A stretch of DNA of 64,000 bases from Rebecca billardiae RCC1528 (GCA_965240325.2 OZ251230.1:1798001-1862000); one strand, 5' to 3'. Shown: positions 1 to 64,000, counted from the first letter of the stretch. The notes: generated from the letters alone by a model not told the origin. A program made the numbers and translations.

Positions 1-328
1 GCGGCGCGCGTGATCACAAGGCTGTCGGCGAGGAGACCGCAGTGCGAGCCAAAGGAGGGCGCGCAAGACATGCATCTCGGTCGTGAGGCGTGCATGAGCC
101 ACGAGCACGGGCACGACGTGCACGGCAAAGCCCGTCATGCTCCTCGACGCGCACGCGCCGCGGCGGACGACCGAGGAGGGCGCGCGCAGGCTGGCCTTCT
201 TGGCGGCGGCTGTCCGGGAGTGCCCGCGCACGCGCAACGCGTATTCAAAGAGCTCCCGGAAGGCATCGACTCCTAAGGGACGGTGCCTTTCGCCGCGCGA
301 GGGGTTTTGGGGGGCTTGGTTTGCAAGC

Positions 329-2170
329 TACCGGGCGCCCTCGCAGCTCCCACTGGGGACGCTCGGCCGAAAACCATGTGGCGCCTGGCGCGGAGCGCGT
401 GGGCGGCGCGCGCCAAATCCAACGCTGGCGCGGACATCGCGAGAAGACTCCCGAGGGGGTTTTCGCCCGATTCGCGATTGCTGCCCTCGTCGTCTCGCGT
501 GCAGGTCGAACGGGGGCCAAAGTCGACGCGTTTGGAGGCACGCTCGGCGCGTCGACACGATCGTGCGACCTGGGGCGGTCCTCGCCCGACTTGCACGTTG
601 AGCGCTCGCACGAGCCATAGCATCAAGCGCTGCGCACGACAACCACCTCGCGCGATCCACCGTCGCGCGTCGGCCTCGGTGCGGAAAGGCCCTCATCACG
701 AGGTGTCTCGCGGGCGGGAAGCGCCATCGCACGCGACGCAAGATTTGGCGCGGCCTTCTGAACACCATAACCGGAATCCACACACCGGACTGTCGCGTGC
801 CCCGGTTGGCACGGTCGGGCGCATGCAAATCCGTTTGCTACGGTCGGTGGCGTTCCAGAGCGGGCGATCATCTTTCACGCTCGCGAGCTCGCGGCCAAAA
901 ATCGCTCGGCGCTCGAGGGACCGCACGCACTTGCCGGGTCTGCAGCCGTGGAAGGAACCGCGTCTTGGCGAGTCGGCGACCCAGGCGACAACGCGCTATC
1001 GCCGATCCCAGACGGGCATCCGCCACGAGATGATACGCCGAGCGTGCAAGATCGCCGCGCCATCCTCGCCCATGGCACGGGCGCTGCGGGAGGAGGCCGA
1101 CGTCGTGAAGCCGGTGGCGCATGCGCTGCGCTTCCTGTGCCTGATCGAGCAGCGCGTGCCCACCCTCGATCGCGAGTGGCACACGCTCTCGCACTGCGCG
1201 CGCGTACACCGCCAACAGCTCCTGATACCGCCGAACGTGCGAGTGCCGCCCAGCTGGAGCACCTCAGCGCCGCACGGGCCTCTGCGCGCGCTGCGCACCA
1301 CACCGCGCGCGCGAGAGACACGTCGACCTGAGCATCGCCACCGCTCCTTGCGTTGAGGGCGATCACGCCATCGCCGTCACCGCCGAAGTGGCGCGACGCG
1401 GGTGCAGTCGCCGGTAGATACTATGACTAGACAGTGATCAATAAACGGTAATACGGTACGTACGATTTTAATATAAAGACCGGGCCCATTACACTGATTT
1501 CAAATAATAATAACCGTTAGAAATCAACATAGAGAGACAGAGAGACAGAGAGACAGAAATCGGTAGGATGCACTGACTTCCAGACGACCTGAACAAATGA
1601 ATCAGGACATCACACTCCGCCACAACTTGAACTGTTTTCGTGTTTAGCTCCAAGGACAAACCGTCACCGTCAGGCGCACACGGGCACGCCGCCGTCGCAC
1701 GCCAATCAGTTGGCAGTGCGTGCGCGCAGTCGAAGGCTCGGCACGATGACGAGTAGCACAGTGGGTCCACCCGTCCCAGAAAGCCTCTGAGCCCGTCTTC
1801 GGCTCAGCGGGCTCAAAAACTTCGCAGCGAGGTTTTTGAGCTCAGTGACTATGAAATGGACTGGCAACGAATAGCTGCGGGTATTTTTCAATACCAGGGG
1901 CCTTGATGTAGGGGGCTGGGACGGGTGGCAGGAATACACGCGCAATCACACTGTCGCTGAGCTCGCATTCCAGAGTCATCTGTCGCGTTATTATTCGTCA
2001 GTGAGTCGGGTAGCTCACAATCATCTCGGTATGATGTCGCATTGTTATTCGTAGTCATCCTGCCCGTCAAACCGCTATAAATCAAAGGCGCGAACCCGCT
2101 GGGGAACTATTGCGACAGCACTGGCACGGCCCGCCGACCCCCCCGCCCGCCAGGGCTGAGTTTCATTATT
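329..2170 (+). mobile_element. Repeat family C, copy 1 (interrupted, unclassified)
   Basis: 329-~1250 and ~2054-2165 are highly similar to 21100-~22030 and ~22209-22315; the middle is replaced by unrelated sequence including (AGAGAC)n. Confidence 0.6.
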
Positions 2171-2625
2171 ATAGATAAATTGAAACTCACAAGTCGGGCG
2201 AGTTGGTTCACCGTTTCCGGTGATCCACGCGAAATCCGGATGAAAGATGCGGCCTTGCGGGGTATAAATTAGCAGGAAATTATGGCCCGCGGTGCAGGGC
2301 GGAGCGCGCAGCGTGGAGCCCGCACCAGCGGGCCCGAACCACGTTTCAAAAAGATCTTTTATCAAGAAATAGGGACGCGGGGGCCGATTTTTAGGGCTGG
2401 CGGAGACCGAGTTTTGATTTTTGAGACCCTCTCTACACACGCATCACGGAGAAAAAAACCGCGCCCACGAGATTCCCCTAATCAATCGTGGACGGCCGGG
2501 CGTGAGAGTTCACTTCTGTGTGAAGTAGTCTGACGGTTACACGTCCAATACAAGCGTCAGCTTCTTTGAGGCTATTTTTGCACGTCCTTACGGGATCAGC
2601 GAAGTAACCAACCGATATATATTGG

Positions 2626-2800
2626 CTTCGTCGGGGTCGTATTCACTACTGGAGAACATTTGCACCGCGCTTCGTATTCATATGTATGGTTCACGCAGGC
2701 ATAAAATCGCTTCGTCGGGGTCGTATCCACTATACTGGAGAACATCATTTGCACCGCTTCGTTTTCATACATTATAATGTATATATGGTTCATGGACTGC
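2626..2800. repeat. Degenerate ~85-bp tandem repeat inside A1
   Basis: GCTTCGTCGGGGTCGTAT..CACTA..CTGGAGAACAT..TTGCACCGC recurs at ~2626 and ~2709. Confidence 0.7.
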
Positions 2801-2978
2801 TACGGGGTCGAGCAGAATATCATCGATATTCATCAGGCGCACGTGTGCGTATTCATCATCAGCCTTCGGGAATTGGGAGTAGCTATTGGCCTTTTGTCCT
2901 CTGGCGAGCCAGTTGTGCGCACTTGAGCAGGCCTTGAGCAGGCTCGAGGCCACTTTTTTGCGCTCACGTGGACATCGG

Positions 2979-3790
2979 ATGCCAAGCACGTCAGCTGGCG
3001 ACGCCGACGAGGACCGCGCTCGCCGCGTATTGAACGTGCTGCTCGAATCCGGGGCAGTGAAGAAGGTGGCTAAGAGCACGCTCCAGAGCATCGCTGCTGC
3101 CATCTCAGTCGTGAGGCACAAGCAGGACGTGCCCTCTGCGGCGGTGAAGTACAACGTGCCCAAATGGTCGATCTACAACTTCGTTCGCAAGGTCCGCACC
3201 GTGCTGGAGGACGAGGGCGCAATCGGCAGGGGGAGCGCCACACAAACTGATCACCGACTTCACCACGCGCCCCGCAGGCCAGCTCCCTCCCTCCTCCTCA
3301 CCCGGCCCAACAGCTGGCAGCCGCTTTGCGGCACTCGCCGCGCTCGACGGGGAAATGCCCGCTGCAGAGAAAGCACAGCCGCAGCGGGGGCGCCCGGCCG
3401 GCTCGCTCAGCCTGCTGGGCACGCTCAACCTAGGCGTCACGTGCTACCTCGGCTCGCTGCTGGCGGCGCTGCTCGCGTGCCCTTCCATCGTCTCGCTCGC
3501 CACATCTGCCGCGGCTGAGCAGTCCACCAACCCCATCGTGTCCCGAGCATGCGCTCGCTGGCGCTCGCGCATGTCAACTGCGAGTGGCCCAGCGAGGTGG
3601 GGCCGACGCGTAGCTTGCTCGAGCCGCTCCACGACGCGATCGCGGAGGTCTGTCGGTGGACAACGGCGTTTGGGCAGCAGCAGCAGGACGCGTGCGAGGT
3701 GCTGTACAAAATCATGGAGGCCCTGGCTGGCTGCGACGAGGCGTGCTCATACCTTGGCTTGCTCGAGTGCCTCGGTCAGCTGGCGAGCGA
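2979..3790 (+). pseudogene. Frameshifted ORF remnant: psq-like HTH followed by USP (peptidase C19) Cys box and QQD box
   Basis: SAAVKYNVPKWSIYNFVRK (HTH-like); GTLNLGVTCYLGSLLAAL at ~3420-3470 (cf. GLxNxGNTCYxNS); FGQQQQDACEVLYKIMEAL at ~3670-3725; the motifs lie in different frames. Confidence 0.65.
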
Positions 3791-4315
3791 GCAGCCCTCG
3801 CAGCAGCAGCGCGTGCCGACGCCGACGATCTCGCAGCAGCAGCGCGTGCCGACGATCTCAGTCGGCCATGACTTCGACTGTACACAATCGGCGCCTCGCC
3901 GGCGGCTGCGATGGGCCCGCCCGGCCGCGCGGCGGGCGGCGGCGCGCCGCTGGAGTCTACTCGCTGCCGGCTGCCGGGCTCGCGGCCGGGCGGGCCCACT
4001 CTCGATCGCGACGGAGGGTGCGACGGAGGGTGCACCGCCACCGCGGGCCCCGAACTACTGCGCGCTCCCGAGCGCGTGCCTCCGAGCGCGGGGCGGCCGC
4101 TTGCTGCAATGGCCGCCTCGATGAGGTGCGGCAACGCGCCCCTCACCTGCCTGCGCCGGTCTGTTTTGTGGCGGTGTCTTTGTGCAGTGTTGGATGGCGT
4201 CAATCACGCCTTAACCAAGTGTGCACGTTAAAACATAGTAAACTGTACGTTCGTTCTACGGAAAAGGACCGCGGAACGCGGTCATTATGGGGGTAGTGAA
4301 CAACGTTCGTCAACG

Positions 4316-5833
4316 ATGACGACCGCCCGGGCCGGCATGACAACCACGGGCGCGGGCACGACCGCGGCGCTGTGCTTGCTGACGATGATCGGTCCGCTCT
4401 CGCTCAACCTGTACACGCCCGCACTACCCATCATGACGCAGGCGATCGCGGGCGGCTTTGTCAGCTCGATGCAGCTCACCCTTGCAGCGTACTCGCTCAC
4501 GTTCGGCCTCATGCACGTGCCCGCTGGCGCAATCTCTGACGTGCAGGGCCGCTGGCCCGTGCTGCGACTCGGCGCGGGCGTGTACCTGCTTGCATCATGC
4601 GTGTGCCCGCTGGTCACATCGGCGCTGCAGCTGACGACGCTGCGCATCCTCCAGGGCGCCGGCGCTGCTGGCGTGTCGATCACTGCCCAGGCATCTGTGG
4701 CAGACCTCTTCGAGACGCAGATTGCACGCCAGCGCGCCATCGGCTACCTAATCATCGCGAGGCAGTCCGCGTACTTCACTGCCCCTGCGCTAGGCGCGCT
4801 CGCGCTCAAGCTACTCGGTTGGCGATGGGTTCTCGCGCTCTACCCGATGCTGGGCGCGCTCGTGGCGATTGTGAGCGCTTTGCACCTCGCGCCGCTCCTG
4901 GCAGCGCGCGACGCACGCACGCGCGCCAGCGCAAAGCCGTATCCGTCGAGCTCAGGCAGCGGTGACGTCGGCAGCGACCAACACATCGCGCACCCAGGCG
5001 GCACGATGGCACTTGTCGGCGCTGTGCCACCGCGTGCCGCCGCTGCTGCGCGCCTGCGCGCCGGCTGCTGCAGCGTGCTGTCGCCATACCGCTCGTTCTT
5101 GTTCGACGCTCGCTACCACGGCTATGCCTGGGCGGACGCCCTCACAGTGGGGGCCGAAGTGGCGTTCGTCAGCGCGGGCAGCTACGTACTGCAGAGCTTC
5201 TACCAGCTTCCTGCTGCCGTGTTTGCGGCCGCAATGGCGTTGCTACCCACCGCAGTCATCGCGGGCGTGCACCTGGCACCGCGGCTGACAGGGATGCAGC
5301 TGAGCAGCGCATACTGGGCGGTGCCGGCGGGCCTGCTTGTCGGAACCATCGCGCTCGCAGCCGAGCTCGTGGCCGCTAGCGCCATGGACAAGCCTCCGTG
5401 GCCCCTCTTCTGTGCGGCTGGCATGCTGATGGCGCTCGGGCGTGGTGTGCTGACGCCGTTGGTCCAAGGCTTCCTGACGGAGCACTGCATTGGGGCCGTT
5501 GGGAGTGCCATGGCCATGCTCAACTGCTGGCGGTTCTGCGCCGGCACGGCGAGCACATACATCGTCGGCGTGGTGTACGACAATGGGCCGTGGCCGACGG
5601 GAGCCCCTGCGCCCGCGGCGGCAGTCGTCCTGTCGCTGCATGTGCTCGCACTTGTGCTCTTCGAGACGCTTGCGCGGAGAGCCGAGCGCAGCGGCGAGAG
5701 AATGGCGATCGCCCCGGACGTGGAGCCGTCCAAAAGTGAAGATGGCGCTGGGGCAGCTGCATCTGGAGTGACGGCAGCCACGCCGGCGTATGAGGACGCT
5801 GGTGCCGCTGCTGCTGATGCGGCTCGGCGCTGA
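4316..5833 (+). CDS. MFS transporter, Bcr/CflA (DHA1)-like
   Basis: About 12 hydrophobic segments; LNLYTPALP, GAISDVQGRWPVL (motif A-like), LRILQGAG. Confidence 0.88.
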   Translation: MTTARAGMTTTGAGTTAALCLLTMIGPLSLNLYTPALPIMTQAIAGGFVSSMQLTLAAYSLTFGLMHVPAGAISDVQGRWPVLRLGAGVYLLASCVCPLVTSALQLTTLRILQGAGAAGVSITAQASVADLFETQIARQRAIGYLIIARQSAYFTAPALGALALKLLGWRWVLALYPMLGALVAIVSALHLAPLLAARDARTRASAKPYPSSSGSGDVGSDQHIAHPGGTMALVGAVPPRAAAAARLRAGCCSVLSPYRSFLFDARYHGYAWADALTVGAEVAFVSAGSYVLQSFYQLPAAVFAAAMALLPTAVIAGVHLAPRLTGMQLSSAYWAVPAGLLVGTIALAAELVAASAMDKPPWPLFCAAGMLMALGRGVLTPLVQGFLTEHCIGAVGSAMAMLNCWRFCAGTASTYIVGVVYDNGPWPTGAPAPAAAVVLSLHVLALVLFETLARRAERSGERMAIAPDVEPSKSEDGAGAAASGVTAATPAYEDAGAAAADAARR

Positions 5834-6031
5834 GTCAAGTGGAATAACATTTTATATAATTATAATCTGCTGATTAAAATCAGAAGCCCGCGTGCTGTGT
5901 CTCCTGTGTCTCGGACCGTTGAGAGTTTGAGACATCACGGGTGATCAACATCACCGGGCCGTCACGGAACCGGAGAGTCGGACCAAGCCGGACCCGGTCC
6001 ATCCAAGGCCAAGGGCTATGATGCATTCGGA

Positions 6032-7520
6032 TGGCGCACGGCCCCCCCGAAAGGTCTGACTGAGCGTGAGCGAAAGCCGGGGGCGGGGGGGGCGGCGCAC
6101 GTGCTCCGCAAAATCAAAAAAGAGGATGCGCGCAGGATTTGGGGGATTTTTGTAGGTCGTGGATTTAGGTGTGAAACCGCAGCATAGAGACCCCATATCG
6201 CTGCTCATGATTGCGTTTGTACTGCCCCTTAATCTTTGGATAGTAAGTAATAGAAGAAATCGGAATCAAATAGGACGAAGTCATCTCTGATACCTTTCTG
6301 ATAGTCAAGATTCGTGTGTTGAACTGACCATAAAAAAGGTGAGATGTCGAACTAATTCTCTGGATAGCGGTTCACTCCTCAGATTCATCAAAGCGACGCG
6401 ATATGGTATTGCGCGGGCAGCTTGAATCGACGTTCCCGCGCGCCCTGGTATCATACGGTTATCAAGCTACTCTTGCTGATATACTTTTGGTCATCTACTG
6501 ATACGACGTCAATGCGGGTGGCAATCCATTCTTGTGATTGCAAGAAGCCAGCAAGAATGGATTGCCACCCGCATTGACTGGCCTGAAGATCTCATGAGCA
6601 TAAGAATTTCTACCGCTTCACGCACGACCCTTGATTCTCTCCCATTTAATACCGGCGCGTCCGGGAGAGCTTGACGAATATGAACGATAAACTTGAGCGG
6701 ACAAATCTTCATAATATCTAGCTCCCTTCATGATTAATACTATACCATGGTACGGCCTTTGGCTTTGCGGCTCGCGCATTGACGGGCGCGGGGCATCAGG
6801 CTCCGAACGAGGCGCAGAAAGCCGCCACTGCCCATGTAGGCCGCCGCCGCACGATCGTTCAATCCGACAGACTCAGCGCAGGTGCGCGCGGCTGCAGTGG
6901 GTCCCAACGGCCGTCGGCATCGCATTGCCATTCGTGCGGTCGTGCCTCTTTCCCCCCTCGCGCCCCGCCCCGGTGCCGACCCGCGTCCACGCGCGTCGGC
7001 GCGCCCGTCGCGCAGTTTATTAACCCGACTGCTCAGCCGCATCACCCAGCGCAGCTTCGCCCGCGACGACGGCTTCGCCTGGCTACCACTGCTCATCAGC
7101 CGCGTGCCCGGCTTCGGCTCGGCGGGCGTCCGGTTCGGCGAGCACGGCTGCAGCGCAGCACGCGAGACCTCGGCTGGATGGAGCGGCCGGCTGTGACGCG
7201 GATGGCGGAGGCGGGCTTTGGGCTCGGGCTGCCCATGAGCCACCACGGGCTGTACCGTCTGCGCAGATCGCGCTCGGCCCGGCCGCAGCCCTCCTGAGCG
7301 CGCGCCTCAGAGCTGAGACTGATCACGGGCAGGCGCACGAGCGACACTGCCGTGCGGCTGTGTCGAGCCGCCGCGTGTGCTCGCAGGCGCGGCGCTCGCA
7401 TGGGCTCAACGCGGGCGCAGCGGGTGCGCGCAGCTGGCGCACGCAGCCACGCGCGGAACTAGCTAGGGCCGTGCGCCCTCAACTTCGTTGTTTACTACCC
7501 GAAGATCGGCGTAGCCGATC

Positions 7521-7521
<1 letters not shown>
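6032..7521 (+). mobile_element. Family B Helitron2-like element B1
   Basis: A^TGGCGCACGGCCC start; inverted copy GGGCCGTGCGCC at 7466-7477; terminal hairpin GATCGGC-GTA-GCCGATC then A^T; both ends recur at 47492 and 51259. Confidence 0.85.

Positions 7522-7522
<1 letters not shown>

Positions 7523-7616
<94 letters not shown>
7523..7616. repeat. (AG)n microsatellite
   Basis: Pure AG run directly after the B1 3' end. Confidence 0.97.
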
Positions 7617-7618
<2 letters not shown>

Positions 7619-8019
7619 CCGCGTGGCCGGCCTTGCTAGTACTTAGTCACTAGCTTAGTAGAGGAAGTTCTAGTCTGTAGCTTGCCCGACTGAGAAGAAT
7701 CCGGGAGCCGCCGATTCAGTCTTTCACTCATTTCAGACGGCGGTGCCGTGAGTGTAAGACGGTAAACGCCGAGGCAGGCACTGGCAGTGCCAGTCCGGGA
7801 CGACGAGTCCGCCTACCGACTACTACCGTAGTATTCTCGAAATCTGAGTCGGCACCGCTGCATCGTCAGGTCCCGAGGAGCTTGGCTGGGCGCCCGGCTG
7901 ACACTGATAACTTCAAGAGTTAGTTAGTTAGATTAATAGATTGCGCTGCCTATTACCCCATGCCGCTTCATGTCGGAGCATGACTGCATGTCCGCTCAGA
8001 CGTATAAGCTAGCAGCCGT

Positions 8020-8092
<73 letters not shown>

Positions 8093-8160
8093 CGGAGAGA
8101 GAGAGAGACAGAGAGAGAGCCAGATGTATGTATGTATGTACTATATATATATACAGAGAG
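8020..8160. repeat. Imperfect (AG)n plus (TATG)n/(TA)n microsatellite
   Basis: Seen directly. Confidence 0.9.
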
Positions 8161-8322
8161 GGGCAGGGCTGCGGCCCGAGTGCGGGTGGCGCATTGCCTG
8201 ACCTGGACCTTGGAAGGCGCGGACGCATTCTATGTGTCTGCTGCACTCTGAGCCTGACGCTTTCAGCCTGTTGCACTTGTACAGCAGAGTAATCCGCACT
8301 GAGAATACTGTCGTCGTCGTTA

Positions 8323-9922
8323 TGGCCCGCGGTGCAGGGCGGAGCGCGCAGCGTGGAGCCCGCACCAGCGGGCCCGAACCACGTTTCAAAAAGATCTTTG
8401 ATCAAAGAAAAAAGGGACGGGGGACGATTTTCAGGGCTGGAGGAGACCGAGTTTCGAATTTTGAGACTCCCTTACAGGTGCATCCTCGTCGAAAAAGGGC
8501 GCGCCCGGCTCTTTTGTATTCAGAGGAATCAACGAAACCCACGCCCAAGTGTGCCAGGGTGAGTAATTACGGGTGGACTCAGTCGTCCATGTGTGACCAT
8601 AGTAAATAAATATGGGCCTCGCCGCCGCAAGAACGACTCTCACCAACTCCAATACTGCGAGACATTGAAAAATACCCGCAGCTATTCGTCGCCAGCCCAT
8701 TTCATAGTCACTGATCGACGCACCGAGCTGGCGAGCCTCAAATTTGCCGTCGTCGCAAGGCGCAGCAGGTTTGAGCCCGTTTCGGAGGTGGCGAGGGCGC
8801 CGCGCGACTCTCGCCTCCAAGCAAGGGCGGGCGATGGGCAGGTGCGCGCGGCCAGTGGCGCCTGGAGCGCGCGTCTGCGGCGGGTCCCGACGGCCGTCGA
8901 CATCGTGTTCGTGCCCCGCTCACTAGTCACTCCGCGCGCCCCTGCCGCCCTGTCGATGCCTGCGCGGCCGGGGCCGCGCGTCAGCGCAGCCGCCGCCCTT
9001 TGTTCAGGCTCTCGCAAGCTCGGGGGCAGCGGCGCCTGACTGATGCCGGACTGATCGATCTCTGAGTCTCCGACTTCACCACACGCCCCCCTTGTCATGC
9101 CTCTCCGCCAGGGTCTCCCAGAACTCTTCTTCAGAGCAGGCGCGCCAACCCGAATCCATCGATCTGTTCCGTGCCGGCACTCTCGGCCCGCGCCGGCAAG
9201 TCTGTCTGCAGCGCTGGACGGGCGGACCTAGGAGGACGAGCTGCGGCGCGGACGACGGTGGTGCGCGACGTCCCCAGAGCTGGCCGTGCCTCTGCGACGC
9301 GTGCCGAGCCTGACCGAGGTGTGTCACCCCGTGACCCCGTGCAGTGCAACCGCGGCGTGCGGAGTGAATAACAATCACCGGTGCCCTCGCACCTCGGCAC
9401 ACACAGTGCTCCCTCTGGCTGTCTGCTCCGCGTGGCCTGGCGTGCACGTAGATAGAGTTGCGCTCATGCGTCGATCACGCCTCGCGCCCGCCTGTCGGCC
9501 GTCGCGCAGGCGCTGGTCGAACCCTACTCGGACCAGTGCAAATCATCTACTCCTGCGGCGCTGCCCGGCGGCGCGCGGTGACGACAGACAGCGCGGTCAG
9601 CAGCAGCGGCCCGAACGAATTCGCGGCCCCGCACCGTGTTCCCTGGCTGTCAGCTCCACGTGGCCTGGCGTGCACGTGGAGTCGCGCTCATGCGTCGATC
9701 ACGCCTCGTCGCATCCGCCTGTACACAATCCGGGCGCCGGCGCCGGCGGCTGCGATGGGCCCGCGCCCGGCGCCGGCACCGGGGCGCAGCGGCGCGCCGC
9801 TGGAGTCTAGTTGTACGGGCATGCAACTGGTCTGTCAATAGACGACTGCGACGGAGGGTGCACCGCCACCGCGGGCCCCGAACTACGTTCGTTCTACGGA
9901 AAAGGACCGCGGAACGCGGTCA
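8323..9922 (+). mobile_element. Family A element A2 (alpha body)
   Basis: Both family A termini present; sub-terminal IR at 9867-9877; body shared with A4 and A7. Confidence 0.9.
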
Positions 9923-11208
9923 TGGCCCGCGGTGCATGCAGGGCGGAGCGCGCAGCGTGGAGCCCGCACCAGCGGGCCCGAACCACGTTTCAAAAAGATC
10001 TTTGATCAAGAAAAAAGGGACGGGGGGCGGCGGAAAAAAGGGACGGGGGGCGATTTTTAGGGCTGGCGGGGACCGAGTTTCGAGTTTTTGAGATCGCATT
10101 GAGAGGTCTATCAGGCCAAAAAAAACCGCGCCCAGCTGATTCCCTTAAGTAAAGTGCGATCTGGACGTCAGCTGGACGTGACATTAGTGTAACGGTTCGT
10201 TACGAGCGAATCGTACTCGTCTTCCCGGATCGCGTGACGTCCGGACTGGGCCACATCCGGATCGTCGGAGGTGACGTGCCCCGGCACGATGGGCGATGGC
10301 GGATATGCGGGACGGCGCCTGCACGTGCCTCCGGACCCGCCTCCCGCTTGCTGCTCACGCAGTCAGCTGCGACCGTGGCGCATGATCGCAGAAGCAGTGC
10401 CGGCAGTACGGCCTGCATCAGCTAGTGCCGCGCCGTCGTGGCGCGCGCGGTACGGTTGCGCGTTTGCAGCGCTCGCCGCTCGGCGACGGCACGCGCGTGC
10501 GGCTCAGGTGTGTCAAATGCGGTCTCGTCGGCGCGCTTTCGCCTGCCACCTCGTGCACCCGTGCCGCCAGTTTCATCGTCTTCATGAGGACTGCTGCTGC
10601 TGTCGCCATCCGCTCTCCATCACCCCGAGTCGCCGGTCGCGCGGCGCGCGCGGTAGGCACTAGGCAGGGCGTACGGTCACTCACCCGTGCAACGGGTCAA
10701 GTGGCCAGAGTACGTCTGGTCGTTGGCTGGCACGGGCCGCAGCGCTAAAGCACCCTGCTGTCACACCCGACTCCTTCAGTACTCCGAGCTCCGCGGCACG
10801 ACTCACTCGGCACGATCGCGGACGGGTCGGATCCGAGCTGATCAGCCAGAGTTGGACACAGTTTGGCAGCTACTAGTAGTAATTCCGATGCCGATGGCAC
10901 GATCGCGGACGGGTCGGATCCGAGCTGATCAGCCAGTTGGACATTTGGCAGCTAGTTGCCAGACGGACGTCCGATTTGACGACCGGTGCCGGGTGCGGTC
11001 TCAGGTCCGCTGCTGTGATTGTGTGAAGTGTGAATGAGTCTCGCGGTCGCGCAGGCAGGGCGACGGTCGGACTAACTATAGCTTCAGTCATCTCAGAACC
11101 GACTTCAACTGGCGAACTGCCACTACGGCGGAGAGCCGCGATTGCACGGCCACCGCGGGCCCCCAACTGCGTTGACTCTATGCAGAAAAGGACCGCGGAA
11201 CGCGGTCA
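9923..11208 (+). mobile_element. Family A element A3 (beta body), abutting A2
   Basis: GGTCA^TGGCCCGCGG junction; sub-terminal IR at 11151-11161; body shared with A5 and A6. Confidence 0.9.
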
Positions 11209-11246
11209 TATTATATATATATATATATATAAATATATATATATAT
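11209..11246. repeat. (TA)n microsatellite
   Basis: Directly follows the A3 3' end. Confidence 0.9.
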
Positions 11247-11306
11247 TCAGTCACTAGTCAGTAACACCGAGTTTATTGACGGACGACGTCCCGGCCGCCG
11301 TGAGAC

Positions 11307-11429
11307 GGCCTGGCCGGCGGCCCGCCTGGCGCCGGCTGGCGGCGGCAGGCCTGGCCGGCGGCCCGCCTGGCGCCGGCTGGCGGCGGCAGGCCTGGCCGGC
11401 GGCCCGCCTGGCACCGGCTGGCGGCGGCA
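11307..11429. repeat. 41-bp GC-rich minisatellite x3
   Basis: GGCCTGGCCGGCGGCCCGCCTGGCGCCGGCTGGCGGCGGCA at 11307, 11348 and 11389. Confidence 0.92.
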
Positions 11430-11680
11430 GCCGGAGTCGCAGGCCACGGCCATCGCCCGTCCGCATCGATATCGGATGCGTGGTTATCGTCATTCGTGAT
11501 GATGCCGCCGTCCACCGCTGGGACGCTCGCGCCTCGCTGGCCACGCACGGGCCATGCCACATGCAGGCGATGAGCAGCAGCTTTGGCTGCGGGCTGACGC
11601 ACAATTAGTGCTCAGGCCGCGTGATGCCAAGCAGCGCACGCTCGTCCACAGGCCGGTGAGGGCGTGGCAAAGATCCTCAT

Positions 11681-12323
11681 TCACTGGTGCTTGCCCGGCA
11701 TTTTTGGCGTGCGCTGCGCGCGCGTGGCCTTGAGCAGGTGCTTGAGAGATGGATAGCCGAAGAGGAGCCTGCATGTGCGGCGCAGGCCGCGGTGCCGGGA
11801 AGGAAGCGGTCAGGGCGCCAGCAGGTCGGGGAGCGAGGACGTGCGCAAGGGGTGTGCACGGCTTCACGCGTGCGCGTATGCCCCCGCGCATGCGCGTGGC
11901 TGCAGCCGGGTCGCGGCACGTACGTCGACACAAACCATGGCACGCCAGTGTCCGCACGCAGCTTGCCCTTGCCTGCGAGCAGCGAGAGCGCGTAGCATGC
12001 TTCCGCCAAGTGCGCAAGCCACGCCAGGTAGAAGATGACGGCGAGGGCAGTCGTGCTATTGCCGAGCAGGGCCATGCATCCGTTGTGCAGCCATGGCGCA
12101 ATCTTCGTGAGCGAGCCCGGATCCGTGTACAGCCTGCAGAAGGGTGGTGGCAGCCGCGCGGAAGTCAGCTCACGCAGTCGCGCTCGCGGCGAACATGCAC
12201 TCGGTCGGTCGGTTGGTGGACTCACCAAGTGACCAACGCCATCCCAGCAGCTGCTGCCGTGGCGCCGACGGCATCTGGCGGATGGAACGAGCCGTCGAAC
12301 TCTGGGATGCGCGAGAAGGACAT
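11681..12323 (-). CDS. TMEM254/DUF4499-like small membrane protein (3 exons)
   Basis: Splicing at GT-AG introns (12134-12225 and ~11769-11922) gives ...AWLAHLAEACYALSL...WFVSTLLFGYPSLKHLL..., matching the family pattern. Confidence 0.7.
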
Positions 12324-12624
12324 GGCAGTGGACGGAGCTGCTGGCGGCGAGCCCGAGTCTCGAGGAGGCCGAGTGGTGGCGACGACGGCTGGCGCCTGGC
12401 CAGGGCGCGGGTAACCTGCCGCGACCAATGGGCCCGCAAAGCGGTTTCGTCGTTACTGAGCTGTGTGCGTCTCCTATTCTTAGTAAACTGTACTGTCTTA
12501 CTACCTTAGTACTTTTATTAGTTCTGTCATTGCTGTTACCGTAAAGTACAGTACGACGTTTTCGCTTCGTCAACGTCCCGCCGGCGCGGCTTGATCCCAT
12601 GTTGATGTTGGCCACCTACGGAGC

Positions 12625-14184
12625 CTACGCCTGCAGTGCTACAAGTATACCTGCCTCGGCCGCTGGCCGGCCGCGCTGCTGGCTAGGAGCCAGCCGGTGC
12701 CAGCCAGCCGGTGGCCGGAGTCGCTGCACCTCACCCGCCGATGGCGCTGGGGCGTGGACGCTCGCGGGCGCTGCGACCCCGGCGGCGCGCTTGCAGCTGC
12801 ATCCAAACAGCATGCCGCGGTGGGGCGAGATGCCCCCCGCGGTGGGGGGCGCTGCCGTGGACGCGTCCGAGACGTTCGCCGTGAATACCGTGACGGTGTA
12901 CGTAGCTGCAGCGGCGATCCTCTGCGCCCGTCGCGGGCTCGGCACGCGCGCAAGCAGCGGCGCCCAGAGCCGCTCCATGTAGTGGCCCTCCTCAATGTTG
13001 TCTGCGCGGCTGAGCCGCGCGGCGAGAGCCGCCCAGAGCTTGCGCTCGTGCCGCCGCACCTGCGCGCTGGTGGTGGCGAACGTGCCGCCGTAGCACACCG
13101 GGACGAGCGGCTGGCGCAGCCGGCTGAGCACGGCCGTTGCGTCCGCGAGCCCCGCCCCCTCGACCACCGAGGCGATCCACGCGCCGAGCGGCCGCACCGG
13201 CGCGTTGAAGAGCCCGCCCTGCGCTGCAGAGTCGGTCTGCGCGTGCTCCGTCACGTACTGCCGCATCTGAAAGGTGCCGAGGACGCTCAGGTTGTGCCAG
13301 CTGGACCAGGGCTCCTGTACGGGGCAGGCACGGTCCTTGACCCGAGCCCGCGCGAGCGGGCTCAGCTCGCCAGGCGCGGCAGCCGGGCGGAAGCCGCAGC
13401 CGAAGGAGCGCGCGTGCGCCGCACCCGCCAGCGAACACATGGGCACACGCATCTTGTGCGCGTGTGCGACGCCGCCGGCGAAGGAGGAGTCTTTCATGAA
13501 GAAGATCATCGGCGCGAGCGAGTCCCACTGCGTGTGCAGGTGGTGCGCGTACGTGTGGTCGCACCGCCCCACGTTGGGCAGCACCATCACGCGCGCCCCG
13601 GCCGGAGCGCCGAGCACGGGCCGGCCACACTTGGAGTACACGCTCACGCGGCCGACGCGCACGCCGCAGTCTGCGAGCTTCTCGATCGCGGCGTCGAGCC
13701 AGTCGAGCGCGAGGGTGCAGTGCGAGAGGACGATCTCGGCGGACACGGGGGACGCCGGGTCCGCGACGCGGCCGTGGCCGTCGAAGCGGGGCCAGTGCAC
13801 GACGTCCGTCGTGCTGGACGTCAGCGGGTGCCACGTACCTTCGAGGCACGTGTGGCAGAACTGGCACGCGGAGACGTATGAGTCGGGTGGCGGGCGCGGC
13901 TCCGACCTGGCGGTATGCGCGACGCCGTGGGAGTCGATGAATGACATCTCGACGAGCGAGCCGCACCCCCAGGCCGCCTTGGTCATCCTTTTCCGGCAAC
14001 CCTCGGCCGTCGTCGGCGACTTCTTCTCTTTGTACCATCCGTAGCCACCCAGGATTAGCCGCGTGCTGCACGTGCCCAACGCGCGGAACCAGCAGCCCGG
14101 GCCTGGCTGACTCGGGGCTGGTGATATGGCGGCGATCAGAGGGAGGGTAAGACCCGGCAAGAGCACGTGCGTCATTAGCTTCAT
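12625..14184 (-). CDS. Secreted DUF3431-like protein
   Basis: Signal peptide; LPNVGRCDHTYAHHL, YGGTFATT and GHYMERLW motifs. Confidence 0.72.
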   Translation of the reverse strand: MKLMTHVLLPGLTLPLIAAISPAPSQPGPGCWFRALGTCSTRLILGGYGWYKEKKSPTTAEGCRKRMTKAAWGCGSLVEMSFIDSHGVAHTARSEPRPPPDSYVSACQFCHTCLEGTWHPLTSSTTDVVHWPRFDGHGRVADPASPVSAEIVLSHCTLALDWLDAAIEKLADCGVRVGRVSVYSKCGRPVLGAPAGARVMVLPNVGRCDHTYAHHLHTQWDSLAPMIFFMKDSSFAGGVAHAHKMRVPMCSLAGAAHARSFGCGFRPAAAPGELSPLARARVKDRACPVQEPWSSWHNLSVLGTFQMRQYVTEHAQTDSAAQGGLFNAPVRPLGAWIASVVEGAGLADATAVLSRLRQPLVPVCYGGTFATTSAQVRRHERKLWAALAARLSRADNIEEGHYMERLWAPLLARVPSPRRAQRIAAAATYTVTVFTANVSDASTAAPPTAGGISPHRGMLFGCSCKRAAGVAAPASVHAPAPSAGEVQRLRPPAGWHRLAPSQQRGRPAAEAGILVALQA

Positions 14185-14296
14185 GGCTCAAGGCCCGTCG
14201 TCACCGGCGGCCATTGTCACTTTGCATCGTACGTATTTATGGTGGGTGGTCAGTCACCGGAACAAGCTCCCCCAGGCTGCCCCCAGATCACGAGCA

Positions 14297-15499
14297 ATGG
14301 CCGCCGTCGCGCTCGCCGCAGCATTGGCTTTGGGTGGCTTCCAAAGCTTCGTGCCGCATGAGTCGCAAGCAAGCGGGCGAGCGCACCGGCCCTGGCGGCG
14401 GCATTTGCGCGCGCATGTGCTCGCCAGCGAGGGCCAGCCCGACGTCGCATCCATGCGCGCGAGAGAGATAAAGCAGCTGCTCGTCGCCCGCGGAGTGGAC
14501 ACGTCGGGCGTGTTCGAGAAGGCCGATCTCGTTCGCCTCGCTCTCGAGCAGCCTTCCGCGCCTTCGGCGCCACAGCCGGCCCGCACGATCCCGCTACGCC
14601 CGGTCGGCGCGCAGGAAGGCTTCGGCGGCGTATACGCGGGCGACGCAAAGGTCTACCGCAGCATTCAGGCCGAGCTGACAGACATGCAGCGTTCCGTGGA
14701 CCTGGTGATCGACACGGCGTCGTCAAATAGCCTGCTGTCGCCGTCGCTCGCGTCGAGCCTGGGCGGAAGCTCGACGGGGGCGACGGTCACCGCATCATCC
14801 GCGACCGGCGACTCCGCCGGGCTCACGCAGGTGCGGCTCGGCGCAGTTTCTGTGGGCGGCATACCGTGTGGTACGCTCGAACCGGTCGTGATGCAGCTGC
14901 CGCTCGCGGACGCCAGCCTTGGCATCCTTGGCCTCGATGTCCTCGCTCGTCTAGATTTGGACCTACGCTTCGAGCGAGAGGAAGCCGAGGTGTACGAGGC
15001 GAGGACATTCGCGAGCGCCGGTGACACGTCCGGGCTCGCGCCTGTGCTGTGCGCGTTCGGTCCTGGGCGACTGCTCACCATCCGAGTTGCTCTCGTGTCT
15101 GCGCGCGCTGCAGACAGCGCCGCCGCCAGCGCGAGCGGCGCGCCCGTGGTGGCCATCGTCGACTCGGGCAGCCCAACCACGCTTGCCAACTGGGCCGCGG
15201 CATCGGCTGCAGGCATCGAGCGCGATGTCGACACACGCCGCGGCACGCAGGCGGTCATTGGCGTGACCGGTGAGGCCGTCCCGGTCGACGAGGCGGATGC
15301 GGTGGTGCGCATCGAGCCTGCGGCGGGGCAACAGGGAACCATCCAGCGGAGAGTCAAGCTCTCCATCGGAGATGTGCCGATCTTCCAGGCGCTCGGCTTG
15401 CAGGGCACGCCTGCGCTCGTCCTCGGGCTCGACGTCCTGGGCACCAAGCGGCTCGTCTTGGCGGTGGCGGACGGCCGTATCTGGTTGCCCGTACAGTAG
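14297..15499 (+). CDS. Two-lobed retropepsin-like aspartyl protease with N-terminal targeting peptide and SAP/HeH-like module
   Basis: LVIDTASS...GILGLDVL and AIVDSGSP...LVLGLDVL lobes; MRAREIKQLLVARGVDTSGVFEKADLV module. Confidence 0.8.
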   Translation: MAAVALAAALALGGFQSFVPHESQASGRAHRPWRRHLRAHVLASEGQPDVASMRAREIKQLLVARGVDTSGVFEKADLVRLALEQPSAPSAPQPARTIPLRPVGAQEGFGGVYAGDAKVYRSIQAELTDMQRSVDLVIDTASSNSLLSPSLASSLGGSSTGATVTASSATGDSAGLTQVRLGAVSVGGIPCGTLEPVVMQLPLADASLGILGLDVLARLDLDLRFEREEAEVYEARTFASAGDTSGLAPVLCAFGPGRLLTIRVALVSARAADSAAASASGAPVVAIVDSGSPTTLANWAAASAAGIERDVDTRRGTQAVIGVTGEAVPVDEADAVVRIEPAAGQQGTIQRRVKLSIGDVPIFQALGLQGTPALVLGLDVLGTKRLVLAVADGRIWLPVQ

Positions 15500-16105
15500 C
15501 AAGGGCAGTCGTACCGGTCGCGGGTCGGGGCTCGGCCCGCGACTCGGACCGGGCACCGGGTGACCGGCGGCGCTGGGCGGTGGCGCCGCGGCCTGGCCGG
15601 GCCGCGCCCCGAGGCCGAGCAGCTAGTCGCGGATTCACCCCAGTCCCCCGCCGCAGCTCGGGCCGAGGCGGCCGACGACGCGGGCCGCCGGCGCCGCACT
15701 GGGGACAATTGGGCGGCACGCACTGTCATTGTCAAGTGACAAGTGTCAGCAGTGGTGCCACTGGCACTTCGTCAGTAATCCATATCACTCCGTCAGTCTA
15801 AGCCCGGCTAATAATCCCGTCCGTGATCAACTGCGGCCCCGAATCGTCGTTACGGTTAATACTATTATACTAAAAATAAAATCTCGGCACCGAGACAGTC
15901 GGCATCAACTTGAACAGCCTCGGACGACGACGACGCGGGCAACTACATGATGACCAGCAAGGCCGACGACGACTGCAAAACAGCGGCATCCCCGGGCGCC
16001 TACTGTACTACCTCAGTGACCGTGTGATCAGCATCGGTTACGACGACTCCCTCACCCGCGGCCAACGCGCTACGACATCCTCCATTAACTCCATTCAGTA
16101 CTTCG

Positions 16106-16377
16106 ACAGACGAATCAGGAGAGCTGCGCCCTCGTGCCTGTGTCTTTAAATCATAGAATTAGTCCGAGTCCTCGCCTTTGATTTCGTACCCATGCACTTC
16201 CTGGTGGGCCTGACGACGTCGTCCGGACGACCGACAACAACGACATCCGCCATGGGGACCAACATCAACGCGCTCACACCACTGCCACTGCTGCAAGCTT
16301 CGACCAGTACCACTACAGACGAATCAGGAGAGCTGCGCCCTCGTGCCTGTGTCTTTTTAAAATCATAGAATTAGTCC
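16106..16377. repeat. ~60-bp direct repeat pair
   Basis: ACAGACGAATCAGGAGAGCTGCGCCCTCGTGCCTGTGTCTTT..AAATCATAGAATTAGTCC at 16106-16165 and 16315-16377. Confidence 0.85.
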
Positions 16378-16867
16378 ATTAATGTTATCTGAGTCTTATC
16401 GACTAGTCCGCTACGGATTGATTGTAGGACTTCTGCTAGTGCTACTCTCGTAGTAGTGTTGAACTATGCTGGATGACCGCGCACAACAAATCATAGCGGC
16501 AGTCGACGGTCTGGCAGGCTGCTGCTTTTAGGAGCTTTGGCATCAAGACGTGACAGTACGACATTCTCGACGAGTGACCCGCGCTGGGCGGCCGTCGGCG
16601 GCAACCGGGCGGACCGCCTGTGGCCCGCGGCAGCTTAGGGCGTCTAGCGCCACGGGTTCAACGGAAAACATCGAGAACGACAGGGCGCTCCGTAGATGAA
16701 GAATGCGCAGGACCATGCCGGGCTGCCCCGCTAACTATGTGCGTGCCTGCGCGAGGAGAGCACACGCCTGCGCCACACAATGCACATACAGAGCAACGTT
16801 GCGCGCACGTGAGAATGGTGAGCGCAATGCGTGTGTAGAGCGGTGGGGTGCATTGCAGCAGCGCACC

Positions 16868-17136
16868 TGTGACATGAGTCTATGCGCGCTTGGGCTGGCG
16901 CCCAGCTCTTTTGAGCGGAGGAAGACGCGCGGGAGCAGGGGCGCCTCGTCGCCGTTGGAGGTCTCGGCAATGATGCGCTTCACATCGCGGATCGAGGCCA
17001 TAGGCGTGTGCACCTGGTCGAGGTTGTAGACCGTCTTCTTTGGCTGCGCCACAGAGGACCCAGGCGGTGAGCCAGCGAGCGTCGAGGCGTTCGACTGCTC
17101 AGTGTCGCGACGGGGGATCGCCACCGCCGAGCTCAT
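16868..17136 (-). CDS. Probable first exon of a small hypothetical protein
   Basis: MSSAVAIPRRDTEQ...HRLMSQ reads as coding and ends at a CAG^GTGCGC donor; no family recognised. Confidence 0.4.
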
Positions 17137-18110
17137 TCGTGTGTGCGGTCGCGCGCGGAGTGCGGACGGCGATCTCAGTCGCAGTGCGAGCGCATGAACA
17201 GGCGTGCAAACGCCGCGCGAGCACTGCGCGCCGATTGGCCGCGCCGAAAGGCGCACTCACGCCGATCACAATAATTACGGGTTCGCAGTGATTGCAATCG
17301 CGCGCCACCGCGTTCCGTCATCGAGGGTGTCGCCCCAAATCTTGTTGCTGATGAAATCCCTTAATCCCAACGGCCAAATCGATCACTAAATCAGGTCGTG
17401 TTTTGCAATGGCGGCCGCCCATAGTGGTCAAGAATGGCGGTGATGACCCTCTTCAATAACCTGCCACGGCGCCAGTCTACGCAACCGGCTTCACTGACAC
17501 TGACCGCCTCCTCGTAGGCCGCATGTACCGGCCTAAATTGCCGGTCGGTTCGCCTTCAGGCATCGTGACGTTGTCACTGTGATGACAGCGCTCACAGGCG
17601 TCGACGGTCTTGCGGTCCGAGCGGTGCCGCGAAGTGCTGAGTCAGAGAGGCTGAGAATCTCCCGCGCCTGCGGCCTTTGGGCCCTGCCTGCCGGTTGAGG
17701 GACTCACCGCAGTACTTGGCTAACTCTGCAGACACTGACCGCGGTACTGTCGTCGGGATGGCAGTGTGGAGTACACGGTACGCGGGCCGCACCGTTGCCG
17801 CGCCCCGCATGATTCTGCAGCGTCCGGACCCGCTCTCGGTTGGCGACAAGGCGGCGGCTGCCAAGGCAGGCCGGCGTGGGGTCAAGCCGGGTGACCACTG
17901 ACCGGCCGGCCAGTGATGCCCTCACTACACTGAGTTAGTGTTAAATTGGCAACCGACTCGGTCTGGTCTGTCCGAGTGTCGCGCGGTCCGTGCGGCCCGT
18001 GGCCGTGGCCCGTGAGCGCGACGAGTACCGTCGGACTCTGAGTGCCGCAGTCTCTGGCGGAGCCAACCGTGGTGTTATACTGTTCGATCACGGACGACCG
18101 TAGGGTATTA

Positions 18111-19686
18111 TGGCCCGCGGTGCAGGGCGGAGCGCGCAGCGTGGAGCCCGCACCAGCGGGCCCGAACCACGTTTCAAAAAGATCTTTGATCAAAGAAAAA
18201 AGGGACGGGGGACGATTTTCAGGGCTGGAGGAGACCGAGTTTCGAATTTTGAGACTCCCTTACAGGTGCATCCTCGTCGAAAAAGGGCGCGTCCGCCGTC
18301 TTGAATAGTGAACAGAGGAATCAACGAAACCCGCGCCCAAGTGTGCGAGGCAGGGTAATTGTGGGTAGACTCTCCTTAATGTAGTGTGACCATAGTAAAA
18401 TAATATGGCCTCGCCGCTGCAAGATGCCAAGAACGACCGTTGACATAATCGTCCAACCAACTCCAATAGTGCGAGAGATTGAAAATACCCGCCGCAGCTA
18501 TCCGTATAGTCGGAGCCGGAGGGGGCGCGGCGCGCGGCGTGTGCGGCCCGCGTTTGTACGCCGCGGCTGCGGCGACAGGAGCTCAAGGAGGCGCCAGCCA
18601 CGAGCGACCGACGGGTGAGGACGGCGATGGGCAGGTGCGCGCGGCGAGTGGCGCCTGGAGCGCGCGGCTGTGGCGGGTCCCGACTGCCGTCGACATCGCG
18701 TTCGTGCCCCCGCTCACTCCGCGCGCCCCCGCCGCCCCGTGTCGATGCCTGTGCGCGGCCGCGCGCGTCGCCCGGGGCGCCCCGCTGCCGCGCCGCGGCA
18801 GCCGCCCTGTATTCGGGCTCTCGCAAGCTCGGGGGCAGCGGCGCCTGATGCCGGACTGATCGATCTCTGAGTCTTCGACTTCACCACGCGCCGCCCTTGC
18901 CATGCCTTTCCGGGGAGCGCCGACGATCCGAGTCCATCGTCGACGGTCGACCGAGTCTGAGCGAGGGCTACGCCTCGGAACTGAACGGTACTCTACGAGG
19001 AGGACGAGCTGCGCGGGCGACGGTGGTGCGTGCCGTCCCCAGAGCTGGCTGTGCCTCTGCAACGCGTGCCGAGCCTGATCGAGGTGTGTCCGCCCGTGCA
19101 CGCGCGGCGTGCGCGAACGATCTGTGACTGCGGTGCCCTCGAACCTCGGCACTGCGTGCCGTCCCTCGGGCTGTCAGCTCCGCGTGGCCTGGCGTGCACG
19201 TAGAGTTGCGCTCATGCGTCGATCACGCCTCGCGCCCGCCTGTCGGCCGTCGCGCAGGCGCTGGTCGAACCCTACTCGGACCAGTGCAAATCATCTAACT
19301 ATCCTGGCGCTGCCGGTGCGCGGTGACCCGGGACAGCGGTCACAGTCAGCAGCACGGCGGCCCGAACGAATCCGCGGCCCCGCACCGTGCTCCCTGGCGG
19401 TCAGCTTCGCGTGGCCTGGCGTGCACGTGGAGTCGCGCTCATGCGTCGATCACGCCTCGTCGCATCCGCCTGTACACAATCGGCGCCGCGCCGGCGGCTG
19501 CGAAGTGCGATGGGCCCGCCCGCGGCGCGGCGGGCCGGCGGCGCGCCGCTGCCCGCTGGTGGAGAGTCTAGTTGTACGGGCATGCAACTCCGGGTCTGTC
19601 AATGGACGACTGCGACGGAGGGTGCACCGCCACCGCGGGCCCTGAACTACGTTCGTTCTACGGAAAAGGACCGCGGAACGCGGTCA
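18111..19686 (+). mobile_element. Family A element A4 (alpha body)
   Basis: Both termini present; TTA^TGGCCC...GGTCA^TTG. Confidence 0.9.
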
Positions 19687-19774
19687 TTGTTACTGCTGTT
19701 GTAACTGTAGGTACCAGGTATAAGCATAGTACATGGTAGCTGAGGCTGCTGCAGCGCGCCGACTCACCGTCGGC

Positions 19775-20743
19775 TCACCACTCGCGCTGGATGTGCTCAT
19801 GAACCTTCCGCCGGCACCATGCCATCAGGCTCGCATTGGCGCGCTGCCTCCAAGGATGACGCGCAGCGCGCGTCAGTACGGTCGCCGCTTTCAGCCCGCG
19901 CCCACCACGCGTTCGCTCGGGTGGCGCCGCCGCCGCGGCTAGCACGCGCGCCGCGATGCTGCGAAGCACGCCGAACTTCTTGACCTCGTTCCGCCGCCAG
20001 TCGGCCGAGCTGAAGATGCCGGTGAGGTGCACGACGAGTGCGCTTCGCTGGTACGCCGCGTGGTCCTCCGCCCGCCCCATCAGCGCCGGCATCGGCCCGA
20101 TCTGCTTGATGGCGAGCCCGAGCTCTGGCCGCGCCCGCACGATCCGCCAGGGCACAACGCACGAGTTGTGATCCCAGCTGAGCGGGTTGAAGTCGCTGTA
20201 GCCGCGCAGCCACAGCTCGAGGAAGGTTGCGTTCGCGCGCGCGAGCAGCACGCCGTTGTTGATCTTCTCGACGCCGACGAACTTCTCGTACCCGCCGATG
20301 AAGTCCGCGCCGCACCGTCGCAGCGCGTCCAGAGGCTTGAGCACGTACGCGTCGTGATCGATGTACATGCCACCGTGGCGCGACAGCAGACGGATCCGCA
20401 TCAGGTCCGACTTGTGCTGCACGTAGTGGATGCGCCGGCCGCTCACCGCCTCCGGCGCGGGGTGCGAGACGGTGGCGTCGACGATGGCCTTCGCGCACGT
20501 CCATGTGTCGGACGGCGGCGGTGGCTCGTCGTAGTACAGGACGTATGCGTTCGGCCGCTGCACGTAGCGCACGCTCATCATCGCGAGCACCTGCTCCCAG
20601 CGCAGCGTGGCGCCGCCGAGCCAAGGCTGGTGCACCACGTTGGGGATCGGCTGCGCGGCCTTGCCGAATGAGCGGGGGCACACGAATGCGTTTGCCTCGA
20701 TGATCAGCGGTGGGATCAAGGCCAGGACGGCGAGGAAAGGCAT
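19775..20743 (-). CDS. GT32 (DXD-motif, Gly_transf_sug) glycosyltransferase, paralogue 1
   Basis: Signal peptide; IPNVVHQPW; HKSDLMRIRLLSRHGGMYIDHD; NNGVLLA. Confidence 0.85.
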   Translation of the reverse strand: MPFLAVLALIPPLIIEANAFVCPRSFGKAAQPIPNVVHQPWLGGATLRWEQVLAMMSVRYVQRPNAYVLYYDEPPPPSDTWTCAKAIVDATVSHPAPEAVSGRRIHYVQHKSDLMRIRLLSRHGGMYIDHDAYVLKPLDALRRCGADFIGGYEKFVGVEKINNGVLLARANATFLELWLRGYSDFNPLSWDHNSCVVPWRIVRARPELGLAIKQIGPMPALMGRAEDHAAYQRSALVVHLTGIFSSADWRRNEVKKFGVLRSIAARVLAAAAAPPERTRGGRGLKAATVLTRAARHPWRQRANASLMAWCRRKVHEHIQREW

Positions 20744-21096
20744 GCCTAGTCTCGCCTTCGCTCGTGCGCGAGGCGCATGCTCAGTTGCCCTCACACACGG
20801 ATCGACGCGCCTGCTTGCCCGGGTGCCTGGAGAGCTCAGCCAACGCCTGCTCGAACACGCATGAAGGCAACGATACAGCGATGCGTCGATCGCCTCCATC
20901 AAAGACGCCCTTGGGCGTGCCACCCCCGACGCATCGCCCGCCATCGCCCAGAACCTAGGCGATTTTCGTCTCGTGTCGTCGATCAATTTCCGCCGATATG
21001 GCGGGCCGTAGGTCCGCCCCTTGTAGTGCCCGGGAAAAAGATAAGAAAAAGATAAGAAAAAGAAAATCCTCGCAAAGAAAAGAAAATCGCCTCGCT

Positions 21097-22325
21097 CACT
21101 ACCGGGCGCCCTCGCAGCTCCCACTGGGGACGCTCGGCCGAAAACCATCTGGCGCCTGGCGCGGAGCGCGTGGGCGGCGCGCGCCGAATCCAACGCCAGC
21201 GCGGACATCGTGAGAGGACTCCCGAACGGTGTTTTCGCCCGATTCGCGATTGCTGCCCTCGTCGTCTCGCGTGCAGGTCGAACGAGGGCCAAAGTCGACG
21301 CGTTTGGAGGTACGCTCGGCGCGTCGACACGATCGTGCGACCTGGGGCGGTCCTCGCCCGACTTGCACGTCGAGCGCTCGCATGAGCCATAGCATCAAGC
21401 GCTGCGCACGATGGCCGCCTCGCTCGATTCACCGTCGCGCGTCGGGCTCGGTGCGGAAAGGCCCTCATCACGAGGTGTCTCGCGGGCGGGAAGCGCCATC
21501 CCACGCGACGCAAGATTTGGCGCGGCCTTCTGAACACCATAACCGGAATCCACACACCGGACTATGTATCCAGGTGCCCCGGTTGGCAAGGTCGGGCGCA
21601 TGCAAATCCGTTTGCTACGGTCGGTGGCGTTGTCCGGCCTGCATGGCGTCGACGGTGGCCAATGCGACGGAGGGGCAGCGCAAAGCGGCGTACGACGCGC
21701 ACTGCACGCACCTGCTGGGTCTGCCGCCGTGGCAGGAATCGCGTCTTCGCGAGTCGGCGACTGAGGCGACAGCGCGCTATCACCGATCCCAGATGCGCAC
21801 TGTCCGCGACGAGATGAAACGTCGCGCGTGCAGAATCGCCGCCCCATCCTCCACCATGGCACGGGCGCTGCGGGACGAGGCCGACGTCGTGAAGCCGGTG
21901 ACGCATGCGCTGCGCTTCCTGTGCCTGCTCGAGCAGCGCGTGCCCACCCTCGATCGCGAGTGGCACACGCTCTCGCACTGCGCGCGCGCGCACCACCAAC
22001 AGCTCCTGATACCGCCGAACGTGCGAGTGCCGGACCTGTCGCACGGAGCGGCGAGCGCCGACGAACGCTTGGACCTGGACGCGCTGTTGCGCAGCGTGGC
22101 GGCCGTGCACGACGCCGACGCGACCTTCGCCGAACCTCGTGCCCGGAGCGGACATTGGCATCCTCGCGACACACGATCTCAGCTGGCGGCAGGAGGAGAT
22201 GCTCTTTCGTCATCCTGCCCGTAAAAACGCTAAAAGGCGCGAACCCGCTGGGGAAATATTGCGACAGCACTGGCACGGCCCGCCGACCCCCCCGCCCGCC
22301 AGGGCACAGTTTGATTTTGTAGTGC
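21097..22325 (+). mobile_element. Repeat family C, copy 2 (possible CACTA-like ends)
   Basis: Paralogous to 329-2170; begins CACTAC and ends TTTTGTAGTG; no matching TSD; internal ORF remnant from 21643. Confidence 0.55.
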
Positions 22326-22511
22326 CTCTGCCCCAGCGCACTCGCTCATCGCCGCCGGGCGCCGGCGCGCGCCGGTTATTCGGGTTAAGCCTTTGCCACA
22401 CTGACAGGATGCTGATGCACGGGCATCAGCTCGCGCACAACCACATCCGCAAGTTCAAAACAACCGTCGCACGATGTCACATCCGCATGGCGGGGAAGCC
22501 CATCACTGAGT

Positions 22512-23507
22512 TTACGAATGAAGTTGCCGGCGCTGACGCCGGCGGGTCCGCCGCCACGACTGCTCGACTGCTCTTCGCACGTGGGTGGCGCACCAACGGC
22601 GCAGGCTTGAGTTCCGCCCGCCGTCGTGCGACGAGCCTGCAGCCTCCATGGCGGCCGCCGCGCCGAGCACTCGCTCGCTGATCGTGCGCAGCACGCGGTA
22701 CTTGTGCACGGCCTCTTGGCGCCATGGCGCGTTGAACAACCCCGTCACGTGCGCGACGATCGCGGTGTGGAAGTACTCGTCGGTCTTGGCCGCGCTCAGG
22801 TGCACGGGGATCGGGCCGATCTCGCGCACCGGCAGGGCCAGGCCGGGGTGCTCCTGCGCCAACTTCCACGGCACGATGCACGAGTTGTAGTCCCACTGCG
22901 AATGGTCGAAGTTCTTGTACCCGTCACGCCACAGCTTGAGGAAGGTCGCGTTGGGCCGCGCGAGCAGCACGCCGTTGTTGAGCTTCTGCACGTCCGCCGA
23001 CCACACCTCGTGCCCGCCCATGAAGTCGGCGCCGCACCGGCGCAGCGGATCCATCGTGCGCAGCACGAACGCGTCGTGGTCGACGTACATGCCGCCTTGG
23101 GCCTCCAGGAGGTCAATCCGCATCAGGTCGGACTTGTGCTGAGGGTAGAGCAACCGTTGGCCGTGGATCGTGGCGCGCGGCTCTTTGTACACGGCGCGAT
23201 CGACGAGTGCCTGTGCACACGCCCACGTCGCCGACGCACTCGGGGCCCTGTCGTAGTACAGGACGTACTCGAGCGGCCGCAGCACGTAGCGCACGCTCAT
23301 CATCGCGAGCACCTGCTCCCAGCGCAGCGTGGCGCCGCCGAGCCAAGGCTGGTGCACCACGTTGGGGATCGGCTGCGCCGCCTTGCCGAACGAGCGGGGG
23401 CACACGAAGGCGCTTGCGCCTACGCCCAGCGAAGCGCCGAGAGCCACCGCCAGGAGTGCCACGGCACACACGCGTGGGGAGCGCGCATGCAAGCGCGACG
23501 CCGCCAT
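22512..23507 (-). CDS. GT32 glycosyltransferase, paralogue 2
   Basis: IPNVVHQPW; HKSDLMRIDLLEAQGGMYVDHD; homologous to 19775-20743. Confidence 0.85.
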   Translation of the reverse strand: MAASRLHARSPRVCAVALLAVALGASLGVGASAFVCPRSFGKAAQPIPNVVHQPWLGGATLRWEQVLAMMSVRYVLRPLEYVLYYDRAPSASATWACAQALVDRAVYKEPRATIHGQRLLYPQHKSDLMRIDLLEAQGGMYVDHDAFVLRTMDPLRRCGADFMGGHEVWSADVQKLNNGVLLARPNATFLKLWRDGYKNFDHSQWDYNSCIVPWKLAQEHPGLALPVREIGPIPVHLSAAKTDEYFHTAIVAHVTGLFNAPWRQEAVHKYRVLRTISERVLGAAAAMEAAGSSHDGGRNSSLRRWCATHVRRAVEQSWRRTRRRQRRQLHS

Positions 23508-24381
23508 CTTTCCCGCCACGCTGGGCAGTCTGACTCGGCTTGAGCGAGCGCCGTGGCGCTGCGCATCCGTCCGGTAGCTCCCGCGCGCCCAACTGGCAAG
23601 GGTGGTCTTCCCGTGGCGGCTTGGCCGGTGTGCTGTGCGCTCGCTCGCGGTCCATGTACAGCTCCCTGGTGCTTGCGTCGCTCACCAACTTCGAGCGTGA
23701 GCAGGGCACACCGGGACGCAAGGCACGTGCGCCTGCCCTTGCGTCCAAGCTTGTCGTACACGCGGCCACGGTCCACCCACCGTCGGCTGCCGCGGCTCAG
23801 CATCGCGGCAGTGCTCGATCGCTCGAACGCTCTGCAGACATTATGCCCAAGACGGTTGGTCCGACAGCTGATGAGCGGGAGGGAGGATCAGGTTTGCCAA
23901 TATCATCTTCTCGGCGCCCAAGGTCACGCACACGATCCGCGCGCAGGGCGGCCTCCGCACCACGTGCAGCCTCGGTCGAGCCGACCGCTGCACCAGTCAT
24001 CCGACCGTCGGCTGCGCACGGCCGCGGGAACCGGCGACGAGGGCTGCATCGGCCCGGCTCGACGGTCCTCGGCATGGCAAATCGGCTTGACCTTCGGTGA
24101 CGACGCCGAGATTTGTCCCAGTGAGTCAGCGCGGTAGTTTCAACTCGGGCCTCGTCGAGTATTCTGCTCGAGCGAAGTCGGGCCGCCTAAGCTAGTGATC
24201 GGCGGGCAAAATTGTGACAAAATATAATTCAGACTGTGATGGTGTACATATATATGTGACTCGTTCTTACTAATTGATAATGTTGGAGCAGAATCCTGCC
24301 ATCAATAAAGTTACGATGCTCATGCATGCGATCAGCGATATCTGCTGCAGATCCGGCTGCCCAGCGCTGGGCCAGGTAGTG

Positions 24382-26109
24382 TCACTTGTCCGACTCCTTC
24401 GCACGGCGGCTGCGGCGGTGCTCCTGCGGGCGCCCCTGTTGCCGAGTCCCTCCGCGCGCCGAGCCGCCTTGCTCGCCGAGCCGCTGGCGCAGCTGGGCAA
24501 TCTCCCTGTCGCACCACACACCCACATCCGCCTGGCCTCGCTTGCGCGCGTGGAGCGCTGCAATCGCAAGCTGCTCGACGGCGCCGTCGATGTCGACGGG
24601 CAGTGGCTCGGGCGTGGCGCGCTCGGGGGCGGCACCGGGCTGCTGCCCCGCCTCCTCGGCGCCACCCGGCAACGGCACCTCCACCGGCACGCCGGGGTCA
24701 GCGAGCACGGCCGCGTACGTGATGCGCGCCTGCACGTCGCCCGCGTCGCGCTCGAGCAGCGCGAGGAGCTCCACCTCCGCGGCGGCCGAGTCGCCGAGCC
24801 TGTGCAGGGCGCTCGTGAGCGCCAGCCGCGCCGGCCGCGAGTCCGGCTGCGTCTCGACGATGGGCTTCAGAACGGCCACGGCGAGCGCGTGCGCCTCGGT
24901 CGACTCCGATTTCAGCAGCAGGCGCACCAGCGCGACCGCGGCCTCGACGTCGTTCGGGTTGGCTTGCACCGCGCGCTTGTACACCTCCGCCGCGGCCTGC
25001 GCGTCGTCCTTCGCCTCGAGCGCCCGCGCCTGCTCGAGGAACACCGCGCGCGCCGTCCGGTGCACCGTGCCGCCGTCCGAGCGCTCGCGCAGGTGCTCGG
25101 GAGGCGGCGGGTCCAGACCGAGCGCCGCGCGCACAGCCGGCTGCCTGAACGCGACGAGCTGCGAGAGAGAGAGCAGGTTGTTCGGCAGCCAGTACATGAA
25201 GACGCCGCACGGCAGCTGCGCGATCGCGGGCAGCGCGATCACGCCGATGTCCTGCAGGCGGTGCCGCAGGAAGCTCAACCACGCCGGCCCGTCTGCGCTC
25301 GCCCCGGCCGGCGCCTGCTCTGCGCTCGCGCTCACGATTCGGCTCACCTCGGTCGTGAGCAGGAACGAGGCGATGGTGACGACCGGGAGCGCGCCGAGCG
25401 GGTCGGCGGCGGAGAGGTCTGGAAACCACAGCGCGCCGCCGTCGACGAGGCCCTCGGCACCCGACACGAGGGCGTGCGCGGGCGCCGACGGCGCCGCCGC
25501 GGCTCCCGCGTGGTCAGCGCCGCCAGCGGCCGCAGCCGCGCCCGTGCCCGAGCCCGCCGCGAGCAGCATGCGGCGCACGGAGACGACGCACAGGATGAAG
25601 ACCGGCAGCTGGACGAGCGCGCCCGAGAAGAGACTCACGGGGTGCACGCCGTTCTGCACGCACACGTTCCATATGCCCGTGAGCGTCTGCGCGTGCCGCC
25701 GGGGCGCGTGCTTCACGTGTCGGCAGCTCTCCACGACCGCGCGCACGAGCGGGCGCAGGTGCGCGAGGCGCGAGATCTGACGCTGCTGATAGATCGCCGC
25801 CGGGAGGATCACCCCGCGCACGATGACCGTCCCGACCGCAATCGTCGCCCACCAGGGCAGCCCCGACGTGTCGTGGAGCGCGACGAGCGCATCCTGCACG
25901 GCCGCAATCGGCGGCCATGCCGCTTCGGGCGCGTGGGCAGCGGCCGTGCCGACGGCCTGCGCCGCGGATTCGGACGCTGCAGGCGCGCCTGTGCCGCCTG
26001 CGGTGTGCACCCACCGCGCGGTGGGCACTGCACGCGCCCGCCGTAGCGAGGCCAGGCGCGTGCAGCTCGCACCACGTGTCGCGAGCAGCGCGCGAGCCAC
26101 CGCAGCCAT
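24382..26109 (-). CDS. Mitochondrial Oxa1/Cox18-family insertase with C-terminal TPR-like repeats
   Basis: Presequence; LHDTSGLPWWATI, LVQLPVFI, GGALWFPDLSAADP, GVFMYWLPNN; TPR-like AAEVYKRAVQANPNDVEA. Confidence 0.87.
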   Translation of the reverse strand: MAAVARALLATRGASCTRLASLRRARAVPTARWVHTAGGTGAPAASESAAQAVGTAAAHAPEAAWPPIAAVQDALVALHDTSGLPWWATIAVGTVIVRGVILPAAIYQQRQISRLAHLRPLVRAVVESCRHVKHAPRRHAQTLTGIWNVCVQNGVHPVSLFSGALVQLPVFILCVVSVRRMLLAAGSGTGAAAAAGGADHAGAAAAPSAPAHALVSGAEGLVDGGALWFPDLSAADPLGALPVVTIASFLLTTEVSRIVSASAEQAPAGASADGPAWLSFLRHRLQDIGVIALPAIAQLPCGVFMYWLPNNLLSLSQLVAFRQPAVRAALGLDPPPPEHLRERSDGGTVHRTARAVFLEQARALEAKDDAQAAAEVYKRAVQANPNDVEAAVALVRLLLKSESTEAHALAVAVLKPIVETQPDSRPARLALTSALHRLGDSAAAEVELLALLERDAGDVQARITYAAVLADPGVPVEVPLPGGAEEAGQQPGAAPERATPEPLPVDIDGAVEQLAIAALHARKRGQADVGVWCDREIAQLRQRLGEQGGSARGGTRQQGRPQEHRRSRRAKESDK

Positions 26110-26604
26110 GGCGGCGACGAACTCACGAGCAGAAAGACGGTGGCACGCGAGGGTGTCCGGCCTTCCGGGGCGTTCCGCCGGACATGTTGTTGATGCAATC
26201 AGTGACCGACAGGACTGGTTCCTCGGCCCGTGTTCACCATGCCCTGCTTTCTAACGCGCGTGGCGTCCGATGCGCGCCCACTCCGACGTCGCCCGCCGCC
26301 CAGCGCCCGTCGCGTCGCCGCTCCCGCGGCTTTAAAGTCGCACGTCGCATCATGTGATGACCCGCCACGTCCGAAGCTCGCCGCCAGGGCTCTCGGGATG
26401 CGAGCCGATCGTCGAACGCGGCGCGCTGCCACGCGCAGCGCGCTCGATCCGATCCACTTGCCCCGATCGATGCCCAGCGCGCACGGCATGAGAGACCAAA
26501 AGGCGTGGCTGATGATGCGTCGTGCGCGAGCACCCAGAGTGCAACCGGCCCCACGCGTCTCCCGGTGTTCCGCGGCGGCCGTATGCGTCACGCTCACATC
26601 ACGC

Positions 26605-27936
26605 TCACACCTTTGGCAGAGCGCCGTCGAGGAAGACGGCCTTGGCGATGCCGAGCGCGCCGGTCGTGCGGAAGAAGGCGTCACGCGCGCTGTCGGGGAG
26701 CCCGGTCTCGACGAAGCCGAGCACGCGGCTGTTGAGCGCGAGCCTCGCGTTCGGCAGCTTGCGCGCGCTCTCGTACGCGCGCAGCGCGTCCTCCAGGCTG
26801 CCGTGCGCGCCGTCTGCGAGCTTCTTGAGCTGCTGCGCGAGGCAGTACGCGTCCTGCATCGCCTGGTTGGTGCCCTGCCCGAGGAACGGCGGCATGGCGT
26901 GCGCCGCGTCGCCCACGAGCACCGCGCGCCCGCCGAGCCCGACCCACGGCAGCAGCGGGTTGTGCAAATACGAGCCGAGCTCAAAGCACCGGCCGCACGC
27001 GCCGGCGAGGTCAAGGAGCTCGGCGGGCATCCGCGCCGCCTGCAGCTGCTGTCCCATCGCGGCGCGGACCGCGTCGCTGCGCTCCCACGCGGCGTTGATG
27101 CCGACGGCGTCCGTGCCCCCGGCGCCCTCGTCCGCGCTCACCACGACGCACTGGTCGTACGTCTTGCCGCCCAGCCCGCCGTAGGAGGCGGCGAGGCAGT
27201 ACGCACCCTCGCCAAACCACTGGTGCAGCGCGCCCTCGGCGCCCGGCGCGCGGCTGCCGCCCGGCGCGATGCCCCAGCGGATGCGAATGCCCGTGTACGA
27301 CGGCCCGGCGGCGACCGCGGCGAGCGGGCCCGCGACCCGCTGCCGCACCATCGAGCGGATGCCGTCTGCGCCGATCACGAGGTCAAAGGCCTCCGAGCCG
27401 CCGCCCGCCAGCTGGATCTCGACCGCGCGGCCCCCGTCGACCGCTTTGACGTCGACGACCTCTTGCTCGAGGGCGAGCACGTCGGGCGGGAGCTGCGCGC
27501 CGAGGATGCGCTGGAGCTCGTCGCGCATCAGCGTGAGCGCCAGCACGTCCCCGGCGCCGTCGACCATGCCGGCGTCTGCAGAGCGCGAGTCGGCGCGCAA
27601 CGCGCCGTGAAGATCCAGGCTGAGCAGGGTGGCACCGTCGACGTTGCGCGCCAGCACGCGCGCGGCGGGGCGGCCGGAGGCCTTGAGCTCGGCACCGAGC
27701 CCCAGCCGCGCGAGGACCGCCGCGCCCGAGTTGAGCTGCACGCCCCCGCCCAGCTCGGGGCGGAGCTGGTCGCTGCGATCGAACACACGCACGCGCACGT
27801 CCTCGCCAACGATCTGCCTGATGGCGATGGCCTGCGCGAGGCCAGCCGGGCCGGCGCCGACAATACCGATGCTGCGCAGGGCGCTGGCGCGAGCTTGGGC
27901 CACGCACAGGGCCAGAAGCGCCACCCAACGCGCCAT
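26605..27936 (-). CDS. FAD-dependent monooxygenase (zeaxanthin epoxidase/salicylate hydroxylase-like)
   Basis: IVGAGPAGL, LVIGADGIRSMVR, LVGDAAHAMPPFLGQGTNQAMQDA; N-terminal signal peptide. Confidence 0.9.
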   Translation of the reverse strand: MARWVALLALCVAQARASALRSIGIVGAGPAGLAQAIAIRQIVGEDVRVRVFDRSDQLRPELGGGVQLNSGAAVLARLGLGAELKASGRPAARVLARNVDGATLLSLDLHGALRADSRSADAGMVDGAGDVLALTLMRDELQRILGAQLPPDVLALEQEVVDVKAVDGGRAVEIQLAGGGSEAFDLVIGADGIRSMVRQRVAGPLAAVAAGPSYTGIRIRWGIAPGGSRAPGAEGALHQWFGEGAYCLAASYGGLGGKTYDQCVVVSADEGAGGTDAVGINAAWERSDAVRAAMGQQLQAARMPAELLDLAGACGRCFELGSYLHNPLLPWVGLGGRAVLVGDAAHAMPPFLGQGTNQAMQDAYCLAQQLKKLADGAHGSLEDALRAYESARKLPNARLALNSRVLGFVETGLPDSARDAFFRTTGALGIAKAVFLDGALPKV

Positions 27937-28445
27937 CGCTCGGCCGATCAAGCACGCAAGTAGATCCGTCGTGCCCAGCGCGAGCGGCCGGACGTTGATG
28001 AAAAGGGCAATAAAAATGAATTATTGCAAGGGACGAAGCGATGGCTGCCGCAGTGCTTGCCGCCGTGTCGACGACCCTAGCACGAGGTGCGGGAAGAGGC
28101 GTCCCCGCGCGTCGCCCAGCGGAAGGTTAAAGAAGCAGGCTGCCCAAGTTTTGGCAGTCTAGTTATACATCCTTCCCACATGACCATTGGGCCAGCGGTC
28201 TGGCACGGCGCACGGAGGGAGGCGCCCGTGCATTCTCTGTGCGCAGTCCTCTGCGGGGCTGCCGGTGCACCACTCCCGCGTGAACGCAAGGGAACAGATA
28301 AGGAATCACTCATGACCTAAATCTAATGGGTGCATGAGCGTGAATTCGATCACGCTCGCGCCGATGGGAGCAAGCACCCTGCCCAACATCCCGATTTGCC
28401 GAAAACGCGCGCCGGCCGTCCCGCACGTGCGCGCATTGCAGGTTG

Positions 28446-30490
28446 ATGAGCCCAAGCGCACAGTTCATGCGGGCACGTGCGCTGATTGGACACCAGCGAA
28501 AGGCTGCCGGTGCGGTCTGGAGGGCGCTCTCGCTGACGATGCTGATGGTGGGTTTGCGCGTGCCAGCTGAGGCCGCGAGCGCTACCGATGTCGCTCGTCG
28601 ACCGGACGTCGCCCGAGCACCGCGAGACCTGGGCAGACGCGCGGTGGCCGCGCGGACTCGAGATGTTTCACCGACTGAAATGCTGCGGCGAGGCGTGAGC
28701 GGCGATCTCTCGCGTGCCGATGCGCACGCCGCGTGCATGCCGAGCGCCCGGCTGCTGGCCAACATCACGGGTGTTACGGACCCATCGCAGCCGCGGAAGC
28801 GAACGCCCTTCTACCTCGACGAAGGGCCCGGTCTCAACTTCTCGAGTTTGCACGCCGCGTTCCAGCGTGACGTGATGCGCACGCGCAACGCGGACAACCT
28901 GGACAACGTCTCGCCCGAGATCGCGCAGTATCTCGCAGATCTGCTCCTGCTGCGTCGACTGCGCGAGCACCCGGACCGCGTCGCGCACCCGCGAGATGCG
29001 CTCGTGCATTTTACTGGCTTCACACCGTCAACGTCTCTATACTGCGGCAGCTGCGACGGCGGCACGCACGAAGGGCGCGCGTCGCGTGCGGCCGCGGCGC
29101 TCGCGCGCCGGCTGAAGCGCGAGCGCGTGGCACAGAACGTGTCCAGCCCGCCGGTCTTCGTGCTGCCGATCCCGTCGTGGCGGCACGCGCGAGACAGGGC
29201 GCTGCGGCCCGTGCTCGAGCTCGCGCTCGCGCGGCCAGAGCATTTCATTTTCGCCACGACCGACCGGCTGTTCACATATTGGATGAAGCGCGACCTGGAG
29301 CTGCGCCCGCCGCGGCACACGATCGTGATCCCGTACGTCGTGACGACCGCGCTCGACGCGCTCGCCCGCAACGAGTCGAGCGGCACGTGCAGCCGCGCGC
29401 GCAAGCTGGGCATGTTCTGTGCGGGCAACCTGCACCGCAGCGGCGACGGCCGGCTCCGACCGGACCTCCTGCACGCTCTGATGGACGAGCTGCGTGCGGA
29501 GCGGCCGCGCATGTGGCGGCTGGTGGACAAGGACGTGAAGGACGAGATGTCGGACGTGAAGGCGATCCGCGACACACGAGCCGAGTACGTGCGCACCATG
29601 CGTGCCATCATCTTGCCCGTATCGTGCGCGCGATCTCGTGCGGTGCTGTACCGCTACGTCTTCCCAAAGTCAGGGGGTGCGAGCTTCATCGATGACGTCC
29701 GCGAGCACACGCGCCTCCTCGTCTGTGGCTCGGCCGAGGAGCTGCACTGGTGCTTCGACACTCCTCACCTCGAGCGCGCCACGTTCAGCAGCCTCTCGGT
29801 GCGCGCTCGCGGGGTGCTCGCGGGCAGGCCCGGCGCGCACGCGTGTAACTTCACCTCGTGCGAGATGCCGCTGCGCTCCGCGCTGCATCGCGCCGGTGCC
29901 GCCGTCGGCGACCCGCGCGTGCGCGTGGTGCTCCTCCTGCGGGAGCCAGAGCGCCACGTTCTCTCGATGTACGCGCACTGCCAGCAGCCGCGCGCCCAGT
30001 CGAAGGTGATGTTCGGCTACCCCGACGTAAGCCTGCACCACTGGCTGGAGATGACGGCGCGCATGGGCCGCGCCGCGCCGCGCTTCTGCGAGTACAACCC
30101 GAACGACATGCAGACGCGCATGCTCACACCGCCGTGGCTGTGGGCAAAGCACAACCACACGGCCGAGCACGCGCTCGCAGTGGTGGCTGAGGCCTTCCAC
30201 GTCGGCGTGACAGAGCACTACGTGGCCTCGCTCTGCCTGTTCATGCGCCGGATCGGCGCGCGCCACCCGGGCTGCGCCTGTGGCCGCGGCGGCGAGAGGC
30301 GCGGCCGCTCTACTCAGCTGGTGCTGCACCACAAGTCGCATGGCACCGACACGTCCAAGCTGATCGTGCGACCGCCGCAGCGGGAGCTGATCGCGCGGAT
30401 GACGCGCCTCGACCGAGGGGTGTATGAGGCGGCCTACGAGCGCTTCGAGCGCGACATTGCCGCAGCGGGGCTGTCATGTCTTCTCTCCTC
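28446..30490 (+). CDS. Exostosin (GT47)-like N-half joined to a sulfotransferase-like domain; true 3' end uncertain
   Basis: LREHPDRVAHPRDA, IVIPYV, MFCAGN, EYVRTMR (GT47-like); then FPKSGGASF, LLREPERHVLSMY, VGVTEHY, LDRGVYEAA (sulfotransferase-like). Confidence 0.6.
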
Positions 30491-30809
30491 CCATCATGTG
30501 TGCAGCAGCGTCGCCGTCAGCGGCGCCGCCGTCTTCAGGAGCGAGCGCCAGGCTGCGGGCACCGCCGTAGCTGGTAATAATTCTGGTACAGTCGTCGTAA
30601 TAACGCGCATCTGCTGCGTGCCGCTGGCGCATCTATGCAGCATGCACCGTCGTAGTCGTACTCAGTCAGCGTGCATTCAACTCAACCGTAGCAGCATACA
30701 AGTCTGGCACAGGCGCGCGCGCGGCCCGTCTCTCACTCTGAGTGCAGACCTGCGCCTCGGCCCCGTCACGCCGCCCGCGCCAGGCGCCGCGGCGAGAGCC
30801 TCATGGCAG

Positions 30810-32350
<1,541 letters not shown>

Positions 32351-32499
32351 CTACAATGTTTACACGAAGGACGAAACTCCGGCGTCCGGCGCGTCCTCCT
32401 GACCCGGACAGTGCTGCAGCCGAATCAGTCCAGCAGCAGGCTACGCCGGCAGGCTGCCACCGCCCGTCCTCGGCTGGCGGCGCGACCTTGATCGGAGCG

Positions 32500-34539
32500 A
32501 TGCCGGCCGTCGAGCTGGTGCTCCTGGACATGGTCCTGCTCTTCGCGTCCTTCGTCGCCCTCGGCGAGGTGACGGAGCGCCATTTTGTGCCGGCGCTGAA
32601 TCTGCTGTGCGAGCGCTGGCGCGTGCCGGATGACGTGGCGGGGGCGACCATCATGGCCGCCGGTGCGAGCTCGCCCGAGCTGCTCGCAGCGCTGATCGGC
32701 CTCTTCATCACGCACACGGACGTTGGCGTAGGCACGATCGTCGGCTCCGAGCTCTTCAACATGCTCGCGATCTGCGGCGCGAGCGCACTCGCAGCGCCGC
32801 GGCCGCTCGCCATCGCCTGGCGCCCGCTGCTGCGCGAGTGCGGCTTCTACGCGCTCGCGCTCGCGCTCCTCGGCGCGACCCTCTCCGATGGCCGCATCAC
32901 GTGGTGGCAGAGCGTGCTTCTCCTCGCGAGCCACGGCCTGTACGTGGCCGTGTGCGCATACTACGACTCTCATCTCGTGCCTGTCCTGTGCCCAGTCCGC
33001 GCGCACGGCAGCGCGCTGCTCGGTGTGGCGGACCTTCACGAGGCGCTGCTGCTCGACGCGGAGAGGCTCCCGGGTGCGCTCGACGGCGGGAGTGCCGACG
33101 ACGGCCTGAGCGGCGGCGACGAGGCGGAGGCGCTCCCGCCGCCCGCACAGCACGATTGGCACAGCAGCGTCGAGCTCGCTCGCGCGCGGCTTGGAGGGTA
33201 CGGGGTTCGGCACGGCGGCGCGCACGGCCTCGCATACGGCGCGGTGCGCATGCACGGCTTCCTGCTGAAGAAGTCGCGCTTCTACTCCAAGGTGCGCCTC
33301 GCCTCGAGGCAGTGGCAGCGGCGCTGGTTCGTCATCACCGAGCAGGGCGCGGTGTTGTACGCGCGCGAACCGCTGACACCCCTTGAGCGCATGCGCGCGC
33401 TTGACCTGCGGCACGCGACGCGCGCGCGCCCAATCTCGGCGCGCGAGATCGAGGTGCACACCGAGGCGCGGCGGTACGTGCTGCGCTGCCCGCCGCAGCT
33501 CCTCGCGTGCTGGCTCGACCACCTGATCGTCGTCGTGGCAGACCACACGGCGGCGAGGCGGCAGCACGGCGTGCCCGAGGTGTGGAGCGCTCGCGCGGCC
33601 GGGCCGGCTGGGCCGGGGGCGGGCGCGGCAGTGCGCGGCCTCGGCGCGGGCTTCGCCGACGCGAGCGCGCGGCTGGACGCCGCGCGCGAGCTCGCGGACG
33701 ACGATGACGACGACGAGGCCGACGCGGACGCGGCGGCTGCCGCGGAGGCGGCCGCGGAGCTTGCCATCGCTCTCGAGGGCATGGCCGCGGCCGAGCGCGC
33801 GGGCGCCGAGCCCGTGCAGCTGCTACCAGACACGCCCGACGCGGCCGACCGCCTCGACGGTCGCGCCGCCGCCGCCGCCGTGGGCGCGGGCTCGGTGCCG
33901 CCGCTCCCGCCGCGAGGCGCCGTCGCGGCCGCTCGCGCGCGCTCGCGCGCGCGCGCCGCGCGCTGCGCGCGCCGCTCGCTCGGCGCGCTGCTCGCGCCGA
34001 TCCAGCTCGCGGTGCGCGTGAGCGTACCCAGCGTGCGGCGCGCGCCGCCCGACTCGTGGCGGGTCCTAGCCGCCGTCGGCGCGAGCGCGTGCTGGCTCGC
34101 GGTGAGCTCGCTGTGCATGGTGCGCGCGGCGGAGCGCATCGGCGCCGCCGCGGGGCTGAGGGACTCGGTGACGGGCCTCACCATCGGCGCCATCGGCACC
34201 TCGGTGCCCAACGCCATCTCGTCGATTGCGGTCGCGCGCGACGGGCTCGGCACGATGGCCGTGTGCAACGCGCTCGGCTCGAACGTCTTCAATATCTTCG
34301 TCGGCCTCGGCCTGCCCTGGTTCCTACAGACGGTGGTGGTCGCGCGCGGCGCGGCGCCCCTTGCTCTCGACGAGGAAGGGGCCACCATCCTGAGCGCGGT
34401 GCTCCTGCTCACTGGCTTCCTGGCGGGCTTTGTCGTGCTGCTCGCCGCGCTGCGCTTCCGCATCGGCCGCAGGGTGGGCTGCGCGCTGCTCGGCATCTAC
34501 GCCACCTTCCTCGTGCTCGCTCTGTGGCGGGGCCGCTGA
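32500..34539 (+). CDS. NCKX-type Na+/Ca2+(K+) exchanger with a PH domain in the central loop
   Basis: Alpha-1 GATIMAAGASSPE and GTIVGSELFN; alpha-2 GLTIGAIGTSVPN and NALGSNVFN; PH-like MHGFLLKK...WQRRWFVI...WLDHL. Confidence 0.9.
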   Translation: MPAVELVLLDMVLLFASFVALGEVTERHFVPALNLLCERWRVPDDVAGATIMAAGASSPELLAALIGLFITHTDVGVGTIVGSELFNMLAICGASALAAPRPLAIAWRPLLRECGFYALALALLGATLSDGRITWWQSVLLLASHGLYVAVCAYYDSHLVPVLCPVRAHGSALLGVADLHEALLLDAERLPGALDGGSADDGLSGGDEAEALPPPAQHDWHSSVELARARLGGYGVRHGGAHGLAYGAVRMHGFLLKKSRFYSKVRLASRQWQRRWFVITEQGAVLYAREPLTPLERMRALDLRHATRARPISAREIEVHTEARRYVLRCPPQLLACWLDHLIVVVADHTAARRQHGVPEVWSARAAGPAGPGAGAAVRGLGAGFADASARLDAARELADDDDDDEADADAAAAAEAAAELAIALEGMAAAERAGAEPVQLLPDTPDAADRLDGRAAAAAVGAGSVPPLPPRGAVAAARARSRARAARCARRSLGALLAPIQLAVRVSVPSVRRAPPDSWRVLAAVGASACWLAVSSLCMVRAAERIGAAAGLRDSVTGLTIGAIGTSVPNAISSIAVARDGLGTMAVCNALGSNVFNIFVGLGLPWFLQTVVVARGAAPLALDEEGATILSAVLLLTGFLAGFVVLLAALRFRIGRRVGCALLGIYATFLVLALWRGR

Positions 34540-34664
34540 TGCGTCGGTCCAGTCGTCGTTTGCTCATATGTGTAGAGAGAGAGAGCTAGAGAGCTAGAGA
34601 GATCGGTCTAGCCGTCTCGGCGCTCGTGAACGCGCCGATGCCAAATAATGCTGATATATAATAA

Positions 34665-35843
34665 TGACCGCGTTCCGCGGTCCTTTTCTGCATAGAATCA
34701 ACGCAGTTGGGGGCCCGCGGTGGCCGTGCAATCGCGGCTCTCCGCCGTAGTGGCAGTTCGCCAGTTGAAGTCGGTTCTGAGATGACTGAACTCTGAAGCT
34801 ATTAGTCCGACCGTCGCCCTGCCGGCTGCCTGCGCGACCGCGAGACTCATTGGCACACTAGTCACACAAGTTTCACAGCAGCGGACCTGAGACCGCACCC
34901 GGCACCGGTCGTCAAATCGGACGTCCGTCTGCCAACTAGCTGCCAAATGTCCAACTGGCTGATCAGCTCGGATCCGACCCGTCCGCGATCGTGCCATCGG
35001 CATCGGACGTCCGTCTGACAACTATTACTCACTAGTAGCTGCCAAACTGTCCAACTCTGGCTGATCAGCTCGGATCCGACCCGTCCGCGATCGTGCCGAG
35101 TGAGTCGTGCCGCGGAGCTCGGAGTACTGAAGGAGTCGGGTGTGACAGCAGGGTGCTTTAGCGCTGCGGCCCGTGCCAGCCAATGACCAGACGTACTCTG
35201 GCCACTTGACCCGTTGCACGGGTGAGTGACCGTACGGCGAAAGCGCGCCGACGAGACCGCATTTGACACACCCGAGCCGCACGCGCGTGCCGTCGCCGAG
35301 CGGCGAGCGCTGCAAACGCGCAACTACCGCGCGCGGCGGCCCCGGCGCGCGCGCCACGACGGCGCGGCACTAGCTGATGCAGGCCGTACTGCCGGCACTG
35401 CTTCTGCGATCATGCGCCACGGTCGCAGCTGACTGCGTGAGCAGCAAGCGGGAGGCGGGTCCGGAGGCACGTGCAGGCGCGCTCGCAGCATCCGCCATCG
35501 TCATCGTGCCGGGCCACGTCACCTCCGACGATCCGGATGTGGCCCAGTCCGGACGTCACGCGATCCGGGACGACGAATACGATTCGCTCGTAACGAACCG
35601 TTACGCTAAAGTCACGTCCGGCCCACGTCCTGCAGATCGCACTTTACTTAGGGAATATCGTGGGCGCGTCCATTTCTCGCTAATCGATGTCTCAGTTGCG
35701 GTCTCAAAATTCGAAACTCGGTCTCTTCCGGCCTTGAAAATCGTCCCCCGTCCCTTTTTTCTTGATCAAAGATCTTTTTGAAACGTGGTTAGGGCCCACG
35801 GAGCGGGCTCCACGCTGCGCGTTCCGCCCTGCACCGCGGGCCA
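34665..35843 (-). mobile_element. Family A element A5 (beta body, variant 5' end)
   Basis: Reverse-complement termini TGACCGCGTTCCGCGGTCC...CACCGCGGGCCA. Confidence 0.9.
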
Positions 35844-36190
35844 TAATGTCATTAATGAGTAATGGCCGAAGCTGAAGGTCGGGGCACGCCTAACATCGTC
35901 TGAATGAATATTCGATCGTCATCGATCATCTATCTAGCTATATGGCTATGCCGCTACCGAGGCGGCGCCGGCTGCCACGGGACCGCTGTCACCGCCGGCT
36001 GCGTCATTCAGCAGAATAGTGATTCACTCTAAAGTCATCATTGCGTGTCGGTTCCACTGCGGCTGCGCGCTGACATCCGAGTCGTCGTGTTTATTGATAC
36101 ATGATGAATATCCGCCTGCTAATCTTATACCGTACCGGTTCAACGGTAGCTAGCTACTAGCTAGTGGTTATAGTAGTGGCGGACTAATAA

Positions 36191-37490
36191 TGGCCCGCGG
36201 TGCAGGGCGGAGCGCGCAGCGTGGAGCCCGCACCAGCAGGCCCGAACCACGTTTCAAAAAGATCTTTGATCAAGAAAAAAGGGACGGGGGGCGGATTTTT
36301 AGGGCTGGCGGAGACCGAGTTTCGAGTTTTTGAGATCGCATAGCAGAGAGGTCTATTAGGCCGAAAAACACCGCGTCCACGATATTCCCTAAGTAAAGTG
36401 CGATCTGGACGTCAGCCGGACGTGACTTTAACGTAACGGTTCGTTACGAGCGAATCGTATTCGTCGTCCCGGATCCGGCGTGACGTCCGGACTGGGCCAC
36501 ATCCGGATCGTCGGAGGTGACGTGCCCCGGCACGATGGCGGATGCGGGACGGCGCCTGCACGTGCCTCCGGACCCGCCTCCCGCTTGCTGCTCACGCAGT
36601 CAGCTGCGACCGTGGCGCATGATCGCAGAAGCAGTGCCGGCAGTACGGCCTGCATCAGCTAGTGCCGCGCCGTCGTGGTCGCGCGCGCGGTAGTTGCGCG
36701 TTTGCAGCGCTCGCCGCTCGGCGACGGCACGCGCGTGCGGCTCAGGTGTGTCAAATGCGGTCTCGTCGGCGCGCTTTCGCCTGCCACCTCGTGCACCCGT
36801 GCCGCCAGTTTCATCGTCGGCGCGCTTTCGCCTGCCACCTCGTGCACCCGTGCCGCCAGTTTCATCGTCTTCATGAGGACTGCTGCTGCTGTCGCCATCC
36901 CGGCTCTCCATCATCCCGAGTCGCGCGGCGCGCGCGGTAGGCAGGGCGTACGGTCACTCACCCGTGCAACGGGTCAAGTGGCCAGAGTACGTCTGGTCGT
37001 TGGCTGGCACGGGCCGCAGCGCTAAAGCACCCTGCTGTCACACCCGACTCCTTCAGTACTGGCCGAGCTCCGCGGCACGACTCACTCGGCACGATCGCGG
37101 ACGGGTCGGATCCGAGCTGATCAGCCAGAGTTGGACAGTTTGGCAGCTCCTAGTAGTAATTCCGATGCCGATGGCACGATCGCGGACGGGTCGGATCCGA
37201 GCTGATCAGCCAGTTGGACATTTGGCAGCTAGTTGTCAGACGGACGTCCGATTTGACGACCGGTGCCGGGTGCGGTCTCTGAGGTCCGCTGCTGTGATTG
37301 TGTGAAGTGTGCCAATGAGTCTCGCGGTCGCGCAGGCAGGGCGACGGTCGGACTAATAGCTTCAGTCATCTCAGAACCGACTTCAACTGGCGAACTGCCA
37401 CTACTGTACGGCGGAGAGCCGCGATTGCACGGCCACCGCGGGCCCCAACTGCGTAGATTCTATGCAGAAAAGGACCGCGGAACGCGGTCA
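36191..37490 (+). mobile_element. Family A element A6 (beta body)
   Basis: Both termini present; near-identical to A3 with an internal ~50-bp duplication at ~36764-36868. Confidence 0.9.
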
Positions 37491-37628
37491 TAAATTTACT
37501 ACCGTCGTATATATACCATCATCACGTCCTCATAATAATGCCGAATGCCCGGCGAATGCGGCGAGGCGGCAGCAGATGCGTCGGGCATGCCGCTCGCCGT
37601 CGACGAGACGTAGTCATCATGACAGTCA

Positions 37629-39083
37629 TCAAAGTCCCATTCGCAGGCGCGACACATCCACCCACGCGCTCGATGCCAGCGTGACGACAGCTGGCAGCTT
37701 CGTCCCTGCTACAGCAGGCGTCGAGCGCAAGATTGCGCTCGCGTTGCGACCCTCCTCCATGTAGAATCGACCTCGGGCCTTATGAGCGTTCCGGTCGCCG
37801 ACGGCAGTGCAGGCCGTGTAGTCGTCCGCGCGGGTGAACACGCGAATGGTCGATCCGTACGCCGCCTGGGCCACAGCAGCAGCAGTGAGCCCAAAGCTCG
37901 AGAAGGACACGATGAGCACGGCGCAGCGCTCAGCGAGCAGTCGCCACATGCTCAGTGTTGAGCTGAGGGGTGGAAGCGCGTCGTCTAGGGGTTTGCGAGG
38001 CTGCAACCGGCCCAAGCGTCTGCCGCGCCGCTTGCGGCCCTGTCCCTCGCGGCCCAGCAACCCGTGGAGCTCGCCGAGCAGGCCGTCGACCGGTCTTGAG
38101 TGCTTGGGCTGATCTGGCTCGACATGGAGAAGCGAGCCAAGCTCGGCCTGCGCGTTGGCGCGGAGCGCGCTCGAGTCGGTGGAGAGGTGCCACCACGGCG
38201 CGCGGCCGCCCCACTGGGGTTGTCGCGCCTCGAGCTGACGCGCGCAGTCGAAGAGCGCGGACAGGTGCCGCGTTGAGATGTTCCGCGCCTGGCCGTACTG
38301 CTCTCCTGCTATTCTTGCGCCGGCAAACAGGTCAGAGTCGACGTCGACGTCGTCGTGGCGCGGGAGGACGGTGCCGGTGCGCACTTGGAGGCAGACGCCA
38401 CGCGGCTTGTGCGCGCCACCGACGAGATGTCGGAGGTCAGGATCGTGCTGCTCTCTCGCGCGCAGCTTGGCGCTCGGCTGCAGCAGCGCATGCAGCACGC
38501 ACGAATCCCACGCGCCCATCTGGGCTGCAGTGGGCGGCTTCGGCCCGAGCTTGAGGGTGTCCATCAGCTTTTGGCGGAGGCGGCGCGAGGAGAGGAGCGC
38601 CCTCGTTGGGCCGCGGTTGCCCGTCATGACCACCCATCGCATGTGCGCCTGGTCAAGCGCGACCAGCCGCTGGAGGCCCTCCTGGAACTTGTCAAACGGC
38701 GAGTTGCGGAATCGAAACAGCGTCACGTTCGGCGTGAGCGCGCAAGGCACGGGATGGTCGACGTGCTCGCACTGCTTGAGCGCAGTCGGCGCGAGGGCAC
38801 TGTGGAGAAGGCTCTGCTCGCTCGCCCCCAGCGGCGAGACGCCGAGCCTGCCCCAGCTCACGAGGCTTTCCATGTGTGGCCAGAAGATCCGCAGCGCGCT
38901 CCTGCGCAAGATCGCGACCCACACTGCGCACATGAGGCCGGTGAAGATGTCGCCAATGCCTTGCCTGGGAGGGACGAAGAGCACCTGCCCATGTGCCTGC
39001 CTCTGCGCGTGCATCAACGCGTTCAGAGGCAGCACGAAGCGGCCGCACTCGGGCCCACCCGTCGTGGCATTCTTCGGTGCCAT
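37629..39083 (-). CDS. Fucosyltransferase-like protein (GT11/23/37-type motifs), copy 1
   Basis: GIGDIFTGL...ALRIFWP, CLQVRTG, HLSTDS, LLAERCAVLIVSFSSFGLTAA. Confidence 0.7.
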   Translation of the reverse strand: MAPKNATTGGPECGRFVLPLNALMHAQRQAHGQVLFVPPRQGIGDIFTGLMCAVWVAILRRSALRIFWPHMESLVSWGRLGVSPLGASEQSLLHSALAPTALKQCEHVDHPVPCALTPNVTLFRFRNSPFDKFQEGLQRLVALDQAHMRWVVMTGNRGPTRALLSSRRLRQKLMDTLKLGPKPPTAAQMGAWDSCVLHALLQPSAKLRAREQHDPDLRHLVGGAHKPRGVCLQVRTGTVLPRHDDVDVDSDLFAGARIAGEQYGQARNISTRHLSALFDCARQLEARQPQWGGRAPWWHLSTDSSALRANAQAELGSLLHVEPDQPKHSRPVDGLLGELHGLLGREGQGRKRRGRRLGRLQPRKPLDDALPPLSSTLSMWRLLAERCAVLIVSFSSFGLTAAAVAQAAYGSTIRVFTRADDYTACTAVGDRNAHKARGRFYMEEGRNASAILRSTPAVAGTKLPAVVTLASSAWVDVSRLRMGL

Positions 39084-39309
39084 CGTCGATCAAGCAGCAA
39101 GGTACCAGCATTCATTCCTTTGGTACCAGTACCAAGTTCAAAGTCTGCGACGACCACCCGCTGCTCACCAGTGACCAGGCACGCCTTTTGATTCTCCGTC
39201 CACCAACTGGGCGGGCCGTCCGCGTCCGGGGCGACGGGCCGTCAGCTTGCCGGCCAGGCGGTGGCGTTGCCCTCGGCCCGCTTGCCTACTGACTGCTCCA
39301 CTCTCCGCA

Positions 39310-40280
39310 AGCGCGCCTGCACGTGCCTCCTGACGCGTCTCTCGCTTGCTCACTCAGTCAGCTGCGGTCACGCGGCCGCCGGCCCGACAGCCAGCCGACG
39401 GAGGGAAGATTTGAGCCGCGGCCGCGGCTCGGCGCCGCCGTGCGCGGGCGGGCGTCCGCGTGCCTTACCGTGAGCAGTGGCGCACTCTCGCAGGCGGTCT
39501 CAAGGAGAGCTGCGCGTGATCCGCATTTCTCGCCCGCGCTGCCCGCTTGCTCACGCAGCCAGCTGCGCCTGCGGTGTCAGGCTCTGTGTCGCGCCCTGGG
39601 CCGCTGCCACGGCCACTGCTTGCAACACACCGCCACACCTTCATTCACAGCAGCAGCCGAGACGAGCAGGCACTTGACGTGCGGGAGCACTGCATGTGTC
39701 GCGACGCGCCGAAGAAGTGACTCTGGTGACTCACTGGCTGCCAGCGCTATTAATACTGCTGCTAGCGACTCTAGCCGACAGCTCGGGGCTGCGTCAGGGG
39801 CGTTCCCCGAGTTCCCCACTCTGGTCATACAGTACGGTGACATACAGTACGCTGCAAATTGAACCGTCTTCCTATTGAAACAGGCTTCCTCCATTTGAAG
39901 CGGGTACATTTGAATACGGAAAATGGCAAAGACCCCCCAGGGGGTCTTTGCTTTTCAGGAGCGTGTGGCAGGAACCCGGGAACGCCCTTGACCGGATCGT
40001 ACGCGGATGCCGATTCATTACAGTCACCGGCTCAGGCTGCAGCCGCTGCCCGCTGCAGGAGCTGTCAAAGTGCAGGCAGCACTCTGCACTGTCAGCTGTC
40101 CCGAAGCACGCGTCGCATGGTAAGCCTACTGCGACGCCGCCGTGATCCAGACCGGGGCGAAATACTAGCGAGTGCGGTCGACAGCGGATATACTTGAGGA
40201 CCGTGTAAGCTACCGCGTCCGACGCGGGCCCCCAACTACTGTAGCTGTGTTGGCAATGATCGATACAGTATACGATTATC
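39310..40280 (+). mobile_element. Degenerate family A-related remnant (boundaries uncertain)
   Basis: 39312-39366 resembles the beta body (GCGCCTGCACGTGCCTCC...CAGTCAGCTGCG); CGCGGGCCCCCAACTAC at ~40223-40239 resembles the sub-terminal IR region. Confidence 0.4.
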
Positions 40281-40327
40281 CGGAACGCATTGGGACGACG
40301 ACCAGTGTAGTCTTAAGTTTGAGCATG

Positions 40328-40329
<2 letters not shown>

Positions 40330-40379
<50 letters not shown>
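40330..40379. repeat. (TA)n microsatellite
   Basis: Seen directly. Confidence 0.95.
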
Positions 40380-40382
<3 letters not shown>

Positions 40383-41195
40383 GCGTTATTGGCACAATAA
40401 CTGAGTGTCTGAGAGCGACACCAAGATCCGGCTCGCTTGGCATCAGCAACCAGCCGTCCGGCCGGCCGCCGGGGCGCCCGCCGCCCAGCGCGCGCAGTCC
40501 TGGTCGGACCCCTTTTCGGCAGCCAATTCGGTCGGCACCGGGCACCGCCTGCAGGACTTGCTCGGCGATTCTTGTTTCGATCATTGCGGCTCGGCCCAAG
40601 GTACGGGGGCGTCCCGACACAAGGCGCCGAGCTCGGGCAGGGGGCCCACGACACCGCACGCTACACTCTCCTCCGACCACTCTTGTGAGCTCGGCACACA
40701 GGAGGTGTACGCCTTTGGTAGTCCCCTCTGCTCGGTGAGGTTGCTGCTGTCAGCGCCTCCGCCCTGCAGCGCCACACCGCAGCCGCGTCGTCGCTCGTCC
40801 GGCATCACATTCTCGTCCAGCAGCTCACGTGCTGCCGCGTCAGCTCCGCGGCGGTTCACTGTTTGCCCACCCTCCCACCCTCTGTCTGGGATAACGGTGC
40901 TGCCACCCGTGCTGTCTGGTCAGCCAGATCGGCCGTCGACCTCCGTGACTGACGGACCTCACGGGCGCCCTCTCGACCACGGGCAGCTGCGCCTCCGCAC
41001 TGCCCGCGCCCGTCGTTCGTTGGTAAAATCCCGACCTATATGTAACATGATCGTGTCTCGCAATCATGATCATAGTGGACTGTCCCAAGACGCAGTTCAC
41101 GCCACGACCATCCAGCTCTCGGTCGTGCTCGACTCCGCTTCGAGCGAGCAGGGCATGGCGGAGCGGTTAGACATATGTATATATGTATAGTCGTT

Positions 41196-41196
41196 A

Positions 41197-41288
<92 letters not shown>

Positions 41289-41348
41289 GAATGTGTGTGT
41301 GCGTGTGTGTGTGTGTGTGTGTGCCGTGTGTGTGCGTAGTATATATAT
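41196..41348. repeat. (TA)n(TG)n compound microsatellite
   Basis: Seen directly. Confidence 0.95.
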
Positions 41349-41984
41349 ACGACGGACAGCGGTAATAATCTTATGACCGATGACGGCGAGGTGAACCAGC
41401 TTCAATAATTATTCGTCGTCAATAATAATCGACAATGTGATCAGTAGTGAATCATTGACGCGTGATACTAGCCGCAACTCTTTCACGGTCACGCCCACGG
41501 TGACGAGTTCGTCCGAAGAGTCTGATGCAGCAGCATATCAGGCCGCCGCAGGATCGCCGGGCGCTAACCCGCGCCGCTAGAATTAACTGAATGCGTGCCG
41601 CCCATCGGCTGCGCAAACTGTCACTGTAGTCTATACAGCACTGACGCGTTGCTGATCAGCAGCCCTTCCCTGGCCAGCCCCCACAGTGCCACGCGCGATT
41701 CGTTTCGTTCTCGTTCTCAGACACGTCAGTCATATGAGCGGAAAACGACGATTGTGAAACGGTCGGCACGCGCCGCCCCGTTGTCGGCCCAACGTCATCC
41801 ATTACGCCCACGGTCCTGGAACGTCGGAGCAGCCTCAGCTGCTGCATGTTGAGTCCGCGCCTGATTGACGACGCGCGATTCGAGCGTGAGCCGTCACTCG
41901 GAGAACCTGAAGCACCAACACCCTGCCCTGCGACCCATGGTTACGAAGCAAGTGCGCTATGATTCCCTGGGGTTTGCAGCGCGG

Positions 41985-42248
41985 TTAGAGGACTCGATCG
42001 CTTCCTGCCACGCGCGGACACCGTGGCACGTGTGAGCATCGCCGCAGCAGCGCAGCAGGCATCGGCGTTCGCGCATTGCACACCTGTTGGAAGTGCAGGG
42101 CGATGCAGTCTCTCAACCGCTCAAAATCGCCAAGACACTCCTCGTTTGCCACCCACTGCCCGGCCAGCAGCTTGTCGAAAAACCACCTCTTTGTGCACTG
42201 CGCGTACGCCTCCTGTGCCTCCGCGCACCTCTCGCGAGCGCGCTCCAT
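41985..42248 (-). CDS. MDM35: Mdm35/TRIAP1-family twin CX9C protein (3' exon uncertain)
   Basis: CAEAQEAYAQC-TKRWFFDKLLAG-...CLGDFERLRDC pattern; probable intron after ...HFQQ. Confidence 0.75.
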   Translation of the reverse strand: MERARERCAEAQEAYAQCTKRWFFDKLLAGQWVANEECLGDFERLRDCIALHFQQVCNARTPMPAALLRRCSHVPRCPRVAGSDRVL

Positions 42249-42400
42249 GCTTTCGACCACCCTTGCAGCTGTGCCTTTCGAGGAGTCGAGGATGCACACG
42301 CGCCACTGAACAACTGAAGAACTGAGTCTGAGGAGTCTGAAGAATCAAGACCCCAGTCACCCCACAGACCACGGCGATGGCGCCCATGCAGTAGTTCGCG

Positions 42401-43858
42401 ATGCCCGCCCGCACACCGAATGCTACAGCCGGTGGGCCCGAGTGCGGCCGCTTCGTGCTGCCTCTGAACGCGTTGATGCACGCGCAGAGGCAGGCACATG
42501 GGCAGGTGCTCTTCGTCCCTCCCAGGCAAGGCATTGGCGACATCTTCACCGGCCTCATGTGCGCAGTGTGGGTCGCGATCTTGCGCAGGAGCGCGCTGCG
42601 GATCTTCTGGCCACACATGGAAAGCCTCGTGAGCTGGGGCAGGCTCGGCGTCTCGCCGCTGGGGGCGAGCGAGCAGAGCCTTCTCCACAGTGCCCTCGCG
42701 CCGACTGCGCTCAAGCAGTGCGAGCACGTCGACCATGCCGTGCCTTGCGCGCTCACGCCGAACGTGACGCTGTTTCGATTCCGCAACTCGCCGTTTGACA
42801 AGTTCCAGGAGGGCCTCCAGCGGCTGGTCGCGCTTGACCAGGCGCACATGCGATGGGTGGTCATGACGGGCAACCGCGGCCCAACGGGGGCGCTCCTCTC
42901 CTCGCGCCGCCTCCGCCAAAAGCTGATGGACACCCTCAAGCTCGGGCCGAAGCCGCCCACTGCAGCCCAGATGGGCGCGTGGGATTCGTGCGTGCTGCAT
43001 GCGCTGTTGCAGCCGAGTGCCAAGCTGCGCGCGAGAGAGCAGCACGATCCTGACCTCCGACATCTCGTCGGTGGCGCGCACAAGCCGCGTGGCGTCTGCC
43101 TCCAAGTGCGCACCGGCACCGTCCTCCCGCGCCGCGACGACGTCGACGTCGACTCTGACCTGTTTGCGGGCGCAAAAGCAGGAGCGCAGTATGGCCAGGC
43201 GCGGAACATCTCAACGCGGCACCTGTCCGCGCTCTTCGACTGCGCACGTAAGCTCGAGGCGCGACAACCCCAGTGGGGCGGCCGCGCGCCGTGGTGGCAC
43301 CTCTCCACCGACTCGAGCGCGCTCCGCGCCAACGCGCAGGCCGAGCTTGGCTCGCTTCTCCATGTCGAGCCAGATCAGCCCAAGCACTCAATGCCGGCCG
43401 ACGGCCTGCTCGGCGAGCTCCACGGGTTGCTGGGCCGCGAGGGACAGGGCCGCAAGCGGCGCGGCAGACGCTTGGGCCGGTTGCAGCTTCGCAAACCCCT
43501 AGACGACGCGCTTCCACCCCTCAGCTCAACGCTGAGCATGTGGCGACTGCTCGCTGAGCGCTGCGCCGTGCTCATCGTGTCCTTCTCGAGCTTTGGGCTC
43601 ACTGCTGCTGCTGTGGCCCAGGCGGCGTACGGATCGACCATTCGCGTGTTCACCCGCGCGGACGACTACACGGCCTGCACTGCCGTCGGCGACCGGAACG
43701 CTCATAAGGCCCGAGGTCAATTCCACATGAAGAAGGGTCGCAACGCGAGCGCAATCTTGCGCTCGACGCCTGCTGTAGCAGGGACGAAGCTGCCAGCTGT
43801 CGTCACGCTGGCATCGAGCGCGTGGGTGGATGTGTCGCGCCTGCGAATGGGACTTTGA
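42401..43858 (+). CDS. Fucosyltransferase-like protein, copy 2 (inverted near-identical duplicate)
   Basis: Protein differs from 37629-39083 at few residues outside the extreme N-terminus. Confidence 0.72.
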   Translation: MPARTPNATAGGPECGRFVLPLNALMHAQRQAHGQVLFVPPRQGIGDIFTGLMCAVWVAILRRSALRIFWPHMESLVSWGRLGVSPLGASEQSLLHSALAPTALKQCEHVDHAVPCALTPNVTLFRFRNSPFDKFQEGLQRLVALDQAHMRWVVMTGNRGPTGALLSSRRLRQKLMDTLKLGPKPPTAAQMGAWDSCVLHALLQPSAKLRAREQHDPDLRHLVGGAHKPRGVCLQVRTGTVLPRRDDVDVDSDLFAGAKAGAQYGQARNISTRHLSALFDCARKLEARQPQWGGRAPWWHLSTDSSALRANAQAELGSLLHVEPDQPKHSMPADGLLGELHGLLGREGQGRKRRGRRLGRLQLRKPLDDALPPLSSTLSMWRLLAERCAVLIVSFSSFGLTAAAVAQAAYGSTIRVFTRADDYTACTAVGDRNAHKARGQFHMKKGRNASAILRSTPAVAGTKLPAVVTLASSAWVDVSRLRMGL

Positions 43859-44258
43859 CGATGACAGTCGTCATTACTCCGCACCGCCAGTCATATTTTA
43901 GCGGACAGATCGGACAGAGACTGGCTGCTACGAGTACGATTGTCATCAAAGTTGAGGAATAATCCTGAAGCAGTAGTAACAGTGGCCGGTATCTGATCAT
44001 GATCCGCCACCATCGTGATCGGTGACATCATAGCTACGCTACTGCTATACGCCATCAGCAGCTCGCTACGGCAATCAACGCTATACCGCCTTACGAGTTA
44101 CGGCCTTATTTTATTTATATAATACGGGCGCTGCGCCAGTGACGGCGGCTCACCGGGCGAAGTTACCATCTAAGCTACAGTACATGCTTTACCGTCGTCT
44201 GTCGACGTTATCGTCACTGGCAACTCGCCTGAGCCGAATAGACGAATAGTAGCTACCG

Positions 44259-44262
<4 letters not shown>

Positions 44263-44332
<70 letters not shown>
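44263..44332. repeat. (TA)n microsatellite
   Basis: Lies 13 nt beyond the A7 3' end. Confidence 0.95.
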
Positions 44333-44334
<2 letters not shown>

Positions 44335-44345
44335 CTGATGATATA

Positions 44346-45678
44346 TGACCGCGTTCCGCGGTCCTTTTCCGTAGAACGAACGTAGTTCAGGGCCCGCGGT
44401 GGCGGTGCACCCTCCATCGCAGTCGTCTATTGACAGACCCGGAGTTGCATGCCCGTACAACTAGACTCCAGCGGCGCGCCGCCGCCCGCCGCGCCGGGCG
44501 CGGGCCCATCGCACTTCGCAGCCGCCGGCGCGGCGCCGATTGTGTACAGGCGGATGCGACGAGGCGTGATCGACGCATGAGCGCGACTCCACGTGCACGC
44601 CAGGCCACGCGAAGCTGACAGCCAGGGAGCACGGTGCGGGGCCGCGGATTCGTTCGGGCCGCTGCTGCTGACTGACCACTTTCCCGCGGGTCACCGCGCA
44701 CCGGCAGCGCCAGGATAGTTAGATGATTTGCACTGGTCCGAGTAGGGTTCGACCAGCGCCTGCGCGACGGCCGACAGGCGGGCGCGAGGCGTGATCGACG
44801 CATGAGCGCAACTCTACGTGCACGCCAGGCCACGCGGTCGGCGGTGCTGTCAGCCCGAGGGAGCACGGTGCCGAGGTGCGAGGGCACCAGGCATGGCAAG
44901 GGCGGCGCGTGGTGAAGTCGGAGACTCAGAGATCGATCAGTCCGGCATCAGGCGCCGGCTGGCGCCGCTGCCCCCGAGCTTGCGAGAGCCCGAATACAGG
45001 GCGGCGCCGGCTGCCGCGGCGCAGGCGCCGGCCCGACGCGCGGCGGACGCGCAGGCAGTCGACACGGGGCGGCGGGGGCGCGCGGAGTGAGCGGGGCACG
45101 AACTCGATGTCGCCCGTCAGTCGGGACCCGCCGCAGCCGCGCGCACCAGGCGCCACTCGCCGCGCGTACCTCCCATCGCGGGGCCATCGCCGTCCTCACC
45201 CCGTCCCCTCGCGAGTGCGACGAGTCGGTCGCTCGTGGCTCGCCCCCTCGTCTTGCCTCTCGCAACCGACTGGCGTACAAAACGCGGCGGACGCGCCGCG
45301 CGCGATACGGATAGCTGCAGCGGATATTTATTTTCAATGTCTCGCACTATTGGAGTTGGTTGGACTATTATGTCAACGGTCGTTCTTGGCATCTTGCGGC
45401 GGCGCACTACATGAACGAGAGTCTACCCACAATTATTACCCAGCCTGGCACACTTGGGCGTGGGTTTCGTTGATTCCTCTGACTATACAAAAGGGCCGGG
45501 CGCGACCTTTTCGGCCGTGATGCGTGTTAGAGAGGGTCTCAAAATTCGAAACTCGGTCTCCTCCAGCCATGAAAATCGTCCCCCGTCCCTTTTTTCTTGA
45601 TCAAAGATCTTTTTGAAACGTGGTTAGGGCCCACGGAGCGGGCTCCACGCTGCGCGCTCCGCCCTGCACCGCGGGCCA
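44346..45678 (-). mobile_element. Family A element A7 (alpha body, variant 5' end)
   Basis: Reverse-complement termini; body shared with A2 and A4. Confidence 0.9.
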
Positions 45679-45752
45679 TAAGTCTGACGTCAATATTAAT
45701 CTGACGACTGACGACCTGACGTACGTACTACTCTTAGTGTCTTTAAGTCTTA

Positions 45753-47478
45753 TGGCCCGCGGTGCAGGGCGGAGCGCGCAGCGTGGAGCCCGCTCCGTGG
45801 GCACTAACCACGTTTCAAAAAGATCTTTGATCAAAGAAAAAAGGGACGGGGGACGATTTTCAGGGCTGGAGGAGACCGAATTTCGAATTTTGAGACCGCA
45901 AAGAGACATCCATTAGCGAGAAATGGGCACGTCCGGCTTGTTTGTATTCAGAGGAATCAACGAAACCCACGTCCAAGTGTGCGAGGGTGGGTAATTGTGG
46001 GTAGACTGTGACCATAGTAAATAAGCACATGACCATAGTAAAACAAGCCTCGCTGCCGCTACTAGGCGCGCGCCAGACACGGAGCGCGCGCACCAGTTGC
46101 GTCGCGCTGCGCACGGCCACGGAGCATGCGCGACGAGATCGCGGCGGGGGCGGCGAGATCGCGGCGGGGGCGACGGGCAACAACCTGCCCGCGGGCGCGT
46201 TCGTCACTCGAGGAGCAGCGCGCAAGGGCGAGCCGAGTCCGGAGCACGCGAGCTCGTCGCTCGCCGCCCGGAGCAGAGCGCGCCGCTGCGAGCGAGCGGC
46301 GCGGCAGAGCTGATGAGCCGGATGCGCCCGGAGCTCGCGCGGCTGAAGGGCGAGCTCGAGCACGCGAGCTCGCGCCTCGACGCCGAGCGCGAGCTCCTCC
46401 TCAACTCGGTCGACGGCGGCGCGGAGGTGCAGCAGCGTGAGGACGAGCAGGAGCATCAGTGAAACGCGCGCCGGTTCCGGGTCGCGCAGCGGTGCCCAGC
46501 TGCCTGCCACGCGAGCGGCGGCCACGTGGCGCGAGGAGCTGCGTGGGGAAATCGCCGCGCGCGTCGACGCGGCGATCACCGGGCTGCAGGCCTCGGCAAT
46601 CGACGCGGTGCGCACCCTCGCCGCCAGCCGCGACGACTCCGCTGTCGAGCTGCAGCAGCTGCGCGCGCAGATGCCAGAAGTGCCGATGGGCGGCGGCGTA
46701 TCAGCAGGCTGACGTGCACGAGCACGTGACACGCGGAGGCGCTAGGCGCCAAGCTGGCGAAGTGCGGCGCCGAGCTCGACGAGCTGAGCGACGCGGCAAC
46801 GGACGCGCTGGGCGCCCGCGCCGCCATCGTCGCGGCGCCCTCCAGCAGCTCGAGCAGCTGTGGATAGTTGGCCGTCGAGGCGACCGCGGGTGTGACTCAC
46901 AGTGTGAGTGAGCCGGCGCGCGGCTCAGCCTGCCGCTGGCAGCCGCCGTCTTCGAGGCCGACGCGGCGGAGGAGGCGGCGGGCGAGCACGGCGGCGCGGT
47001 GGAGCAGGCGCGCACGCGCGGCGGCAGGCGCGACGCGCCGCTCGCCTCGTTCCACCGCCCCGAGCTCCGCTCGGTCGGTCTCGGTGCGAGGCTGCGCAGC
47101 CGGCAGGCCGGGGCCAGCAGTGGCGCGCGCTCTCGCTCTGCCGGCACGAGCGACCAGCGGCCCGTCGTCGAGCGCATGGCGCAGGGCGAGTACCTCAAGC
47201 AGGTGCGCCCGCTCGCGCGCACGCGCCGGCTCGCGCCGCGCCAGCGCCTCTCGCCCTGCCTGCGCGCGCGCGCCGGCCGCTAGTCCCCGCGGCGGCCCGC
47301 GGACCCGCGGCGACAGTCCTCGGCCCGCCGGCCCGGTGGGCGGCAGTGACTGAGTTGGCGGTGGCAGCTCAGGCGAACTGTTACACAAGTCAGACTGAGA
47401 CAGCAGCCGACGGAGGGTGCGCCGCGGGCCCCGAACTACGTTCGTTCTACTACGGAAAAAGACCGCGGAACGCGGTCA
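45753..47478 (+). mobile_element. Family A element A8 (unique coiled-coil-like cargo)
   Basis: Both termini present; alpha-type first ~290 nt, then unrelated sequence. Confidence 0.88.
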
Positions 47479-48024
47479 TATATATAGATCATGGCGCACG
47501 GCCCCCCCCCGAAACTGAAAGGTCTGAGCGTGAGCGAAAGCCGGGGGGGGGGCGGCGCACGTGCTCCGCAAAATCAAAAAGAGGATGCGCGCAGGATTTT
47601 GGGGATTTTTCGGTAGGTGGCCACCGCGTATGAGTGGATATCGCTGCCGCAATGATTGCGTTTGTAGTAGATGCTAATTTTAACGATAGTAACACTTAGG
47701 GGAAATGCAGGGCGGAATAGCACATAACACCAGCCGTGTGTTAGAACATTCCGTCATAGTAAGATGCCTGAATTGTAAGAGCCTGAAACAGCTCGCCAAC
47801 CATAGAAACGATAGGTTGGGTCGTCAGCTTTGATTCACGCGCTTCTGAAAAACAGCGTTTTAGATTAGACGCATCCCTCTTCTCTTAAGAGAACTGCGCT
47901 TCAAAAACACCGTTTCAACGAAAGACGATCGCCCGCCATTCAACTGAAACGAGATTCTGCATAAAGCGAACCAAAGATGTTATTGCGCGGGTAGTCCGAA
48001 CCGACGTTCCCGCGCGCTCTCATA

Positions 48025-49959
48025 TGACCGCGTTCCGCGGTCCTTTCGTAGAACCAACGTAGTTAGGGGCCCGCGGTGCCGACTCTCTGTCGGCTTGCTA
48101 ACCGAATACTAGCCAGCAGTATGTATCGTCATACAGACGCTGTCTGTCATCTAATTATTATAGTCTGACCGTCGGTGCCAACCTGAACAGTTCGCCTGTG
48201 AGCAGTGCCATGCTACGGCTCACTCAGTTGCCCGCCCACTGGCTCCGGGCCCGGGCTGCGGCCCGGGGGCCGAGCGAGGACTCTGGATCGCCGATGGCGA
48301 TACGGCCCGAGTCCGGCGACTAACTACTGCCGCATGGGCCATGCCACTCGTCAAGCCTCAAGAGTCAAGAGTCAAGGCTCCGGCTCGCAGCGGCACGTCG
48401 CCGTCGGCTTGCCTCGGCAACTCGGCCGGGGCCGATGGCGATGCCCGATGCCGATGGCGATGCCGATGGCAGCCCGGGGCCGCACGCCCCGCCACCGGAT
48501 TCCGGAATGGCTGCGCGGCTACAGTAGTCCCGCGACCCGGGGCCGCCCGGCGCCAGCGGGGTGACGGCCAGCCCCGGAGGCGGTTGCGACCAGTCCCTCG
48601 AGTAGTCTCGGGGCAGCGCACGCGCAGGGTGCGTGAATAAATCTTGCAGCAGCTGCAGCAGTTGTGCGGCTCCGTCGCCAGCCCATCGTCGCGACGCGGA
48701 AGACGCGCGGTGGCGGCGGCGCGGTCTCGGGGCAGCGCACGCGCAGGGTGCGTGAATCTTGCAGCAGCTGCAGGTTGTGCGGCTCCGTCGAGCCCATCGT
48801 CGCGACGCGGAGGACAGTAGACGAAGACCAGCTTGAGTGAACACGGCCTGCGAAGTGCGAGCGAGTCGACCGGGAACAGTCACGGGTCGCGAGTGCCACT
48901 CGCCCAGAAGCGACGTCTGCGTGGGGTGCGCGTCGGGCAGGCCCAAGAAGATGCGCAGCATCATGTTCAGGCCCACTAGGCCCAGCGCCTCGATCACCAC
49001 CTGCTTCTTCGCTGTGTTGATCATCTTCACTGCCGCGGTTCGCGCCGAGTTTGACTGGCGGCCGCACGCCCCGGCGGCGGGCACGGCCCGTGCGCTCGCC
49101 GTCCTGACGCGGCGGCGGTCCTGGATGCACTGCGGCACCTGGCCTGAACCCGCGTGCCACGCCACGCGCCGCCGCCGGGCGAGGCGTCGGCGGCGGCCGC
49201 CTCCGCCGCCAACGCGGCACGTCGCGCTGATCTGCGGTGCGAGCTGACCAGTCCTGAGCAACCGCTTCAAAATCAAATAGCCTGAGTAACCCCATAAATA
49301 AGGTAGTTGGCGCGTAAGATCGAATGGAGATAGATAGCGACTACGGTTATCTTTGTTTTGGCAATAATCAGAACTACACGAGATAATCGCGTTTACCCGT
49401 GGCGATCTCCATTAGCGGTCGTAGCTCCCGTAGCTCCAATTAACGGTTTTGCTGGGATCCTTCGCGTAAGATCGAATGGAGATAGATAGTGATCACGGTT
49501 ATCTCTGCTTCGGCAAGAATCAAAACCAAACGAGATAATAGCGTTTACGGCGATCTCCATTAGGTCGTAGCTCCCGTAGCTCCAATTAAACGGTTTTGCT
49601 GGGATCCTTCTCATAACAATTTTTGACTCGAAACAATCAAACGTCGCTCGGCAAACTCGTACTCCAGCATACAAGAATGACAAAAATACTCACTTGTTTC
49701 ACCCCCGGGGTATCTGATCCCACGTCCGTCCATCGACTTATGCGGAATGGCGTGGGCGCGCTTATTTCGTCAAGCGCGTAGTTGCTAATGCAGAGCACTA
49801 TGGGCCAACGTACCCCTCGAAAAAGCGAAAACTCACCATCCAACACCCCTCAAAATCGTCCCCCGTCCCCTTTTCTTTGATCAAAAGATCTTTTTGACAA
49901 CGTAGTGAGGGCCCCCGGCGGGGCTCCACGCTACGCGCTCCGCCCTACACCGCGGGCCA
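48025..49959 (-). mobile_element. Family A element A9 (diverged), nested in B2
   Basis: Reverse-complement termini; flanks rejoin to match the uninterrupted B1 sequence at 6431-6475. Confidence 0.88.
49311..49610. repeat. ~150-bp tandem repeat x2 inside A9
   Basis: CGCGTAAGATCGAATGGAGATAGATAG...GGTTTTGCTGGGATCCTTC occurs twice. Confidence 0.85.
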
Positions 49960-51259
49960 TCATACGGCTATCGAGCTACTGACTTGCTCATGCGGGTGGG
50001 ATTCGACATCTCTATCTGCGAGGATTAACAGCTCTCTGAAAACGAGTGTGTCCTGGACAACTTGAAAGGGCAGCGATCGGCTTTGATTCTGCCTATTGTA
50101 GGGAAAGTTTTATGGTACGAGTTAACGAACCGTCACTTCTGATGGGCTCTCTGGTCGCGAACAGTCGCCAACTGCCGAGCGGAAGCGCCCGAAGCGGAGG
50201 CGTCGGGGGCGGCGGCTGAAGGGAGCGAGGGCGGTGGTGGCGGCACCGAGGACGAGGGAGGCGCGCCGAACGGCATGTCCGTCCTCACCCTCGCCATCGG
50301 CGGCCGCCCGCGCGTCAACGCCGCCGGCTCTCAGCCGACGACAACGCCCGCGAGTGCCGCCCACGGCGCGCGGCGGGCGCGTCACGGCAGGCGGCGGGGG
50401 CGGCGACTGCAGGGAGCGAGGGCGATGGTGGCGGCGCAGTCGAGGGAGGTGCGCCATCCGGACAGCGCGGCGGCGCGGCGCGCGGCCGAGCGCGGGAGCC
50501 TGGGCGGCGGCGGGCGCGCGGCGGGGCATGTGCTCAGTGCTGCCCGAGAGGCTGGCGCACTCGCCCAGCGCCGCCGCGCACACCGCCGCCGACCTCGCGC
50601 GCACGACCTCCGTCAACTCCTCCGTCAGCGGCGGAGAGCGCGTCGCCTCGCCGCCCACGCTGCCGCCCAGCCGGTTCGTCATCCGAGCGCTCGCCGGGCG
50701 CGCGCGGCGTGACGCGCCGGGCCGCGGTCGCCGCCTACTAAGTGGTGGGACCGCCGCTGGGGGGCGGGGCGGGCGGAGGAGATGGCGGTGGCGAAGGAGG
50801 ACGCGGTGGTGGACGTGGACGTCACGCTGTCCGGGCTGCACTGGCTCATCCACCTCCTCTCTGCACTCGACCCACCGCCGTCACCGACGGCGCAGCAGCT
50901 GGCGGCGGCGCGACGGATGCATTCCCGGATGGTGGCGGGCGCGGCCTCGGCCGAGGCGGGCGCGCGCCGCGCGCGCCGCTGCGGCGGCGTGGAGCGGCGG
51001 GAGCTGAGCGGCGCGCTGCTGCACACGCAGTCACGCTGCGCACGTGCTGCAGACGCTGTACGAGCGCGCCACCGCCGACGCCGTCGCGCCGCCGCTGCCC
51101 CCGCCGCACCGGCACCGTCCGACCGTCCGACCGTGTCGTCACAAGCCGCGGCTGCTGCTCACATTCACAAGCTCACTAGCTGCGTGATGGTGACTAGCCA
51201 CTAGGGCCGTGCGCCCTCAACTTCGTTGTTCACTACCCGAAGATCGGCGTAGCCGATCA

Positions 51260-51266
51260 TAGTATA

Positions 51267-51312
<46 letters not shown>
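51260..51312. repeat. (TA)n microsatellite
   Basis: Follows the B2 3' end. Confidence 0.92.
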
Positions 51313-51316
<4 letters not shown>

Positions 51317-51538
51317 ATATACGACGATGACATCATCAATCATCGTTGCCATCATTATTTTCGCCGCGTCACTACATCAGACGTTCAGCACACGCAACTT
51401 GGGGCCCGCGATGCCCGCCGTGGCCGGCCCGTGCCGCATGCCGGCGACGGCGTGCGCTTCGCGCCGCTCGCCACCTTATTGCGCGTTTGCCCTGGGGGGG
51501 ACTGGTAGCGTCCCAGCCACACCTCGGCGCGCGAGGCA

Positions 51539-54500
51539 CTACGACAACGATCCCCTGCGGCTGCTAGAGCTGCCATCGGTGTCCGGCGTAGCTCGTGGCG
51601 GCGTCGCCGGCAGGGGCGGCTTGCCCGCGGCGGCCGATGCTCTGGCCTCCGCGTTGGCCGCAGCGGCCACGGCCGGGTCGGTGCCGAGGGCCGCGTCCGC
51701 GAGGTCGTTGGCGATTGCGGCGACGTTGCCCGCGACGCCTTTGAGGAAGGTGCCCGGGTTGGGCGCGCCACCCTGGCCGTCTGCCCGCCCGGCGGGCGAG
51801 GCGCCCTTGCCCACCTTCCCCCACGAGTTGTTGCGCTGCATCCGCCTGATGCCTCCCATCAACCTCGAGCTCGCGCCCACCGCGCTGCCCGCGCCCGTGG
51901 CGCTCTCGACCGCGGCCGCGCTCGGCGAGAAGACGGTGGTGCCGCCGCCGGCCTCGATGCGCTGCTCGAGCTCGACGCGCGCCATCCGCTCCTCCAGCAG
52001 CATGTTCTTGTACATGCTCATCTCCTCCTCGAGCCGCAGCCGCGCCTGCGCCGAGCGTGCGTGGCGCGCGCGCGCGTCAGTTTCCAGGACATGCTCGGAG
52101 CGGGTGGGCGCGCGCGCGCACGCGAGCTCGGGTCGGTCGGCCAGTGCCCGCGGCGCAGATCGGTCGGCGCGCACCTTGAGCGCCTGCTCCTGCTCGAAGA
52201 TGAGCTGCTTGCACCGGTGGATCTCCTCCTTGTACTCCGCCTCTCCGCGCTGCAACGACTCGATCTTGTGCAGCGCCTCGCGCCTGCGGGCGGGGGCACG
52301 TCGGTGGGCGCGGGCGAGGCGCGGCGCGGCAGCGGCGCGGGGCGGCCAAGCCGGGCGCAGGCGCAGATCGGGAGAGCGGCTGTGAGCTGAGCGCGCGCGA
52401 GAGAGAGGTCGCCAGAGCGCGAGGGAGCGCGTACGCGCGCGTGGCCGACCACGCCCGCCCGCACGCCCGCTGCGGTGTGCGCGCGCGTGGTAGCGAGTAC
52501 GCGCGTGCGCGCGTGCGTGCGCGGGCGTCCGTGCGTGTGCGCGGTGCCGCACCTGAGCTCCTGCTTCTCCTTGAGCGAGCGCTCGTGCGCGGCCTGGAGC
52601 ATCGTCTTGTACATGGCGCGCTCCTCGTCCGCCTTCCCCTTCGCCTTGGCCAGCTCGTCCATCTTGACCTTGTCGCGCATGTTGCGCGCCTCAAGCTTGT
52701 AGAAGTCGTCGTCGTAAGCGGAGAGCTTCTTGTCGAGCGCGTCGCGCGTGCGCTCGATCTCGTGCACCTGCGCCGCCTGGTGCGAGAGCATGCGCTTGAG
52801 CTCGTCGCGCTCCTCGGCGGCCTGGCGCGCGGCCTCGCCGAGCTCGCGGATCTTGCGCTTATCCACGCGGTCGGTGTGCTCGAGCAGCGCGAGCTTGCGA
52901 CCGGACTCGCGCGCGGAGTCCTCCGCGCGCCGCCGCCGCTCCTTTTCAGACTCGAGCTTCTTGAGCAGCGACGAGCGCTCGCCAATCATCTGGTGCAGCA
53001 TGCTCTGCATCTCCTCGAGGCCGAGGCCGTCGACGCCCTCGCCGCCGCCCAGTCGCGCGGAGGAGCCAAACACGCCGCCGAGCGCGCGCGCCGCGGCGGA
53101 GACGAAGCGGTTCGAGCCGCCGAGCGCGCCCGCGTCCATCGCTGCGGCGATCGCCGCGGCGTCTGGCGCGCCGCCCGCAGCGGCCGCGGCCGCCGGCGCG
53201 CCCGCGGCCGCGGCCGCCGCCGCGGCCGCCGCGGCCGCGGCGGCCGCCTGCTGCGCGGCCGCGGCGCCGCCGTCGGCCGGCGCGGCCATCGCCTCGACGC
53301 GCTGCCGCTCCGCCTCCTCGCGCGCCATCCGCTCCATCTCGAGCTGCCGCTCGAGCTTGGCGAGCTTGTTCGACATCTTTTCTTCCTCTTTCTTCTCGTG
53401 CAGGGCCACGACGTACGCGCGGCGCGCGGCGCGCGTGCGCTGACGCGTCTGCAGCCGCACGGCGGCGCGGCGCGAGGCGGTGAAGCGACCGCGCGCGCGG
53501 CCGCGGCGCGCGGCCGCGGCGATCGCCGTGGCGGCGCGCGCGGCGCGGAGCGCGGCGGCGCGGCGCACGGCGAGCCGACGGCGCGCGGCTGCCTCGATGC
53601 GCACGGCCGCGCGCAGCCGGCGGTACGCGCGCCGCGCGAGCTGCGCGCGCCTGGCCGCCTGCGCGCACACCGCCGCGCAGCGCTGCCGGATGTAGCGCGC
53701 GCGCGCCGCGTGCCGCCGCTGCGCGGCCTGCGCGCGCAGCGCGGCGGCGCGCAGCGCGGTGTACCGCCGCTGCAGCAGCCAGCGCCGCGCCGCCGCCTGC
53801 AGCACCACGGCGCGCGTGCCGAGCGTGCGCGCCCTCGAGCTCTCGAGCTGCTCGAGCAGATTCGCGCGGAAGAACACTTTCGACTTTCCGAGCTGCACGC
53901 GGTCGAGGTCGGCGACCTTGGCGAGAAGCGTCTGGCACTCGGCGCGCACGGCGTCGTGCTGCCCGGCCGCGCCGGCGCGGCGCGCGGTGCCCAGCAGCGC
54001 GTCGAGCTCGGGCGCGAGCAGAGCGTACCGCTCGACGAACGCGAGGTGCTGCATACGATTTGGGTACGCGAGCCGCGCGATTCGGATCGCCTCGAGCACG
54101 CCCGCGCAACGCAGCTGGTGCGCGACGCGCGGGCGGTCGAAGGCGGCGGGCTTCGACTCGGCGTTGGGCTTGATGCAGCGCACGTACTGCACCTCGGTCG
54201 CGTTGATCGTGCGCATCAGGCTCGCCAGCTGGCTCATGAACTGCGTGGAGACGGTGTGCATGTCATGACCCTTGCCCTTGCCCTTGCCCTTGCGGCGCGC
54301 GCCGCCGCCGCCGAGCGGCCCGCCGCCGTCCGCGTTCGTGCCGGCGGGCGAGCCGGGCACGCCGTCGGCGCCGGTCTTCGCCTCGGTGGCGAAGAGGCTC
54401 TGCACCAGCCCCAGCTCCGAGCCGCGCATCAGCCCGGCCAGGTCGGGGTGCAGCGAGTCCTTGTTCTTCTCGCGGAAGCCCGTGACCGTGTACTCGACGT

Positions 54501-56464
54501 CGCCCGCGTAGTGCCGCACGACGAAACCGTCGAGCAGCCGGCGCGGCACGTCAAAGTACTTGGAGCCGGCGTGCTTCGCCTTGACCTTCTCGAGGAACTT
54601 GTCGTCCGTGCCCGCCTGCAGGCTCGACTCCTCGTTGAGCACGTGCATCACGCCGAGCGGCTTCGCGTCGATCATCGAGAGGCACTCCTGGTTGTCTGTG
54701 AACTCGATGTAGCGCCACTCGATCCCCTCAGATTCATACTCGACCTGTTCGGACTTGAAGATGTCCCAGTTGAACTGCTGCTGGAGCTGCTCGTTGGCGT
54801 AGTTGATGCACAGCTGCTCGAACGAGTTCTTCGCGAAGCACTCGAAGCCGAAGATGTCCAGGATCCCGACGAACAGCTCGGAGGTGCCGCCGCCGCCGCG
54901 CGCGGGCGCCGCGACGGCGCCGCCGCCGGCCGCGCCGCCGCCGCCGCCGTCGCCGTCAGCGAGGCACGCGTTCGCGCGCGCGACGAGCCACTCGAAGAGG
55001 CGGCCGTACAGCGCCTTGGCCAGCGCGTCGCGCGAGTCGCCCGCCTGCTCCGTCGTCAGCCGCACCGTGTACCACTCGTCGCGCGCGCAGATCTGCCGCG
55101 TGCACAGCGACGACGACAGCTCGTCCGCGTCACAGCCAATCAGCGCGGCCGCGGCGCTCAGCCACGGCGCGGCGGCCTCGCTCACGGCGGCGGCGCCGTC
55201 GTTCGCCTCGTCCGCGTCGAAGCTCAGGTTCGAGAGCGCGAGGATCGCCGCGAGCAGCCCCCACGCGCAGCGCAGCTCGTCCGCGTCCAGCCCGATCGAC
55301 TCCATTGCTCGCTTCGTCCGGCCGAGGTCGGCCACGTCGTCCACGCCCGCGATCGTCATGCAGCCGGACTGGTTGACGTACGCGTACGCCTCGGCGTCGC
55401 GCAGGCGGTACGCCTCGCGCTCCGCCTCGTCCGCGCCGGCGAGCAGCTGGTAGAACGCGTGGTAGCTCCGCTCGCCCTTCGTCTGCCCGACGACGCGCGT
55501 CTTCTCGAGCAGGTAGACGTGTATGCACGCGCCCGACATGCGCGAGGCGCGGTCGAACTGGATCTCGATGAACTTGCCGAAGCGCGAGGAGTTGTTGTTG
55601 CGCAGCGTGCGCGCGTTGCCGAACGCCTCGAGCAGCGGGTTCGTCTGCATCACGCGCGTCGCCACCGTGCTCGGCTCGCCGCCGCACGACACGTCGGCCA
55701 GGAACGCCATCATGATCTTAACGGCCTCCGTCTTGCCCGCGCCCGACTCGCCCGAGACGAGGATGGACTGGTTCTCGCCGCCGTCGCCGCGGTTGCGCTG
55801 CAGCATGGCCTTGTACGCGTACTCCGAGATCGCGTACACGTGCGGCGGGTTGGCGTCCATCTCCTTGCCGCGGTACATGCGCAGCTTCTCCTGCGCGAGC
55901 CGAGGCGACGCGCCGACGCGCGAGCGGCGACGCGGCGCGCGCGCGTGTGGGCGCGCTGCGGCGGCGAACGGCGCGGCTCGCCGCGCGCGCGCGCGCGCGC
56001 ACAGCCCACCCGCGCGCCCGCGCCCGCGTACCGTCGTGTACAGCGGCGTGGACACCTCCCAGTTGAACGGGTTGATCGAGATACATATCCGACCCGTGTA
56101 CGTGTACACGTGGTCGCGGAAGAAGCGGTGGCTGAGGTTGTGGAGGAGCGCGGGCTCGTGCAGGTAGTTGAGCTTCTGCATGTCCTCAACGCCCTCCGGC
56201 GGCAGCACGTTGGAGAGCAGCAGCTCCTGCCGTGCCAAAGCAGCGCGCGCAATCCGCGTGGGCGAAGCTCGTCCCAGAGCTGCGCGCGATGCGCGCGCGC
56301 AGCGCGCACGCGCGCACCTCTGCCTTCTGCGTGAGCTCGTGGCCGGCCTCAGACTTGATCGTGACCGTGCCGTCATCGTGGCGCGCGGTCACGACGCCGG
56401 GCACCCACTCGCCGTCGATCGACGGGTGTGCAACCCATATCTTGTTCGACTCGTCGTCCGCCAT
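51539..56464 (-). CDS. Myosin heavy chain (SH3-like N-terminus, motor, IQ repeats, coiled-coil tail; about 5 exons)
   Basis: GESGAGKT, LEAFGNA, NNNSSRFGK, DIFGFE, YVRCIKPN; IQ-like repeats; introns 56227-56317, 55891-56031 and two in the tail. Confidence 0.95.
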
Positions 56465-56684
56465 GGTGGCCCGAGCGGGGCGGCGGGCGGGCCTTTGCTC
56501 GCAAGCGTTCGAATGTCCAAAGCGGGCGCGGCCTTTTTTTGCTGGCGGAAGCGAGGATTTTTCGTCGTCATATTTTTTGGCCGCCGGACAGTGGCCGGAT
56601 CAGACTTCCGGACTGCCGCCTGCTAGCGAGCGGCAGCCAGGCGGCCGTCGAGGCGCGGGCCCTCCCCGGGGGACGACGGCGACG

Positions 56685-57741
56685 ATGGAGTTTGCGCGCT
56701 CGGCCGAGCGCGACCTGGGCCGCGACTCTCCCACCGAGGTGCGCAGACCACCGCCGCCGCCACCACCGGCGCCCGTTGATGACGGCGCCGCGGCGCCTCG
56801 GCAGATCGACACGGCCATCTGGCAGGCACGGCTCGCCGAGATCGAGGTGGACAAGACGCTGATGAACCGGCTGGTGCTCGACTACCTGGTGATAGAGGGC
56901 TACAAGGACGCCGCAGAAGCGTTCGCGCGCGAGTCGGGGGTCGCGCCCGAGGTCGATCTCGACACGATCTCGGACCGGATGTCGATTCGCGCCGCTGTGC
57001 AGCGCGGCGACGTGGAGGCGGCAGTCGCGCGCGTGAACGAGCTCGACCCGCAGATCCTGAACGGCAACACGCAGCTCGCCTTCCACCTGCGACAGCAGCA
57101 GCTCATCGAGATCATCCGCGAGGGCCGCGTCGAGGACGCGCTCGCGTTTGCGCAGCAGGAGCTCGCGCCGGCCGGTGAGCAGAACCCGGCCTTCCTCGAG
57201 GAGCTCGAGACGACGATGGCGCTGCTCGCCTTCGAGAACTCGGCGGCGTGCCCCGTCGGCCACCTGCTCGAGCCGACGCAGCGGCACAAGACGGCGAGGG
57301 AGCTGAACGGCGCGATCCTCGCGTCGCAGGCGCAGCAGACGGGTGAGACGCCGCGCGCGTGCGGCGCGCTGCGCCGGCCAGCGCACCTCGCGTGCCCCAG
57401 CCCGCCTCGCGCTCGCCGCGGCTCAAACGGCAGCCTCCCCGCGGCGCGCGCATGTGCCGCGCTCGGCAGAGCCGAAGCTCCCAATGGTTCTGCGCATGCT
57501 GCAGCGCACACAGAGAAGTCTCGCCGACAAGAATGTCGTCTTCCCGCACGTGGTCAACCTCGCGAGCGCTCGGCTCGCACTGGACGGCGCCGATGCACCC
57601 AAGCCACCAGCATCCCCGGCGCGAGCTGGCGTGCAGCGGGCGACAGCAGAGCGCCGCGCGAGCGGTGGCGGCCGCGGCTCGGAGATGGCCGCGAGTCTCG
57701 CGGTGGACTCGGCTGCGCAGCCATCCGCGCTACCACAGTGA
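56685..57741 (+). CDS. GID8: GID8/TWA1 (LisH-CTLH-CRA) CTLH E3 complex subunit; intron ~57343-57468
   Basis: MNRLVLDYLVIEGYKDAAEAFARESG, FHLRQQQLIE, LEELETTMALLAF; spliced EPKLPMVLRML. Confidence 0.9.
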
Positions 57742-58157
57742 TGAACTAACTACGTGTAACTGCGTGCGCGTGCGTGTATGAGTGCCGACCAGTCGGCGAG
57801 CCCCAGTAGTAGTAGGCCAGTACGTGGATCACTCTCAGCTGTCTCAGCGTCGCGGCAGTCCCTCATCATTATCAGCAGCATCCGCACCTCCTCCTCTCAG
57901 TAGAGCGCAGGCTTCGAACTTCAGACGGCTGGCTAAGTAAGCAGGGCATGCAATATATATATATATGACGCGGATTTAGAGACGAATCAATACCGTAAGA
58001 CCTAAGGCAGCAGCACGGAAGGCCGTCGAGGCGGCGCGCGGAAGAAGATTCCGACCTCGTCGACCATCATCAGTGCATCATTTCCTCTCAGCGGTCGCTT
58101 GCTGCTTGATTGTGCCAGTGCCGGACGAGTAGCGGCCCGAGCGCAGGTTGAGGTTAG

Positions 58158-59753
58158 TTAGTTCGGGTAGCAGGGCGAGAAGTGCTTCGACGGCCCGGTC
58201 GCCGACGCGTAGACTCGCCACGGCCTCGGCTTGGCGAGCTCACCGGCGGCGTAGATCTCCCCGTCGGCCGGCTCCCAGTAGAACGAGCGACCCTGCGGAT
58301 CGTTGCCCTCCGGCTGCCGCGGGACCATGCCGTCGGCCGGCAACGGGTGGCCGGCCGCCTTGAGGATCTTCTTCGCCTCGGGCGTCAGTGGGTCCTTGTC
58401 GGCAGAGTAGCCGACGTGGTACTTGACGCGCCCGCCGGAGATCTCCAGCGCGTCGCCCTTGCCGGCCTTGTAGTCGTAGTCGGCGAGCGTGACGCAGTAC
58501 ACGTTGTAGTGCGCGTCGACTCCCTTGCCGTCGGTCAGCTCCTCCTTGACCGCGTTGAGCGTGAGGGTGCGCCCCTGGTAGGCGAGGGTGTCGGGCATGA
58601 AGGTGAGGTGCGGCCGGAAGATCATGCAGTACGGGATGCCGACGTAGGTGCCGAGGCCCGGGCGCATCAACTTGTGACCGAGCTCGAAGCTGAGGTGGAG
58701 AGTGTTCAGCTCCTTCTCGGCGCCCTCGAGCTCGAAGTCCGTCAAGTCCGTGGTCAGCGCGCCGATGTCGTGCGACATGCACACGGTGCCGGCGCTCTGG
58801 CCGATGTACACGACTTCGCCCCGCTTCGTCGCATCGAGCACCGACTTGCCGTACGGGTTGACGTAGTCGGTCACCTCGCCGTCGTCGACGAAGTAGGGCT
58901 GCAGGTTGTTCACCGAGAGCCACGTGACGCCGCCGCACGAGTAGACGGTGTGCACCGAGTCGACCACCTGCTTGAACTCGGCGCCGCTCACTGGCTTGAA
59001 GCAGTTGTTGCCCTCCTGCGAGTAGTTGGAGGGCACCTCGTAGTCGGCGTCGGTCATCGCGCCCGAGCCGTCGCTGCGCATCAGCGTGAGCTTGCCGTTC
59101 TTGAAGTAGCCACGCGCCACCAGGATGTGGTGCTCGGGCTCGTCGCGCAGCGCCGCCGGCTTCGAATAGTCGGTTTTGTTGTGCCACACCAGGTACGAGA
59201 TGTAGACGGGCACCTTCTCGCCGCGCTTGCCGCTCGCGAGGACGTTGAGATCGGCGAACGAGTAGTGGCCGTTCTTGTGGAAGCCGTACTCGGCCGAGTG
59301 GTAGCCGAGGCCCATCTGGCTGAGCTCCGCCTGCGACTTGGGCATCAGCTCTCCGTTCGGGGCGTACTGCGGCTTCCCGCCGGGAACGTCGGGCACGCGC
59401 TTGTAGCCGACGAGCGGGTCGTTGTTGTGCTGCGGGGGGCTCATAGCGCCGTGCTCGGCCCAGCTGAGCGTCTTCAGCTTTGCGTCGATGAGCACGAGCA
59501 CGCCGTTGCCGCGCGTCTTCTTGCGAAGCGCCTCGTAGGACCTGAGCAGCTCGGGCGCAGACGTGCGCATCATGCCGTTGGTCGTCAAGAGCATCTTGAG
59601 GTGGGGGTTGCACGGCGACGGGTTGGGGCCGCGCGGAGTGGTGACGACAGGGAAGATGGCCTTCGCGTCCAGAGGAGTCTCGTCCGCCTCCTCCGTCAGA
59701 GGCAGGAACTGCCGGCGGCTGGCCTCGAGCGCGGATGAGAAGCAGGCGCCCAT
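58158..59753 (-). CDS. Peptidase S51 (peptidase E)/class I GATase-like protein with MGxC acylation motif
   Basis: KMLLTTNG, VYSCGGVTW, VVYIGQSAG (nucleophile elbow), FRPH; starts MGACFSS. Confidence 0.65.
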   Translation of the reverse strand: MGACFSSALEASRRQFLPLTEEADETPLDAKAIFPVVTTPRGPNPSPCNPHLKMLLTTNGMMRTSAPELLRSYEALRKKTRGNGVLVLIDAKLKTLSWAEHGAMSPPQHNNDPLVGYKRVPDVPGGKPQYAPNGELMPKSQAELSQMGLGYHSAEYGFHKNGHYSFADLNVLASGKRGEKVPVYISYLVWHNKTDYSKPAALRDEPEHHILVARGYFKNGKLTLMRSDGSGAMTDADYEVPSNYSQEGNNCFKPVSGAEFKQVVDSVHTVYSCGGVTWLSVNNLQPYFVDDGEVTDYVNPYGKSVLDATKRGEVVYIGQSAGTVCMSHDIGALTTDLTDFELEGAEKELNTLHLSFELGHKLMRPGLGTYVGIPYCMIFRPHLTFMPDTLAYQGRTLTLNAVKEELTDGKGVDAHYNVYCVTLADYDYKAGKGDALEISGGRVKYHVGYSADKDPLTPEAKKILKAAGHPLPADGMVPRQPEGNDPQGRSFYWEPADGEIYAAGELAKPRPWRVYASATGPSKHFSPCYPN

Positions 59754-60388
59754 GTCGCGCAGGGATACCCTTCCACCCGTGGGCAGGCTGCACCACCGTC
59801 CAAAGGGTATCCGGCGCGACCGCATCCGCCTGGAGGCCAGAGATACCCTTGGAAGTGGGGGCTCCAATTTCGATTATACGCGTAGTTTTTCGATGCGCGA
59901 GCAGATTCCTGGCCAGGACCCAATGTAATTAATGACGAGATTGCCGAGAGATTCCGATGTAGCCCAACGGCGAGGCGGGCCCCGGACGGCCGGTACGGCC
60001 ACTTACCCAGGCTGGTCGGAGCCACGGGCGCACTGGTCGCCGAGAGTCTGCTGGTCAAGGAGGGCATGTCGCCGGACGACGCGGCGGCGGCGCAGAAGGC
60101 GGACCTCGCCTACGTAGGCGGCCGGCTACTCATCCTCGGCAGCGGCGCCCACTCGGCCCAGCGCGCTCCGCGCCTCTGAGACTCGGCCGAACGCCCCCAC
60201 GACAATCGGGACGATCGCGGGGAAGGTCAGTGAGTCTTGAAGGTGTCGAGCCCGTCGAGCCGTACACATTTAGGTGATTGATAGGCTGATTGGCCCGGCA
60301 ATACAACTGACCACGGTAGTCATAACGTGCTTTTGGCAATACAACTGACCACACTATCCAAAGCGGCAATACAACTGACGTCGGCTCA

Positions 60389-60389
<1 letters not shown>

Positions 60390-60429
<40 letters not shown>
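60390..60429. repeat. (ATT/ATC)n microsatellite
   Basis: Seen directly. Confidence 0.9.
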
Positions 60430-60507
60430 GACTCGTCTTAGACAGTCGAAGGTCTGAACAGATATCCGTGCAGCAGCCGCATGAAACTGCCGACCACTCT
60501 GAGACTC

Positions 60508-61331
60508 CTAGCGGCGAGACACGACACGCAGGTGGGCATTGACCTTGTTGCGCTCGGCGTCCTTGTGCATCTCGTCGCGGGCCTTCACCGCGCCGCCCAG
60601 CCGCTTGGAGGCGTCCACGAGCTCGGCGGCCAGCTTGGCTGTCATGGATTGCGCCTTTGAACGCTTGCGCGCCGCCGCCACGATGGCCTTCATCGCGAGC
60701 CCCTCGCCACGCCTCGGCGGCACTGGGACGGGCACCCGCAGCGACTGGCCGCCTGACGCGTGCAGGCTGCGAAGCTCGAGGAGCGGCGTCGCGTTCTCGA
60801 CGGCGAGCGCGAGGACCGAGCCGGGCGGGTACCCAGTCTGCTGGCCGACTGTTCGTAGCGCTTCGAAGAGGATGCGCTCCGACACCGACCGCTTGCCGTC
60901 GCGCATCATGAGCTTGGCCATGCGCTCCTGTATCGCCGGCGGCCGGCGGCGGAAGGACGAGGTTGGCGAGTAGAAGGGAAAGGCGCCGACGACCGCTGTG
61001 GACGATCGGAGCTTCTCCTCGCGCTGGCGGTGCTCCTCCTGGACCATCTCCGGGAGGGCCTTCACGTCGAACACCGGGATGGCCATCTGCGCGACAGCCT
61101 CATCCAGTTTCTCTGCTCCCGCGGCAAGCGGCGCAGAGTGTGGGGCAGAGCAGGTGCCAGTGTGAGGATGCGCGGGGAGCGACGCCGCACGGAGCAGGGC
61201 TGCAGCGTACCCGCACTCTTCCTGTGCCGCCGGCTGAAGCGCGCGAGCGTGCGCGCCGGTGGGGCGAGGGGCGCCCTCGGCGCGTGCCAGCAGGACGAGC
61301 GAGCTGCGCGTAGCATCAGGGTCGCCATCAT
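60508..61331 (-). CDS. MRPS7: Nucleus-encoded mitochondrial ribosomal protein uS7 (intron 61113-61210)
   Basis: Arg-rich presequence exon; LMMRDGKRSVSERI, ENATPLLE, GGQSLRVPVPV, KLAAELVDA, DEMHKDAERNKVNAH. Confidence 0.88.
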
Positions 61332-62026
61332 CGCGCGCGGTCGTCGCGCCGAGACTTTCGAGTCCGGCCAGCAGCTCCTCCACTTGAGCCGGAACGGTTT
61401 AGTGATCATCACTGATCAAGTGATCAAGGGGTCGTCCGGAATCCGGATGCACTCAGTGGTTTGAGGTTGGGTGAGGGTGGTGGTTGGTTGGGGCAAGGGC
61501 GGTAGTTGGGGGCTGGCCAGGGTAGCTGGAGGCTTCGGCCGCCAGCCTGATCACCCGGAGCCCGTTATAAAGGGGAATTAAAAAATTTTAAAGTTTGAAT
61601 TGTACGTATAATAAGTTCACTGTCAGACTTGTACATAATCCGAATCGTAGTTGTTCGTCAATCATCATTCCATCAACTAGCTAGTAGCTTATAATCAAGT
61701 CGCTGACTCAAGACGAGACTAGCTGCTCCTCAGCCCGCCGGTGCCACCAGGCAGGCGATGCTGTCAAGTGTCATAATGCTCCTCCCGCCTCCAGACTCCC
61801 GAGAGCCTCGATACTCCTCCTGGAGGCTGGACTACGTCTACTGCCGACGATCCGGGACCGACTTATAAATAATTAGCCGCGTCTAAGACGACGACTGAAT
61901 ACTGCTACTGTCCGTAACTAGTTAGAACTGGACGGCGCCAGTTACCTTGGTACTCTGTCTCTTGCCAGCTGCGTCCGAGACGGCGGCAGAGTCGGCCGAG
62001 ACGCGGACCACTCGGACGCCAGACCG

Positions 62027-62057
<31 letters not shown>
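62027..62057. repeat. Poly-G tract
   Basis: About 30 consecutive G. Confidence 0.9.
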
Positions 62058-62060
<3 letters not shown>

Positions 62061-62340
62061 ACGCCAGACCCGAGACCGGCAGACGGCGTGCGGGCTGAGG
62101 CTCGGGGCTGTCACGCCGCCCGTATCTGGCCTCTGGGCCCGAATCGGCCCGTCGGTGGCGTCGGTCCGCTTACCGAAAACTGTGTTCGTCGATGTAGTAT
62201 GCTTAGCCGGAAAGCCGGCGCCAGCGCTGATGCCACGGTGCCGCCCGGTGCCGCATGCCCATGCACGTGCTGTCATTGGCCGCCGGTGCTCGAGATCCCC
62301 ATTGTCAGCGCACGCGCTCGAGCGGTCGTCAGCGCCGCCG

Positions 62341-63321
62341 TCATCGTGATCGGCTCAGTCGAGCTCGACCTGCGGTGCGGTTCCGGATGCCCACGACTGA
62401 CGCCTTCCTACCGTTGCGGAGCATGTCGCGCAACTCCCGTGGCACGCCTGGCGCTTGCAGCGCCTCCTTCACTCGGTGGAAGTTGTAGATCTTCTTGTAG
62501 TGCGCCGGCGGCGGCGCGCGCGTCCCCGCCTCCGCCTGCAGCACGGCCGCGATCGCCTCGGCCGGCAGGTCAAAGCCCCACTCTTTGAGGACCGCCTGAA
62601 ACAGCCGCGCGCACCTCGGCACCGCGGTGCGGTCGTGCGTGAACTCGGCGAGCTCCTCGAGCGTGGAGACACGCGGCGAGATTTGCAGGCCGACGCTGGC
62701 CAGCTGATCGCGCTGGCGCAGCGCGTGCCGCCGTATGCTCTCGAGCTTGCGCACGATCGTGCGCGGCTCGAGCCTCACGAGGAGCCGGCCGGCCGCGGCA
62801 ATGTCCTTCTCGTGCTCGCGGCGTTTGAAGCACAGGCTCGACGCGGTGCCGTTGCTGAACACGGGAATACCCACCTCCTTCGGCTGGAAGCAGTCGTTCA
62901 CGCCGCAGATCAAGAAGTCCAGCGCGTTCGCGCGATACGCAAACACGAGCCGAACGCCCGCGCGCTTGAACGCCTGCACCATCGGCGCAGTGCGCACCCG
63001 AGGGAGGTCGGCCTTGAAGACGAGCGCCCGGCCCCTGCCGACAGCCCGCGCGTTCAGAGCGAGAAACGCGCCGGCCTCGCCCAGCTCGGGTGTGTACAGC
63101 GGGTTCTTATCCGCTTTCAGAATCTCGTTGAGCGACTTTTCAACGCGCACGCTCGTCGTGTTCACGATGATCCGTTTCAGCGTCGACAGGACCCAGGTGG
63201 AGCCCGAGCAGTACATCATCGCCACGGCACGCGGCACGTTATCGGGCTCATCTGCCACGCCGCCGCGCGCCAACACGCCGAGGACGAGCACCAGCGTGAT
63301 GACGGCCGTTCCGCGCGGCAT
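62341..63321 (-). CDS. Secreted sulfotransferase-like (Stf0-type P-loop) protein
   Basis: Signal peptide; MYCSGSTWV (cf. RSGSTWL); VFAYRANALD (cf. LxRxNxL); TLEELA. Confidence 0.55.
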   Translation of the reverse strand: MPRGTAVITLVLVLGVLARGGVADEPDNVPRAVAMMYCSGSTWVLSTLKRIIVNTTSVRVEKSLNEILKADKNPLYTPELGEAGAFLALNARAVGRGRALVFKADLPRVRTAPMVQAFKRAGVRLVFAYRANALDFLICGVNDCFQPKEVGIPVFSNGTASSLCFKRREHEKDIAAAGRLLVRLEPRTIVRKLESIRRHALRQRDQLASVGLQISPRVSTLEELAEFTHDRTAVPRCARLFQAVLKEWGFDLPAEAIAAVLQAEAGTRAPPPAHYKKIYNFHRVKEALQAPGVPRELRDMLRNGRKASVVGIRNRTAGRARLSRSR

Positions 63322-64000
63322 CCTCGACGTCCGACAGGCGACAGCCGGAAAACTTTTCGCAAATCGCAAGCACAGTCGGCGAATTCCTCGCAAAATTGAT
63401 CTGCAATTGATGACATCATCAATTGACAGCTCGTCTGTGCCGGGCAGGCGCGCGGGTGTATGGCCTATGGGACAGTGACTGACTGTCCCCGCGGTCCCCG
63501 GGAGCCGAGGGCCCGAGGGCATTTCGCTGCCCCCGGGCCCGCGGCACGTCGGCCGCGAGCCGCCTCCCGGGTCGGGCTCCGCGGGCGCGGCGCGGGCCGC
63601 CCGCGGATGACGACGCGCAGCACGGCGCTCGGCTGAGCTGAGTCAGCTGAGCTAATCCTGATTCGTCTGTCGTGGTACTGGCCGAAGCTTGAGGCAGTGG
63701 TGGTGTGAGCACGTTGACGGCTGGTGGCCAGGGTTGTTGTTGTTGTCGTATGTGGTGAGAGTGCCGCGCTATTCCCCGGTAAGGCGGTTGGATTGCTCAC
63801 TGATTGCTGACAGACGCACGCCGCGGGCGCGGGCCCGTAGACGCAGTAGTTCGTCGGCAACCACACTAAGTCAGTTTTTGGCCCGGGGCGGGCCCGGGGG
63901 CAGCGCGAGCCGGACGGCCGGACGCGGCCCACGCAGAGCGGCCACGGCCCGGCGGCGCTGCTCGCCGCAGGCGGAGGCGTCACAGACAGTCGAAGACAGT

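What the first reader, a model, noticed from the sequence alone, without database searches (positions are those of the whole stretch)
2283..49959. Nine-copy cargo-swapping element family with asymmetric inverted repeats, a terminal GNA hairpin and A^T targets
Seen: nine 1.2-2.0 kb units start A^TGGCCCGCGGTG and end GACCGCG-GAA-CGCGGTC-A^T. The reverse complement of the 5' motif (consensus CACCGCGGGCC) sits about 45 nt inside the 3' end rather than at it. The first ~56 nt can also fold back on themselves. At least five different interiors lie between the same ends, and six of nine copies are preceded by TTA. Known: asymmetric TIRs plus hairpins define Helitron2/Helentron (HINE/DINE) elements, which usually target TT, whereas canonical Helitrons target A^T but have TC...CTRR ends. 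Inference: this is a hybrid-type, possibly undescribed rolling-circle (HUH) family with TG...CA ends and a hairpin only 1 nt from the terminus.
Basis: partly seen in the sequence, partly recalled or inferred. Interest (0 to 1): 0.9.

Follow-up and report, generated by a model that had tools for sequence, protein, structure and literature searches.

The report
Helitron2-like non-autonomous transposon family
Nine copies of a real mobile-element family sit between the genes of a GC-rich, haptophyte-like alga; their ends match the known Helitron2 (rolling-circle) design, so this is probably a new family of a known kind, but the enzyme that moves it was not found.

Summary
There are exactly nine 5' ends and nine 3' ends, correctly paired, giving nine units of 1179-2002 bp on both strands. 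All nine have flank T at -3 and A at -1 on the 5' side, and T at +1 on the 3' side.

All copies share about 150-190 bp at the 5' end and about 45-65 bp at the 3' end. Between these lie five unrelated interiors: subfamily A (C2, C4, C7), subfamily B (C3, C5, C6), and C1, C8 and C9.

The end design matches the published Helitron2/HINE definition point by point:
- an 11-nt inverted repeat 1 nt from the 5' end;
- its partner 45 nt inside the 3' end in 8 of 9 copies;
- a 5' hairpin that uses the 5' repeat;
- an invariant 3' GAA-loop hairpin;
- a 5' terminal T;
- no target duplication of 3 bp or more.

The "hybrid" reading is not needed. Fusarium Helitron2 elements already show TNAT targets and GAA-loop hairpins.

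Rolling-circle mobilisation is still inferred. No Rep/helicase or any other transposase is in the window, and the host genome could not be searched. "AT duplicated" and "inserted between A and T" cannot be told apart by sequence, so recombinase and other HUH models survive.

Verdict: a real feature, most likely a new member of a known kind, of moderate interest.

The parts
2283..4284 (+). Copy C1 (2002 bp), unique interior. The 3' inverted repeat lies at 4039-4049. About 190 bp are inserted between it and the terminal 45 nt.
8323..9922 (+). Copy C2 (1600 bp), subfamily A; used as the reference copy for the sub-features listed below.
8324..8334 (+). 5' asymmetric inverted repeat GGCCCGCGGTG, 1 nt from the 5' terminus (C2).
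8324..8374 (+). 5' three-tier hairpin (element nt 2-52). Its outer stem is the 5' repeat paired with CACCAGCGGGCC.
   Evidence: dG -20 to -24 kcal/mol, z -3.2 to -3.8 in three variants
8363..8386 (+). Left-end copy of a direct-repeat module: CACC(A)GCGGGCC followed by CGAAC-CAC-GTTT.
   Evidence: read directly from the alignments
9867..9877 (+). 3' subterminal inverted repeat CACCGCGGGCC, ending 45 nt before the 3' terminus (C2).
9879..9891 (+). Small hairpin CGAAC-TAC-GTTCG next to the 3' repeat. One pair changes on both sides in subfamily B.
9905..9921 (+). Invariant terminal hairpin GACCGCG-GAA-CGCGGTC, followed by the terminal A at 9922.
   Evidence: 7 pairs, never vary
9923..11208 (+). 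Copy C3 (1286 bp), subfamily B, joined head-to-tail to C2 with no base between. Followed by (AT)20.
18111..19686 (+). Copy C4 (1576 bp), subfamily A.
34665..35843 (-). Copy C5 (1179 bp), subfamily B.
36191..37490 (+). Copy C6 (1300 bp), subfamily B. Contains a perfect 51-bp x2 internal tandem repeat at 36763-36869.
44346..45678 (-). Copy C7 (1333 bp), subfamily A. Its 3' end lies next to (AT)35 at 44263-44333.
45753..47478 (+). Copy C8 (1726 bp), unique interior. Head-to-head with C7, 74 bp apart. Its 3' repeat is shortened to CCGCGGGCC.
48025..49959 (-). Copy C9 (1935 bp), unique interior; the most divergent ends.

Best explanation
These are non-autonomous members of a Helitron2-type (HLE2) rolling-circle transposon family in a GC-rich, intron-poor, haptophyte-like nuclear genome.

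Proposed mechanism, all steps inferred:
1. A Rep/helicase transposase encoded elsewhere nicks the top strand between the flank A and the element's first T. This point is the foot of the 5' hairpin, in the context T-N-A^T-GGCCC.
2. The helicase unwinds the strand 5' to 3'.
3. The 3' module (CACCGCGGGCC plus a small hairpin) and the invariant GAA hairpin mark the stop.
4. A second cut follows ...GGTCA. The cut contexts at the two ends, TTA^T and TCA^T, are alike, as expected if one nuclease cuts both.
5. Joining the ends gives a circle with the junction GGTCA|TGGCC. There the two asymmetric repeats pair around the terminal hairpin and the nick site.
6. The circle integrates in one orientation at T-T-A^T-W sites in AT-rich intergenic DNA, without target duplication.

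Shown directly: the copies, their sharp boundaries, the end architecture, the target motif, the swapped interiors and the fold predictions. Inferred: the enzyme and every chemical step.
For: End architecture against the Bao & Jurka Helitron2 definition (PMC3627910) and the HINE description (PMC4067079):
- The 5' repeat is 1 nt from the end. The definition allows 0-2 bp, and HINEs show about 2-4 nt.
- The 3' repeat ends 45 nt from the 3' terminus and lies upstream of a hairpin. HINEs show 38-60 bp.
- The 5' hairpin uses the 5' repeat.
- The 3' hairpin is invariant in all nine copies.
- The element starts with T.

Other support:
- The shared ends measure about 190 bp at the 5' side and 45-65 bp at the 3' side. 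Chlamydomonas non-autonomous Helitron2 elements share 200 bp and 50 bp with their master.
- The joined ends fold with the two repeats paired in 8 of 9 copies, at dG -42 to -48 kcal/mol. The natural C2|C3 junction gives -50.1, z -4.8.
- No target duplication of 3 bp or more is consistent.
- Flank positions -3, -1 and +1 are invariant. The probability given flank composition is about 1e-12.
- TNAT targets and GAA-loop hairpins are reported for Fusarium Helitron2 (PMC5148889).
- The termini stay at about 95-100% identity while interiors within a subfamily fall well below that, down to unalignable stretches, and differ completely between subfamilies. This suggests the ends are held by selection for mobility.
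- Internal short tandem or dispersed repeats occur, as in HINE/DINE-1 elements.
- The precise head-to-tail C2|C3 junction fits an A^T target recreated by the element's own terminal A.
Against: - No Helitron_like_N, PIF1-type helicase or any other transposase domain occurs in the 121 stop-to-stop ORFs of 180 aa or more. The partner is therefore unseen.
- The published HLE2 targets read here are T^T or T^(T/C), or TNAT in Fusarium and Chaetomium; here the cut falls between A and T.
- The 3' hairpin sits 1 nt from the terminus. HINEs show about 8-35 nt.
- The hairpins gain almost no covariation support. The terminal stem never varies, and the small hairpin has one double change, reached by 39 of 500 shuffles.
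- The top strand folds only about 1 kcal/mol better than the bottom strand.
- A 2-bp AT on each side explains the flanks equally well.
- Only nine copies from one 64-kb window were available.
Confidence: 0.6

Rival explanations
1. The family is mobilised by a different single-strand HUH nuclease, such as a Replitron-like one-tyrosine Rep or an undescribed Rep. It would use the same hairpin-guided cutting at T-N-A^T but would not be a Helitron.
For: - The hairpins at both ends, the one-orientation target and the similar cut contexts at both ends (TTA^T and TCA^T) are general features of HUH transposons.
- Putative Replitron proteins are reported in haptophytes (PMC10288648).
- A direct-repeat module of about 23 nt lies near both ends.
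Against: [quoted passage not shown] The termini here, TGGCCC and CGGTCA, are not direct repeats.
- The asymmetric inverted-repeat layout is so far specific to Helitron2/Helentron.
Confidence: 0.12
2. The family is a double-stranded circle integrated by a serine or tyrosine site-specific recombinase (IS607-like or Crypton-like), with a 2-bp AT crossover. The AT would then appear on both sides of each copy.
For: - With each boundary shifted by 1 nt, AT flanks 8 of 8 independent insertions.
- At the joined ends the AT lies between imperfect inverted arms, CGCGGTC and GGCCCGCG.
- IS607-like elements exist in eukaryotes and lack TIRs and TSDs (PMC3627910).
Against: - No recombinase gene is in the window.
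- High-copy non-autonomous families with swapped interiors are not, to my knowledge, described for eukaryotic IS607-like elements or Cryptons (own knowledge).
- This model does not explain the long 5' hairpin, or the 3' repeat placed 45 nt inside the end.
- Two of the three 5' hairpin variants keep their stems through G-T pairs that exist only on the top strand.
Confidence: 0.1
3. The family is a cut-and-paste DDE element (MITE-like) with weak terminal inverted repeats, TGGCC...GGTCA. It would make a 2-bp AT, a TA, or a 3-bp TWA (PIF/Harbinger-type) target duplication.
For: - The termini TGGCCCGCGG and the reverse complement of the 3' end, TGACCGCGTT, match at about 8 of 11 positions.
- Three of eight insertions have identical TTA or TAA on both sides.
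Against: - TWA fits only 3 of 8 insertions and TA only 3 of 8. Four of the eight read TTA...TAT, a systematic difference rather than decay.
- C2 and C3 abut with no duplicated bases of their own.
- No DDE domain is in the window.
- No DDE superfamily is known to make an AT-specific 2-bp duplication (own knowledge).
- The strongest inverted repeat is asymmetric, not terminal.
Confidence: 0.07

Closest known systems
Helitron2 (HLE2) non-autonomous elements, e.g. Helitron-1N1_CRe and CRe-1/2/3 of Chlamydomonas (Bao & Jurka 2013, PMC3627910)
   Same: - A 5' asymmetric repeat 0-2 bp from the end that forms a 5' hairpin.
- A 3' repeat placed subterminally, upstream of a 3' hairpin.
- A 5' terminal T.
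- About 200 bp at the 5' end and 50 bp at the 3' end shared between elements with different interiors.
- No regular target duplication.
   Different: - The Chlamydomonas elements insert after TTTT; these insert at T-N-A^T.
- The 3' repeat is 45 nt from the end here, against 20-30.
- The hairpin abuts the terminus here.
- The Rep/helicase partner has not been seen here.
FoHeli1/FoHeli2, Helitron2 of Fusarium oxysporum, and relatives in Chaetomium (Chellapan et al. 2016, PMC5148889)
   Same: - A TNAT motif at the 5' insertion boundary, with the same 1-nt uncertainty about the first T.
- GAA-loop hairpins.
- A 12-bp asymmetric repeat placed 38-51 bp from the 3' end.
- Joined-end (circular) forms were detected experimentally for one subgroup.
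   Different: - The Fusarium elements end in ATTTT and start TCAG.
- Their GAA hairpin is at the 5' end; here it is at the 3' end.
- Those elements are autonomous, 5-6 kb, and encode Rep/helicase.
HINE / DINE-1 non-autonomous Helentrons (Thomas et al. 2014, PMC4067079)
   Same: - Subterminal inverted repeats of 12-15 bp: about 2-4 nt from the 5' end and 38-60 bp from the 3' end.
- A 3' palindrome.
- An inner inverted repeat that makes a 5' hairpin.
- Central repeats.
- Many non-coding copies.
   Different: - HINEs insert in TT and carry T runs at their boundaries.
- Their palindrome lies 8-35 nt from the end.
- They are described from animal hosts.
Canonical Helitron1
   Same: Insertion between A and T without target duplication; a 3' hairpin.
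   Different: - Ends are TG and GTCA here, not TC and CTRR.
- The hairpin is 1 nt from the 3' end, not about 11 nt.
- A 5' hairpin and asymmetric repeats are present here.
Replitrons (Craig 2023, PMC10288648)
   Same: - An algal host range with putative haptophyte members.
- HUH-type, orientation-specific insertion.
- A right-end palindrome.
   Different: Replitrons carry short direct terminal repeats and no asymmetric inverted repeats. Their transposase is a one-tyrosine Rep without a helicase.

Membership tests
Helitron2 / HLE2 | 5' asymmetric inverted repeat 0-2 bp from the 5' terminus | tested here: met
   GGCCCGCGGTG starts at element nt 2 in all nine copies.
Helitron2 / HLE2 | 3' partner repeat placed subterminally (20-60 nt inside), upstream of a 3' hairpin | tested here: met
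   CACCGCGGGCC ends 45 nt from the terminus in C2-C7 and C9. It is shortened in C8 and displaced to 234 nt in C1.
Helitron2 / HLE2 | 5' terminal hairpin that involves the 5' repeat | tested here: met
   Element nt 2-52 fold in all three sequence variants, at dG -20 to -24 kcal/mol and z -3.2 to -3.8.
Helitron2 / HLE2 | 3' terminal hairpin | tested here: met
   A 7-bp stem with a GAA loop, invariant in 9 of 9 copies. It lies 1 nt from the end, closer than in described families.
Helitron2 / HLE2 | No target-site duplication; orientation-specific insertion | tested here: inconclusive
   No duplication of 3 bp or more is consistent (best 4 of 8). A 2-bp AT duplication cannot be told apart from A^T insertion. 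No empty site was available.
Helitron2 / HLE2 | Insertion in a T^T or T^(T/C) dinucleotide | tested here: not met
   The flanks are ...T-N-A | T... in all copies. A TNAT-type target is, however, reported for Fusarium Helitron2.
Helitron2 / HLE2 | Autonomous partner with the same termini that encodes a two-tyrosine Rep fused to a Pif1-like helicase | not testable with these tools
   None is present in the window. Scans of the metagenome, viral and prokaryotic collections found no relatives. The host genome itself cannot be searched by DNA here.
Helitron1 (canonical) | 5' TC and 3' CTRR termini, with the hairpin about 11 nt from the 3' end | tested here: not met
   The ends are TG... and ...GGTCA, and the hairpin is 1 nt from the end.
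Helitron1 (canonical) | Insertion between A and T without duplication | tested here: met
   A at -1 and T at +1 in every copy.
Replitron | [quoted passage not shown] | tested here: not met
   The termini TGGCCC and CGGTCA differ. Only a subterminal module of about 23 nt is directly repeated (definition).
PIF/Harbinger or Tc1/mariner MITE | Constant TWA (3-bp) or TA (2-bp) target duplication flanking terminal inverted repeats | tested here: not met
   TWA fits 3 of 8 insertions and TA fits 3 of 8. Four of the eight read TTA...TAT.
IS607-like / Crypton-like recombinase elements | Serine or tyrosine recombinase gene; short crossover sequence repeated at both junctions | tested here: inconclusive
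   AT on both sides in 8 of 8 insertions is compatible. No recombinase gene is in the window.

The most novel reading that the evidence does not exclude
The family is not moved by a Helitron Rep/helicase at all. It would be moved by an undescribed eukaryotic enzyme, either a new HUH Rep lineage or a recombinase with an AT crossover, that has converged on Helitron2-like ends. That would make it a new transposon group in the Haptista. Its nick site lies between two stems of a junction structure rather than in a hairpin loop.
Probability: 0.15. Interest if true: 0.75.

Novelty: new member of a known kind. Interest (0 to 1): 0.35.

Why it matters
- Helitron-like elements are barely documented in haptophyte-like algae. 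The Tisochrysis transposon survey read here lists none, and the HELIANO paper's main text does not mention haptophytes.
- This family makes up 29% of a 48-kb gene-dense stretch. It lies within tens of bases of genes: C1 ends 31 bp before the start codon of a transporter gene, and one public transcript-like contig starts inside C1's terminal hairpin.
- It adds a clean case with a T-N-A^T target and a hairpin that abuts the terminus. This could help define how HLE2 transposases read their ends, and could improve Helitron annotation tools, which assume TT targets.
- It does not open a new field unless the mobilising enzyme turns out not to be a Rep/helicase.

Tried and rejected
- **Transposase in the window.** Pfam scan of all 121 stop-to-stop ORFs of 180 aa or more found no Rep, helicase, DDE, reverse transcriptase or recombinase domain.
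- **Metagenome scan with the 3' 22-mer.** One hit, a bacterial integron cassette array; a chance match.
- **Viral-contig scans.** Four patterns. The only two hits both lie inside a coding region of small, related contigs; chance matches.
- **Prokaryotic genome scan with the 5' 23-mer.** Nothing.
- **Other copies through the protein database.** The ORF that starts at the junction ATG (8322-8606) gave no hit. Element ORFs are not on record in the assembly index.
- **Empty sites through flanking genes in public assemblies.**
  - Two of the three genes tried are not on record.
  - The transporter-gene contigs stop at the element boundary and do not settle the question.
- **Cargo identity.**
  - The C1 ORF search against 1.84 billion representatives gave one weak repetitive hit, E 1.3e-4.
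  - A ubiquitin-hydrolase Cys-box trace is below Pfam's threshold, at E 0.003-0.004.
  - All nine weak PDB hits are USPs, at E 0.05-0.9.
  - The other interiors translate to Arg/Ala/Pro-rich sequence that does not look coding.
- **Covariation.** Too little variation to prove the hairpins.
- **Strand asymmetry of folding.** About 1 kcal/mol in favour of the top strand; not decisive.
- **Rfam and tRNA scans.** Nothing.
- **Not attempted.** No Rep/helicase query sequence was available from any tool, so the host's transcripts could not be searched for one. Repbase and Dfam are not on hand, so an exact match to a described family could not be excluded.


Full report
**1. Observation**

The two terminal motifs are far above chance.
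- The 5' 12-mer, allowing one mismatch, occurs 18 times against 1.5 expected.
- The 3' 18-mer occurs nine times with no mismatch against 0.01 expected.
- Longer and looser probes add no solo ends.
- blastn of each copy against the rest of the window finds no partial copies.

The ends pair into nine units of 1179-2002 bp, six on the plus strand and three on the minus strand. Alignment of the ends with 20 nt of flank shows sharp boundaries. Similarity begins exactly at TGGCCC and stops exactly at GGTCA. C2 and C3 abut head-to-tail with no base between them. C7 and C8 lie head-to-head, 74 bp apart.

**2. Anatomy**

*Shared ends and interiors.* All copies share about 150-190 bp at the 5' end and about 45-65 bp at the 3' end. 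The interiors fall into five groups:
- subfamily A: C2, C4, C7;
- subfamily B: C3, C5, C6;
- three singletons: C1, C8, C9.

C1 shares about 190 bp with subfamily A just upstream of the 3' repeat. Within subfamilies the interiors are 79-93% identical and full of indels. The first 100-150 nt and the last 50 nt stay at about 95-100% identity.

*Left end.* The element starts with T, followed by GGCCCGCGGTG at nt 2-12. This pairs with CACCAGCGGGCC at nt 41-52 to close a three-tier hairpin. The hairpin folds in all three sequence variants.

*Right end.* It has four parts:
- CACCGCGGGCC, ending 45 nt from the terminus;
- a small hairpin, CGAAC-TAC-GTTCG;
- an A-rich spacer;
- the invariant hairpin GACCGCG-GAA-CGCGGTC, followed by a final A.

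*Direct-repeat module.* The block CACC(A)GCGGGCC + CGAAC-YAC-GTTYG occurs in the same orientation near both ends. It may be a protein-binding module; that is an inference.

*Joined ends.* When the two ends are joined in silico, the two asymmetric repeats pair around the terminal hairpin and the A|T junction in 8 of 9 copies. The natural C2|C3 junction folds the same way, at -50.1 kcal/mol and z -4.8.

*Limits of the structural evidence.*
- The terminal stem never varies.
- The small hairpin has one double change, which 39 of 500 shuffles reach.
- Subfamily B can form a different small hairpin instead.
- The top strand folds only about 1 kcal/mol better than the bottom strand.

*C1.* It has about 190 bp inserted between the 3' repeat module and the last 45 nt. 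This looks like the acquisition of a new terminator, but that is conjecture.

**3. Target**

Over eight independent left flanks and eight independent right flanks:
- -3 is T in 8 of 8;
- -2 is T in 6 of 8;
- -1 is A in 8 of 8;
- +1 is T in 8 of 8;
- +2 is A or T in 8 of 8.

The ninth left flank is the end of C2, which reads TCA and also fits. Given flank composition, the three invariant positions have a probability of about 1e-12.

Flanks are 50-100% AT for most copies, in a window that is 34% AT. Several copies sit at the edge of (AT)n tracts.

No duplication of 3 bp or more is consistent: TWA fits 3 of 8, TA fits 3 of 8, and the best 3-bp model fits 4 of 8. If each boundary is moved by one base, AT flanks 8 of 8 insertions. 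"Element T...A inserted between A and T" and "element GG...TC with a 2-bp AT duplication" predict the same filled site and the same empty site. Sequence alone cannot choose between them.

The cut contexts at the two ends are alike: TTA^T in the flank at the left end, and TCA^T at the element's own right end.

**4. Host and surroundings**

The window is eukaryotic. It carries a myosin motor, an MFS transporter, a Na/Ca exchanger, an Oxa1-like insertase, a CTLH/LisH protein and glycosyltransferases, mostly as long uninterrupted ORFs.

The best named myosin relatives are Prymnesium parvum (50% identity) and a Chrysochromulina genome protein (49%). Unnamed JGI, ENA and MMETSP proteins reach 49-53%. 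The host is therefore haptophyte-like, and its proteins are not in the named databases.

The nine copies lie between genes and make up 29% of 2283-49959.

The MFS ORF occurs exactly in two Logan assemblies. Their short contigs look like transcripts. One starts 8 nt inside C1's terminal hairpin. The other is 100% identical to the window downstream, but has ATATATA where C1 ends. This is unexplained and too short to count as an empty site.

**5. Search for the mobilising enzyme and for relatives**
- None of the 121 ORFs of 180 aa or more has a Rep, helicase, DDE, reverse-transcriptase or recombinase domain.
- Scans of the metagenome, viral and prokaryotic collections with terminal or subterminal motifs gave only chance hits or nothing.
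- Element ORFs are absent from the protein collection.
- The interiors translate to sequence that does not look coding. The exception is C1.
  - It has a weak ubiquitin-hydrolase Cys-box trace: Pfam E 0.003-0.004, below threshold, and all nine weak PDB hits are USPs.
  - It has an upstream ORF without credible homologues.

"Cargo" is therefore mostly unidentified non-coding DNA.

**6. Comparison with known kinds**

*Helitron2/HLE2.* The Helitron2 definition asks for a 5' repeat 0-2 bp from the end that forms a 5' hairpin, a 3' repeat upstream of a 3' hairpin, and a 5' T (PMC3627910). The HINE description gives repeats of 12-15 bp, about 2-4 nt from the 5' end and 38-60 bp from the 3' end, with a 3' palindrome and central repeats (PMC4067079). 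All of these are met here.

The extent of shared ends, about 190 bp and 45-65 bp, parallels the Chlamydomonas non-autonomous Helitron2 elements, at 200 bp and 50 bp.

Fusarium and Chaetomium elements insert at TNAT, with the same one-base ambiguity, and FoHeli hairpins have GAA loops (PMC5148889).

The remaining differences are a cut between A and T rather than T and T, TG...CA ends, and a hairpin 1 nt from the terminus.

*Other families.*
- Canonical Helitron1 features (TC, CTRR, hairpin about 11 nt from the end) are not met.
- Replitrons have short direct repeats at or near the termini (PMC10288648). The termini here are not direct repeats.
- PIF/Harbinger and Tc1/mariner duplications are not met.

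**7. Mechanism and rivals**

The best explanation is a non-autonomous HLE2 element moved in trans by a Rep/helicase through a single-stranded circle, as set out in the Best explanation section (confidence 0.6).

The rivals are:
- another HUH Rep (0.12);
- a recombinase with an AT crossover acting on a double-stranded circle (0.10);
- a DDE MITE with a 2-3 bp duplication (0.07).

The asymmetric repeat layout, the long 5' hairpin, and the G-T pairs that keep the 5' stem only on the top strand in two of its three variants favour a single-strand mechanism. None of these is proof.

**8. Verdict**

The feature is real and well defined. It is most likely a new family of a known kind (Helitron2-like, non-autonomous) in a lineage where such elements are hardly described. 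The claim of a new hybrid class is not supported. The decisive step is a genome-wide search of the source assembly for long copies with these termini.

Noticed in passing
L001 1-7 against window 4279-4285; L002 1-8: Two public short contigs carry the MFS gene. L002 starts 8 nt inside C1's terminal hairpin. L001 is 100% identical to the window from 4286 on, but has ATATATA in place of the element's end. This could be another allele, a (TA)n variant or an assembly artefact. It may also mean that transcription starts at the element's edge.
   Followed up: partly
window 1842-1892 and 39307-39366: A 51-bp piece of the subfamily A interior (C2 8664-8714) recurs at 96% identity, reversed, 400 bp upstream of C1. 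A piece of about 57 bp from the subfamily B interior recurs at 86%. These could be captured host DNA or another small repeat.
   Followed up: partly
window 4059-4240 (inside C1): About 190 bp separate C1's 3' repeat module from its terminal 45 nt. The insert is bounded by AACTAC and AACTGTAC. It may record the capture of a new 3' end.
   Followed up: partly
window 3018-3730 (inside C1): A coding-looking stretch in shifting frames. It has an ATG-started ORF without credible homologues, then a ubiquitin-hydrolase-like Cys box, then a QQQDACE motif in another frame. It may be a decayed captured gene fragment. The evidence is weak.
   Followed up: partly
window 9933-9936 and about 10010-10031 (C3 5' end): C3 carries a 4-nt TGCA duplication right after the 5' repeat. 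It also has an insert of about 22 nt, rich in G and A, that resembles the adjacent GAAAAAAGGGACGGGGG sequence.
   Followed up: no
window 7523-7616, 8020-8119, 11208-11246, 40330-40379, 41212-41334, 44263-44333, 51263-51313: Long dinucleotide microsatellites, (AG)47-50, (AT)20-35 and (TG)61, fill the intergenic DNA. Several element 3' ends touch (AT)n tracts.
   Followed up: partly
window 11307-11430: A 41-bp GC-rich unit repeated three times at 98% identity, about 100 bp downstream of C3.
   Followed up: no
window 14111-15496 (+): An ORF with a SAP domain and a retroviral-type aspartyl protease domain (Asp_protease_2 / gag-asp_proteas). It could be a host DDI1-like gene or a retroelement remnant.
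   Followed up: no
window 19778-21394 (-) and 22515-23681 (-): Two neighbouring ORFs each carry a DXD-motif glycosyltransferase domain. They are probably paralogues.
   Followed up: no
window 53150-53820 (inside the myosin ORF, 52018-56376 -): A run of GC-rich degenerate tandem repeats, with periods of 6-33, lies within the long myosin reading frame.
   Followed up: no
L003 (metagenome contig C687J35021_10024579): The chance hit is a bacterial cassette array. Its short genes are separated by repeated attC-like sites (TAACGTTTGGTTAAGGGGCGGGCTTTAGCCCGTCCC...). It is unrelated to the finding.
   Followed up: no
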